Shown here: positions 1 to 64,000 of the stretch, one piece after another | Layout of the letters: each line of letters opens with the position of its first letter | How positions within the stretch are numbered: the stretch's first letter is position 1 | From: Mustelus asterias | Taxonomy: Eukaryota | Assembly: GCF_964213995.1 (NCBI RefSeq) | Contig: NC_135813.1 | Location: forward strand, 61,008,001-61,072,000 | Direction: 5' to 3' | Length of the DNA stretch: 64,000 nt | The notes under the pieces: generated by a model | What the model was told of the DNA's origin: nothing | Database searches by the model: none | The model's input: only the letters and a program-made list of their open reading frames with translations | Made by a program: the position numbers and the translations under genes

Positions 1-1360
1 CACCCATCTAGCCACCTCCCCCTTTATCCCATGAGATCCAACTTTTTTCACTAGCCGACCATGAGGGACTTTGTCAAACGCTTTACTAAAGTCCATATAG
101 ACCACATCCACGGCCCTTCCTTCGTCAACCATTCTGGTCACTTCTTCAAAAAACACCACCAGGTTAGTGGGGCATGACCTCCCTCTCACAAAACCATGCT
201 GACTATCGTTAATGAGTTTATTCCTTTCTAAATGCGCATACATCCTATCTCTAAGAATCTTCTCCAACAACTTCCCCACCAGGGACGTCAAGCTCACCGG
301 CCTATAATTACCCGGGTTATCCTTCCTACCCTTCTTAAATAACGGGACCACATTAGCTATCCTCCAATCCTCTGGGACCTCACCTGCGTCCAGTGACGAG
401 ACAAAGATTTGCGTCAGAGGCCCAACGATTTCCCCTCTCGTCTCCCTGAGCAGCCTTGGATAGATTCCATCAGGCCCTGGGGATTTGTCAGTCTTTACAT
501 TCTCTAACAAACCTAACACTTCCTCCTTTGTAATGGAGATTTTCCCCAACGGTTCAACACTCCCCTCCGAGACACTCCCAGTCAACACATCCCTCTCCTT
601 TGTGAATACCGACGCAAAGTATTCATTTAGGATCTCCCCTACTTCTTTGGGCTCCAAGCATAAGTCCCCACTTTTGTCCCTGAGAGGTCCGATTTTTTCC
701 CTAACAACCCTTTTGTTCCTAACGTATGAATAAAATGCCTTGGGATTCTCCTTAATCCTGTCTGCCAAGAACAATTCGTGACCCCTTTTTGCTCTTCTAA
801 TTCCCCGTTTGAGTACTTTCCTACTTTCTTTGTACTCCTCCAGAGCTCCCTCCGTTTTTAGCTGCTTGGACCTAACATACGCCTCTCTTTTCTTTTTGAC
901 CAGTCCCTCAATTTCCCTGGTTATCCACGGTTCTCTAATCCTACCCTTCCTATCCTTCTTTTTTACAGGCACATGCTTGTCCTGTAGCCCTAACAACCGT
1001 TCCTTAAAAGACTGCCACATATCAGATGTGGATTTACCCTCAAACAGCCTCACCCAATCAAGAGCTGCCAATTTCTGCCTGATCCCACTAAAGTTAGCCT
1101 TCCCCCAATCCAACACCTTACCCTTGGGACACCACTCATCCTTTTCCATCACTATCCTAAAGCTAACAGAATTGTGGTCACTATTTGCCACATGTTCCCC
1201 TACCAAAACTTTGAAGACCTGACCGGGCTCATTCCCCAGTACCAGGTCCAGTATAGCCCCCTCTCTAGTCGGGCTGTCTACATATTGTTCCAACGAACCC
1301 TCCTGTACACATTTTACAAATTCCTCCCCATCCAGAGTCCCTGTCCTCAGCGATTTCCAG
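1..1360 (-). mobile_element. Young 5'-truncated CR1-type LINE, ORF2 fragment (end of endonuclease through RT); continues off the left edge
   Basis: Manual translation of the minus strand from 1359 to 1 is open for 453 codons: ...QYVDSPTREGAILDLVLGNEP...ANSDHNSV (endonuclease SDH motif)...PWIT...ENPKAFYSYV...KSPGPDGIYPR...VPEDWRIANVVPLFKKG...NYRPVSLTS...QHGF...VYMDFSKAFDKVPH. These are canonical CR1 ORF2 motifs. It is absent from the ORF track, presumably because no stop codon falls inside the window. Confidence 0.95.
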
Positions 1361-1920
1361 GAAGTGAGGGGAGGGGGGTGTTCCCCTTGCCGACACCAAC
1401 ACTCAGCTCCGGCTGTTAGATTAGTGTCTTGACATAGTCCGGTCCCAGCCAGGGGAATAATTGTAGTGCGGACAGGATGAAGCCCCTGAGTGACTCTTAA
1501 TAGGTCACTTAAGGGCCTCAATAGGCTCAAAGGTGCGCGTGCCACAGAACGAATTTGTTCTTCCCAATAGTTGGAGGAGATTTCTAATCATCACTGTAGA
1601 ACAGTTCAGTGAGGCGATGGTGAGATAGAGCTTCGTGCTTTTCGAGTGCATAAAGAGCCTGATGTGCTTTCAGATGATGCCTACAAGGGGGAGCATGCGG
1701 ATGGGAAAAAGAATGGGGGCCAGGGACATATTGTTGAGTTGCTAGCATGGGAGCAGGAAGAGAAGCCATTGCAGACAAATCTGTGGATATTATTTGATAA
1801 ATAATGATGGAGCCAGATCACGAGAATAGGCCCAAGCAACTGACAAACGGTGGAGATTTTTTGGATCGTGTGTTGAATCGTGTCAAAGACCGACGCCAGT
1901 CCGAAAACAGCGAGCAGTCG

Positions 1921-2240
1921 GGCGGCACGGTGGCACAGTGGTTAGCACTGATCCGTCACAGCGCCAGGGACCCGGTTTCACTTTGCAGCTTGAGCCACTG
2001 TCTGAGCGGAGTCTGCACGTTCTCTCCGTGTCTACGTGGGTTTTCTCCGCGTGCTTCGGTTTTCTCCCAAAGTCCGAAAGACGTGATGATTAGGTGCATT
2101 GGTCATGCTAAATTCTCTCTGTGTACCCGTACAGGCGCCGGAGTGTGGCGACTAGGAGATTTTCACAGTAACTTCATTGCAGTATTTGCAGTTTGGATTA
2201 CAACAGGTAATTGTTAGCCTACTTGTGACCAAAAATAAAG
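1921..2240 (+). mobile_element. tRNA-derived shark SINE (HE1/V-SINE-like)
   Basis: tRNA-like head GGCGGCACGGTGGCACAGTGGTTAGCACTG (A box), V-domain-like TGCACGTTCTC(T/C)CCGTGTCT(A/G)CGTGGG, and an A-rich 3' end with AATAAA. Family assignment is from recall of shark SINEs. Confidence 0.85.
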
Positions 2241-3459
2241 AAACTGTAAAAAACTTAAAAACTTTAAAAAACAGGAATAGTTTGCTATCGTTATAATTGA
2301 ATAACTTTGATAAGGGTCGTATCAGTATTGTGGCAGAAGCAGAAACGCGATTCTGGGAATTCAATGCTGGAGTTGTTGGAACGATAGTATGGATTTGGGG
2401 TTGGCAATTTCTTCAAGTGGTTTAGAGAGGAAATGTTAACTGAAGATCGGCAGTAGTTCACAAGGACAGAGGAACAATGCTGTTTGCAAAGAGAAGTTTG
2501 ATGGTAATCGGTGTGAAAATATAACAGTACCTGAGGAGAGATAGCAACTAATGATATCAGCGAAAGTGGAGACAAGAAAAGAAAGTTGGATGGTCAGTAA
2601 TTTAGCGGAAACATGGTCAACATGGGTCTAATGGAAAAACTGAGTTGCGAAAGCGAATGAGGGGATATATGAGAAAACAAATCCGATTCAACTATGATGC
2701 ATGCGAAGTAGTGCTTCCTCATTTCACTCCTAAATAGCTTCGCTTTAATGAAAGAGTGTGCCCTATTTTGCTGGATTGTGTTATTAGTGGAAATGATTTC
2801 TCTGGACCTATCCTTTCACACCCGCTGACCATTTTAAATACGTCGAATACGTATAGAGTGCAGGGGAAGACAGACAGTGAGTTGCCTTGAGTGATTTAGC
2901 ACAACAATCTTGCTATTCCAATCTATATACTCATTAAGGGTTTTAACTCTCTTCACTTTAAGCACTTGGTTTAGCAAAGCCACACAAATTGTTGCTTCAG
3001 CCATAGCCTCATATCAATCAAGAAACAAGAGATCCTGAAACATTTTCAACCACTTTTGTGCAAAATACCAGTGTTTGAAAGTCATGCCTTCTCAAATAGA
3101 AAGTGCCTCTGGCCGTCTGTATATAAGGCAGTCCCAAGTAAGGATAAAGTTCAACATTTCTTGCTGAGCCAGTGTTCCCGCACGTTATATTGGTGTTCAG
3201 TATGCTTCCATGATGCAGCATGGTCCAAATTGTCAAAACATGCTCTTGACTGCATCTATTCTTAGGTGCACTATTTTAAGATACTGCTTCCGCAATCCTT
3301 GCTGATATAAAAGTGTTTATCTTTTTATTACTGGATTGTAACTCTGGAAATATCTGAGTCTCTTTTAGTGTCTGAGGTGAGGCACTCTCACAGGAGATTC
3401 ACCTGGATGCTGTCTGGGCTGTGGTTATTTTTCGTAGAACAGAGTAAGCTGAGGTGTTA

Positions 3460-3790
3460 ACTCATCAAGGTGCAAATAATTATGAACGATACAGATAGGA
3501 AGAAACCTTTCACCTCAGTAGAGGGGTCAATAATCGGGGGGCATAGATTTAAGGTAAGGAGCAGGAGATTTAGAGGAGATTTGAAGAAATTCTTCTTCAG
3601 CCAGAGGGTGCTGGGAATCTGGAACTCAGTGTCTGCAAGAGTGGTGGAGGAAGGAACCCTCACGACACTTAAGAAACATTTTGATGAGCAATTGAAAAGT
3701 CATTGCATACACCGATACGGGCCGAGTGTTGGTAATTGAATTAGAATAGATAAGTTTTTTGGTGGTCGGCACAGACGCGAAAGGCCTCAT
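3460..3790 (+). mobile_element. CR1 LINE 3' fragment (ORF2 C-terminus); copies near 22590, 42090, 61585
   Basis: ORF 3470-3739 reads GHRFKVRSRRFRGDLKKFFFSQRVLGIWNS, the typical CR1 ORF2 C-terminal motif. Confidence 0.8.
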
Positions 3791-3929
3791 TCTGAGCTGG
3801 ATTCCCCCCTCCAGCTTTAAAGGGTAATACATAGTACGTTTCAGCAATCGGTCTTAAAAATTGAACCCTTCAGCAATTACTTCACCCTGACGAATCAGTC
3901 CTGTACCCATTCATCATACCAATATATCC

Positions 3930-4050
3930 GCGGCAATTGTACCGCCCCGCCCACCACGGAATCAGAGCGGACGAGGGCGGACAACGGAAATGTCCCTTGA
4001 CCTCTGGTGGGAATTTCGGGTCTCGATCGAGCGAGGACGTAAAAATCCCG
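3930..4050. mobile_element. Short GC-rich MITE-like element with imperfect terminal inverted repeats; present in every unit
   Basis: CpG-rich ~120-bp island bounded by GGCAATTGTAC...GTAAAAATCCCG; resembles abundant short non-autonomous shark elements (recall only). Confidence 0.4.
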
Positions 4051-4079
4051 TAGCTCAGTGTGAAAACCTAAATCCAGCA

Positions 4080-4790
4080 CTCCAGATGTGATCTGATCAA
4101 GGCTGTAGACAACAGAAAGCATTACTTCCCCACTTTTTAGTTTCAATGACCTTGTGATAAAGGCAGGCATTCGGTTTGATTTCTAATTTAACTTGTGTCC
4201 ATGAAGTTTTTAGTGACTTATGTCCAGGAACACCTAAATCCCTTTGTTCATTCAAAGCATCTCGCCGCGTAGCTTTAGGTAAATATTTCGAGCTACTCGC
4301 TATCATATTTTGGTCACAGAATCACAGAATTCACTGGTCCATTCACTTAGTTTATCTATGAAGAGTCAGCCAACTTGCGATACCTCCTTATCTTAAGCTG
4401 ATCTACCGATGTGTTTATGAAACTCTCTAACCCTCAATTTGAACGAAACTGCATTTGTCACATCCAGCCAATGAAGGAACAAATCCTTGATTGGCACTTT
4501 CTCTCTCCTACCCATAACCAATTCCCTACCAATATGTTCAAATAAATTATTTATTCCTTCTGCCACTGGATCTATTTTATGTCTCCCCGTTTCGGACTCA
4601 CTCACGGTGGAAAATCTTTCTCTGTGTTCCCGTATCACACCTTTTCCGAACATTAAAGCCGCCTATTACTCCTCCGCATCCTCTCCTCAGAGAAAAGAGC
4701 CCAACATATTCATTTTCCTGATAGGCACATCGTCCCAATCCCAGTAAATATCTGGCAAATAATTTCTGCACATTCTCATGTCCTACAAGA
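4080..4790 (-). mobile_element. Degenerate CR1 fragments (minus strand)
   Basis: Minus-strand EQRDLGV motif (ORF 4097-4306) and a CACAGAATCACAGAAT tail-like repeat at ~4315-4330. Confidence 0.55.
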
Positions 4791-5579
4791 TCATTTTTGA
4801 GGTATGTAGACTATAGATGAGGAAAACTCCATAAAACGCTAATAAATCCCCGGGTGTTTTGTTTTGTTCTTCTGGAAGTGCACCAGCACCTTGTTTGCAC
4901 TTTTTATCAACTGCGCAACTTCTTGCTACATATAGCAATTTATGTCTTGCAAGCCCAAATCTAACTGAAGAAATAAAACAATAACGTATCAAAGGGATGT
5001 CCTGTCGACTTTGTGATTCGTGTGACGATGAAGTTTAAAAAAACAGACTTTGTTCGGAGCTGGTTTGAGTCAATGCCTCACTGAAAATGCATCTGGGGAA
5101 GTTGACATGTTAGTAAAGCGCCTGCTTCAGTATGATCATTATTGGCCAATAAAAGCAATCGTATAGTTTGTTTAAAAAATGATTTGCAGTACCAGAACCT
5201 GCATTGTATCGGGTGTATTAAAAAATGTGGCAGTGACGGAGTTTGCCCTGAATATTGGTAATCAGGTGGTGTAGAAATGACTGCCCGTTTAATGTATTTT
5301 TGTAAATCTCGAGACGCAGTTCAGCCCTTTCAGTATAATGGCAGAGTGTAACGAGGTCCATTTTAAAAAAAAATGTTGCAATATTACTTCATGGTGCTAA
5401 TTTAATGTCACCGATCGTTTCCTTGTTGCGCCTGGATGTCATTGGCTTGAAATAAAATGTGCAGAGTATCACAATGATAGAATCTCACTATTTAATTCCC
5501 CTTGGAATGCTGCCATTAATTGTTTATGAGGGAAAGAGAGAGAATAACAGAACGTCGGTCGAGATAACGCTATAATGAT

Positions 5580-5585
5580 TTTATT
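5580..5585 (-). terminator. Candidate polyadenylation signal AATAAA of gene 1 (second, proximal AATAAA at 5721-5726)
   Basis: TTTATT on + strand ~195 nt downstream of the stop, followed on the sense strand by a pyrimidine-rich tract. Conserved at 24742, 44236 and 63740. Confidence 0.6.
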
Positions 5586-5779
5586 ACACAGCTGTATCAA
5601 TGACATTACAGTGAAGCTTTGATCCATTCAGGGTGAACACAGTTAATTTGAAACTAAGGGAGTCAGCCGATCTGCTACAAACTGTGATGAAATGTTTGAA
5701 ATGTTCCACTATTTGCGGAATTTATTTTGAAATGACACTTTACCAACGGCAGAATACAAGAATGCATTAGATGCGTGAA

Positions 5780-6102
5780 TCAGATACAGTTGGATCTGGA
5801 GATGCTTGTTTGAAGTGGGTTTGCTTGAGTCTCGTGTTTAACCACACAGGCGTAAAGCTCGTGTGAGTTCCACTCTGAGGCTAACAGAGTCAGATAACTG
5901 CTCACACTGAACGTGTTGTCCGCCTCTTGCTGGATCCGACTGGTCTCAACCCCATTCCTTCTGACGCTGCCATCTACAGTCCATTCAATCTCCGCAGCTC
6001 CTGGGTTAAAACCGCTCACCAAACACACCAGGGTCGCCATGTTCTTCGCTGTGATTTGATCTGCTGAAGGCGGAAGGACAGACACAATGGGGCTCCGTGG
6101 AT
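5780..6102 (-). CDS. IGLC: Ig light-chain (lambda/type II) constant exon, gene 1
   Basis: (N)PRSPIVSVLPPSADQITAKNMATLVCLVSGFNPGAAEIEWTVDG...FSVSSYLTLLASEWNSHELYACVVKHETQANPLQTSISRSNCI*. C1-set Cys/Trp/Cys and penultimate Cys for the H-L bond. Acceptor ctactttccAG at 6103-6104, phase 1, matching the J donor. Confidence 0.97.
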
Positions 6103-7699
6103 CTGGAAAGTAGAGACAAATGATTGTACATCCATTAAGAATCGGCATAAATGACTGAATCGTTGTTTCACCTTCTTCAAATTGTTTTTTAAAATCGGTA
6201 TTATTCTACGGAATGTATAGATTTTACATTGTGGAGTCATATTGTTGCCAAATGCAAAAAGGCCATGACTCTCGTTTCTGGAACACATACAACGTGAGAA
6301 GGTTTTCCTTTTTTCCCTGATTGGACAGGAACATGCAAACAAAATCTGATCTAAAGGAAATAGTGGAGTTTGAAATATTAAAGAGAAAAATAAGACGGGA
6401 GGTTTATTGCATCCAGATGTGATCTGAGGCAAAGCTGTCCGACCAAAGAGAATTTCAGAACAACGTCAATCACTCAGAATTTGGGCTCAATGTTGGAACT
6501 TATGCTGACCGCAACATTTCTATATTTTGGAACTCAAAAAACTCGATTCAAAACAATGAAATCGATTGTTTGCTTTTGTCACCATTTACACTTCTCTGAC
6601 GCAAGTCCGACATACTGGACTGATGTTTGGATTTGTGTACATTCTTGCCACGGCTTCACACGGTGTCGCGCCCAGACCAACAGTGACGATGTAGCGTAAA
6701 TCTTAACAAATAACTCCCTGTCGCAATGGAAATGTTTGGAGACATTTTTTGCGAGTGGAGTGTCACAAAAGATTTGTTACAGCAAAGAGGAAGAGTTTTT
6801 AACAAATATTGTAAACAATTCTAGTATATTAGAACATAACGTAACGACACCCTCAAAAGGCCATTAATAAACCAAACATGTCCTCATAATTATTCATCTC
6901 TCACACCTTTTCGCCGAAGCAGAAGGACTGTGAGATCTTACTGTGCTTAGATAGGGAGCCATGATTCTGACATTTGAAGAATGATTCTACTTCACAAGCA
7001 CATAATTGTGAGGATGTTCTGAGGTCGTGGTCGGCGCCAAATGAATGCAGGTTTGCATTTTCTTTCCTTTGTCATGAGTAGATATTCGCAAAGCTGAAAG
7101 GGCGTTGTCTCAGAATCTTGTCTCTTTAAGTCACCATTTATCACTTAAGTTACCATCTATCACAGTCAATGGAGAAACGCTCAGTAAATAGGTTGAGGCG
7201 TCGTAAGGCATCGAAGAAAGGGTTCAAATATGAAAAGCCATTACTAACTAAAAGGATAAGGCTGACGTTTTACAATTCTCCCTGACATTGAGGTATTATG
7301 TCGGCTACAACAACAGTATGAGGTTTGTCGCTGTCGGTGTAAAAATCGATTGTCTTTGGAGCTGCAAATTCGTCTTGTTTTTTTTTGGAATGTAATTTGA
7401 ATGTTGAAACTGAGTCGGCAGACAAATGCCGCCAGCCCTTATTTCAATGTCGGTATCGTCTTCCTGCGCAACTGAGAGTTTCGCTGAATAATCTCAAATG
7501 TCTGCACCGATGAGCAGGTGTGACGATCAACTTCTATTTAAACGGAAGCGTACTTAAGTGAATTATTTTTACACCGGCATTTTCTCCAGATATGATTTCT
7601 CAAAGTAACAACTAAAATATTCAAGAGCATTTTTCTCCTTTTTGCCTCATGCTGGTCCATTTCACCGTAACATAGTCCAATAAACATATGACTTGAAGA

Positions 7700-8972
7700 A
7701 GAAAATAAAAAATAAAGGAAAGGAAGATTGAGAAGGGAAGAGACCCTGACCATAATTTTCCAATCGTGCCTGGAGCAGGCTTGGCTCTCAGAGACAGGAG
7801 GACAGATGAAATTGTGAAAGGGCGAAAGGGGGGTAACATAGTTTTAGACCAGTGAACCAAACCTCACTAAAGGGAGAACAATTGGAATAAGCGCGGTTTA
7901 ATCAAATACAGCAGTCACGGCTTTGCTGGCGGAATATCTTACCTCACAGCGTGAATTGGTATTTTTGAGCAGGTAGCATGAGCGGTGAATGACGGCAATA
8001 TTTTTAGTATCGTCTACATGGATTTTAGCAAGGCTCTTGTTAAGTTCACACATAGGTATGAACAGGTTGGATGCGAAATTGGTTCAGAGGCAGGAAGTAA
8101 AGGGTCCGTATATCAATGAGTGCCTCTATGATTGTTGTCAGATAATACAAATTTGACAATGTGTTTGCTAACGAAGAAAGCTGGATAATGCAGGAAGACA
8201 ACAATGGACTAGTCAGATAAGTTCAACAGCGGCAAATGGAATTAAATGCGGAAAAGTATGAGGAACTATATTTTTCAGGAAGGCCAATAAAACAAGCGAG
8301 TACACTTTATAAATGGGACAATGCCGAGAAATGTAGAGAAACTGAGTGAACTGAAAATGCATTTCCGCAGATCCCGAAGGCGGCTGAGCAAGTGGATATG
8401 GTAGCAAAGAAGGCATGTGAGGCAGTTACATTTATAAGCCGAGGTATAGATTGTTAGAACTTGAAGGTTATGCTGAAACTGCTGGAAAGGTGCGTAGGAA
8501 ACATGTAATTGTATGAGAGCGAGTACAGGGGAGATCGAGAGGGATGTCGGCTGAAATGGAATATTTAGTTATAAGTGTTGAATTGGCCAGCGTTCATTTC
8601 TTTGGAACAGACGAGGCTGAAGGGAGATCTAATGGAAGGCATTATATTCAGAGGTGTCTGGACAGAATGGATAGGAAAACAGTTTTGCCAATGTTTGACG
8701 GGTCGATAAGAACGGCACTTGGATTTAGCGTTAGAAGTAGAAGGTTTAGCGGAGATTCGAAGGGAATAGTTTCACCCAGAGGGTTTTGGGGGATGTGGAA
8801 CCTACTGCCGGGAAGGCTGTTAGTGGCAAATTAATGGACACTTAAACGCACATACAATGTGTAATCGAAAGGCTCATGAATAAATGTTAGATTGTTCCTT
8901 GTGAACCAGTGCAGACGCGATTGACCAAGTAGGTTGTAACAATGTTGCAAAGATGTATCATTCTATGATTCT
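7700..8972 (+). mobile_element. Old degenerate CR1 LINE (RT to 3' tail) in the J-C intron; copies ~26880-28150 and ~46370-47640
   Basis: GTCTACATGGATTTTAGCAAGGC (VYMDFSKA) at ~8012, a CR1 C-terminal GxWNxLP motif at ~8790, and a TTCTATGATTCT tail at ~8961. Many frameshifts. Confidence 0.75.
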
Positions 8973-8999
8973 GCGAATATATTATATTGCTTTCCTCCC

Positions 9000-9365
9000 T
9001 CACTGACGCACAGGGGCTACAGTGTGCATATTTCTGAGGCACCCTGCCGCAACTCCGACAAGAGCTTCCAAACCAGCCATGTTTTCCACTGGACGAACAC
9101 ACGGGCAGCAGATGCACGGTAGCACCACCAGTTGGTAAATTCCCATCAATCCACACAGCATACCAAAGTAGAACTGTACCGCCTTTCCTTCACTGTCGCT
9201 TGGCCAAAAACTCTTAACCCTCTCCCTAAGAGCTCTGCGATGCATCTCTGACACATGGACGACATCGGTTTGAGAATGCGGCTCACTATCACTTTATCCA
9301 TGGATATTAGGCGGGGTGCAATGAATGTTAGCTTTCTGGTCACATCCCATGAATCAATGAAAATG
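9000..9365 (+). mobile_element. 3' end of a second shark CR1/L2-type LINE family
   Basis: GGGCAGCAGATGCAC...CTTCACTGTCGCT...CACATCCCATGAATCAATGAAAA tail; homologous to the 3' part of 15125-16770. Confidence 0.6.
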
Positions 9366-10453
9366 GCAGTAATCCCCATGTTTTGTTGTATTACTACTCA
9401 CTGACAATCACAGAACCAGCAGCAGAGCTGAACGAGTCCACAACAATACTCAAAAACCTGACAACCTATTCCGAGACATTCCAAAGCAACCGATTGGATA
9501 GGAAGAAAATGGAACGTAATTTCCGAGTGAAGCAAACATTCTGCGCATCGATTATGTTTCTTACTACGTTATCCAGTAACACTCAGGATCGATTAGTACT
9601 GGCGGAATTCTCGCAACAATATGGTTATTTTGGTCACCTGTGATTAATGCGAAATGTTTGGCTGAGAATCTTGTACCGAACTGTTTTCGGTGAGTTTGGG
9701 GACCAGTGGGAATGGGTCCCACCCAGGTACCACACTATCCTTCCGCAGGCTGAATGCAAGAAAGATCTTAAAACACAATGTTGCTTCAAGTGGAACAAAG
9801 CAGCCTGATGTGAACGTTTTGAATGTAATTCCAGCGTTTTAAACCAGACTACAAGGGCAGCATGTGAAACAGCCTGAACCACTATATTGCTTTCATACAA
9901 TCATGGAATTATAGAGCACACAACGGGGCCCATCGGAGCTTGTAAAAAACCTGCCCACTCAGATCATTTTCATGCCTGTTTTCTTCACTTTTGAAATGTT
10001 TATCGTCTTGCTAATTATAGTTCCGCTCGCGGTGTTCATATAGCGAGGGTACTCCACTCCTAACACTGGCTGAGCGAATAAAAACATCCCATCCTTCCAG
10101 CGATTGCATTCAAATAATGTCCTCGCACTGCCGACTGGATCAGATGGCTCAAACGTCTGGAGAGCCGCAGCAGATCAGACCGTAAGCTTCCAGTGAAATG
10201 AATTTCACTCGAAATTAAATTGCCCCTTTACCCGATCCCATAATTGGACACAATCTAGAAAATCACCAAAGTTCTGAGCCCAGCTATCACTGCAATGTCT
10301 TGGCTGCTGACTCAAGGATCCCCCATAAAAATATTTTCGCAGCAACCATTTTGATTTGAACTCATTCAATCCACCGATCCGACCGTTTCGAAGTACATTT
10401 TGTTATTTAGATAGCGTCACAAATGCTAGAGGACATTTAAGTGATTTACTTAC

Positions 10454-10801
10454 TGTTCAGATTCAACTTCGTTCCTCTCCCGAAAATGAATCTATATGGA
10501 CTGCTGAGCTGAGCAGCACAGTAATAATCTGCCGCGTCCTCCGATTGCACGTTGGTGATGGTTAAATGCATCTTGTTACTCGATGAGTCCACAGACCCGG
10601 TGAATCGATCTGGAATACCCGAAGCTGTATCAAAGCTCTCATCCCAAACAAGCACAGGGGCGCTGCCGGGTTTCTGCCAGTACCAGCTCGTGTAGTAGCT
10701 GCTAATGCTGCCTCCGGACATGGTGCAAGTGATGGTGACGGTCTCTCCCGTCGAGGACGAAATGGATCCTGGTTGGGTCAGGACAGGATCCGCAATTGTA
10801 C
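10454..10801 (-). CDS. IGLV: Germline-joined V-J exon, Ig lambda (type II) light chain, gene 1
   Basis: (S)TIA-DPVLTQPGSISSSTGETVTITCTMSGGSISSYYTSWYWQKPGSAPVLVWDESFDTASGIPDRFTGSVDSSSNKMHLTITNVQSEDAADYYC-AAQLSSPYRFI-FGRGTKLNLN. YYC runs in frame into FGxG with no RSS. Acceptor caccAG at 10802-10803; donor A/GTAAGT at 10453. Confidence 0.97.
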
Positions 10802-10941
10802 CTGGTGAAATGCAAAGTATTGTCAGTCACACACTGTGAAATGTTGAATATAGCTTACAATTCAGATTCGTTAAATCACAAGCGCAAAAGCAGATAATGT
10901 GAAAAAAATGAGCGTTACTTCAGGTTGACGCCCGTACTTAC

Positions 10942-10990
10942 TGTGGAAACAGAGTATCAGTGCGGCGAGAACTCCAATCGATTGTGTCAT
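10942..10990 (-). CDS. IGLV: Leader (signal peptide) exon, gene 1
   Basis: ACC-ATG context; MTQSIGVLAALILCFH(S); donor A/GTAAGT at 10941; 140-bp intron. Exons of 49+348+323 nt = 720 nt = 239 aa + stop. Confidence 0.95.
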
Positions 10991-11059
10991 GGTGAAGGTT
11001 TGGGGAGAGGAAGAAGGAGAATAAATCCTGACACGAATGTGCTTCTGAGTCCATTCCAA

Positions 11060-11130
11060 ACTCCTTAAAAAGATTCAGACACCGCAGGGCGAATGAATAT
11101 TAATTACGTATGCAAATTGCCTGTCACGTG
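11060..11130 (-). promoter_or_regulatory. Ig light-chain promoter: octamer ATTTGCAT (11110-11117), E-box CACGTG (11125-11130), TATA-like TTTTTAA (~11065-11071)
   Basis: Perfect octamer in the light-chain sense orientation ~120 nt upstream of the ATG; conserved in all three genes. Confidence 0.85.
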
Positions 11131-11471
11131 ATATTAGGCCAAAGATCTCCATTTCGGTATTGTCTGATATTTGGAGAATGCGCACGTCAGCCATTTTGGA
11201 ACAGAAGAAAAATAAATCTCCCAAGCCACAGAATAGCATGCAAAATGGCTCAATAACCTCCCCCCAAAAAATAAACGGTGCGGTGAAACACAAAGAGATT
11301 AAATGGATCGTGTCTTGATCTCTGGAAGCCTGCCGATTACAATAAATAAATATTGCGGACAGAAAGCTGTTTAATAGGTGCATCGTTTTTGGTGAATAAA
11401 TTAGAGACGAAACGTGCGAGTTGAGATTTCATGTGCACACAGAGAGGTGTAAGGGAATTGACCACCGTCCG

Positions 11472-11708
11472 NNNNNNNNNNNNNNNNNNNNNNNNNNNNN
11501 NNNNNNNNNNNNNNNNNNNNNNNNNNNNNNNNNNNNNNNNNNNNNNNNNNNNNNNNNNNNNNNNNNNNNNNNNNNNNNNNNNNNNNNNNNNNNNNNNNNN
11601 NNNNNNNNNNNNNNNNNNNNNNNNNNNNNNNNNNNNNNNNNNNNNNNNNNNNNNNNNNNNNNNNNNNNNNNNNNNNNNNNNNNNNNNNNNNNNNNNNNNN
11701 NNNNNNNN
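11472..11708. repeat. N-masked tract, probably a (GATA/GATG)n microsatellite
   Basis: The homologous tract in unit 3 is preceded by visible GGATAGATAGATGGA. Spans between fixed flanks are 238/246/242 bp, differing by multiples of 4. Confidence 0.7.
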
Positions 11709-13329
11709 CGCCAAGCCCCGAGGAACATTTTATTACCTACCTGGAATGTGATTGAGGTCCCAAAACTCTCCACTCAGCACTATTCAAGTGTTGGAAACCC
11801 ACGGCATTCACAGTGAGTTAAGCCTTGGCAAAATGAAATGCTCCAGGAAACAGAGCTTTTCGCATGATTTTCGTTATTGGATTTGAGGGGTACATTTGCT
11901 GTCATTTGAAAGGATGAGTTTGAGAATGTCAATGCACTGGCCGACGTCGGAATGAGCTGAAAGTAGCAATTTTTTCAAATCAGATTTCTGATGGCAGGTG
12001 ACCCTACCCCCAACACTACCCTCGCTTCCCGCCGCACAACAGTATTGCAGAAGTCATCGTACAATGTTCCATTGCTCACTCATTTGAAAAGTTAAACAAA
12101 ATCAGGCAAGCCAATTAAATGCTGATAACGTTAGCTTATCACACACCTTCACCCCATGTGTCCTTGAACAATTGTGAGAAGTAACCTTTTGATTATGCAG
12201 CTGAGGCGCACAGAGGAGAACGAGAAGAAATGAATTAATTACTTCGCCTGGAGAGCTGACGATCGCGGCTACAGGTGCAGTTGCGTCAGTGTAAAGAATT
12301 CGAGAAGCTTCATCGCAGAAGGAGAGCAATCAGTCAATCGCATCCATGTCGGTTCTGTAAAGGAGCGATCGAAGTGGAATTTCTGTCTTGATCTTACTCC
12401 AATTTTCGACACATTTTCCACCTTTTTGAGAGTGATTGTTGAATCTTCTTCCGCCAGCCTTTGATCCAATTGACTCCAGATCATTAAGAGTCGGAACACA
12501 TTTAACCACCACCACCCCTGTTCCCGGGTTATTTCAAATGTTTGCCTTCTGGTGATCAAACATCCCGACATTTGAATCAGCTTCTACTTTCTTTATCCAA
12601 CACCTTTAAGAACATCTTTATCAAATCTACTGTGCGGCTTTAAGGAGAACAACCCCAGGGTTCTCTCGTCTTTACATCTAACTGAGGGCCTTTATCGCTG
12701 AAAACATGCGAATACACCTTCTTGCACTCTCTCCACGGCCTTGAAAGACATTCGAAGAATATTGTCAAGAACTGGACTCAATATTCTAGCTAGGGTCTAA
12801 CAAAGATAAAAGGGTTAACATATTTGCTTGCATTTGTACCCGGTTGTTGGAATTTTACTGACTCCCGTGCCGACAGAATGAAGGGTGGGGAAGGAATATT
12901 AAAATTTCTCCACCACTGGGAAAATTTCCAACCGGCGGTCAGGTAGAGGGATCAGGAACAGATAATTAAAGTTGTTCGGCTGAAAGATATCGCAGGATAT
13001 TTACTGAAAGATATGTCTCAGGTCCACGTCATGCAGTGCAGTCAGTACCCGGGGAGTGAGAGGCTTAAGGCCTTGCCTGTGGGTGGAATGTACAGAGTTG
13101 ACATCTGCAGTGTAGAGAGAGGGAGAGAGACAGATACTAGTTCAGTTTAATGCAACAAGACAGCAGGAGCGAGAGAAGAACCACCCTGATGGCGTGCCAG
13201 CGGAATCGGAAAACGATTCGCATCGGGCCAGGAATGCAGGTTAAATTTGACTGAAGACGGTACGCAGCTGAAATAACAGACAGAAAGTGGGCCTACTTCA
13301 TGGAGATGTTGAAGTCCCAATAGAACCAA

Positions 13330-15122
13330 TGATTGCGTCCGATTGGAAGCAAAAGAGTAAAACTCTGCGAATCGTGGCAGAGCTGAAGATTGGGAAGATT
13401 ATAATAACCGAGAGGGAATGGCTAATAAAGTAATGACGAAGGAGAATTTAGAGTATGAGAGAATGTTAGCTAGACATATTAAAATAATGTAGGAATTTCT
13501 ATATGCTTTTAAAAAAGAAAATGCTCACTAAAATAAGTGTGGTTCCTCTGGAGAAGGAGTATCGGAAATTCATAATACGAAATGAGGAAATGGCGACAGA
13601 CTTGATACATTTTCAGTGCCTCGCTGTGGAATACATAAATAATATCCCAGAAATACTTGCAGGTGAAGAGGTGGAAGGGAGCGAGGAACATAAAGCAATT
13701 ACAACCACCAGATCAATGCTACTGAGAAAACGATCAGAACTAAAGGCTGTCAAGTCGTTAGGGCATCATGGAGCTTGGTAAGATACCCTTAAGGAGAGTG
13801 GATGCAGAGGCGATGGGCCAATTGGCCTCACTCTGCATTGTAGTGATTTTATAATTCCATGAGATTGGGAAATAGCACATCTAACTCCTGTATTCAAGAA
13901 AGGAAAGAGACAGAATACATGTAACTACAAGCCAATTAGCCTAACATCTGTCAAAAGTTAAATGTTAGAATCTATTATTAGAAGGTTATCGCAGGGCACT
14001 TGCAATTATGAAGAGCCAACATGGTTTTGTATAATTGAAGCGATACTTTACTACTTTGTTATCCTTACTTGAGCAACTTATTAGTGACGTGCATAAAGAG
14101 GAACCTGTGGAGTTGGATTTCCAAAACGTATTTCATAAGATGCCGCTTCAAAGATACATTATGAAAAGCCAAATAGGAGCTCATCATGCATGGGGTAATA
14201 TTTATCACGAATCGAGGGCTGATTGGCTTACAGAAACAGAGAGGTGGGATAACTGAGCCATTTTGGGGGGGGGGGGGGTCGGGGGGGGGGGGGGGGGTGG
14301 TGGTGGTGGGGCGGGGGGGGGGGGGTAAACTGCAGCCGATGGTGTATCACACGGATTACATCTCGGGCCTCAACTATTTTCAATTTACAGTAATGACATG
14401 GATGATGGGACGGACTGATTGCAATTTTTTTCTCACGACATTAATACGGGGAGAAAAGTAAATTGTGAGGTGCGCATAAATAGCATATAAAGGTATTGAG
14501 ATAGACTACGTGAGTGGTAAAAAGAAACAGGTGGAGTGCAATGTGGTGAAATGCGAACTCGTCCACTTTGGCAGGAAGAACGGAAAGCAGCAAATTATTC
14601 ACACGGGGATGAGAGTGCAAAGGCCCGCAGCGCTGGGGCATCTGGCTGCCTGGAATGTGATTCACAAAACTTTAGCATGAAGCTGCAAGTGATTAGGAAA
14701 GCAACTGCAATGTTGTCACTTATTGCAAGTGGGATGGAATGTAAGAGTAGAGAAGATTCGCTACAAAGAGCTCATCTGAAGTACTTTCCTGTTGGCACGT
14801 GTACCTCAGAACGGATACAATAGCACCAGCGACAGTTCGGAGAAAGGTTCACCCATCAGATGAAAGGGATATCATATAGGGAAAGGTTGGACAGGTTGGA
14901 CCTGTAGCCATTAGAGTTTAGAAGAACTCGAGGTGATCCTGCTGAAACGCCTACGATCCGGAGGGGAATTGAGATGGTGAACGCTGAGGAAGTGCCTTCC
15001 CTCGAAAGAGACGAGAAGGAGGGGACATGAATTAAAATAAGAGGTTTTCCACTTGAGATGGAGATAAAGAGCATTTCATTCTCTGTGAGAACCATTAGCC
15101 TATGGAACTCTCTTTACCAGAG
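13330..15122 (+). mobile_element. Old degenerate CR1 LINE ORF2; copies ~32830-34610 and ~52316-54107
   Basis: GATTGGGAAATAGCACATCTAACTCCTGTATTCAAGAAAGGA (DWEIAHLTPVFKKG), NYKPISLTS, QHGF and LDFQNVFHKMP remnants, and TGGAACTCTCT near 15105. Many stops. Confidence 0.8.
14265..14325 (+). repeat. Poly-G/(GGT)n tract, variable between units (33765-33825; 53249-53321)
   Basis: Direct reading: long G runs with (GGT)n, embedded in the CR1 relic. Confidence 0.9.
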
Positions 15123-15124
15123 AT

Positions 15125-16770
15125 ATCCCATCGTGAATGGTGGTGGATAATTAAACAACTGACTGGAGGAGAAGACATCACAAATTTCTCCATCCTCAAT
15201 GAGCAGTGAAAAAGATAAGGCTAAAGCATTCGCAAAAATCGTCTGTCACATGTGCCAAGTGGATGATCCATCTTGGGCTTCTACAAAAATGGTCAGTATC
15301 ACGGATCTCAATCTTCAGTCAATTCAATTCGCTCCACGTGATATCAAGAAGTGCCCGAATGCGTTGGATACTGCAAAGGCTTTGGGCTCCAACAATATTC
15401 TATCGACAGTCCTGAAGACTTGTGCTCCAAACGATGCGGCCCCGCCAGTCAAGTTGTTTCAGTACATCTACAACACTGGCATCTACCCGGCATTGTAGAA
15501 AATTGCCCATTTATGTCCTCTACGCAAAAAGAAAGGTAACACCAACTTTATTCGTTCGCCATCAGGCCACTCCAGATCATCAGTAAATTGATGGAAGAGT
15601 TCATTAACAGCGCAATGAAACGGCAGGAACATAGCAGGAACCTACTCTCTGGCACATAGTTTGGATTCCGCTAGTCACTCAGCGCCTCACTTCATTACAG
15701 CCTTGGGTCAAACATGGACAAGAGTAGTTGAATGCCAGATGTGAAGTGACTGCGTTTGACGTCAAGGCAGCACATGTGGAATTAAGGAGCCCGAGCAAGA
15801 CTGGGGTCAATTAGAATCAGAGGGAAAACTACGCTGGTTGGAGTCATACCTGGCACAGAGGAAGAGTGTTGTGGTGGTTAGAGTTCAATCATCTAATTTG
15901 CAAACTTCACTGCAGGAGTTTCTCAAGATGGTGTCCAAGGCCCAACCATCTTCAGCTGCTCTATCAATGACCTTCCTTGCATCATAATGTCAGCAATGAT
16001 CGCACAGTGCACAGTACCATACCCGCATCCTCAGAGGCTGAAGCCGTCCGTGTCCAAGTGCAGTAAGCCCTGGACAATATCCAAGTTTGTGTTGACAAGT
16101 GGCAAGTAGTGCCAGGAAATGACCATCTCCAACAACAGAGAATCTAACCATTGTCCCTTGACATTCAATGGTATTGCCATCAATGTCGACATCCTGAGGG
16201 CGACCATTGACCAGAAACTGAAGTGGTCTTGACATTTAAATATGGTGGCTACAACAGCAGGTCAGAGGTTATGAATCCTGTAGCAAGTATCTCACTTCCT
16301 GACTAGCCAAACCTATCCACCATCTGCGAGGCACAAGTCAAGAGTGTGATGGAATACTTTGCACGAGCCAGGAGAATGCAGCTTCTATAACTTTCAGGAA
16401 GCTCACACCATCCAGGACAACACTTGACTGGCACCGCTTCCACAAACTCCCTCCGCCACGATGAACAGTGGCAGCAGTGTGCACCATCTGCAAGATGCAC
16501 TGCATAAACCCATCCAGGCTCCATTGGCAGCATCTTACAAAGTCACATCGCAACCGTCCAGAAGGACAAAGGCAGCAGACACATGGGGACACAACTACCT
16601 TCGCGCTTTCCTCCAAGTCATTCGCAATCTGACATGGGGAAGTATTGCTTTCCTAGACCACAGGGACTGCGCTGATTCAGCAAAGCAGTTCACCACCATC
16701 ATCTCGAGGGCAATTAGCGGTGAGGAATAAATGCTGGTCTAGTCAGCGATGCCCACATCACGTAACAAAA
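15125..16770 (+). mobile_element. Degenerate CR1/L2-type LINE (second family), RT region to 3' tail; copies ~34613-36258 and ~54110-55755
   Basis: DTAKALGSNNILSTVLKTCAP...KLFQYIYNTGIYP, TTTGACGTCAAGGCAGCA (FDVKAA), GGAGTTTCTCAAGATGGTGTCCAAGGCCCA (GVxQxxVxGP), and 3' tail AATAAATGCTGGTCTAGTCAGCGATGCCCACATC. Confidence 0.75.
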
Positions 16771-17649
16771 TGCAGAATTCGATAGATTCCTGATTGAAAA
16801 GGGATCCAAAGAGTATAGGGGTGAACAAGAATGTCGGGCCGAGCCCACGATCACATCAGCCACGACCTTAGGCCTAATCTTCGTTCCAATTCATATGATC
16901 GTATGATTCGTATTTGCGCCCTTTTTGACTCCTTTTATCCTATTAAATTTCTGAACCTTCGGATCCATTAATGTGGCACTGGCAGCATTATCTTTAGTGA
17001 ATGAGGCAGGAAAGGAAGTGATAGTAAAACATTTTGTGACACTGGGTTCTTACTGCTTCTAATCATTCGGATTCCCTGATATTATGGACATTCACCACTG
17101 AAAAGGGGAACTCATTAAACATCCGAATTAATTGACAATACCTGAAGAGAATATTCTGAAAACGACTTTCATGTCCGAATGCCTATTTTCCAAGTGTCCA
17201 CGTATTTTGCCAGGAATTGATATTTTGAGATATTTTAACCGCAAATACACTTCATGTAATAACACGGTCCTTGGTATACCAAGTCCAATATTGCCATCTG
17301 CTGGTTCAGCCGCAAAAAGCGCGCAGTTTCATTGGGATGCGTTCTGGACTTTTTTCATCTATTGTACGTCGTCCAATAGAAAGCAGGGGGAATGAAATGA
17401 CAATTATAAAATAAAATTCTGGATAAAGTCAGGAGATCTGGTCGCACTTGTGAGGAGCGAAACACAATTTCTGTATAAGGGTAATTCGCACTGCCGTGTT
17501 CGGTGAAACAGTGTTCAGTCTCTAATAAATTAAGCGTAAATCTCATCAGTACTTTTATCATGCATTTCAAACGTTTCGAAGACAGGTGCAGGCGCAGCCT
17601 CAAACTAGGGAGCAGGAACCTACACTGTAAAGCATGGCGGACGCTGTAG

Positions 17650-17865
17650 TCCGGCGACGAATGATCGAATTAGCATTGCAGAGTCCTGGAACAAGCAATG
17701 ATTCTAAATCCCACCATGGTATCTGGCAATAAGCCTTGAACAAATTAGTTGTCTTAATGTTAACCACGAAACTACTGAATTGCTGAAAAAAAACATTCGC
17801 TTCATTAACATCATTCCGGGCAGGAAATCTGCCATCTTTACTGAGTACATACGTGACTCCACGTT
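17650..17865 (+). mobile_element. Degenerate DeuSINE/SacSINE1-like fragment
   Basis: AAATCCCACCATGG...GGAAATCTGCCATCTTTACT...ACGTGACTCCA resembles the Deu-domain SINE core (recall, not searched). Confidence 0.4.
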
Positions 17866-17874
17866 TTCCGTCGC

Positions 17875-18142
17875 GAAATAGATACAGAAGTCTGAGGACA
17901 CGTACCAACCAACTTAAGAACAGCTTCTTCACTGCTGCCCTCAGACTTTTGAATGGACCTGCCTCGCATTAAGTTGATGTTGCTCTGCACCCGAGCTATG
18001 ACTGCAACACTACATTCTGCACTCTCTCCTTTCCTTCTCTGTGAACGGTACGCTTTGTCGGTATAGCATGTAAGAAACAACACTTGTCACTGTATACGAA
18101 TATACAAGACAATAATAAATCAAATCAAATAAAATCAAATCA
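17875..18142 (+). mobile_element. Rex1/Babar-type LINE 3' end with (ATCAA)n tail; copies ~37363-37630 and ~56860-57122
   Basis: TACAGAAGTCTGAGGACACGTACCAACCAACTTAAGAACAGCTTCTTC (YRSLRTRTNQLKNSFF...RLLN), then a 3' UTR, AATAAA and ATCAAATCAAAT repeats. Confidence 0.65.
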
Positions 18143-18529
18143 AAAACATTTGTGCTATTAGGGAAACATTTGCACAATACATGGCCAGCCATGCTGGTAA
18201 CACGCTGTTAGCAGTGGTGTTGATGATGAACCTCCTGATCAGATTGCTTTACCTGTTACAGAAAGAGCCCGTTCACCTGAGATGATTCTAAAAATAACAG
18301 CAAAGGCCAAAGCGGCAGTGGCGCAAAGTTTGTTTTCAATTATGGAGGTAGTTACAGATGAAAATTAGAAGCCAGGAGTGAATGAGTTTGGGGGAGGGAG
18401 AGGCGAACATCAGAGCGCATGTACAACCTAGCAGAAAGCAAGAACACAATTGGTGCCATGCTGAAAACATACTATTATTTATATAAATTGGAACGAGTTG
18501 AGGCCACAGCACTGATCATTGTGGCACAC

Positions 18530-19270
18530 CACCCCTTACATCTTGCCAATCACAAAATTGTCCCTTTTGCCCACCCTCTGTCTCCTGTTCGCTCGCAGAT
18601 TTTCTGTCCATGACCCCACACGATAAACTCTCCTTTTCCGCAATACCCTTTGCTTTGACATCTTATTAAATGCTTACTGAAAATTACAGTACATCCACCT
18701 GCTCACCTTTATCCACAGCACGCTACTTCTTCAAATCACTCCAGTAAATTGGCTGAACATGAATTCCCTTTCACAAAACTGTGTTGGCTCTATCTGATGA
18801 CCGTGATTTTACTTCTGTGCCCTGCTATCAAATCTTTAATAACCGCTGCTACCATTTTCCTTATATGTCATACGGTGAGCTAACTGGCGTTGTTCAGCTG
18901 ACATGTATTGTTCCCTGCTATAGGTCTCTTTTTCCTATTGCATTAAAGTGCGACATTCGCTGTTTTCCAATCTAATGCACACTTCCCAGAAACTGGGGAA
19001 TTTTGGAAAATTAAAACCAACCCATCAATTGTCCCTTTAGAGACCTTCGGGTGAAATCCATCGGGACCTGAGGACTCATCAGCCCACATCTTCAACAACT
19101 TCTGAATGTCGTTTCCCTGACGATTCTAATTTTCTTGAGTCCTTCTCTTCCATTTCCTGCTCTACAGCTATTTCTGTGATAGAACTTGTATCCGCTACAG
19201 TGAAGACTGAAAGCAAAATGCCTGTTCTAGTCATCTGCAATCTTTTTGTTTGCGACAAATTCCCCAGACT
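18530..19270 (-). mobile_element. Degenerate CR1 RT fragment (minus strand)
   Basis: Minus-strand Y(C)xFQxAFNKMS and S-S-G-P-D-G-F-H-P-K motifs. Confidence 0.65.
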
Positions 19271-19347
19271 CAATTTCTATCGAACTGTCGCCCACTCTAT
19301 GAACGGTTTTCTTTTTTTTATCGTTTACCTTCACAATTTTAAGTTGA

Positions 19348-19460
19348 TTTATTAGTGTCACGAGCAGGCGTACATTAACATTGCAATAATTGACTATGAA
19401 ATCCCCCAATCGCCACACTCCGGCACCTGTTCGGGTACACTGAGGGAGAATTAGCAATGC
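19348..19460 (-). mobile_element. 5'-truncated copy of the tRNA-SINE 3' tail
   Basis: Reverse complement of CTCCCTCAGTGTACCCGAACAGGTGCCGGAGTGTGGCGATTGGGGGATTTCATAGT...GTGACACTAATAAA, matching the tail of the SINE at 1921-2240. Confidence 0.75.
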
Positions 19461-21058
19461 TAAGCACGTGCCACAGTGCCAAAGGCAAGAAATAACTGAC
19501 AAAACCCCAGAGTATTCGGGAAATAAATGAACTGGTTTGGAAGCATCTATGGAGACAGAAACAGAGGGAAAATTGCGCCTCCAAATGTGCCAGATGTAAA
19601 TACATAAAATTCATGTGATGAGTTTTGTTGATCTGAAATTCACTTAAAGAGTACAGGAAACCGATCCAATTAAAACTTCAAGATGAAAATTGGATAGATT
19701 CATGAAACCGATGTCTGCATGAAATGCCCATCGTGCACTGGAGTGCGATTACTTGGATAGCTCTTTCAAAGAGTACAGTGGGTCAATGGCATTTTTGTGT
19801 TGTACTCTTCAGTGAAATGGTTGGGAACTGAGCTCAATATAAGGGTACTAAGTCATTTTTCAGTTGTGTTTCCCTTTGGAGGGAACCAGATGTTTATCCA
19901 TTCTATGTACACGTACTTTTCGTTAGCTGGTGACATAAAGTTGCATAGCCAGTTGTAATGATCAGGAATGCAAGAACTTAAATGATGACGGAGCAGATTC
20001 CGAAGTCTCTTGTAAAAGTCAATAGAACTTACATGTGAAACGAATAACAATTGAAAGATTATGGCGAGAGAATGTCTTGGATTAACTGGCCATCGTCACT
20101 TCTCTTTGCTCCTATTCTAAACAATGGTCCACTGATCCTGAGTCTAAGCCCCCATGTTCTGGATTTCACAGCCAGGGCAAACATCCGGCTGTACTCTTCA
20201 GTTGCAAGGACAGGGTCTTCGGATAGTCGGTTTGCCTGCGCCGCCAACTCACCTCCCCGCTCATGCTGTCCGCTTTGCAGCCATTGGACATGTGGTGGAG
20301 ACAGAAATCGGGCAAAGGCAAGACATGCACATCCTTCTGCGGAGGAGTTACCACCTGAGAGGACTGATGGCCAACCGTTTGTGCAGCAACTCTGTAGGTT
20401 CGAGTACTGGCGACAGTTCGGATTACAACCGGTCTCCAATGACGAAATCTAATGTCGGCCAAATGAGGAAGATCCTTGGAGCTTTGGTGGGGCCGAGGGA
20501 AGTGAGGGGAGGGGGGTGTTCCCCTTGCCAACACCAACACTCAGCTCCGGCTGTTAGATTAGTGTCTTGACATAGTCCGGTCCCAGCCAGGGGAATAATT
20601 GTAGTGCGGACAGGATGAAGCCCCTGAGTGACTCTTAATAGGTCACTTAAGGGCCTCAATAGGCTCAAAGATGCGCGTGCCACAGAACGAATTTGTTCTT
20701 CCCAATAGTTGGAGGAGATTTCCAATCATTACTGTAGAACAGTTCAGTGAGGCGATGGTGAGATAGAGCTTCGTGCTTTTCGAGTGCATAAAGAGCCTGA
20801 TGTGCTTTCAGATGATGCCTACAAGGGGGAGCATGCGGATGGGAAAAAGAATGGGGGCCAGGGACATATTGTTGAGTTGCTAGCATGGGAGCAGGAAGAG
20901 AAGCCATTGCAGACAAATCTGTGGATATTATTTGATAAATAATGATGGAGCCAGATCACGAGAATAGGCCCAAGCAACTGACAAACGGTGGAGATTTTTT
21001 GGATCGTGTGTTGAATCGTGTCAAAGACCGACGCCAGTCCGAAAACAGCGAGCCGTCG

Positions 21059-21380
21059 GGCGGCACGGTGGCACAGTGGTTAGCACTGCTCCCTGACAGC
21101 GCCAGGGACCCGGTTTCACTTTGCAGCTTGAGCCACTGTCTGAGCGGAGTCTGCACGTTCTCCCCGTGTCTGCGTGGGCTTTCTCCGCGTACTTCGGTTT
21201 TCACCCGAAGTCCGAAAGTCGTAATGATTAGGTGCATTGGTCATGCTAAATTTTCTCTCAGTGTACCCGTACAGGCGCCGGAGTGTGGCGACTAGAAGAT
21301 TTTCACAGTAACTTCATTGCAGTATTTGCAGTTTGGATTACATCCGGTAATTGTAAGCCTGCTTGTGACTAAAAATAAAG
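21059..21380 (+). mobile_element. tRNA-derived shark SINE (copy in unit 2)
   Basis: Paralog of 1921-2240. Confidence 0.85.
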
Positions 21381-24300
21381 AAATTGTAAAAAACTTAAAA
21401 ACTTTAAAAAACAGGAATAGTTTGCTATCGTTATAATTGAATAGAATGTAACTTTGATAAGGGTCGTATCAGTATTGTGGCAGAAGCAGAAACGCGATTC
21501 TGGGAATTCAATGCTGGAGTTGTTGGAACGATTGTATGGATTTGGGGTTGGCAATTTCTTCAAGTGGTTTAGAGAGGAAATGTTAACTGAAGATCGGCAG
21601 TAGTTCACAAGGACAGAGGAACAAGGCTGTTTGCAAAGAGAAGTTTGATGGTAATCGGTGTGAAAATATAACAGTACCTGAGGAGAGATAGCAACTAATG
21701 ACATCAACGAAAGTGGAGACAAGAAAAGAAAGTTGGATGGTCAGTAATTTAGCTGAAACATGGTCAACATGGGTCTAATGGAAAAACTGAGTTGCGAAAG
21801 CGAATGAGGGGATATATGAGAAAAAAAATCCGATTCAACTATGATGCATGCGAAGTAGTGCTTCCTCATTTCACTCCTAAATAGCTTCGCTCTAATGAAA
21901 GAGTGTGCCCTATTTTGCTGGATTGTGTTATTCGTGGAAATGATTTCTCTGGACTCGCTGATCATTTTAAATACGTCGATTAGGTATAGAGTGCAGGGGA
22001 AGACAGACAGTGAGTTGCCTTGAGTGATTTAGCACAAAAATCTTGCTATTCCAATCTACATACGCATTAAGGGTTTTAACTCTCTTCACTATAAGCACTT
22101 GGTTTAGCAAAGCCACACAAATTGTTGCTTCAGCCACAGCCTCATATCAATCAAGAAACAAGAGATCCTGAAACATTTTCAACCACTTTTGTGCAAAATA
22201 CCAGTGTTGGAAAGTCATGCCTTCTCAAATAGAAAGTGCCTCTGGCCGTCTGTATATAAGGCAGTTCCAAGTAAGGATAAAGTTCAACATTTCTTGCTGA
22301 GCCAGTGTTCCCGCACGTTATATTGGTGTTCAGTATGCTTCCATGATGCAGCATGGTCCAAATTGTCAAAACATGCTCTTGACTGCATCTATTCTTAGGT
22401 GCACTATTTTAAGATACTGCTTCCGCAACCCTTGCTGATATAAAAGTGTTTATCTTTTTATTACTGGATTGTAACTCTGGAAATATCTGAGTCTCTTTTA
22501 GTGTCTGAGGTGAGGCACTCTCACAGGAGATTCCCCTGAATGCTGTCTGGGCTGTGGTTATTTTTCGTAGAACAGAGTAAGCTGAGGTGTTAACTCATCA
22601 AGGTGCAAATAATTATGAACGATACAGATAGGAAGAAACCTTTCACCTCAGTAGAGAGGTCAATAATCGGGGGGCATAGATTTAAGGTCAGGAGCAGGAG
22701 ATTTAGAGGAAATTTGAAGAAATTCTTCTTCAGCCAGAGGGTGCTGGGAATCTGGAACTCAGTGTCTGCAAGAGTGGTGGAGGAAGGAACCCTCACGACA
22801 TTTAAGAAGCATTTTGATGAGCAATTGAAAAGTCACTGCATACAGGGTTACGGGCCAAGTGCTGGTAATTGAATAGATTAGATAAGTTTTTTGGTGGTCG
22901 GCACAGACGCGAAGGGCCTCATTCTGAGCTGGATTCCCCCCTCCAGCTTTAAAGGGTAATACATAGTACGTTTCAGCAATCGGTCTTAAAAATTGAACCC
23001 TTCAGCAATTACTTCACCCTGACGAATCAGTCCTGTACCCATTCATCATACCAATATATCCGCGGCAATTGTACCGCCCCGCCCACCACGGAATCAGAGC
23101 GGACGAGGGTGGACAACGGAAATGTCCCTTGACCTCTGGCGCGAATTTCGGGTCTCGATCGAGCGAGGACGTAAAAGTCCCGTAGCTCAGTGTGAAAACC
23201 TAAATCCAGCACTCCAGATGTGATCTGATCAAGGCTGTAGACAACAGAAAGCATTACTTCCCCACTTTTTAGTTTCAATGCCCTTGTGATGAAGGCAGGC
23301 ATTCGGTTTGATTTCTAATTTACCTTGTGTTCATGAAGTTTTTAATGACTTATGTCCAGGAACACCTAAATCCCTTTGTTCACTCAAAGCATCTCGCCGC
23401 GTAGCTTTAGGTAAATATTTCGAGCTACTCGCTATCATATTTTGGTCACAGAATCACAGAATTCACTGGTCCATTCACTTAGTTTATCTATGAAGAGTCA
23501 GCCAACTTGCGATACCTCCTTATCTTAAGCTGATCTACCGATGTGTTTATGAAACTCTCTAACCCTCAATTTGAACGGCAAAATGATCTCGTTCCAGAAA
23601 TGATCCTCAGGAAACTGCATTTGTCACATCCAGCCAATGAAGGAACAAATCCTTGATTGGCACTTTCTCTCTCCTACCCATAAACAATTCCCTACCTATA
23701 TGTTCAAATAAATTATTTATTCCTTCTGCCACTGGGTCTATTTTATGTTTCCCTGTTTCGGACTCACTCACGGTGGAAAATCTTTCTCTGCGTTCCCGTA
23801 TCACACCTTTTCCGAACATTAAAGCCGCCTATTACTCCTCCGCATCCTCTCCTCAGAGAAAAGAGCCCAACATATTCATTTTCCTGATAGGTACATTGTC
23901 CCAATCGCAGTAAATATCTGGCAAATAATTTTTGCACATTCTCATGTCCTACAAGATCATTTTTGAGGTATGTAGACTATAGATGAGGAAAACTCTATAA
24001 AACGCTAATAAATCCCCGGGTGTTTTGTTTTGTTCTTCTGGAAGTGCACCAGCACCTTGTTTGCACTTTTTATCAACTGCGCAACTTCTTGCTACATATA
24101 GCAATTTATGTCTTGCAAGCCCAAATCTAACTGAAGAAATAAAACAATAACGTATCAAAGGGATGTCCTGTCGACTTTGTGATTCGTGTGAAGATGAAGT
24201 TTAAAAAACAGACTTTGTTCGGAGCTGGTTTGAGTCAATGCCTCACTGAAAATGCATCTGGGGAAGTTGACAGTTAGTAAAGCGCCTGCTTCAGTATGAT

Positions 24301-24940
24301 CATTATTGGCCAATTAAAGCAATCGGATAGTTTATTTAAAAAATGATTTGCAGTCCCAGATCCTGCATTGTATCGGGTGTATTAAAAAATGAGGCAGTGA
24401 CAGAGTTTGCCCTGAATATTGGTAATCAGGTGGTATAGAAATGTCTGCCCGTTTAATGTATTTTTGTAAATCTCGAGACGCAGTTCAGCCCTTTCATTAT
24501 AATGGCAGAATGTAACGAGGTCCATTAAAAAAAAAAGTTGCAATATTACTTCATGGTGCTAATTTAATGTCACCGATCGTCTCCTTGTTGCGCCTGGATA
24601 TCATTGGCTTTAAATAAAATGTGCAGAATATCACAATGATAGAATCTCACTATTTAATTCCCCTTGGAATGCTGCCATTAATTGTTTTTAAGGGAAAGAG
24701 AGAGAATAACAGAACGTCGGTCGAGATAACGCTATAATGATTTTATTACACAGCTGTATCAATGACATTACAGTGAAGCTTTGATCCATTCAGGGTGAAC
24801 ACAGTTAATTTGAAACTAAGGGAGTCAGCCGATCTGCTACAAACTGTGATGAAATGTTTGAAATGTTCCACTATTGCGGAATTTATATTGAAATGACACT
24901 TTACCAACGGCAGAATACAAGAATGCATTAGATGCGTGAA

Positions 24941-25263
24941 TCAGATACAGTTGGATCTGGAGATGCTTGTTTGAAGTGGGATTGCTTGAGTCTCGTGTTT
25001 AACCACACAGGCGTAAAGCTCGTGTGAGTTCCACTCTGAGGCTAACAGAGTCAGATAACTGCTCACACTAAACGTGTTGTCCGCCTCTTGCTGGATCCGA
25101 CTGGTCTCAACCCCATTCCTTCTGACGCTGCCATCTACAGTCCATTCAATCTCCGCAGCTCCTGGGTTAAAACCGCTCACCAAACACACCAGGGTCGCCA
25201 TGTTCTTCGCTGTGATTTGATCCGCTGAAGGCGGAAGGAGAGAAACAATGGGGCTCCGTGGAT
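24941..25263 (-). CDS. IGLC: Ig light-chain constant exon, gene 2
   Basis: Intact copy (IVSLLPPS...QAIPLQTSISRSNCI*); acceptor AG at 25264-25265. Confidence 0.97.
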
Positions 25264-28200
25264 CTGGAAAGTAGAGACAAATGATTGCACATCCATTAAG
25301 AATCGGCATAAATCACTGAATCGTTGTTTCACCTTCTTCAAATTGTTTTTTAAAATCGGTATTATTCTACAAGAATGTATAGATTTTACATTGTGGAGTC
25401 TTATTGTTGCCAAATGCAAAAAGGCCATGACTCTCGTTTCTGGAACACATACAACCTGAGAAGGTTTTCCTTTTTTCCCTGCATGGACAGGAACATGCAA
25501 ACAAAATCTGATCTAAAGGAAATAGTGGAGTTTGAAATATTAAAGAGAAAAATAAGACGGGAGGTTTATTGCATCCAGATGTGTTCTGAGGCAACGCTGT
25601 CCGAACCAGCGTCACGACCAAAGAGAATTTCAGAACAACGTCAATCACTCAGAATTTGGGGTCAATATTGGAACTTATGCTGACCGCAACATTCCTATAT
25701 TTTGCAACTCAAAAAACTCGATTCTGAAAAATGAAATCGATTGTTTGCTTTTGTCACCATTTACACTTCTCTGACGCAAGTCCTACATACTGAGACTGAT
25801 GTTGGGATTTGTGTACATTCTTTGCCACGGCCTCACACGGTGTCCCGCCCAGACCAACAGTGACGATGCAGCGTAAATCTTAACAAATAACTCCCTTTTG
25901 CAATGGAAATGTTTGGAGACATTTTTTGCGAGTGGAGTGTCACAAAAGATTTGTTACAGCAAAGAGGAAGAGTTTCGAACAAATATTGTAAACAATTCTA
26001 GTATATTAGAACATAACGTGACGACACCCTCAAAAGGCCAGTAATAAACCAAACATGTCCTCATAATTATTTATCTCTCACACCTTTTCGCCGAAGCAGA
26101 CGGACTGTGAGATCTTACTGTGCTTAGATAGGGAGCCATGATTCTGACATTTGAAGAATGATTCTACTTCACAAGCACTTAATTGTGAGGATGTTCTGAG
26201 GCCGTGGTCGGCGCTAAATCAGTGCAGGTTTGCATTTTCTTTCCTTTGTCATTAGTAGATATTCGCAAAGCTGAAAGGGCGTTGTCTCAGAACCTTGTCT
26301 CTTTAAGTCACCATTTACCACTTAAGTTACCATCTATCACAGTCAATGGAGAAACGCTCAGTAAATAGGTTGAGGTGTTGTAAGGCATCGAAGAAAGGGT
26401 TCAAATATGAATATCCATTTCTAACTAAAAGGATAAGTCTGACCTTTTACAGTTCGCCCTGACATTGAGGTATTATGTCGGCTACAACAACAATATGAGG
26501 GTTGTCGCTGTCGGTGTAAAAATCGAGTGTCTTTGGAGCTACAAATTCGTCTTGTTTTTTTTTGGAATGTAATTTGGATGCTGAAACTGAGTCGGCAGAC
26601 AAATGCCGCCAGCCCTTATTTCAATGTTGGTATCGTCTTCCTGCGCCACCGAGAGTTTCGCTGAATAATCTCAAATGTCTGCACCGATGAGCAGGTGTGA
26701 CGATCAACTTCTATTTAAACGGAAGCGTACTTAAGTGAATTATTTTTACACCGGCATTTTCTCCAGATATGATTTCTCAAAGTATCAACTAAAACATTCA
26801 AGAGCATTTTTCTCCTTTTTGCCTCATGCTGGTCCATTTCACCGTAACATAGTCCAATAAACATATGACTTGAAGAAGAAAATAAAAAATAAAGAAAAGG
26901 AAGATTGAGAAGGGAAGAGACCCTGACCATAATTTTCCAATCGTGTCTGGAGCAGGCTTGGCTCTCAGAGACAGGAGGACAGATGAAATTGTGAAAGGGC
27001 GAAAGGGGGGTAACATAGTTTTAGACCAGTGAACCAAACCTCACTAAAGGGAGAACAATTGAAATAAGCGCGGTTTAATCAAATGCAGCAGTCACGGCTT
27101 TGCTGGCGGAATATCTTACCTCACAGCGTGAATTGGTATTTTTGAGCAGGTAGCATGAGCGGTGAATGACGGCAATATTTTTAGTATCGTCTACATGGAT
27201 TTTAGCAAGGCTCTTGTTAAGTTCACACATAGGTATGAACAGGTTGGATGCGAAATTGGTTCAGAGGCAGGAAGTAAAGGGTCCGTATATCAATGAGTGC
27301 CTCTATGATTGTTGTCAGATAATACAAATTTGACAATGTGTTTGCTAACGAAGAAAGCTGGATAATGCAGGAAGACAACAATGGACTAGTCAGATAAGTT
27401 CAACAGCGGCAAATGGAATTAAATGCGGAAAAGTATGAGGAACTGTATTTTTCAGGAAGGCCAATAAAACAAGCGAGTACACTATATAAATGGGACAATG
27501 CCGAGAAATGAAGAGAAACTGAGTGAACTGAAAATGCATTTCCGCAGATCTCGAAGGCGGCTGAGCAAGTGGGTATGGTAGCAAAGAAGGCATGTGAGGC
27601 AGTTACATTTATAAGCCGAGGTATAGATTGTTAGAACTTGATGGTTATGCTGAAACTGCTGGAAAGGTGCGTAGGAAACATGTAATTGTATGAGAGCGAG
27701 TACAGGGGAGATCGAGAGGGATGTCGGCTGCAATGGAATATTTAGTTATAAGTGTTGAATTGGCCAGCGTTCTTTCCTTTGGAACAGACGAGGCTGGAAG
27801 GAGATCTAATGGAAGGCATTATATTCAGAGGTGTCTGGACAGAATGGATAGGAAAACAGTATTGCCAATGGTTGACGGGTCGATAAGAACGGCACTTGGA
27901 TTTAGCGTCAGAAGTAGAAGGTTTAGCGGAGATTCGAAGGGAATAGTTTCACCCAGAGGGTTTTGGGGGATGTGGAACCTACTGCCGGGAAGGCTGTTAG
28001 TGGCAAATTAATGGACACTTAAACGCACATACAATGTGTAATCGAAAGGCTCATGAATAAATGTTAGATTGTTCCTTGTGAACCAGTGCAGACACGATTG
28101 ACCAAGCAGGTTGTAACAATGTTGCAAAGATATATCATTCTATGATTCTGCGAATATATTATATTGCTTTCCTCCCTCACTGACGCACAGTGTGCATATT

Positions 28201-28740
28201 TATGAGGTACCCTGCCGCAACGCCGACAAGAGCTTCCAAACCAGCCATGTTTTCGACTGGACGAACACACGGGCAGCAGATGCACGGTAGCACCACCAGT
28301 TGGTAAATCCCCATCAATCCACACAGCATACCAAAGTAGAACTGTACCGCCTTTCCTTCACTGTCGCTTGGCCAAAAACTCTTAACCCCCTCCCTAAGAG
28401 CTCTGCGATGCATCTCTGACACATGGACGACATCGGTTTGAGAATGCGGCTCACTATCACTTTATCCATGGATATCAGGCGGGGGACAATGAATGTTAGC
28501 TTTCTGGTCACATCCCATGAATCAATGAAACTGGCAGTAATCCCCATGTTTTGTTGTATTACTACTCACTGACAATCACAGAACCAGCAGCAGAGCTGAA
28601 CGAGTCCACAACAATACTCAAAAACCTGACAACCTATTCCGAGACATTCCAAAGCAACTGATTGGATAGGAAGAAAATGAACCGTAATTTCCGAGGGAAG
28701 CAAACATTCTGCGCATCGATTATGTTTGTTACAACGTTAT

Positions 28741-29049
28741 GATGTGGAGATGCCGGCGTTGGACTGGGGTAAACACAGTAAGAAGTTTAACAACACCAGG
28801 TTAAAGATTTAACCTGGTGTTGTTAAACTTCTTACTGTGTTTACCCCAGTCCAACGCCGGCATCTCCACATCATGACTACCATCGACACCGCAAACTGCC
28901 GGCTCCAAGTGGAGAGGATCGCCAAGAAGATCGCGCATATCGACACAGACATCAAGTGAAGGGGCTTAGAGCTCCGAAAGCTTGTGTGGCTTTTGCTACC
29001 AAATAAACCTGTTGGACTTTAACCTGGTGTTGTTAAACTTCTTACTGTG
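28741..29049 (+). mobile_element. Internally deleted Penelope-like element with inverted pLTR segment, in the J-C intron of gene 2
   Basis: Absent at the orthologous site in unit 1 (~9561-9572). 12-bp TSD TTAC(A/T)ACGTTAT at 28729-28740 and 29050-29061. Perfect 67-bp inverted repeat, direct repeat of TTTAACCTGGTGTTGTTAAACTTCTTACTGTG, short ORF start MTTIDTANCRLQVERIAKKIAHIDTDIK*, and hammerhead stem-II remnant GA-A-GGGGC-TTAGA-GCTCC-GAAA. Confidence 0.8.
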
Positions 29050-29943
29050 TTACTACGTTATCCAGTAACACTCAGGATCGATTAGTACTGGCGGAATTCT
29101 CGCACCAATATGGTTATTTTGGTCACCTGTGATTAATGCGAAATGTTAGGCTGAGAATCTTGTACCGAACTGTTTTCGGTGAGTTTGGGGACCAGTGGGA
29201 ATGGGTCCCACCCAGGTACCACACTATCCTTCCGCAGGCTGAATGCAAGAAAGATCTTAAAACACAATGTTGCTTCAAGTGGAACAAAGCAGCCTGATGT
29301 GAACGTTTTGAATGTAATTCCAGCGTTTTAAACCAGACTACAAGGGCAGCATGTGAAACAGCCTGAACCACTATATTGCTTTCATACAATCATGGAATTA
29401 TAGAGCACACAACGGGGCCCATCGTAGCTTGTAAAAACCCTGCCCACTCAGATCATTTTCATGCCTGTTTTCTTCACTTTTGAAATGTTTATCGTCTTGC
29501 TAATTATAGTTCCGCTCGCGGTGTTCATATAGCGAGGGTACTCCACTCCTAACACTGGCTGAGCGAATAAAAACATCCCATCCTTCCAGCGATTGCATTC
29601 AAATAATGTCCTCGCACTGCCGACTGGATCAGATGGCTCAAACGTCTGGAGAGCCGCAGCAGATCAGACCGTAAGCTTCCAGTGAAATGAATTTCACTCG
29701 AAATTAAATTGCCCCTTTACCCGATCCCATAATTGGACACAATCTAGAAAATCACCAAAGTTCTGAGCCCAGCTATCACTGCAATGTCTTTGGCTGCTGA
29801 CTCAAGGATCCCCCATAAAAATATTTTCGCAGCAACCATTTTGATTTGCACTCATTCAATCCACCGATCCGACCGTTTCGAAGTACATTTTGTTATTTAG
29901 ATAGCGTCACAAATGCTAGAGGACATTTAAGTGATTTACTTAC

Positions 29944-30291
29944 TGTTCAGATTCAACTTCGTTCCTCTCCCGAAAATGAATCTATCTGGACTGCTGAGCT
30001 CAGTGCCACAGTAATAATCTGCAGCGTCCTCCGATTGCACGTTGGTGATGGTTAAATGCATCTTGTTACTCGATGAGTCCACAGACCCGGTGAATCGATC
30101 TGGAATACCCGAAGCTGTATCAGCGCTCTCATCCCAAACAAGCACAGGGGCGCTGCCGGGTTTCTGCCAGTACCAGCTCGTGTAGTAGCTGCTAATGCTG
30201 CCTCCGGACATGGTGCAAGTGATGCTGACGGTCTCTCCCGTTGAGGCCGAAATGGATCCTGGTTGGGTCAGGACAGGATCCGCAATTGTAC
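29944..30291 (-). CDS. IGLV: Germline-joined V-J exon, gene 2
   Basis: DPVLTQPGSISASTGETVSITC...WDESADTASG...YYC-GTELSSPDRFI-FGRGTKLNLN; splice sites intact. Confidence 0.97.
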
Positions 30292-30431
30292 CTGGTGAAA
30301 TGCAAAGTATTGTCAGTCACACACTGTGAAATGTTGAATATAGCTTACAATTCAGATTCGTTAAATCACAAGCGCAAAAGCAGATAATGTGAAAAAAATG
30401 AGCGTTACTTCAGGTTGACGCCCGTACTTAC

Positions 30432-30480
30432 TGTGGAAACAGAGTATCAGTGCGGCGAGAACTCCAATCGATTGTGTCAT
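30432..30480 (-). CDS. IGLV: Leader exon, gene 2
   Basis: MTQSIGVLAALILCFH(S); GTAAGT donor. Confidence 0.95.
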
Positions 30481-30554
30481 GGTGAAGGTTTGGGGAGAGG
30501 AAGAAGGAAAATAAATCCTGACACGAATGTGCTTCTGAGTCCATTCCAAACTCT

Positions 30555-30622
30555 CCTTAAAAAGATTCAGACACCGCAGGGCGAATGAATATTAATTACG
30601 TATGCAAATTGCCTGTCACGTG
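30555..30622 (-). promoter_or_regulatory. Octamer promoter of gene 2 (ATTTGCAT at 30602-30609, E-box CACGTG)
   Basis: Same motifs as the gene 1 promoter. Confidence 0.85.
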
Positions 30623-30963
30623 ATATTAGGCCAAAGATCTCCATTTCGGTATTGTCTGATATTTGGAGAATGCGCACGTCAGCCATTTTGGAACAGAAGA
30701 AAAATAAATCTCCCAAGCCACAGAATAGCATGCAAAATGGCTCAATAACCTCCCCCCCAAAAAATAAACGGTGCGGTGAAACACAAAGAGATTAAATGGA
30801 TCGTGTCTTGATCTCTGGAAGCCTGCCGATTACAATCAATAAATATTGCGGACAGAAAGCTGTTTAATAGGTGCATCGTTTTTGGTGAATAAATTAGAGA
30901 CGAAACGTGCGAGTTGAGATTTCATGTGCACACAGAGAGGTGTAAGGGAATTGACCACCGTCC

Positions 30964-31209
30964 NNNNNNNNNNNNNNNNNNNNNNNNNNNNNNNNNNNNN
31001 NNNNNNNNNNNNNNNNNNNNNNNNNNNNNNNNNNNNNNNNNNNNNNNNNNNNNNNNNNNNNNNNNNNNNNNNNNNNNNNNNNNNNNNNNNNNNNNNNNNN
31101 NNNNNNNNNNNNNNNNNNNNNNNNNNNNNNNNNNNNNNNNNNNNNNNNNNNNNNNNNNNNNNNNNNNNNNNNNNNNNNNNNNNNNNNNNNNNNNNNNNNN
31201 NNNNNNNNN
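30964..31209. repeat. N-masked probable (GATA)n microsatellite, unit 2
   Basis: Orthologous to 11472-11708; 246-bp span. Confidence 0.7.
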
Positions 31210-34200
31210 CGCCAAGCCCCGAGGAACATTATATTACCTACCTGGAATGTGATTGAGGTCCCAAAACTCTCCACTCAGCACTATTCAAGTGTTGGAAACC
31301 CACGGCATTCACAGTGAATTAAGCCTTGGCAAAATGAAATGCTCTCGGAAACAGAGCTTTTCGCATGATTTTCGTTCTTGGATTTGAGGGGTACATTTGC
31401 TGTCATTTGAAAGGATGAGTTTGAGAATGTCAATGCACTGGCCGACGTCGGAATGAGCTGAAAGTAGCAGTTTTTTCAAATCAGATTTCTGATGGCAGGT
31501 GACCCTACCCCCAACACTACCCTCGCTTCCCGCCGCACAACAGTATTGCAGAAGTCATAGTACAATGTTCCATTGGTCACTCATTTGAAAAGTTAAACAA
31601 AATCAGGCAAGCCAATTAAATGCTGATAACGTTAGCTTATCACACACCTTCACCCCATGTGTCCTTGAACAATTGTGAGAAGTAACCTTTTGATTATGCA
31701 GCTGAGGCGCACAGAGGAGAACGAGAAGAAATGAATTAATTACTTCGCCTGGAGAGCTGACGATCGCGGCTACAGGTGCAGTTGCGTCAGTGTAAAGAAT
31801 TCGAGAAGCTTCATCGCAGAAGGAGAGCAATCAGTCAATCGCATCCATGTCGGTTCTGTAAAGGAGCGATCGAAGTGGAATTTCTGTCTTGATCTTACTC
31901 CAATTTTCGACACATTTTCCACCTTTTTGAGAGTGATTGTTGAATCTTCTTCCGCCAGTCTTTGATCCAATTGACTCCAGCTCATTAAGAGTCGGAACAT
32001 ATTTAACCACCACCACCCCTGTTCCCGGGTTATTTCAAATGTTTGCCTTCTGGTGATCAAACATCCCGACATTTGAATCAGCTTCTACTTTCTTTATCCA
32101 ACACCTTTAAGAACATCTTTATCAAATCTACTGTGCGGCATTAAGGAGAACAACCCCAGGTTCTCTCGTCTTTACATCTAACTGAGCGCCTTTATCGCTG
32201 AAAACATGCGAATACACCTTCTTGCACCCTCTCCACGGCCTTGAAAGACATTCGAAGAATATTGTCCAGAACTGGACTCAATATTCTAGCTAGGGTCTAA
32301 CAAAGATAAAAGGGTTAACATATTTGCTTGCATTTGTACCCGGTTGTTGGAATTTTACTGACTCCCGTGTCGACAGAATGAAGGGTGGGGAAGGAATATT
32401 AAAATTTCTCCACCACTGGGAAAATTTCCAACCGGCGGTCAGGTAGAGGGATCAGGAACAGATAATTAAAGTTGTTCGGCTGAAAGATATCGCAGGATAT
32501 TTACTGAAAGATATGTCTCAGGTCCACGTCATGCAGTGCAGTCAGTACCCGGGGAGTGAGAGGCTTAAGGCCTTGCTTCTGGGTGGAATGTACAGAGTTG
32601 ACATCTGCAGTGTGGAGAGAGGGAGAGAGACAGATACTAGTTCAGTTTAATGCAACAAGACAGCAGGAGCGAGAGAAGAACCACCCTCATGGCGTGCCAG
32701 CGGAATCGGAAAACGATTCGCATCGGGCCAGGAATGCAGGTTAAATTTGACTGAAGACGGTACGCAGCTGAAATAACAGACAGAAAGTGGGCCTACTTCA
32801 TGGAGATGTTGAAGTCCCAATAGAACCAATGATTGCGTCCGATTGGAAGCAAAAGAGTTAAACTCTGCGATTCGTGGCAGAGCTGAAGATTGGGAAGATT
32901 AGAATAACCGAGAGGCAATGGCGAATAAAGTAATGACGAAGGAGAATTTAGAGTATGAGAGAATGTTAGCTAGACATATTAAAATAATGTAGGAATTTCT
33001 ATATGCTTTTAAAAAAGAAAATGCTCACTAAAATATGTGTGGTTACTCTGGAGAAGGAGTATCGGAAATTCATAATACGAAATGAGGAAATGGCGACAGA
33101 CTTGATACATGTTCACTGCCACGCTGTGGAATACATAAATAATATCCCAGAAATACTTGCAGGTGAAGAGGTGGAAGGGAGCGAGGAACATAAAGCAATT
33201 ACAACCACCAGATCAATGCTACTGAGAAAACGATCAGAACTAAAGGCTGTCAAGTCGTTAGGGCATCATGGAGCTGTGTAAGATACCCTGACGGAGAGTG
33301 GATGCAGAGGCGATGGGCCGATTGGCCTCATTCTGCATTGTAGTGATTTTATAATTCCATGAGATCGGGAAATAGCACATCTAACTCCTGTATTCAAGAA
33401 AGGAAAGAGACAGAAAACATGTAACTCCAAGCCAATTAGCCTAACATCTGTCAAAAGTTAAATGTTAGAATCCATTATTAGAAGGTTATCTCAGGGCACT
33501 TGCAATTATGCAGAGCCAACATGGTTTTATATAATTGAAGCGATACTTTACTACTTTGTTATCCTTACTTGAGCAACTTATTAGTGACGTACATAAAGGG
33601 AACCTGTAGAGTTGGATTTCCAAAACGTATTTCATAAGATGCCGCTTCAAAGATACATTATGAAAAGCCAAATAGGAGCTCATTATGCATGGGGTAATAT
33701 TTATCACGAATCGAGGACTGAATGGCTTACAGAAACAGAAGAGGTGGGATAACTGAGCCATTTTGGGGGGGGGGGGGTCGGGGGGTGGGGATGGTGGTGG
33801 TGGTGGTGGGGGGGGGGGGGGGGGTAAACTGCAGCCGGTGGTGTATCACACGGATTACATCTCGGGCCTCAACTATTTTCAATTTACAGTAATGACATGG
33901 ATGATGGGACGGACTGATTGCAATTTTTTCTCACGACATTAATACGGGGAGAAAAGTAAATTGTGAGGTGCGCATAAATAGCATACAAATGTATTGAGAT
34001 AGACTACGTGAGTGGTAAAAAGAAACAGGTGGAGTGCAATGTGGTGAAGTCCACTTTGGCAGGAAGAACGGAAAGCAGCAAATTATTCACACGGGGATGA
34101 GAGTGCAAAGGCCCGCAGCGCTGGGGCATCTGGCTGCCTGGAATGTGATTCACAAAACTTTAGCATGAAGCTGCAAGTGATAAGGAAAGCAACTGCAATG

Positions 34201-37200
34201 TTGTCACTTATTGCAAGTGGGATGGAATGTAAGAGTAGAGAAGATTCGCTACAAAGAGCTCATCTGAAGTACTTTCCTGTTGGCCCGTGTACCTCAGAAC
34301 GGATACAATAGCACCAGCGACAGTTCGGAGAAAGGTTCACCCATCAGATGAAAGGGATATCACATAGGGAAAGGTTGGACAGGTTGGACCTGTAGCCATT
34401 AGAGTTTAGAAGCACTAGAGGTGATCCTGCTGAAACGCCTACGATCCGGAGGGGAATTGAGATGGTGAACGCTGAGGAAGTGCCTTCCCTCGAAAGAGAC
34501 TAGAAGGAGGGGACATGAATTAGAATAAGAGGTTTTCCACTTGAGATGGAGATAAAGAGCATTTCATTCTCTGTGAGAACCATTAGCCTATGGAACTCTC
34601 TTTACCAGAGATATCCCATCGTGAATGGTGGTGGATAATTAAACAACTGACTGGAGGAGAAGACATCACAAATTTCTCCATCCTCAATAAGCAGTGAAAA
34701 AGATAAGGCTAAAGCATTCGCAAAAATCGTCTGTCACATGTGCCAAGTGGATGATCCATCTTGGGCTTCTACAAAAATGGTCAGTATCACGGATCTCAAT
34801 CTTCAGTCAATTCAATTCGCTCCACGTGATATCAAGAAGTGCCCGAATACGTTGGATACTGCAAAGGCTTTGGGCTCCAACAATATTCTATCGACAGTCC
34901 TGAAGACTTGTGTTCCAAACGATGCGACCCCGCCAGTCAAGTTGTTTCAGTACATCTACAACACTGGCATCTACCCGGCATTGTAGAAAATTGCCCATTC
35001 ATGTCCTCTACGCAAAAAGAAAGGCAACACCAACTTTATTCGTTAGCCATCAGGCCACCCCAGATCATCAGTAAATTGATGGAAGAGTTCATTAACAGCG
35101 CAATGAAACGGCAGGAACTTAGCAGGAACCTACTCTCTGGCACATAGTTTGGATTCCGCTAGTCACTCAGCGCCTCACTTCATTACAGCCTTGGGTCAAA
35201 CATGGACAAGAGTAGTTGAATGCCAGATGTGAAATGACTGCGTTTGACGTCAAGGCAGCACATGTGGAATTAAGGAGCCCGAGCAAGACTGGGGTCAATT
35301 AGAATCAGAGGGAAAACTACGCTGGTTGGAGTCATACCTGGCACAGAGGAAGAGTGTTGCGGTGGTTGGAGTTCAATCATCTAATTTGCAAACTTCACTG
35401 CAGGAGTTTCTCAAGATGGTGTCCAAGGCCCAACCATCTTCAGCTGCTCTATCAATGACCTTCCTTGCATCATAATGTCAGCAATGATCGCACAGTGCAC
35501 AGTACCATACCCGCATCCTCAGAGGCTGAAGCCGTCCGTGTCCAAGTGCAGTAAGCCCTGGACAATATCCAAGTTTGTGTTGACAAGTGGCAAGTAGTGC
35601 CAGGAAATGACCATCTCCAACAACAGAGAATCTAACCATTGTCCCTTGACATTCAATGGTATTGCCATCAATGTCGACATCCTGAGGGCGACCATTGACC
35701 AGAAACTGAAGTGGTCTTGACATTTAAATATGGTGGCTACAACAGCAGGTCAGAGGTTATGAATCCTGTAGCAAGTATCTCACTTCCTGACTAGCCAAAC
35801 CTATCCACCATCTGCGAGGCACAAGTCAAGAGTGTGATGGAATACTTTGCACGAGCCAGGAGAATGCAGCTTCTATAACTTTCAGGAAGCTCACACCATC
35901 CAGGACAACACTTGACTGGCACCGCTTCCACAAACTCCCTCCGCCACGATGAACAGTGGCAGCAGTGTGCACCATCTGCAAGATGCACTGCATAAACCCA
36001 TCCAGGCTCCATTGGCAGCATCTTACAAAGTCACATCGCAACCGTCCAGAAGGACAAAGGCAGCAGACAAATGGGGACACAACTACCTTCGCGCTTTCCT
36101 CCAAGTCATTCGCAATCTGACATGGGGATGTATTGCTTACCTAGACCACAGGGACTGCGCTGATTCAGCAAAGCAGTTCACCACCATCATCTCGAGGGCA
36201 ATTAGCGGTGAGGAATAAATGCTGGTCTAGTCAGCGATGCCCACATCACGTAACAAAATGCAGAATTCGATAGATTCCTGATTGAAAAGGGATCCAAAGA
36301 GTATAGGGGTGGACAAGAATGTGGGGTCGAGCCCACGATCACATCAGCCACGACCTTAGGCCTAATCTTCGTTCCAATTCATATGATCGTATGATTCGTA
36401 TTTGCGCCCTTTTTGACTCCTTTTATCCTATTAAATTTCTGAACCTTCGTATCCATTAATGTGGCACTGACAGCATTATCTTTAGTGAATGAGGCAGGAA
36501 AGGAAGTGATAGTGAAACATTTTGTGACACTGGGTTCTTACTGCTTCGAATCATTCGGATTCCCTGATATTATGGACATTCAGCACTGAAAAGGGGAACT
36601 CATTAAACATCCGAATTAATTGACAATACCTGAAGAGAATATTCTGAAAACGACTTTCATGTCCGAATGCCTATTTTCCAAGTGTCCACGTATTTTGCCA
36701 GGAATTGATATTTTGAGATATTTTAACCACAAATACACTTCATGTAATAACACGGTCCTTGGTATACCAAGTCCAATATTGCCATCTGCTGGTTCAGCCG
36801 CAAAAAGCGCGCAGTTTCATTGGGATGCGTTCTGGACTTTTTTCATCTATTGTGCGTAGTGCAATAGAAAGCAGGGGGAATGAAATGACAATTATAAAAT
36901 AAAATTCTGGATAAAGTCAGGAGATCTGGTCGCACTTGTGAGGAGCGAAACACAATTTCTGTATAAGGGTAATTCGCACTGCCGTGTTCGGTGAAACAGT
37001 GTTCAGTCTCTAATAAATTAAGCGTAAATCTCATCAGTACTTTTATCATGCATTTCAAACGTTTCGAAGACAGGTGCAGGCGCAGCCTCAAACTAGGGAG
37101 CAGGAACCTACACTGTAAAGCATGGCGGACGCTGTAGTCCGGCGACGAATGATCGAATTAGCATTGCAGAGTCCTGGAACAAGCAATGATTCTAAATCCC

Positions 37201-40200
37201 ACCATGGTATCTGGCAATAAGCCTTGAACAAATTAGTTGTCTTAATGTTAACCACGAAACTACTGAATTGCTGAAAAAAAACATTCGCTTCATTAACATC
37301 ATTCCGGGCAGGAAATCTGCCATCTTTACTGAGTACATACGTGACTCCACGTTTTCCGTCGCGAAATAGATACAGAAGTCTGAGGACACGTACCAACCAA
37401 CTTCAGAACAGCTTCTTCACTGCTGCCCTCAGACTTTTGAATGGACCTGCCTCGCATTAAGTTGATGTTGCTCTGCACCCTAGCTATGACTGCAACACTA
37501 CATTCTGCACTCTCTCCTTTCCTTCTCTGTGAACGGTACGCTTTGTCGGTATAGCATGTAAGAAACAACACTTGTCACTGTATACGAATATACAAGACAA
37601 TAATAAATCAAATCAAATAAAATCAAATCAAAAACATTTGTGCTATTAGGGAAACATTTGCACAATACATGGCCAGCCATGTTGGTAACACGCTGTTAGC
37701 AGTGGTGTTGATGATGAACCTCCTGATCAGATTGCTTTACCTGTTACAGAAAGAGCCCGTTCACCTGAGATGATTCTAAAAATAACAGCAAAGGCCAAAG
37801 CGGCAGTGGCGCAAGGTTTGTTTTCAATTATGGAGGTAGTTACAGATGAAAATTAGAGGCCAGGAGTGAATGAGTTTGGGGGAGGGAGAGGCGAACATCA
37901 GAGCGCATGTACAACCTAGCAGAAAGCAAGAACACAATTGGTGCCATGCTGAAAACATACTATTATTTATATAAATTGGAACGAGTTGAGGCCACAGCAC
38001 TGATCATTGTGGCACACCACCCCTTATACCTTGCCAATCACAAAATTGTCCCTTTTGCCCACCCTCTGTCTCCTGTTCGCTCGCAGATTTTCTGTCCATG
38101 ACCCCACACGATAAACTCTCCTTTTCCGCAATACCCTTTGCTTTGACATCTTATTAAATGCTTATTGAAAATCACAGTACATCCACCTGCTCATCTTTAT
38201 CCACAGCACGCTACTTCTTCAAATCACTCCAGTAAATTGGCTGAACATGAATTCCCTTTCACAAAACTGTGTTGGCTCTATCTGATGACCGTGATTTTAC
38301 TTCTGTGCCCTGCTATCAAATTTTTAATAACCGCTGCTACCATTTTCCTTATATGTCATACGGTGAGCTAACTGGTGTTGTTCAGCTGACATGTGTTGTT
38401 CCCTGCTATAGGTCTCTTTTTCCTATTGCATTAAAGTGCGACATTCGCTGTTTTCCAATCTAATGCACACTTCCCAGAAACTGGGGAATTTTGGAAAATT
38501 GAAACCAACCCATCAATTGTCCCTTTAGAGACCTTCGGGTGAAATCCATCAGGACCTGAGGACTCATCAGCCCACATCTTCAACAACTTCTTAATGTCAT
38601 TTCCCTGACGATTCTAATTTTCTTGAGTCCTTCTCTTCCATTTCCTGCTCTACAGCTATTTCTGTGATAGAACTTGTATCCGCGACAGTGAAGACTGAAA
38701 GCAAAATGCCTGTTCTAGTCATCTGCAATCTTTTTGTTTGCGATAAATTCGCCAGACTCAATTTCTATAGAACTGTCGCCCACTATATGAACGGTTTTCT
38801 TTTTTTTATCGTTTACCTTCATAATGTTAAGTTGATTTATTAGTGTCACGAGCAGGCGTACATGAACATTGCAATAATTGACTATGAAATCCCCCAATCG
38901 CCACACTCCGGCACCTGTTCGGGTACACTGAGGGAGAATTAGCAATGCTAAGCACGTGCCACAGTGCCAAAGGCAAGAAATAACTGACAAAACCCCAGAG
39001 TATTCGGGAAATAAATGAACTGGTTTGGAAGCATCTATGGAGACAGAAACAGAGGGAAAATTGCGCCTCCAAATGTGCCAGATGTAAATACATAAAATTC
39101 ATGTGATGAGTTTTGTTGATCTGAAATTCACTTAAAGAGTACAGGAAACCGATCCAATTAAAACTTCAAGATGAAAATTGGATAGATTCATGAAACCGAT
39201 GTCTGCATGAAATGCCCATCGTGCACTGGAGTGCGATTACTTGGATAGCTCTTTCAAAGAGTACAGTGTGTCAATGGCATTTTTGTGTTGTACTCTTCAG
39301 TGAAATGGTTGGGAACTGAGCTCAATATAAGGGTACTAAGTCATTTTTCAGTTGTGTTTCCCTTTGGAGGGAACCAGATGTTTATCCATTCTATGTACAC
39401 GTATTTTTCGTTAGCTGGTGACATAAAGTTGCATAGCCAGTTGTAATGATCAGGAATGCAAGAACTTAAATGATGACGGAGCAGATTCCGAAGTCTCTTG
39501 TAAAAGTCAATAGAACTTCCATGTGAAACGAATAACAATTGAAAGATTATGGCGAGAGAATGTCTTGGATTAACTGGCCATCGTCACTTCTCTTTGCTTC
39601 TATTCTAAACAATGGTCCACTGATCCTGAGTCTAAGCCCCCATGTTCTGGATTTCACAGCCAGGGCAAACATCCGGCTGTACTCTTCAGTTGCAAGGACA
39701 GGGTCTTCGGATAGTCAGTTTGCCTGCGCCGCCAACTCACCTCCCCGCTCATGCTGTCCGCTTTGCAGCCATTGGACATGTGGTGGAGACAGAAATCGGG
39801 CAAATGCAAGACATGCACATCCTTCTGCGGAGGAGTTACCACCTGAGAGGACTGACGGCCAACCGTTTGTGCAGCAACTCTGTAGGTTCGAGTACTGGCG
39901 ACAGTTCGGATTACAACCGGTCTCCAATGACGATATCTAATGTCGGCCAAATGAGGAAGATCCTTGGAGCTTTGGTGGGGCCGAGGGAAGTGAGGGGAGG
40001 GGGGTGTTCCCCTTGCCAACACCAACACTCAGCTCCGGCTGTTAGATTAGTGTCTTGACATAGTCCGGTCCCAGCCAGGGGAATAATTGTAGTGCGGACA
40101 GGATGAAGCCCCTGAGTGACTCTTAATAGGTCACTTAAGGGCCTCAATAGGCTCAAAGGTGCGCGTGCCACAGAACGAATTTGTTCTTCCCAATAGTTGG

Positions 40201-40545
40201 AGGAGATTTCCAATCATCACTGTAGAACAGTTCAGTGAGGCGATGTGAGATAGAGCTTCGTGCTTTTCGAGTGCATAAAGAGCCTGATGTGCTTTCAGAT
40301 GATGCCTACAAGGGGGAGCATGCGGATGGGAAAAAGAATGGGGGCCAGGGACATATTGTTGAGTTGCTAGCATGGGAGCAGGAAGAGAAGCCATTGCAGA
40401 CAAATCTGTGGATATTATTTGATAAATAATGATGGAGCCAGATCACGAGAATAGGCCCAAGCAACTGACAAACGGTGGAGATTTTTTGGATCGTGTGTTG
40501 AATCGTGTCAAAGACCGACGCCAGTCCGAAAACAATGAGCCGTCG

Positions 40546-40870
40546 GGCGGCACGGTGGCACAGTGGTTAGCGCTGCTCCCTGACAGCGCCAGGGACCCGG
40601 TTTCACTTTGCAGCTTGAGCCACTGTCTGAGCGGAGTCTGCACGTTCTCCCCGTGTCTGCGTGGGCTTTCTCCGCGTGTTTCGGTTTTCACTCGAAGTCC
40701 GAAAGTCGTAATGATTAGGTGCATTGGTCATGCTAAATTTTCTCTCAGTGTACCCGTACAGGCGCCGGAGTGTGGCGACTAGAAGATTTTCACAGTAACT
40801 TCATTGCAGTATTTGCAGTTTGGATTACATCCGGTAATTGTAAGCCTGCTTGTGACTAAAAATAAATAAA
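40546..40870 (+). mobile_element. tRNA-derived shark SINE (copy in unit 3)
   Basis: Paralog of 1921-2240. Confidence 0.85.
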
Positions 40871-43800
40871 TTGTAAAAAACTTTAAAACTTTAAAAAACA
40901 GGAATAGTTTGCTATCGTTATAATTGAATAGAATGTAACTTCGATAAGGGTCGTATCAGTATTGTGGCAGAAGCAGAAACGCGATTCTGGGAATTCAATG
41001 CTGGAGTTGTTGGAACGATTGTATAGATTTGGGGTTGGCAATTTCTTCAAGTGGTTTAGAGAGGAAATGTTAACTGAAGATCGGCAGTAGTTCACAAGGA
41101 CAGAGGAACAAGGCTGTTTGCAAAGAGAAGTTTGATGGTAATCGGTGTGAAAATATAACAGTACCTGAGGAGAGATAGCAACTAATGATATCAACGAAAG
41201 TGGAGACAAGAAAAGAAAGTTGGATGGTCAGTAATTTAGCGGAAACATGGTCAACATGGGCCTAATGGAAAAACTGAGTTGCGAAAGCGAATGAGGGGAT
41301 ATATGGGGAAAAAAATCCGATTCAACTATGATGCATGCGAAGTAGTGCTTCCTCATTTCACTCCTAAATAGCTTCGCTCTAATGAAAGAGTGTGCCCTAT
41401 TTTGCTGGATTGTGTTATTAGTGGAAATGATTTCTCTGGACCTATCCTTTCACACCCGCTGACCATTTTAAATACGTCGAATACGTATAGAGTGCAGGGG
41501 AGGACAGACAGTGAGTTGCCTTGAGTGATTTAGCACAAAAATCTTGCTATTCCAATCTATATACTCATTAAGGGTTTTAACTCTCTTCACTATAAGCACT
41601 TGGTTTAGCAAAGCCACACAAATTGTTGCTTCAGCGATAGCCTCATATCAATCAAGAAACAAGACTTCCTGAAACATTTTCAACCACTTTTGTGCAAAAT
41701 ACCAGTGTTGGAAAGTCATGCCTTCTCAAATAGAAAGTGCCTCTGGCTGTCTGTATATAAGGCAGTTCCAAGTAAGGATAAAGTTCAACATTTCTTGCTG
41801 AGCCAGTGTTCCCGCACGTTATATTGGTGTTCAGTATGCTTCCATGATGCAGCATGGTCCAAATTGTCAAAACATGCTCTTGACTGCATCTATTCTTAGG
41901 TGCACTATTTTAAGATACTGCTTCTGCAATCCTTGCTGATATAAAAGTGTTTATCTTTTTATTACTGGATTGTAACTCTGGAAATATCTGAGTCTCTTTT
42001 AGTGTCTGAGGTGAGGCACTCTCACAGGAGATTCCCCTGGATGCTGTCTGGGCTGTGGTTATTTTTCGTAGAACAGAGTAAGCTGAGGTGTAACTCATCA
42101 AGGTGCAAATAATTATGAACGATACAGATAGGAAGAAACCTTTCACCTCAGTCGAGGGGTCAATAATCGGGGGGCATAGATTTAAGGTCAGGAGCAGGAG
42201 ATTTAGAGGAGGTTTGAAGAAATTCTTCTTCAGCCAGAGGGTGCTGGGAATCTGGAACTCAATGTCTGCAAGAGTGGCGGAGGAAGGAACCCTCACGACA
42301 CTTAAGAAACATTTTGATGAGCAATTGAAAAGTCATTGCATACACCGATACGGGCCGAGTGCTGGTAATTGAATTAGAATAGATAAGTTTTTTGGTGGTC
42401 GGCACAGACGCGAAGGGCCTCATTCTGAGCTGGATTCCCACCTCCAGCTTTAAAGGGTAATACATAGTACGTTTCAGCAATCGGTCTTAAAAATCAGCAA
42501 TTACTTCACCCTGACGAATCAGTCCTGTACCCATTCATCATACCAATATATCCGCGGCAATTGTACCGCCCCGCCCACCACGGAATCAGAGCGGACGAGG
42601 GCGGACAACGGAAATGTCCCTTGACCTCTGGCGGGAATTTCGGGTCTCGATCGAGCGAGGACGTACAAATCCCGTAGCTCAGTGTGAAAACCTAAGTCCA
42701 GCGCTCCAGATGTGATCTGATCAAGGCTGTAGACAACAGAAAGCATTACTTCCCCACTTTTTAGTTTCAATGCCCTTGTGATGAAGGCAGGCATTCGGTT
42801 TGATTTCTAATTTACCTTGTGTTCATGAAGTTTTTAATGACTTATGTCCAGGAACACCTAAATCCCTTTGTTCATTCAAAGCATCTCGCCGCGTAGCTTT
42901 AGGTAAATATTTCGAGCTACTCGCTATCATGTTTTGGTCACAGAATCACAGAATTCACTGGTCCATTCACTTAGTTTATCTATGAAGAGTCAGCCAACTT
43001 GCGATACCTCCTTATCTTAAGCTGATCTACCGATGTGTTTATGAAACTCTCTAACCCTCAATTTGAACGGCAAAATGATCTCGTTCCAGAAATGATCCTC
43101 AGGAAACTGCATTTGTCACATCCAGCCAATGAAGGAACAAATCCTTGATTGGCACTTTCTCTCTCCTACCCATAAACAATTCCCTACCTATATGTTCAAA
43201 TAAATTATTTATTCCTTCTGCCACTGGGTCTATTTTATGTTTCCCTGTTTCGGACTCACTCACGGTGGAAAATCTTTCTCTGTGTTCCCGTATCACACCT
43301 TTTCCGAACATTAAAGCCGCCTATTACTCCTCCGCATCCTCTCCTCAGAGGAAAGAGCCCAACATATTCATTTTCCTGATAGGTACATTGTCCCAATCGC
43401 AGTAAATATCTGGCAAATAATTTTTGCACATTCTCGTGCCCTACAAGATCATTTTTGAGGTATGTAGACCATAGATGAGGAAAACTCTATAAAACGCTAA
43501 TAAATCCCCGGGTGTTTTGTTTTGTTCTTCTGGAAGTGCACCAGCACCTTGTTTGCACTTTTTATCAACTGCACAACTTCTTGCTACATATAGCAATTTA
43601 TGTCTTGCAAGCCCAAATCTAACTGAAGAAATAAAACAATAACGTATCAAAGGGATGTCCTGTCGACTTTGTGATTCGTGTGAAGATGAAGTTTAAAAAA
43701 ACAGACTATGTTCGGAGCTGGTTTGAGTCAATGCCTCACTGAAAATGCATCTGGGGAAGTTGACATGTTAGTAAAGCGCCTGCTTCAGTATGATCATTAT

Positions 43801-44434
43801 TGGCCAATTAAAGCAATCGGATAGTTTATTTAAAAAATGATTTGCAGTCCCAGATCCTGCATTGTATCGGGTGTATTAAAAAATGAGGCAGTGACAGAGT
43901 TTGCCCTGAATATTGGTAATCAGGTGGTGTAGAAATGTCTGCCCGTTTAATGTATTTTTGTAAATCTCGAGACGCAGTTCAGCCCTTTCAGTATAATGGC
44001 AGAATGTAACGAGGTCCATTAAAAAAAAAAGTTGCAATATTACTTCATGGTGCTAATTTAATGTCACCGATCGTCTCCTTGTTGCGCCTGGATATCATTG
44101 GCTTTAAATAAAATGTGCAGAATATCACAATGATAGAATCTCACTATTTAATTCCCCTTGGAATGCTGCCATTAATTGTTTTTAAGGGAAAGAGAGAGAA
44201 TAACAGAACGTCGGTCGAGATAACGCTATAATGATTTTATTACACAGCTGTATCAATGACATTACAGTGAAGCTTTGATCCATTCAGGGTGAACACAGTT
44301 AATTTGAAACTAAGGGAGTCAGCCGATCTGCTACAAACTGTGATGAAATGTTTGAAATGTTCCACTATTGCGGAATTTATTTTGAAATGACACTTTACCA
44401 ACGGCAGAATACAAGAATGCATTAGATGCGTGAA

Positions 44435-44757
44435 TCAGATACAGTTGGATCTGGAGATGCTTGTTTGAAGTGGGTTTGCTTGAGTCTCGTGTTTAACCAC
44501 ACAGGCGTAAAGCTCGTGTGAGTTCCACTCTGAGGCTAACAGAGTCAGATAACTGCTCACACTGAACGTGTTGTCCGCCTCTTGCTGGATCCGACTGGTC
44601 TCAACCCCATTCCTTCTGACGCTGCCATCTACAGTCCATTCAATCTCCGCAGCTCCTGGGTTAAAACCGCTCACCAAACACACCAGGGTCGCCATGTTCT
44701 TCGCTGTGATTTGATCCGCTGAAGGCGGAAGGAGAGACACAATGGGGCTCCGTGGAT
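44435..44757 (-). CDS. IGLC: Ig light-chain constant exon, gene 3
   Basis: Intact copy (IVSLLPPS...QANPLQTSISRSNCI*); acceptor AG at 44758-44759. Confidence 0.97.
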
Positions 44758-47700
44758 CTGGAAAGTAGAGACAAATGATTGCACATCCATTAAGAATCGG
44801 CATAAATCACTGAATCGTTGTTTCACCTTCAAATTGTTTTTTAAAATCGGTATTATTCTACAAGAATGTATATATTTTACATTGCGGAGTCTTATTGTTG
44901 CCAAATGCAAGAAGGCCATGACTCTCGTTTCTGGAACACATACAACCTGAGAAGGTTTTCCTTTTTTCCCTGCATGGACAGGAACATGCAAACAAAATCT
45001 GATCTAAAGGAAATAGTGGAGTTTGAAATATTAAAGAGAAAAATAAGACGGGAGGTTTATTGCATCCAGATGTGATCTGAGGCAACGCTGTCCGAACCAG
45101 CGTCACGACCAAAGAGAATTTCAGAACAACGCCAATCACTCAGAATTTGGGGTCAATATCGGAACTTCTGCTGACCGCAACATTTCTATATTTTGCAACT
45201 CAAAAATCTCGATTCTAAACAATGAAATTGATTGTTTGCTTTTGTCACCATTTACACTTCTCTGACGCAAGTCCTACATACTGAGACTGATGTTGGGATT
45301 TGTGTACATTCTTTGCCACGGCCTCACAAGGTGTCCCGCCCAGACCAACAGTGACGACGGAGCGTAAATCTTAACAAATAACTCCCTTTTGCAATGGAAA
45401 TGTTTGGAGACATTTTTGCGGGTGGAGTGTCACAAAAGATTTGTTACAGCAAAGAGGAAGAGATTCGAACAAATATTGTAAACAATTCTAGTATATTAGA
45501 ACATAACGTAACGACACCCTCAAAAGGCCAGTAATAAACCAAACATGTCCTCATAATTATTTATCTCTCACACCTTTTCGCCAAAGCAGACGGACTGTGA
45601 GATCTTACTGTGCTTAGATAGGGAGTCATGATTCTGACATTTGAAGAATGATTCTACTTCACAAGCACTTAATTGTGAGGATGTTCTGAGGCCGTGGTCG
45701 GCGCCAAATCAATGCAGGTTTGCATTTTCTTTCCTTTGTCATTAGTAGATATTCGCAAAGCTGAAAGGGCGTTGTCTCAGAATCTTGTCTCTTTAAGTCA
45801 CCATTTACCATTTAAGTTACCATCTATCACAGTCAATGGAGAAACGCTCAGTAAATAGGTTGAGGCGTTGTAAGGCATCGAAGAAAGGGTTCAAATATGA
45901 ATATCCATTTCTAACTAAAAGGATAAGTCTGACCTTTTACAGTTCGCCCTGACATTGAGGTATTATGTCGGCTACAACAACAATATGAGGGTTGTCGCTG
46001 TCGGTGTAAAAATCGAGTGTCTTTGGAGCTACAAATTCGTCTTGTTTTTTTTTGGAATGTAATTTGGATGTTGAAACTGAGTCGGCAGACAAATGCCGCC
46101 AGCCCTTATTTCAATGTTGGTATCGTCTTCCTGCGCCACCGAGAGTTTCGCTGAATAATCTCAAATGTCTGCACCGATGGGCAGGTGTGACGATCAACTT
46201 CTATTTAAACGGAAGCGTACTTAAGTGAATTATTTTTACACCGGCATTTTCTCCAGATATGATTTCTCAAAGTAACAACTAAAATATTCAAGAGCATTTT
46301 TCTCCTTTTTGCCTCATGCTGGTCCATTTCACCGTAAAATAGTCCAATAAACATATGACTTGAAGAAGAAAATAAAAAATAAAGAAAAGGAAGATTGAGA
46401 AGGGAAGAGACCCTGACCATAATTTTCCAATCGTGTCTGGAGCAGGCTTGGCTCTCAGAGACAGCAGGACAGATGAAATTGTGAAAGGGCGAAAAGGGGG
46501 TAACATAGTTTTAGACCAGTGAACCAAACCTCACTAAAGGGAGAACAATTGGAAGAAGCGCTGTTTAATCAAATGCAGCAGACACGGCTTTGCTGGCGGA
46601 ATATCTTACCTCACAGCGTGAATTGGTATTTTTGAGCAGGTAGCATGAGCGGTGAATGACGGCAATATTTTTAGTATCGTCTACATGGATTTTAGCAAGG
46701 CTCTTGTTAAGTTCACACATAGGTATGAACAGGTTGGATGCGAAATTGGTTCAGAGGCAGGAAGTAAAGGGTCCGTATATCAATGAGTGCCTCTATGATT
46801 GTTGTCAGATAATACAAATTTGACAATGTGTTTGCTAACGAAGAAAGCTGGATAATGCAGGAAGACAACAATGGACTAGTCAGATAAGTTCAACAGCGGC
46901 AAATGGAATTAAATGCGGAAAAGTATGAGGAACTGTATTTTTCAGGAAGGCCAATAAAACAAGCGAGTACACTATATAAATGGGACAATGCCGAGAAATG
47001 TAGAGAAACTGAGTGAACTGAAAATGCATTTCCGCAGATCCCGAAGGCGGCTGAGCAAGTGGATATGGTAGCAAAGAAGGCATGTGAGGCAGTTACATTT
47101 ATAAGCCGAGGTATAGATTGTTAGAACTTGATGGTTATGCTGAAACTGCTGGAAAGGTGCGTAGGAAACATGTAATTGTATGAGAGCGAGTACAGGGGAG
47201 ATCGAGAGGGATGTCGGCTGAAATGGAATATTTAGTTATAAGTGTTGAATTGGCCAGCGTTCTTTTCTTTGGAACAGACGAGGCTGGAAGGAGATCTAAT
47301 GGAAGGCATCATATTCAGAGGTGTCTGGACAGAATGGATAGGAAAACAGTATTGCCAATATTTGACGGGTCGATAAGAACGGCACTTGGATTTAGCGTTA
47401 GAAGTAGAAGGTTTAGCGGAGATTCGAAGGGAATAGTTTCACCCAGAGGGTTTTGGGGGATGTGGAACCTACTGCCGGGAAGGCTGTTAGTGGCAAATTA
47501 ATGGACACTTAAACGCACATACAATGTGTAATCGAAAGGCTCATGAATAAATGTTAGATTGTTCCTTGTGAACCAGTGCAGACACGATTGACCAAGCAGG
47601 TTGTAACAATGTTGCAAAGATATATCATTCTATGATTCTGCGAATATATTATATTGCTTTCCTCCCTCACTGACGCACAGTGTGCATATTTATGAGGTAC

Positions 47701-48230
47701 CCTGCCGCAACGCCGACAAGAGCTTCCAAACCAGCCATGTTTTCGACTGGACGAACACACGGGCAGCAGATGCACGGTAGCACCACCAGTTGGTAAATCC
47801 CCATCAATCCACACAGCATACCAAAGTAGAACTGTACCGCCTTTCCTTCACCGTCGCTTGGCCAAAAACTCTTAACCCCCTCCCTAAGAGCTCTGCGATG
47901 CATCTCTGACACATGGACGACATCGGTTTGAGAATGCGGCTCACTATCACTTTATCCATGGATATCAGGCGGGGAACAATGAATGTTAGCTTTCTGGTCA
48001 CATCCCATGAATCAATGAAACTGGCAGTAATCCCCATGTTTTGTTGTATTACTACTCACTGACAATCACAGAACCAGCAGCAGAGCTGAACGAGTCCACA
48101 ACAATACTCAAAAACCTGACAACCTATTCCGAGACATTCCAAAGCAACTGATTGGATAGGAAGAAAATGAACCGTAATTTCCGAGGGAAGCAAACATTCT
48201 GCGCATCGATTATGTTTGTTACAACGTTAT

Positions 48231-48539
48231 GATGTGGAGATGCCGGCGTTGGACTGGGGTAAACACAGTAAGAAGTTTAACAACACCAGGTTAAAGATTT
48301 AACCTGGTGTTGTTAAACTTCTTACTGTGTTTACCCCAGTCCAACGCCGGCATCTCCACATCATGACTCCCATCGACACCGCAAACTGCCGGCTCCAAGT
48401 GGAGAGGATCGCCAAGAAGATCGCGCATATCGACACAGACATCAAGTGAAGGGGCTTAGAGCTCCGAAAGCTTGTGTGGCTTTTGCTACCAAATAAACCT
48501 GTTGGACTTTAACCTGGTGTTGTTAAACTTCTTACTGTG
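48231..48539 (+). mobile_element. Penelope-like palindromic insertion in the J-C intron of gene 3
   Basis: Same insertion, junctions and TSD as 28741-29049. Confidence 0.8.
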
Positions 48540-49433
48540 TTACTACGTTATCCAGTAACACTCAGGATCGATTAGTACTGGCGGAATTCTCGCAACAATA
48601 TGGTTATTTTGGTCACCTGTGATTAATGCGAAATGTTAGGCTGAGAATCTTGTACCGAACTGTTTTCGGTGAGTTTGGGGACCAGTGGGAATGGGTCCCA
48701 CCCAGGTACCACACTATCCTTCCGCAGGCTGAATGCAAGTAAGGTCTTAAAACACAATGTTGCTTCAAGTGGAACAAAGCAGCCTGATGTGAACGTTTTG
48801 AATGTAATTCCAGCGTTTTAAACCAGACTACAAGGGCAGCATGTGAAACAGCCTGAACCACTATATTGCTTTCATACAATCATGGAATTATAGAGCACAC
48901 AACGGGGCCCATCGTAGCTTGTAAAAAACCTGCCCACTCAGATCATTTTCTTGCCTGTTTTCTTCACTTTTGAAATGTTTATCGTCTTGCGAATTATAGT
49001 TCCGCTCGCGGTGTTCATATAGCGAGGGTACTCCACTCCTAACACTGGCTGAGCGAATAAAAACATCCCATCCTTCCAGCGATTGCATTCAAATAATGTC
49101 CTCGCACTGCCGACTGGATCAGATGGCTCAAACGTCTGGAGAGCCGCAGCAGATCAGACCGTAAGCTTCCAGTGAAATGAATTTCACTCGAAATTAAATT
49201 GCCCCTTTACCCGATCCCATAATTGGACACAATCTAGAAAATCACCAAAGTTCTGAGCCCAGCTATCACTGCAATGTCTTTGGCTGCTGACTCAAGGATC
49301 CCCCATAAAAATATTTTCGCAGCAACCATTTTGATTTGCACTCATTCAATCCACCTATCCGACCGTTTCGAAGTACATTTTGTTATTTAGATAGCGTCAC
49401 AAATGTTAGAGGACATTTAAGTGATTTACTTAC

Positions 49434-49781
49434 TGTTCAGATTCAACTTCGTTCCTCTCCCGAAAATGAATCTATCTGGACTGCTGAGCTCAGTGCCACA
49501 GTAATAATCTGCAGCGTCCTCCGATTGCACGTTGGTGATGGTTAAATGCATCTTGTTACTCGATGAGTCCACAGACCCGGTGAATCGATCTGGAATACCC
49601 GAAGCTGGATCAGCGCTCTCATCCCAAACAAGCACAGGGGCGCTGCCGGGTTTCTGCCAGTACCAGCTCGTGTAGTAGCTGCTAATGCTGCCTCCGGACA
49701 TGGTGCAAGTGATGCTGACGGTCTCTCCCGTTGAGGCCGAAATGGATCCTGGTTGGGTAAGGACAGGATCCGCAATTGTAC
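49434..49781 (-). CDS. IGLV: Germline-joined V-J exon, gene 3
   Basis: As gene 2 except CDR2 DESADPASG and one silent FR1 change; splice sites intact. Confidence 0.97.
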
Positions 49782-49921
49782 CTGGTGAAATGCAAAGTAT
49801 TGTCAGTCACACACTGTGAAATGTTGAATATAGCTTACAATTCAGGTTCGTTAAATCACAAGCGCAAAAGCAGATAATGTGAAAAAAATGAGCGTTACTT
49901 CAGGTTGACGCCCGTACTTAC

Positions 49922-49970
49922 TGTGGAAACAGAGTATCAGTGCGGCGAGAACTCCAATCGATTGTGCCAT
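49922..49970 (-). CDS. IGLV: Leader exon, gene 3
   Basis: MAQSIGVLAALILCFH(S); GTAAGT donor. Confidence 0.95.
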
Positions 49971-50044
49971 GGTGAAGGTTTGGGGAGAGGAAGAAGGAAA
50001 ATAAATCCTGACACGAATGTGCTTCTGAGTCCATTCCAAACTCT

Positions 50045-50112
50045 CCTTAAAAAGATTCAGACACCGCAGGGCGAATGAATATTAATTACGTATGCAAATT
50101 GCCTGTCACGTG
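50045..50112 (-). promoter_or_regulatory. Octamer promoter of gene 3 (ATTTGCAT at 50092-50099, E-box CACGTG)
   Basis: Same motifs as genes 1 and 2. Confidence 0.85.
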
Positions 50113-50467
50113 GTATTAGGCCAAAGATCTCCATTTCGGTATTGTCTGATATTTGGAGAATGCGCACGTCAGCCATTTTGGAACAGAAGAAAAATAAATC
50201 TCCCAAGCCACAGAATAGCATGCAAAATGGCTCAATAACCTCCCCCCCAAAAAATAAACGGTGCGGTGAAACACAAAGAGATTAAATGGATCGTGTCTTG
50301 ATCTCTGGAAGCCTGCCGATTACAATCAATAAATATTGCGGACAGAAAGCTGTTTAATAGGTGCATCGTTTTTGGTGAATAAATTAGAGACGAAACGTGC
50401 GAGTTGAGCTTTCATGTGCACACAGAGAGGTGTAAGGGAATTGACCACCGTCCGTATTGGCTTCTCG

Positions 50468-50695
50468 GGATAGATAGATGGANNNNNNNNNNNNNNNNNN
50501 NNNNNNNNNNNNNNNNNNNNNNNNNNNNNNNNNNNNNNNNNNNNNNNNNNNNNNNNNNNNNNNNNNNNNNNNNNNNNNNNNNNNNNNNNNNNNNNNNNNN
50601 NNNNNNNNNNNNNNNNNNNNNNNNNNNNNNNNNNNNNNNNNNNNNNNNNNNNNNNNNNNNNNNNNNNNNNNNNNNNNNNNNNNNNNNNNNNNNNN
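50468..50695. repeat. (GATA/GATG)n microsatellite, mostly N-masked, unit 3
   Basis: Visible GGATAGATAGATGGA leading into the N run at 50483-50695. Confidence 0.75.
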
Positions 50696-53600
50696 CGCCA
50701 AGCCCCGAGGAACATTATATTACCAACCTGGAATGTGATTGAGGTCCCAAAACTCTCCACTCAGCACTATTCAAGTGTTGGAAACCCACGGCATTCACAG
50801 TGAATTAAGCCTTGGCAAAATGAAATGCTCTCGGAAACAGAGCTTTTCGCATGATTTTCGTTCTTGGATTTGAGGGGTACATTTGCTGTCATTTGAAAGG
50901 ATGAGTTTGAGAATGTCAATGCACTGGCCGACGTCGGAATGAGCTGAAAGTAGCAGTTTTTTCAAATCAGATTTCTGATGGCAGGTGACCCTACCCCCAA
51001 CACTACCCTCGCTTCCCGCCGCACAACAGTATTGCAGAAGTCATAGTACAATGTTCCATTGGTCACTCATTTGAAAAGTTAAACAAAATCAGGCAAGCCA
51101 ATTAAATGCTGATAACGTTAGCTTATCACACACCTTCACCCCATGTGTCCTTGAACAATTGTGAGAAGTAACCTTTTGATTATGCAGCTGAGGCGCACAG
51201 AGGAGAACGAGAAGAAATGAATTAATTACTTCGCCTGGAGAGCTGACGATCGCGGCTACAGGTGCAGTTGCGTCAGTGTAAAGAATTCGAGAAGCTTCAT
51301 CGCAGAAGGAGAGCAATCAGTCAATCGCATCCATGTCGGTTCTGTAAAGGAGCGATCGAAGTGGAATTTCTGTCTTGATCTTACTCCAATTTTCGACACA
51401 TTTTCCACCTTTTTGAGAGTGATTGTTGAATCTTCTTCCGCCAGTCTTTGATCCAATTGACTCCAGCTCATTAAGAGTCGGAACATATTTAACCACCACC
51501 ACCCCTGTTCCCGGGTTATTTCAAATGTTTGCCTTCTGGTGATCAAACATCCCGACATTTGAATCAGCTTCTACTTTCTTTATCCAACACCTTTAAGAAC
51601 ATCTTTATCAAATCTACTGTGCGGCATTAAGGAGAACAACCCCAGGTTCTCTCGTCTTTACATCTAACTGAGCGCCTTTATCGCTGAAAACATGCGAATA
51701 CACCTTCTTGCACCCTCTCCACGGCCTTGAAAGACATTCGAAGAATATTGTCCAGAACTGGACTCAATATTCTAGCTAGGGTCTAACAAAGATAAAAGGG
51801 TTAACATATTTGCTTGCATTTGTACCCGGTTGTTGGAATTTTACTGACTCCCGTGTCGACAGAATGAAGGGTGGAGAAGGAATATTAAAATTTCTCCACC
51901 ACTGGGAAAATTTCCAACCGGCGGTCAGGTAGAGGGATCAGGAACAGATAATTAAAGTTGTTCGGCTGAAAGATATCGCAGGATATTTACTGAAAGATAT
52001 GTCTCAGGTCCACGTCATGCAGTGCAGTCAGTACCCGGGGAGTGAGAGGCTTAAGGCCTTGCTTCTGGGTGGAATGTACAGAGTTGACATCTGCAGTGTG
52101 GAGAGAGGGAGAGAGACAGATACTAGTTCAGTTTAATGCAACAAGACAGCAGGAGCGAGAGAAGAACCACCCTCATGGCGTGCCAGCGGAATCGGAAAAC
52201 GATTCGCATCGGGCCAGGAATGCAGGTTAAATTTGACTGAAGACGGTACGCAGCTGAAATAACAGACAGAAAGTGGGCCTACTTCATGGAGATGTTGAAG
52301 TCCCAATAGAACCAATGATTGCGTCCGATTGGAAGCAAAAGAGTTAAACTCTGCGATTCGTGGCAGAGCTGAAGATTGGGAAGATTAGAATAACCGAGAG
52401 GCAATGGCGAATAAAGTAATGACGAAGGAGAATTTAGAGTATGAGAGAATGTTAGCTAGACATATTAAAATAATGTAGGAATTTCTATATGCTTTTAAAA
52501 AAGAAAATGCTCACTAAAATATGTGTGGTTACTCTGGAGAAGGAGTATCGGAAATTCATAATACGAAATGAGGAAATGGCGACAGACTTGATACATGTTC
52601 ACTGCCACGCTGTGGAATACATAAATAATATCCCAGAAATACTTGCAGGTGAAGAGGTGGAAGGGAGCGAGGAACATAAAGCAATTACAACCACCAGATC
52701 AATGCTACTGAGAAAACGATCAGAACTAAAGGCTGTCAAGTCGTTAGGGCATCATGGAGCTGTGTAAGATACCCTGACGGAGAGTGGATGCAGAGGCGAT
52801 GGGCCGATTGGCCTCATTCTGCATTGTAGTGATTTTATAATTCCATGAGATCGGGAAATAGCACATCTAACTCCTGTATTCAAGAAAGGAAAGAGACAGA
52901 AAACATGTAACTCCAAGCCAATTAGCCTAACATCTGTCAAAAGTTAAATGTTAGAATCCATTATTAGAAGGTTATCTCAGGGCACTTGCAATTATGCAGA
53001 GCCAACATGGTTTTATATAATTGAAGCGATACTTTACTACTTTGTTATCCTTACTTGAGCAACTTATTAGTGACGTGCATAAAGGGAACCTGTAGAGTTG
53101 GATTTCCAAAACGTATTTCATAAGATGCCGCTTCAAAGATACATTATGAAAAGCCAAATAGGAGCTCATTATGCATGGGGTAATATTTATCACGAATCGA
53201 GGACTGATTGGCTTACAGAAACAGAGAGGTGGGATAACTGAGCCATTTGGGGGGGGGGGGGGGGTCGGGGGGTGGGGATGGTGGTGGTGGTGGTGGTGGT
53301 GGTGGGGGGGGGGGGGGGGGGTAAACTGCAGCCGGTGGTGTATCACACGGATTACATCTCGGGCCTCAACTATTTTCAATTTACAGTAATGACATGGGTG
53401 ATGGGACGGACTGATTGCAATTTTTTCTCACGGCATTAATACGGGGAGAAAAGTAAATTGTGAGGTGCGCATAAATAGCATATAAAGGTATTGAGATGGA
53501 CTACGTGAGTGGTAAAAAGAAACAGGTGGAGTGCAATGTGGTGAAGTCCACTTTGGCAGGAAGAACGGAAAGCAGCAAATTATTCACACGGGGATGAGAG

Positions 53601-56600
53601 TGCAAAGGCCCGCAGCGCTGGGGCATCTGGCTGCCTGGAATGTGATTCACAAAACTTTAGCATGAAGCTGCAAGTGATTAGGAAAACAACTGCAATGTTG
53701 TCACTTATTGCAAGTGGGATGGAATGTAAGAGTAGAGAAGATTCGCTACAAAGAGCTCATCTGAAGTACTTTCCTGTTGGCACGTGTACCTCAGAACGGA
53801 TACAATAGCACCAGCGACAGTTCGGAGAAAGGTTCACCCATCAGATGAAAGGGATATCATATAGGGAAAGGTTGGACAGGTTGGACCTGTAGCCATTAGA
53901 GTTTAGAAGAACTCGAGGTGATCCTGCTGAAACGCCTCCGATCCGGAGGGGAATTGAGATGGTGAACGCTGAGGAAGTGCCTTCCCTCGAAAGAGACTAG
54001 AAGGAGGGGACATGAATTAAAATAAGAGGTTTTCCACTTGAGATGGAGATAAAGAGCATTTCATTCTCTGTGAGAACCATTAGCCTATGGAACTCTCTTT
54101 ACCAGAGATATCCCATCGTGAATGGTGGTGGATAATTAAACAACTGACTGGAGGAGAAGACATCACAAATTTCTCCATCCTCAATAAGCAGTGAAAAAGA
54201 TAAGGCTAAAGCATTCGCAAAAATCGTCTGTCACATGTGCCAAGTGGATGATCCATCTTGGGCTTCTACAAAAATGGTCAGTATCACGGATCTCAATCTT
54301 CAGTCAATTCAATTCGCTCCACGTGATATCAAGAAGTGCCCGAATACGTTGGATACTGCAAAGGCTTTGGGCTCCAACAATATTCTATCGACAGTCCTGA
54401 AGACTTGTGCTCCAAACGATGCGACCCCGCCAGTCAAGTTGTTTCAGTACATCTACAACACTGGCATCTACCCGGCATTGTAGAAAATTGCCCATTCATG
54501 TCCTCTACGCAAAAAGAAAGGCAACACCAACTTTATTCGTTAGCCATCAGGCCACCCCAGATCATCAGTAAATTGATGGAAGAGCTCATTAACAGCGCAA
54601 TGAAACGGCAGGAACTTAGCAGGAACCTACTCTCTGGCACATAGTTTGGATTCCGCTAGTCACTCAGCGCCTCACTTCATTACAGCCTTGGGTCAAACAT
54701 GGACAAGAGTAGTTGAATGCCAGATGTGAAGTGACTGCGTTTGACGTCAAGGCAGCACATGTGGAATTAAGGAGCCCGAGCAAGACTGGGGTCAATTAGA
54801 ATCAGAGGGAAAACTACGCTGGTTGGAGTCATACCTGGCACAGAGGAAGAGTGTTGCGGTGGTTGGAGTTCAATCATCTAATTTGCAAACTTCACTGCAG
54901 GAGTTTCTCAAGATGGTGTCCAAGGCCCAACCATCTTCAGCTGCTCTATCAATGACCTTCCTTGCATCATAATGTCAGCAATGATCGCACAGTGCACAGT
55001 ACCATACCCGCATCCTCAGAGGCTGAAGCCGTCCGTGTCCAAGTGCAGTAAGCCCTGGACAATATCCAAGTTTGTGTTGACAAGTGGCAAGTAGTGCCAG
55101 GAAATGACCATCTCCAACAACAGAGAATCTAACCATTGTCCCTTGACATTCAATGGTATTGCCATCAATGTCGACATCCTGAGGGCGACCATTGACCAGA
55201 AACTGAAGTGGTCTTGACATTTAAATATGGTGGCTACAACAGCAGGTCAGAGGTTATGAATCCTGTAGCAAGTATCTCACTTCCTGACTAGCCAAACCTA
55301 TCCACCATCTGCGAGGCACAAGTCAAGAGTGTGATGGAATACTTTGCACGAGCCAGGAGAATGCAGCTTCTATAACTTTCAGGAAGTTCACACCATCCAG
55401 GACAACACTTGACTGGCACCGCTTCCACAAACTCCCTCCGCCACGATGAACAGTGGCAGCAGTGTGCACCATCTGCAAGATGCACTGCATAAACCCATCC
55501 AGGCTCCATTGGCAGCATCTTACAAAGTCACATCGCAACCGTCCAGAAGGACAAAGGCAGCAGACACATGGGGACACAACTACCTTCGCGCTTTCCTCCA
55601 AGTCATTCGCAATCTGACATGGGGATGTATTGCTTACCTAGACCACAGGGACTGCGCTGATTCAGCAAAGCAGTTCACCACCATCATCTCGAGGGCAATT
55701 AGCGGTGAGGAATAAATGCTGGTCTAGTCAGCGATGCCCACATCACGTAACAAAATGCAGAATTCGATAGATTCCTGATTGAAAAGGGATCCAAAGAGTA
55801 TAGGGGTGGACAAGAATGTGGGGTCGAGCCCACGATCACATCAGCCACGACCTTAGGCCTAATCTTCGTTCCAATTCATATGATCGTATGATTCGTATTT
55901 GCGCCCTTTTTGACTCCTTTTATCCTATTAAATTTCTGAACCTTCGTATCCATTAATGTGGCACTGACAGCATTATCTTTAGTGAATGAGGCAGGAAAGG
56001 AAGTGATAGTGAAACATTTTGTGACACTGGGTTCTTACTGCTTCGAATCATTCGGATTCCCTGATATTATGGACATTCACCACTGAAAAGGGGAACTCAT
56101 TAAACATCCGAATTAACTGACAATACCTGAAGAGAATATTCTGAAAACGACTTTCATGTCCGAATGCCTATTTTCCAAGTGTCCACGTATTTTGCCAGGA
56201 ATTGATATTTTGAGATATTTTAACCGCAAATACACTTCATGTAATAACACGGTCCTTGGTATACCAAGTCCAATATTGCCATCTGCTGGTTCAGCCGCAA
56301 AAAGCGCGCAGTTTCATTGGGATGCGTTCTGGACTTTTTTCATCTATTGTGCGTAGTGCAATAGAAAGCAGGGGGAATGAAATGACAATTATAAAATAAA
56401 ATTCTGGATAAAGTCAGGAGATCTGGTCGCACTTGTGAGGAGCGAAACACAATTTCTGTATAAGGGTAATTCGCACTGCCGTGTTCGATGAAACAGTGTT
56501 CAGTCTCTAATAAATTAAGCGTAAATCTCATCAGTACTTTTATCATGCATTTCAAACGTTTCGAAGACAGGTGCAGGCGCAGCCTCAAACTAGGGAGCAG

Positions 56601-59600
56601 GAACCTACACTGTAAAGCATGGCGGACGCTGTCGTCCGGCGACGAATGATCGAATTAGCATTGCAGAGTCCTGGAACAAGCAATGATTCTAAATCCCACC
56701 ATGGTATCTGGCAATAAGCCTTGAACAAATTAGTTGTCTTAATGTTAACCACGAAACTACTGAATTGCTGAAAAAAAACATTCGCTTCATTAACATCATT
56801 CCGGGCAGGAAATCTGCCATCTTTACTGAGTACATACGTGACTCCACGTTTTCCGTCGCGAAATAGATACAGAAGTCTGAGGACACGTACCAACCAACTT
56901 CAGAACAGCTTCTTCACTGCTGCCCTCAGACTTTTGAATGGACCTGCCTCGCATTAAGTTGATGTTTCTCTGCACCCGAGCTATGACTGCAACACTACAT
57001 TCTGCACTCTCTCCTTTCCTTCTCTGTGAACGGTACGCTTTGTCGGTATAGCATGTAAGAAACAACACTTGTCACTGTATACGAATATACAAGACAATAA
57101 TAAATCAAATCAAATCAAATCAAAAACATTTGTGCTATTAGGGAAACATTTGCACAATACATGGCCAGCCATGTTGGTAACACGCTGTTAGCAGTGGTGT
57201 TGATGATGAACCTCCTGATCAGATTGCTTTACCTGTTACAGAAAGAGCCCGATCACCTGAGATGATTCTAAAAATAACAGCAAAGGCCAAAGCGGCAGTG
57301 GCGCAAGGTTTGTTTTCAATTATGGAGGTAGTTACAGATGAAAATTAGAAGCCAGGAGTGAATGAGTTTGGGGGAGGGAGAGGCGAACATCAGAGCGCAT
57401 GTACAACCTAGCAGAAAGCAAGAACACAATTGGTGCCATGCTGAAAACATACTATTATTTATATAAATTGGAACGAGTTGAGGCCACAGCACTGATCATT
57501 GTGGCACACCACCCCTTACATCTTGCCAATCACAAAATTGTCCCTTTTGCCCACCCTCTGTCTCCTGTTCGCTCGCAGATTTTCTGTCCATGACCCCACA
57601 CGATAAACTCTCCTTTTCCGCAATACCCTTTGCTTTGACATCTTATTAAATGCTGACTGAAAATCACAGTACATCCACCTGCTCACCTTTATCCACAGCA
57701 CGCTACTTCTTCAAATCACTCCAGTAAATTGGCTGAACATGAATTCCCTTTCACAAAACTGTGTTGGCTCTATCTGATGACCGTGATTTGACTTCTGTGC
57801 CCTGCTATCAAATCTTTAATAACCGCTGCTACCATTTTCCTTATATGTCATACGGTGAGCTAACTGGTGTTGTTCAGCTGACATGTGTTGTTCCCTGCTA
57901 TAGGTCTCTTTTTCCTATTGCATTAAAGTGCGACATTCGCTGTTTTCCAATCTAATGCACACTTCCCAGAAACTGGGGAATTTTGGAAAATTGAAACCAA
58001 CCCATCAATTGTCCCTTTAGAGACCTTCGGGTGAAATCCATCAGGACCTGAGGACTCATCAGCCCACATCTTCAACAACTTCTTAATGTCATTTCCCTGA
58101 CGATTCTAATTTTCTTGAGTCCTTCTCTTCCATTTCCTGCTCTATAGCTATTTCTGTGATAGAACTTGTATCCGCTACAGTGAAGACTGAAAGCAAAATG
58201 CCTGTTCTAGTCATCTGCAATCTTTTTGTTTGCGATAAATTCGCCAGACTCAATTTCTATCGAACTGTCGCCCACTCTATGAACGGTTTTCTTTTTTTTA
58301 TCGTTTACCTTCACAATTTTAAGTTGATTTATTAGTGTCACGAGCAGGCGTACATTAACATTGCAATAATTGACTATGAAATCCCCCAATCGCCACACTC
58401 CGGCACCTGTTCGGGTACACTGAGGGAGAATTAGCAATGCTAAGCACGTGCCACAGTGCCAAAGGCAAGAAATAACTGACAAAACCCCAGAGTATTCGGG
58501 AAATAAATGAACTGGTTTGGAAGCATCTATGGAGACAGAAACAGAGGGAAAATTGCGCCTCCAAATGTGCCAGATGTAAATACATAAAATACATGTGATG
58601 AGTTTTGTTGATCTGAAATTCACTTAAAGAGTACAGGAAACCGATCCAATTAAAACTTCAAGATGAAAATTGGATAGATTCATGAAACCGATGTCTGCAT
58701 GAAATGCCCATCGTGCACTGGAGTGCGATTACTTGGATAGCTCTTTCAAAGAGTACAGTGGGTCAATGGCATTTTTGTGTTGTACTCTTCAGTGAAATGG
58801 TTGGGAACTGAGCTCAATATAAGGGTACTAAGTCATTTTTCAGTTGTGTTTCCCTTTGCAGGGAACCAGATGTTTATCCATTCTATGTACAAGTATTTTT
58901 CTTTAGCTGGTGACATAAAGTTGCATAGCCAGTTGTAATGATCAGGAATGCAAGAACTTAAATGATGACGGAGCAGATTCCGAAGTCTCTTGTAAAAGTC
59001 AATAGAACTTACATGTGAAACGAATAACAATTGAAAGATTATGGCGAGAGAATGTCTTGGATTAACTGGCCATCGTCACTTCTCTTTGCTTCTATTCTAA
59101 ACAATGGTCCACTGATCCTGAGTCTAAGCCCCCATGTTCTGGATTTCACAGCCAGGGCAAACATCCGGCTGTACTCTTCAGTTGCAAGGACAGGGTCTTC
59201 GGATAGTCGGTTTGCCTGCGCCGCCAACTCACCTCCCCGCTTATGCTGTCCGCTTTGCAGCCATTGGACATATGGTGGAGACAGAAATCGGGCAAAGGCA
59301 AGACATGCACATCCTTCTGCGGAGGAGTTACCACCTGAGAGGACTGATGGCCAACCGTTTGTGCAGCAACTCTGTAGGTTCGAGTCCTGGCGACAGTTCG
59401 GATTACAACCGGTCTCCAATGACGATATCTAATGTCGGCCAAATGAGGAAGACCCTTGGAGCTTTGGTGGGGCCGAGGGAAGTGAGGGGAGGGGGGTGTT
59501 CCCCTTGCCAACACCAACACTCAGCTCCGGCTGTTAGATTAGTGTCTTGACATAGTCCGGTCCCAGCCAGGGGAATAATTGTAGTGCGGACAGGATGAAG

Positions 59601-60037
59601 CCCCTGAGTGACTCTTAATAGGTCACTTAAGGGCCTCAATAGGCTCAAAGGTGCGCGTGCCACAGAACGAATTTGTTCTTCCCAATAGTTGGAGGAGATT
59701 TCCAATCATCACTGTAGAACAGTTCAGTGAGGCGATGTGAGATAGAGCGTCGTGCTTTTCGAGTGCATAAAGAGCCTGATGTGCTTTCAGATGATGCCTA
59801 CAATGGGGAGCATGCGGATGGGAAAAAGAATGGGGGCCAGAGACATATTGTTGAGTTGCTAGCATGGGAGCAGGAAGAGAAGCCATTGCAGACAAATCTG
59901 TGGATATTATTTGATAAATAATGATGGAGCCAGATCACGAGAATAGGCCCAAGCAACTGACAAACGGTGGAGATTTTTTGGATCGTGTGTTGAATCGTGT
60001 CAAAGACCGACGCCAGTCCGAAAACAATGAGCCGTCG

Positions 60038-60360
60038 GGCGGCACGGTGGCACAGTGGTTAGCGCTGCTCCCTGACAGCGCCAGGGACCCGGTTTCACTT
60101 TGCAGCTTGAGCCACTGTCTGAGCGGAGTCTGCACGTTCTCCCCGTGTCTGCGTGGGCTTTCTCCGCGTGCTTCGGTTTTCACCCGAAGTCCGAAAGTCG
60201 TAATGATTAGGTGCATTGGTCATGCTAAATTTTCTCTCAGTGTACCCGTACAGGCGCCGGAGTGTGGCGACTAGAAGATTTTCACAGTAACTTCATTGCA
60301 GTATTTGCAGTTTGGATTACAACCGGTAATTGTAAGCCTGCTTGTGACTAAAAATAAATA
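60038..60360 (+). mobile_element. tRNA-derived shark SINE (copy in unit 4)
   Basis: Paralog of 1921-2240. Confidence 0.85.
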
Positions 60361-63300
60361 AATTGTAAAAAACTTTAAAACTTTAAAAAACAGGAATAGT
60401 TTGCTATCTTTATAATTGAATAGAATGTAACTTTGATAAGGGTCGTATCAGTATTGTGGCAGAAGCAGAAACGCGATTCTGGGAATTCAATGCTGGAGTT
60501 GTTGGAACGATAGTATGGATTTGGGGTTGGCAATTTCTTCAAGTGGTTTAGAGAGGAAATGTTAACTGAAGATCGGCAGTAGTTCACAAGGACAGAGGAA
60601 CAAGGCTGTTTGCAAAGAGAAGTTTGATGGTAATCGGTGTGAAAATATAACAGTACCTGAGGAGAGATAGCAACTAATGATATCAACAAAAGTGGAGACA
60701 AGAAAAGAAAGTTGGATGGTCAGTAATTTAGCGGAAACATGGTCAACATGGGCCTAATGGAAAAACTGAGTTGCGAAAGCGAATGAGGGGATATATGGGA
60801 AAAAAAATCCGATTCAACTATGATGCATGCGAAGTAGTGCTTCCTCATTTCACTCCTAAATAGCTTCGCTCTAATGAAAGAGTGTGCCCTATTTTGCTGG
60901 ATTGTGTTATTAGTGGAAATGATTTCTCTGGACCTATCCTTTCACACCCGCTGACCATTTTAAATACGTCGAATACGTATAGAGTGCAGGGGAAGACAGA
61001 CAGTGAGTTGCCTTGAGTGATTTAGCACAAAAATCTTGCTATTCCAATCTATATACTCATTAAGGGTTTTAACTCTCTTCACTATAAGCACTTGGTTTAG
61101 CAAAGCCACACAAATTGTTGCTTCAGCCATAGCCTCATATCAATCAAGAAACAAGAGTTCCTGAAACATTTTCAACCACTTTTGTGCAAAATACCAGTGT
61201 TTGAAAGTCATGCCTTCTCAAATAGAAAGTGCCTCTGGCCGTCTGTATATAAGGCAGTTCCAAGTAAGGATAAAGTTCAACATTTCTTGCTGAGCCAGTG
61301 TTCCCGCACGTTATATTGGTGTTCAGTATGCTTCCATGATGCAGCATGGTCCAAATTGTCAAAACATGCTCTTGACTGCATCTATTCTTAGGTGCACTAT
61401 TTTAAGATACTGCTTCTGCAATCCTTGCTGATATAAAAGTGTTTATCTTTTTATTACTGGATTGTAACTCTGGAAATATCTGAGTCTCTTTTAGTGTCTG
61501 AGGTGAGGCACTCTCACAGGAGATTCACCTGGATGCTGTCTGGGCTGTGGTTATTTTTCGTAGAACAGAGTAAGCTGAGGTGTTAACTCATCAAGGTGCA
61601 AATAATTATGAACGATACAGATAGGAAGAAACCTTTCACCTCAGTAGAGGGGTCAATAATCGGGGGGCATAGATTTAAGGTCAGGAGCAGGAGATTTAGA
61701 GGAGATTTGAAGAAATTCTTCTTCAGCCAGAGGGTGCTGGGAATCTGGAACTCAGTGTCTGCAAGAGTGGTGGAGGAAGGAACCCTCACGACACTTAAGA
61801 AACATTTTGATGAGCAATTGAAAAGTCATTGCATACACCGATACGGGCCGAGTGTTGGTAATTGAATTAGAATAGATACGTTTTTTGGTGGTCGGCACAG
61901 ACGCGAAGGGCCTCATTCTGAGCTGGATTCCCCCCTCCAGCTTTAAAGGGTAATACATAGTACGTTTCAGCAATCGGTCTTAAAAATTGAACCCTTCAGC
62001 AATTACTTCACCCTGACGAATCAGTCCTGTACCCATTCATCATACCAATATATCCGCGGCAATTGTACCGCCCCGCCCACCACGGAATCAGAGCGGACGA
62101 GGGCGGACAACGGAAATGTCCCTTGACCTCTGGTGGGAATTTCGGGTCTCGATCGAGCGAGGACGTAAAAATCCCGTAGCTCAGTGTGAAAACCTAAATC
62201 CAGCACTCCAGATGTGATCTGATCAAGGCTGTAGACAACAGAAAGCATTACTTCCCCACTTTTTAGTTTCAATGCCCTTGTGATAAAGGCAGGCATTCGG
62301 TTTGATTTCTAATTTACCCTGTGTCCCTGAAGTTTTTAGTGACTTATGTCCAGGAACACCTAAATCCCTTTGTTCATTCAAAGCATCTCGCCGCGTAGCT
62401 TTAGGTAAATATTTCGAGCTACTCGCTATCATATTTTGGTCACAGAATCACAGAATTCACTGGTCCATTCACTTAGTTTATCTATGAAGAGTCAGCCAAC
62501 TTGCGATACCTCCTTATCTTAAGCTGATCTACCGATGTGTTTATGAAACTCTCGAACCCTCAATTTGAACGGCAAAATGATCTCGTTCCAGAAATGATCC
62601 TCAGGAAACTGCATTTGTCACATCCAGCCAATGAAGGAACAAATCCTTGATTGGCACTTTCTCTCTCCTACCCATAAACAATTCCCTACCTATATGTTCA
62701 AATAAATTATTTATTCCTTCTGCCACTGGATCTATTTCATGTCTCCCCGTTTCGGACTCACTCACGGTGGAAAATCTTTCTCTGTGTTCCCGTATCACAC
62801 CTTTTCCGAACATTAAAGCCGCCTATTACTCCTCCGCATCCTCTCCTCAGAGAAAAGAGCCCAACATATTCATTTTCCTGATAGGCACATCGTCCCAATC
62901 CCAGTAAATATCTGGCAAATAATTTTTGCACATTCTCATGTCCTACAAGATCATTTTTGAGGTATGTAGACCATAGATGAGGAAAACTCTATAAAACGCT
63001 AATAAATCCCCGGGTGTTTTGTTTTGTTCTTCTGGAAGTGCACCAGCACCTTGTTTGCACTTTTTATCAACTGCGCAACTTCTTGCTACATATAGCAATT
63101 TATGTCTTGCAAGCCCAAATCTAACTGAAGAAATAAAACAATAACGTATCAAAGGGATGTCCTGTCGACTTTGTGATTCGTGTGACGATGAAGTTTAAAA
63201 AAACAGACGTTGTTCGGAGCTGGTTTGAGTCAATGCCTCATTGAAAATGCATCTGGGGAAGTTGACATGTTAGTAAAGCGCCTGCTTCAGTATGATCATT

Positions 63301-63939
63301 ATTGGCCAATAAAAGCAATCGTATAGTTTGTTTAAGAAATGATTTGCAGTACCAGAACCTGCATTGTATCGGGTGTATTAAAAAATGTGGCAGTGACGGA
63401 GTTTGCCCTGAATATTGGTAATCAGGTGGTGTAGAAATGTCTGCCCGTTTAATGTATTTTTGTAAATCTCGAGACGCAGTTCAGCCCTTTCAGTATAATG
63501 GCAGAGTGTAACGAGGTCCATTTTTTAAAAAAATGTTGCAATATTACTTCATGGTGCTAATTTAATGTCACCGATCGTTTCCTTGTTGCGCCTGGATGTC
63601 ATTGGCTTGAAATAAAATGTGCAGAGTATCACAATGATAGAATCTCACTATTTAATTCCCCTTGGAATGCTGCCATTAATTGTTTATGAGGGAAAGAGAG
63701 AGAATAACAGAACGTCGGTCGAGATAACGCTATAATGATTTTATTACACAGCTGTATCAATGACATTACAGTGAAGCTTTGATCCATTCAGGGTGAACAC
63801 AGTTAATTTGAAACTAAGGGAGTCAGCCGATCTGCTACAAACTGTGATGAAATGTTTGAAATGTTCCACTATTTGCGGAATTTATTTTGAAATGACACTT
63901 TACCAACGGCAGAATACAAGAATGCATTAGATGCGTGAA

Positions 63940-64000
63940 TCAGATACAGTTGGATCTGGAGATGCTTGTTTGAAGTGGGTTTGCTTGAGTCTCGTGTTTA
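63940..64000 (-). CDS. IGLC: 3' end of Ig light-chain constant exon, gene 4 (partial)
   Basis: KHETQANPLQTSISRSNCI* with TGA at 63940-63942. Confidence 0.93.
   Translation of the reverse strand, partial: KHETQANPLQTSISRSNCI

Follow-up and report, generated by a model that had tools for sequence, protein, structure and literature searches.

Six closely related tandem units of germline-joined immunoglobulin lambda genes in Mustelus asterias

The window, a stretch of 64,000 nucleotides of contig NC_135813.1 of Mustelus asterias, lies in a head-to-tail array of immunoglobulin lambda light-chain genes with a spacing of about 19.5 kb, and contains three intact L-VJ-C genes and the tail of the C exon of a fourth. 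The locus is probably best explained as six germline-joined lambda genes, likely multiplied as whole units, reshuffled by conversion and diversified in their CDRs, whose expression, as we propose, would be under a leaky exclusion. Judged by their sequence, the six units are typical of the lambda (type II/NS3) clusters of cartilaginous fish. Germline-joined, multi-copy lambda genes have been known for decades, and the novelty given to them in an earlier, sequence-only reading of this DNA was overstated. The array illustrates how birth, conversion and CDR-directed selection may build an inherited antibody repertoire.

Comparison of the window with itself by BLAST gave offsets of 19.1–19.5 kb with 96.5–98.9% identity (Table 1). 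The sequence-only reading had counted at least four tandem units of about 19.5 kb; this was borne out, and the number of close units rose to six (U1–U6). Pairwise they differ by 0.8–3.3%, with five at 0.8–1.9% and the sixth at approximately 3%. On both sides of the six-unit run, further units of about 90% identity continue with the same period within a larger lambda locus, and about 17 VJ matches were present in the 444 kb examined around the array. The search for an internal tandem repeat gave two minor rows, neither of which explains the 19.5 kb unit, and the comparison of units supported the duplication of whole units. The statement that the complete units carry the same transposable-element relics holds for the spacer relic and fails for the 321 bp insertion of the J–C intron. 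Similarly, the LINE boundary does lie where the array was said to begin (position 1361), but unit homology returns to the left of the LINE at 94%, and the LINE merely interrupts the U1 flank. This LINE is presumably of CR1 type; the names given to the repeats are provisional and derive from BLAST matches to other DNA. Seven of seven spacer and flank ORFs were without a Pfam match. The spacing itself is real but not unique, as the rearranging kappa V genes of the same genome are about 27–86 kb apart.

Table 1. Positions of the units, exons, repeats and motifs within the window.
Feature	Position	Strand	Remarks
Young LINE (presumed CR1-type), 5' part	1..1359	-	Long RT-like frames, close copies elsewhere; inserted in U1 3' flank only
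Unit U1	1360..20497	-	19,138 bp; self-BLAST
U1 constant exon (C1-set)	5780..6102	-	
U1 germline-joined VJ exon	10454..10801	-	CDR3 AAQLSSPYRFI
U1 leader exon	10942..10990	-	
U1 promoter octamer	11110..11117	-	
CTCF-like motif (presumed)	17293..17304; 36781-36792; 56278-56289	- (17293..17304)	One per unit, ~6.5 kb upstream of VJ
Unit U2	20498..39985	-	19,488 bp; self-BLAST
U2 constant exon	24941..25263	-	
Interspersed-repeat-like insertion, J–C intron	28733..29051		321 bp; in U2, U3, U5; absent from U1, U4, U6
U2 germline-joined VJ exon	29944..30291	-	CDR3 GTELSSPDRFI
U2 leader exon	30432..30480	-	
Interspersed-repeat relic, spacer	34620..36133		Common to all units
Unit U3	39986..59477	-	19,492 bp; mosaic: C-side half U6-like, VJ and upstream half U2-like
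U3 constant exon	44435..44757	-	
U3 germline-joined VJ exon	49434..49781	-	CDR3 GTELSSPDRFI
U3 leader exon	49922..49970	-	
Unit U4 start (3' flank)	59478..64000	-	Intact U4 gene runs past window end
U4 C exon, last 61 nt	63940-64000	-	Only U4 exon part inside window

On the minus strand, the genes of U1–U3 are each built of three exons (leader, joined VJ and C) that have GT/AG splice sites and encode a reading frame of 239 aa, confirming the earlier description of intact L-VJ-C genes in the three complete units. One leader, one V-set VJ exon and one C1-set exon make up the minicluster plan of cartilaginous-fish lambda. A promoter octamer was found 127–129 nt before the ATG in all six units, and the promoters, previously called nearly identical, measured 98–99.6% identity. 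Each of the six predicted proteins matches, letter for letter, a RefSeq entry of Mustelus asterias named “Ig lambda-1 light chain-like”. The nearest VJ match in another species was the sandbar shark lambda (86%, versus approximately 50% to the kappa V genes of this genome). In a tree of 41 lambda-type rows only, with the kappa and sigma outgroups left out, the six units formed one clade (support 100/99) beside the sandbar lambda.

V and J are joined in frame in the six units. A scan of 230 kb for recombination signal sequences (RSS) gave two weak matches, neither at a V or J end; as a positive control, it recovered a perfect 12-RSS for every one of 18 kappa V genes in other parts of the genome, and a 23-RSS for 15 of the 18 kappa stretches retrieved. 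The split V and J with 12/23 RSS of rearranging kappa genes were not found in the array genes, and none of the 17 VJ matches in 444 kb was a split lambda gene. The reading of the genes as fused without RSS, and as needing no rearrangement, is upheld. Its further claim that such joined VJ segments are typical of type II/lambda chains agrees with the available passages of two reviews, according to which every lambda gene so far studied in cartilaginous fish is germline-joined and belongs to a set of multi-copy clusters (PMC5192425, PMC4279169). Across the lambda family, CDR3 lengths range from 5 to 12, which is compatible with several joins or with later indels, and the 11-aa CDR3 is common.

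How a B cell chooses among such genes is a real question, posed long ago, which the array sequence does not answer. We propose that each unit would be transcribed from its own octamer promoter without a RAG step, and that exclusion would be leaky and probabilistic: each B cell would activate a few light-chain loci instead of obeying a strict one-gene switch. Pairing with the heavy chain would then decide which light chain reaches the surface. This proposal is drawn from heavy-chain work and from a 2017 paper on shark light-chain exclusion. For shark heavy chains, limiting trans-factors and chain-pairing preference have been proposed, in the part of the source available (PMC2435157).

Insulated units, in which a B cell would commit stochastically to one promoter in the style of protocadherins or odorant receptors, would provide strict RAG-independent exclusion; we consider this unlikely. 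An exact CTCF-like motif, a candidate CTCF site, occurs once in each of the six close units. This is one inherited site rather than six observations, and 6 of 100 shuffles reached the motif count of the window at one mismatch. Of the four homologous sites in the 90% units, only two keep the motif exactly, so that its conservation does not exceed the background of the flanking DNA; near the kappa clusters retrieved it was absent. An odorant-receptor-like, one-gene-at-a-time idea was once proposed for skate Ig genes, and the same source, in its accessible part, deems the link unlikely (PMC2435157). If promoter choice were true, antibody genes would have a way of exclusion that is independent of RAG and could be read from six distinguishable CDR sequences. 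The locus is a resolved test bed, with near-identical promoters and six distinct VJ proteins, where single-cell RNA could count the active units.

The distribution of shared variants was uneven: 96 sites group U1 with U4, 34 group U2 with U5 and 25 group U3 with U6, while a conflicting pattern {U1,U4,U6} comprises 40 sites, mostly in the upstream half. U1 and U4 differ by 1.02% and U2 and U5 by 0.81%, whereas U1/U4 are separated from the remaining units by about 1.8%; in its C-side half, U3 resembles U6. These patterns suggest that a triplet was duplicated (U1~U4, U2~U5 and, in part, U3~U6) and then reshuffled by conversion. In the history that we propose, one already-joined ancestor was amplified, as the shared 11-aa CDR3 frame and J suggest. 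Unequal crossing-over likely multiplied whole 19.5 kb units, which gene conversion then likely reshuffled, and a three-unit block of 58 kb would have been duplicated. The amplification had been called recent, which goes too far: the period is older than the six-unit clade, and conversion resets identity. With the epaulette-shark rate of 7e-10 per generation, 1% divergence would correspond to millions of generations, a figure to be read as resting on the rate of another species and on identities reset by conversion.

Two haplotypes of a three-unit array (U1–U3 and U4–U6) set in tandem by the assembly would produce the same triplet pattern, including the likeness of U3 and U6 in their C-side halves. 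We regard this artefact as improbable. U3 is followed by a spacer of the internal type, unlike the divergent terminal type after U6, and this spacer is an exact copy of no other; U4 lacks both the divergent left kilobase of U1 and its LINE. Three other samples also contained the unit in their short-read contigs. Two of the runs compared had transposase-adapter ends, and no splice joints were seen in these contigs, which has no bearing on expression. Run X1 gave a depth of 53–67 for contigs of the unit, against 13–16 for single-locus variants. Although contig depth is no proper copy number, this gives 10.5–14.2 per copy with six copies, near the single-locus value, and about twice that value with three; it weakly suggests about five to six copies. 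The divergence of about 1% exceeds the diversity of 0.2% reported for another shark species in the portion of the source available (PMC10587355). False haplotype duplication is thus disfavoured, and even three units would remain a real array.

Among the six copies, 12 of 93 CDR sites were variable, compared to 11 of 243 in the framework (p=0.013) and 190 of 4327 (4.4%) in the intron (p=0.001). These values depend on CDR boundaries set by eye and on six related copies, which represent few independent events. Every variable CDR codon alters an amino acid. The six VJ proteins are distinct, with four different CDR3 sequences of constant length. AGY serine codons, which are prone to hypermutation, are favoured in the CDRs (7 AGY to 1–3 TCN, versus 2–3 AGY to 8–9 TCN in the framework), and this bias hints at somatic hypermutation. 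The fixed CDR3 described by the sequence-only reading is therefore fixed in length only. Diversification was likely driven by selection on inherited CDRs, together with somatic hypermutation in B cells.

A reading of most copies as silent passengers of a neutral amplification would fit with the neighbouring lambda clusters, where some copies are truncated or stop-bearing. It is very unlikely for the array, as six of six genes are intact with promoter and splice sites and variable sites are rarer in the C exon than in the intron (9/323 versus 190/4327) but commoner in the CDRs.

Least probable of all is that the inherited V differences were written in the germ line by AID and the tandem substitutions of shark hypermutation. 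Of the 23 variable VJ sites, 7 fall in adjacent runs with the same split, compared to 14 of 408 for non-coding DNA, and tandem changes are the mark of shark somatic mutation in the available parts of two sources (PMC4279169, PMC5931798). However, with outgroups included one of the three runs turns out to be two single changes, non-coding DNA inside the hypermutation zone shows no elevation (3/199 sites variable in the leader and leader intron, 30/983 in the proximal J–C intron), on older branches the V exon has 9 changes in runs versus 3.8 expected, a ratio like that of the distal intron (52 versus 26), and selection plus conversion explain runs at amino-acid-changing sites. The run and zone tests largely reject it; for the kappa genes, used as a control for tandem changes, most of the signal in the flank alignment came from a divergent stretch (138/344 sites variable).

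Joined families are known from other light-chain isotypes. In the germline-joined kappa genes of the nurse shark (NS4/type III), V and J are likewise inherited as an in-frame fusion, which has been ascribed to RAG acting in germ cells; their split sister genes persist and allow the joins to be reconstructed (PMC2193156, as far as its available text goes), whereas no split lambda gene was seen among the VJ matches in the 444 kb around the array. An exact RAG-type signal joint was observed in a kappa cluster of Mustelus asterias on contig C8, at 50402777/8. In the part of the literature available, inter-cluster signal joints are listed as postulated, with shark evidence for coding and hybrid joints only (PMC2193153). 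The C8 joint would carry more weight if it is germline. The skate type I (sigma-2) family resembles the array in its many joined clusters, with differences concentrated in the CDRs and replacements above the neutral level; it is expressed and possibly somatically mutated. It is of another isotype and has at least 89 clusters, versus about 17 VJ matches in 444 kb here (PMC2192082, from its accessible part).

Lambda sets of 5–10 RefSeq proteins at least 90% identical to one another lie on one contig per species in Heterodontus francisci, Hypanus sabinus and Amblyraja radiata, and lineage-specific expansion therefore recurs. The closest systems are the known cartilaginous-fish lambda genes (horn shark type II, nurse shark NS3, sandbar AAA86749.1), which share with the array the germline-joined L-VJ-C minicluster without RSS, the octamer promoter, the presence of several copies, a VJ with 86% identity to the sandbar lambda and the 11-aa CDR3. 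In the literature searched, no paper was found that gives the spacing or copy history of lambda clusters. Compared to these known genes, the genomic layout is resolved here, with six units at a 19.5 kb spacing and a history that looks like that of a duplicated triplet.

Self-comparison showed a tandem array extending from base 1360 to the window end, with a period of 19.1-19.5 kb and 96.5-98.9% identity. Units U1, U2 and U3, whole in the window, each contained an intact gene predicted to encode 239 aa, with V-set and C1-set domains assigned to the exons by Pfam; the C-exon end was the sole coding part of U4 inside the window. Every unit had its own octamer promoter, and the promoters were 98-99.6% alike. 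The sequence-only reading had described such intact leader-VJ-C genes, nearly identical promoters and V and J fused without RSS, and on these points it was borne out. A scan of 230 kb for RSS-like motifs gave two weak matches, none at a V or J end. The identical scan of the kappa-type V genes on contig C8 found a perfect 12-RSS at 18 of 18 and a 23-RSS in 15 of the 18 V stretches, so that the absence of RSS from the lambda units is real.

Features of the lambda locus (C13, contig coordinates; window, positions in the window)
Feature	Location	Length	Strand	Remarks
Leader exon	U1, U2, U3	49 nt	minus	in each unit
Leader intron	U1, U2, U3	140 nt	minus	in each unit
VJ exon	U1, U2, U3	348 nt	minus	V and J in a single frame; in each unit
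J-C intron	U1, U2	4351 nt (U1), 4680 nt (U2)	minus	
C exon	U1, U2, U3	323 nt	minus	in each unit
Motif, presumably CTCF-like	window 17293-17304, 36781-36792, 56278-56289			about 6.5 kb upstream of VJ
Truncated VJ exon	C13:61148171-61148398			broken in framework 3, start codon lost
Orphan C exon	C13:61162239-61162556			looks intact, without its own upstream VJ

Around the window, which spans C13:61008001-61072000, a stretch of 444 kb held 17 VJ and 20 C matches. Six consecutive close units, U1-U6 (VJ at C13 61018790 to 61115705), extended the earlier count of at least four. Five were 0.8-1.9% apart, and divergence of its upstream end put U6 at about 3%. All six genes were intact, and their proteins were letter-identical to six RefSeq entries (immunoglobulin lambda-1 light chain-like [Mustelus asterias]); the genes were therefore already annotated. 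Units of about 90% identity flanked the array on either side with a period of about 19.3 kb, the same as that of the array, and the unit length thus predates the six-copy clade. The description "recently amplified" does not fit the unit length. Most TE relics were common to the units as had been proposed, but a 321-bp insertion was restricted to U2, U3 and U5, and the start given for the array, 1361, marks the boundary of a young LINE within the flank of U1. This LINE, with long reverse-transcriptase frames (window 1-1359, C13:61006460-61009360), occurred only in the 3' flank of U1. Farther out, lambda clusters 52-70% identical lay in both orientations, with stops in some. The divergent lambda clusters were spanned by another duplication, older and about 57-58 kb long (C13:61232145-61337281, 91-95% identity). 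Two more joined VJ exons without RSS (C13:60078381 and 60169716), 47-50% identical to the query and with a longer CDR2, were located about 0.9 Mb from the array.

Variants in common paired U1 with U4 (96 sites), U2 with U5 (34) and U3 with U6 (25), the pattern that duplication of a 58-kb block of three units would leave; such an event may have given the U1-U3/U4-U6 pairs. Two haplotypes placed in tandem would also leave this triplet pattern, but such a false duplication is improbable: the spacer following U3 was of the internal type and an exact copy of no other spacer, U4 lacked the divergent left kilobase of U1 and its LINE, and in the short-read run X1 six copies correspond to a depth of 10.5-14.2 per copy, three copies to about twice that. 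The short-read contigs, from three samples of one organism, contained 47-68% of the sampled words. X1 gave six long unit contigs at depth 53-67, variants mapping to one or two flanking loci at 13-16 and a variant common to the four 90% units at 48; contig depth is not copy number and X1 may stem from an animal other than the one assembled, and these values lean slightly towards six copies over three. The array is real in the assembly and probably real in the animal. In X5, from a second organism (about a fifth of words in common; window 5400-11400), unit-like contigs had depths of 45-67 and single-locus contigs near 9-10, a faint hint that this relative might also carry a multi-copy array.

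A conflicting split, U1, U4 and U6 (40 sites), lay largely in the upstream half, where U3 was close to U2 (0-1 differences per kb across 2 kb). The older flanking units had letters in frameworks and CDRs that recurred in U4 and U5. Unequal crossing-over with gene conversion would be the simplest account of these sequence patterns. In a tree of 41 of the 95 collected proteins, all lambda-type, the six formed a single clade (support 100/99) next to sandbar shark lambda and two genes of the array's flanks, and the horn shark copies grouped by themselves.

Variable sites among the six copies numbered 12/93 in the CDRs, 11/243 in the frameworks, 190/4327 in the J-C intron and 9/323 in the C exon. 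Every variable CDR codon altered the residue; six of the 11 framework changes were silent. CDR serines were encoded by seven AGY versus one to three TCN codons, framework serines by TCN; AGY bias in CDRs favours hypermutation. The CDR3, previously called fixed, was constant in length (11 residues) but not in sequence, with four versions across the six genes. Adjacent multi-base changes were enriched in the VJ exon (7/23 sites versus 14/408) and resembled the tandem somatic mutation of sharks. Neither the leader intron nor the proximal J-C intron had such an excess, and on older branches the VJ excess was no stronger than that of the distal intron; we therefore ascribe these changes to selection and conversion.

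The main value of the array is as a test bed for exclusion. We favour leaky activation of these units followed by selection at the protein level, on the basis of the argument for shark heavy chains in PMC2435157 that limiting factors switch on few loci in any one cell and that the surface receptor can be determined by the pairing of chains. One motif per unit that we take to be CTCF-like, exact in all six close units and at two of four older homologous sites, leaves some probability to a model of insulated promoter choice, but the copies descend from one site and are conserved no better than background.

On C8, split V genes of kappa type numbered at least 18 over 50.18-51.08 Mb, about 27-86 kb apart. 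In their V-J spacer a 61-bp tandem repeat varies in copy number, and the V-J distance accordingly ranges between about 0.6 and over 1.7 kb. At C8:50402777-50402778, one cluster had the layout V-12RSS-spacer-23RSS, then 12RSS-spacer-23RSS-J, the 23-RSS and 12-RSS being head-to-head with the middle two heptamers fused exactly; there was no second match genome-wide. Over the 19.4 kb upstream, identity with an intact cluster 150 kb away (C8:50553154) was 99.6%. This match stopped exactly at the joint, and the J side was 97.5% identical to the same cluster. Such a form would result from RAG linking the signal of J in one cluster with that of V in a different cluster, and the arrangement is a candidate inter-cluster RAG product. 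It may be germline, a somatic molecule that entered the assembly, a misassembly or a second allele. Joints of this form are listed as postulated in PMC2193153, and the literature searched contained no report of an inter-cluster signal joint. The joint merits separate examination.

According to PMC5192425 and PMC4279169, lambda/type II genes are germline-joined in every cartilaginous fish studied, in agreement with the sequence-only reading; the nurse shark has six loci, and IgM clusters are at least 120 kb apart. Skate is described as having 89 or more joined type I clusters and CDR-biased replacement changes (PMC2192082), joined kappa genes are attributed to germline rearrangement (PMC2193156), and the distribution of miniclusters in genomes is called poorly known (PMC12227049). 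The literature searched, which covered few subscription papers, gave no account of lambda cluster spacing. The array is known in kind; its units follow each other at ~19.5 kb, compared with the 27-86 kb between kappa V genes of the same genome.

Follow-up and report, generated by a model that had tools for sequence, protein, structure and literature searches.

The window analysed here, a stretch of 64,000 nt from Mustelus asterias, covers three of about ten tandem units of 19.4 kb, each carrying one germline-joined shark lambda light-chain gene, and the differences between these genes concentrate in the complementarity-determining regions (CDRs). We consider it probable, at roughly three chances in four, that these differences are explained by exchange between tandem copies together with diversifying selection acting on a small number of paratope codons. 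The multi-base changes that resemble hypermutation are likely, for the most part, to resolve into single changes that arose separately. Among the three mechanisms offered in the original prediction, namely positive selection, gene conversion and AID-type mutagenesis fixed in the germline, selection is the best supported.

A BLAST search of the window against its own sequence showed units that are 98-99% identical, with limits at 1360-20497 (g1), 20498-39985 (g2) and 39986-59477 (g3); the beginning of a fourth unit (g4) fills 59478-64000, and its C exon stop lies at 63940. Every unit carries, on the minus strand, an octamer followed by a leader exon, then a joined VJ exon of 348 nt and a C exon of 323 nt. 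In gene 1, these are found at 11110-11117 (octamer), 10942..10990 (leader exon), 10454..10801 (VJ exon, with an open frame to FGRGTKLNL and then a splice donor) and 5780..6102 (constant exon, 323 nt including the stop, with a splice site that matches the annotated relative P0008). The VJ and constant exons are located at 29944..30291 and 24941..25263 in gene 2, and at 49434..49781 and 44435..44757 in gene 3, again on the minus strand. A DNA search of the assembly (G000) returned at least 17 V-like matches, every one within C13:60.95-61.34 Mb, and the copies for comparison were taken from the 400 kb surrounding the window. Six young copies (g1-g6, with g1-g3 in the window) diverge from one another by 0.8-3.3%, and three copies that are 8-11% divergent from them (gA, gB and g7) served as outgroups.

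Several features of the cluster are recorded here in their own right. Four copies are broken: gA (G000:C13:60973299-60973678) by a 1-nt deletion in FR1, g8 (61148172-61148428) by a stop in FR3, p1 (61174342-61174691) by a stop, and p2 (61194369-61194591) by a frameshift and stops. An insertion of about 310 bp is present in the J-C intron of g2 (28729-29050), g3 (48226-48367) and g5, and absent from g1, g4 and g6; it opens with a near-perfect palindrome of 142 bp, and its fragments are scattered through the cluster in the manner of a short interspersed repeat. At the array edge, positions 1-1587 hold a long open frame on the minus strand that resembles a reverse transcriptase, which we take to be that of a LINE.

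The named proteins closest to the g1 VJ and C regions are a lambda chain of Mustelus asterias (P0008, 94% identity) and one of Carcharhinus plumbeus (P0012, 86%), and the V region aligns with human lambda V. In all intact copies, the frame runs uninterrupted through FGRG to the splice donor, which means that V and J are joined in the germline. No RSS nonamer was found from the leader to the C exon of gene 1, and a lone heptamer-like word is present in the leader intron. Moreover, each unit has a single VJ and a single C behind an octamer promoter, which is the organization of a chondrichthyan lambda cluster. Judging by these sequence features, the genes are chondrichthyan lambda (type II) genes joined in the germline.

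Besides these, two copies (gZ, G000:C13:60948257-60948544; gY, 61338206-61338564) are joined lambda genes whose CDR3s are very short and open with an extra cysteine (CCGANTF and CCAASGRWIF, respectively). Four more joined VJ light-chain-like exons, in frame and highly diverged, were detected on C13:60.08-60.17 Mb (L059, L060 and L078) and on C373 (L119). In addition, an in-frame germline-joined VDJ heavy-chain exon (L116, C166:442816-443148) lies amid unjoined VH relatives.

The central observation of the original prediction, that paralog differences are concentrated in the CDRs, is borne out beyond chance both for the g1-g2 pair and for g1-g6. The CDR limits were placed through alignment to a human lambda chain; these limits and the Kabat numbering follow convention, under which we take codon 97 to correspond to about L91. 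An exact recount gave 11 differences between g1 and g2 in the 348-nt VJ exon, and seven of them fall in CDR2/CDR3 as described (TTT/GCT in CDR2; GCT GCT CAG/GGC ACT GAG and TAT/GAT in CDR3). The five differences in the C exon, three of them silent, and the further CDR2 replacement in g3 (T58P, at 49608) were likewise confirmed; g3 also has a silent change at codon 7. Seven differences in the 57 nt of CDR2/CDR3 stand against 239 in 12,036 non-coding positions of the same pair (P=1.3e-4), whereas the 11 differences over the whole VJ exon are unremarkable against that rate (P=0.09). Across g1-g6, variable sites number 12/96 in CDRs, 11/252 in FRs, 9/323 in C and 441/12,036 in non-coding DNA, counted with columns 8 or fewer positions from a gap or N excluded, along with an upstream stretch in which g6 is of an older type. 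The CDR density is thus 3.4 times the non-coding one (P=2e-4), and just 0.07% of geometry-matched non-coding windows reach 12 variable sites.

Adjacent substitutions are indeed commoner in the VJ exon than in non-coding DNA, with adjacent runs forming 2 of 8 VJ events against 8 of 231 non-coding events between g1 and g2 (P=0.039), but the CDR2 run comes apart into single changes. The arrows drawn earlier, which took each run as a single event, were unpolarised; once polarised with the outgroups, the CDR2 run separates completely and the CDR3 run in part. At CDR2 codon 56 (10632..10634, minus strand), g1 and g4 have TTT (F), g2, g3, g5 and g6 have GCT (A), and gA, gB and g7 have TCT (S), as does g8. 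The TCT in all three outgroups rules out TT>GC as one event. By parsimony, the codon would have passed from TCT to TTT in g1 and g4 and from TCT to GCT in g2, g3, g5 and g6, so that the CDR2 run would consist of two single changes from TCT on separate (sister) lineages. The reading of TT>GC as an AGCT hotspot event also fails: the substitutions affect the T of AGCT and the next base, a C, and leave the C/G of the hotspot untouched.

CDR3 codons 95-97 (10509..10517, minus strand) read GCT GCT CAG in g1, GGC ACT GAG in g2, g3, g5 and g6, GCT GCT ACG in g4 and g7, GGT GCT ACG in gA and AGT GAT TGG in gB. Codon 95 is therefore GGT in gA, AGT in gB and GCT in g7, and the best-supported contig of run X5, from a related organism, likewise has G. 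With this G in gA, gB and X5, the CTG/GCA run would, by parsimony, combine G>C with a TG>CA doublet that arose in the g2 group. Another strict doublet, missed in the original prediction, is GG>AA at the J end, where the last J codon (10455..10457, minus strand) is AAC in g1-g4 and g6 and GGC in g5 and the outgroups. CDR3 codon 102 (10494..10496, minus strand) encodes Y in g1, and D in g2 and g3 only. The young clade has gained an acidic CDR2, DES(F/A)D (10631-10643), where the outgroups have (S/Y)(E/Q)YSG; an acidic CDR2 is also present in the distant copy gY and in the lambda chains of other sharks.

Strict doublets number 2 among 23 events in VJ and 4 among 439 in non-coding DNA (P=0.03). 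Codon 97 passes among TGG, ACG, GAG and CAG, and the stem CDR2 changes (TA>AG; TCC or TAC to GAT) similarly lack intermediates. Adjacent CDR pairs, taken unpolarised, number 4 against 0.29 expected (P=0.0002). Among the four old lineages, with multi-state sites left out of the counts, CDR adjacency is not above within-CDR shuffles (1-2 pairs vs 1.0-1.3), FR adjacency is mildly above them (2-3 vs 0.4), and non-coding adjacency is twice the shuffled level (186-193 vs 89). The lesson is that multi-base differences between a pair of paralogs have to be checked against outgroups.

The distribution of replacements points to selection, with pN/pS of 2.4-4.6 in CDRs, 0.20-0.33 in FRs and 0.36-0.43 in C, and 13 of the 14 polarised CDR changes alter the residue. 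A single-hit codon model applied to nine near paralogs gave an omega of 5.6 (P=0.0013). The double-hit rate of 0.39-0.40 returned by a single-class codon model of all near paralogs was rejected as inflated by recombination among g1-g6 and by site heterogeneity, and the model was therefore refitted with one young copy and three site classes. With doublets allowed in this setting, omega above 1 is not significant in lambda (P=0.10-0.30), and in a set this small the effects of selection cannot be told apart from those of multinucleotide mutation; multinucleotide mutation can mimic positive selection, according to 10.1101/165969. The modelled doublet share is 4.9-11.6% in lambda VJ, compared with 1.1% in non-coding DNA, 2.1% in proximal introns and 1.5% in C, and the excess over the non-coding rate has P=0.03-0.17. 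These doublet models cover 14 of the 17 V copies (p1, p2 and g8 are out as broken, and gA is read from past its frameshift). The proposal of positive selection in the CDRs is favoured by the pN/pS values, the single-hit model and the density of variable sites, and loses significance in lambda once doublets are modelled.

Other diversifying families of the same genome were used as controls, drawn from 80 of 150 listed V-set matches and from 40 MHC class I loci out of 132 matches. Kappa genes, which carry an RSS (14 distinct of 15), and VH genes, with no J motif after them (26 distinct of 35), both show replacements focused on CDRs, with doublet shares of 5.8% and 5.7% and selection at P=3e-9 and P=1e-14, respectively, under the doublet model; the VH share fell from 10.4% (P=0.004, two classes) to 5.7% (P=0.14) on refit. 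The doublet share is 6.5% in TCR-like V genes (n=7) and 7.0% in MHC-I alpha-1, where it exceeds the non-coding rate (P=0.005; 23 of the 29 distinct exons were used, the six dropped being divergent or frameshifted), and 3.5%, not significant, in MHC-I alpha-2 (29 of 35). In a perfect-linkage test of the VH, kappa and TCR-like genes, the flank alignments were partly non-homologous (17-52% variable), and the non-coding rows were discarded. The MHC class I genes form a large array at G000:C8:21.6-24.8 Mb (132 exon matches on C8), with positive selection in alpha-1 at P=2e-4. MHC is not a known target of AID. Since MHC-I alpha-1 and the unjoined kappa and VH genes behave alike, the residual doublet signal needs neither AID nor pre-joining, and the excess is typical of diversifying, recombining gene families in this genome. 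The suggestion that the changes stand in for junctional diversity likewise finds no support, because unjoined kappa and VH genes show an equal pattern.

The preferred reading, selection with exchange, is built on the observed array, CDR concentration, replacement excess, mosaic structure and outgroup states. Ordinary germline mutations would arise in a few CDR codons of the tandem joined lambda copies, diversifying selection would keep them, and unequal crossover or gene conversion would then reshuffle the variants between copies. Repeated replacement at a few codons, lost intermediates and recombination would probably produce most of the apparent multi-base changes, and a few runs may be true multinucleotide mutations of the ordinary kind.

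Exchange itself is pervasive: among the 23,220 pairs formed by 216 informative sites, 6,339 are incompatible, the minimum number of exchanges is 49 (a figure that homoplasy may inflate), and the splits cluster in mosaic tracts beyond 5,000 of 5,000 shuffles. The gene conversion claim thus stands insofar as recombination has made mosaics of the units, but the V genes of the cluster yielded no donor for the new CDR motifs. It is accordingly unlikely that more diverged lambda genes donated the multi-base CDR changes in one step through short conversion tracts. Such tracts would suit the outgroup J end and gA-type CDR1 of g5, the CDR3 codons 95-97 common to g4 and g7, and the mosaicism as a whole; however, the 12-mer round GGC ACT GAG, the g2 CDR2 9-mer and the young CDR2 12-mer are each confined to their carriers within the 464-kb cluster. 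All 17 V-like DNA matches, a lower bound, lie in this one cluster, and donors may have been lost from this haplotype.

An origin of the codon-97 doublets in local template switching or slippage is improbable. The g2 state (29993-30002; g1 equivalent 10503-10512) completes a 10-bp palindrome, CTGAGCTCAG, in the g2 type only, a 5-nt tandem repeat exists in the g1 state only, and both palindrome and tandem unit are absent from g4, g7 and gB, yet these are two post hoc cases without a computed null, and TG>CA, GG>AA and the CDR2 run are left unexplained. Local templating is compatible with later selection.

It is slightly more doubtful still that AID with an error-prone polymerase acts occasionally on pre-joined lambda genes in germ cells and makes tandem changes heritable. 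The leftover doublet excess in VJ would fit, as would the TG>CA doublet, which covers a silent base as well as a GYW-motif G (G10514), and codon 97 without intermediates; RAG activity in shark germ cells offers a precedent (argued for in PMC2193156), and the epigonal lymphoid organ is associated with the gonad (passage in PMC4279169). Nevertheless, the CDR2 run is two singles, both off the C/G of AGCT, and WRC hotspots are not enriched in VJ (4/47 vs 7/101 at other C/G; 6/39 vs 10/80 in old lineages; all small numbers). Hotspot overlap was rejected as evidence of AID, since WRCY/RGYW 4-mers cover 33-51% of CDR bases (about 20% elsewhere) and overlap is therefore expected. Somatic hypermutation in sharks leaves an intron footprint. 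In g1-g6, no mutation excess was found in the leader intron plus the first kb of the J-C intron (30/1,044 vs 411/10,992), and silent CDR change is not raised (CDR pS 0.027-0.058). A WRC bias in the proximal intron of the young clade (6/98 vs 5/272, P=0.07) is gone in old lineages and is equalled by 2 of 10 other 1-kb blocks.

Of the 25 polarised VJ changes, only 4 lie in doublets, or 6 when codon 97 is included, compared with a tandem share of 38% (FR) to 51% (CDR) in shark TCR alpha somatic mutation, as passages of PMC5931798 put it (P=0.0005-0.11, the non-significant 0.11 being for the lowest figure with codon 97 counted), and near 60% in shark Ig somatic mutation, as stated in part of PMC8781386; MHC-I alpha-1, moreover, has an equal doublet excess. 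In mouse JH4, an intron mutation footprint and polymerase zeta are described in PMC3371727. It is equally doubtful that polymerase-zeta-type repair acting with AID in germ cells left TG>CA and the codon-97 doublets to be inherited, feeding the germline repertoire. AID-type mutagenesis fixed in the germline is thus unsupported by hotspot enrichment and by the CDR2 doublet, which resolves into singles; on these points two refuting conditions set in the original prediction turned out partly against it, although adjacent changes are still commoner in VJ than in non-coding DNA. At these small numbers, germline AID action is improbable and lacks any specific support. If germline AID action were true, somatic-type mutation would enter inheritance, a long-disputed idea; an array with matched flanks is a good place for testing it, though the present data give no pointer towards it. 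The lambda genes here would still receive normal somatic hypermutation in B cells.

That the differences are somatic variants or assembly errors can be dismissed almost outright: although the copies are 97-99% identical, every key variant is common to 2-5 separate tandem copies, so somatic mutation cannot be their source, and the g2-type CDR3 recurs in a contig of run X2, the g3-type FR1 in a contig of run X4, and run X1 covers the unit at about four times single-copy depth (runs X1, X2 and X4 come from one study that may include the assembled animal and are not independent support). Contigs of X2 and X4 pair CDR2 and CDR3 types that are uncombined in G000; being possible chimeras, they were unused as haplotypes. 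In runs X1 and X2 (10697-11100), P17, the ancestral state, sits on a young-type leader intron, a combination absent from g1-g6 of G000 that may represent array haplotype variation or contig chimerism.

Positive selection in germline V genes was reportedly described by Tanaka and Nei in 1989. The array resembles such systems of selection and birth-and-death in its CDR-limited omega above 1 under the counting and single-hit models and in the pseudogenes among its copies, and differs from other germline V-gene systems in that CDR3 is wholly germline-encoded and hence directly open to selection. Camelid VHH genes show an omega of about 9 and a double-hit rate of 0.157 in passages of PMC10336034, compared with a double-hit rate of 0.14-0.31 in the lambda array. 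In the skate Raja erinacea, germline-joined type I light-chain genes, reported on in 1995 (PMC2192082), have similar CDR-biased differences with replacements above neutral; they are of another isotype and form at least 89 clusters, whereas here the tandem context and flanks are testable. Shark somatic hypermutation with contiguous substitutions (passages of PMC8781386 and PMC4279169) is like the array in the multi-base CDR differences of lambda genes; that process is somatic, 38-60% tandem and hotspot-biased, whereas the changes here are inherited, 16-24% in doublets and without hotspot bias or intron footprint. In the literature outside subscription journals, we found no publication on tandem germline substitutions among shark V paralogs.

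The lambda (type II, nurse shark NS3) clusters of cartilaginous fish have, as here, a single joined VJ and a single C per unit. In the chondrichthyan species studied, lambda genes are all germline-joined, as passages of PMC5192425 and PMC4279169 state. Six loci are reported for nurse shark in PMC5192425, whereas the single 400-kb cluster here has 17 V-like copies, of which six are 97-99% identical. The young array, with its germline-encoded CDR3, could serve in population-level tests of how selection acts on pre-joined receptors, and it is a fresh example of an already known pattern, a young tandem array with a fast-evolving germline CDR3.
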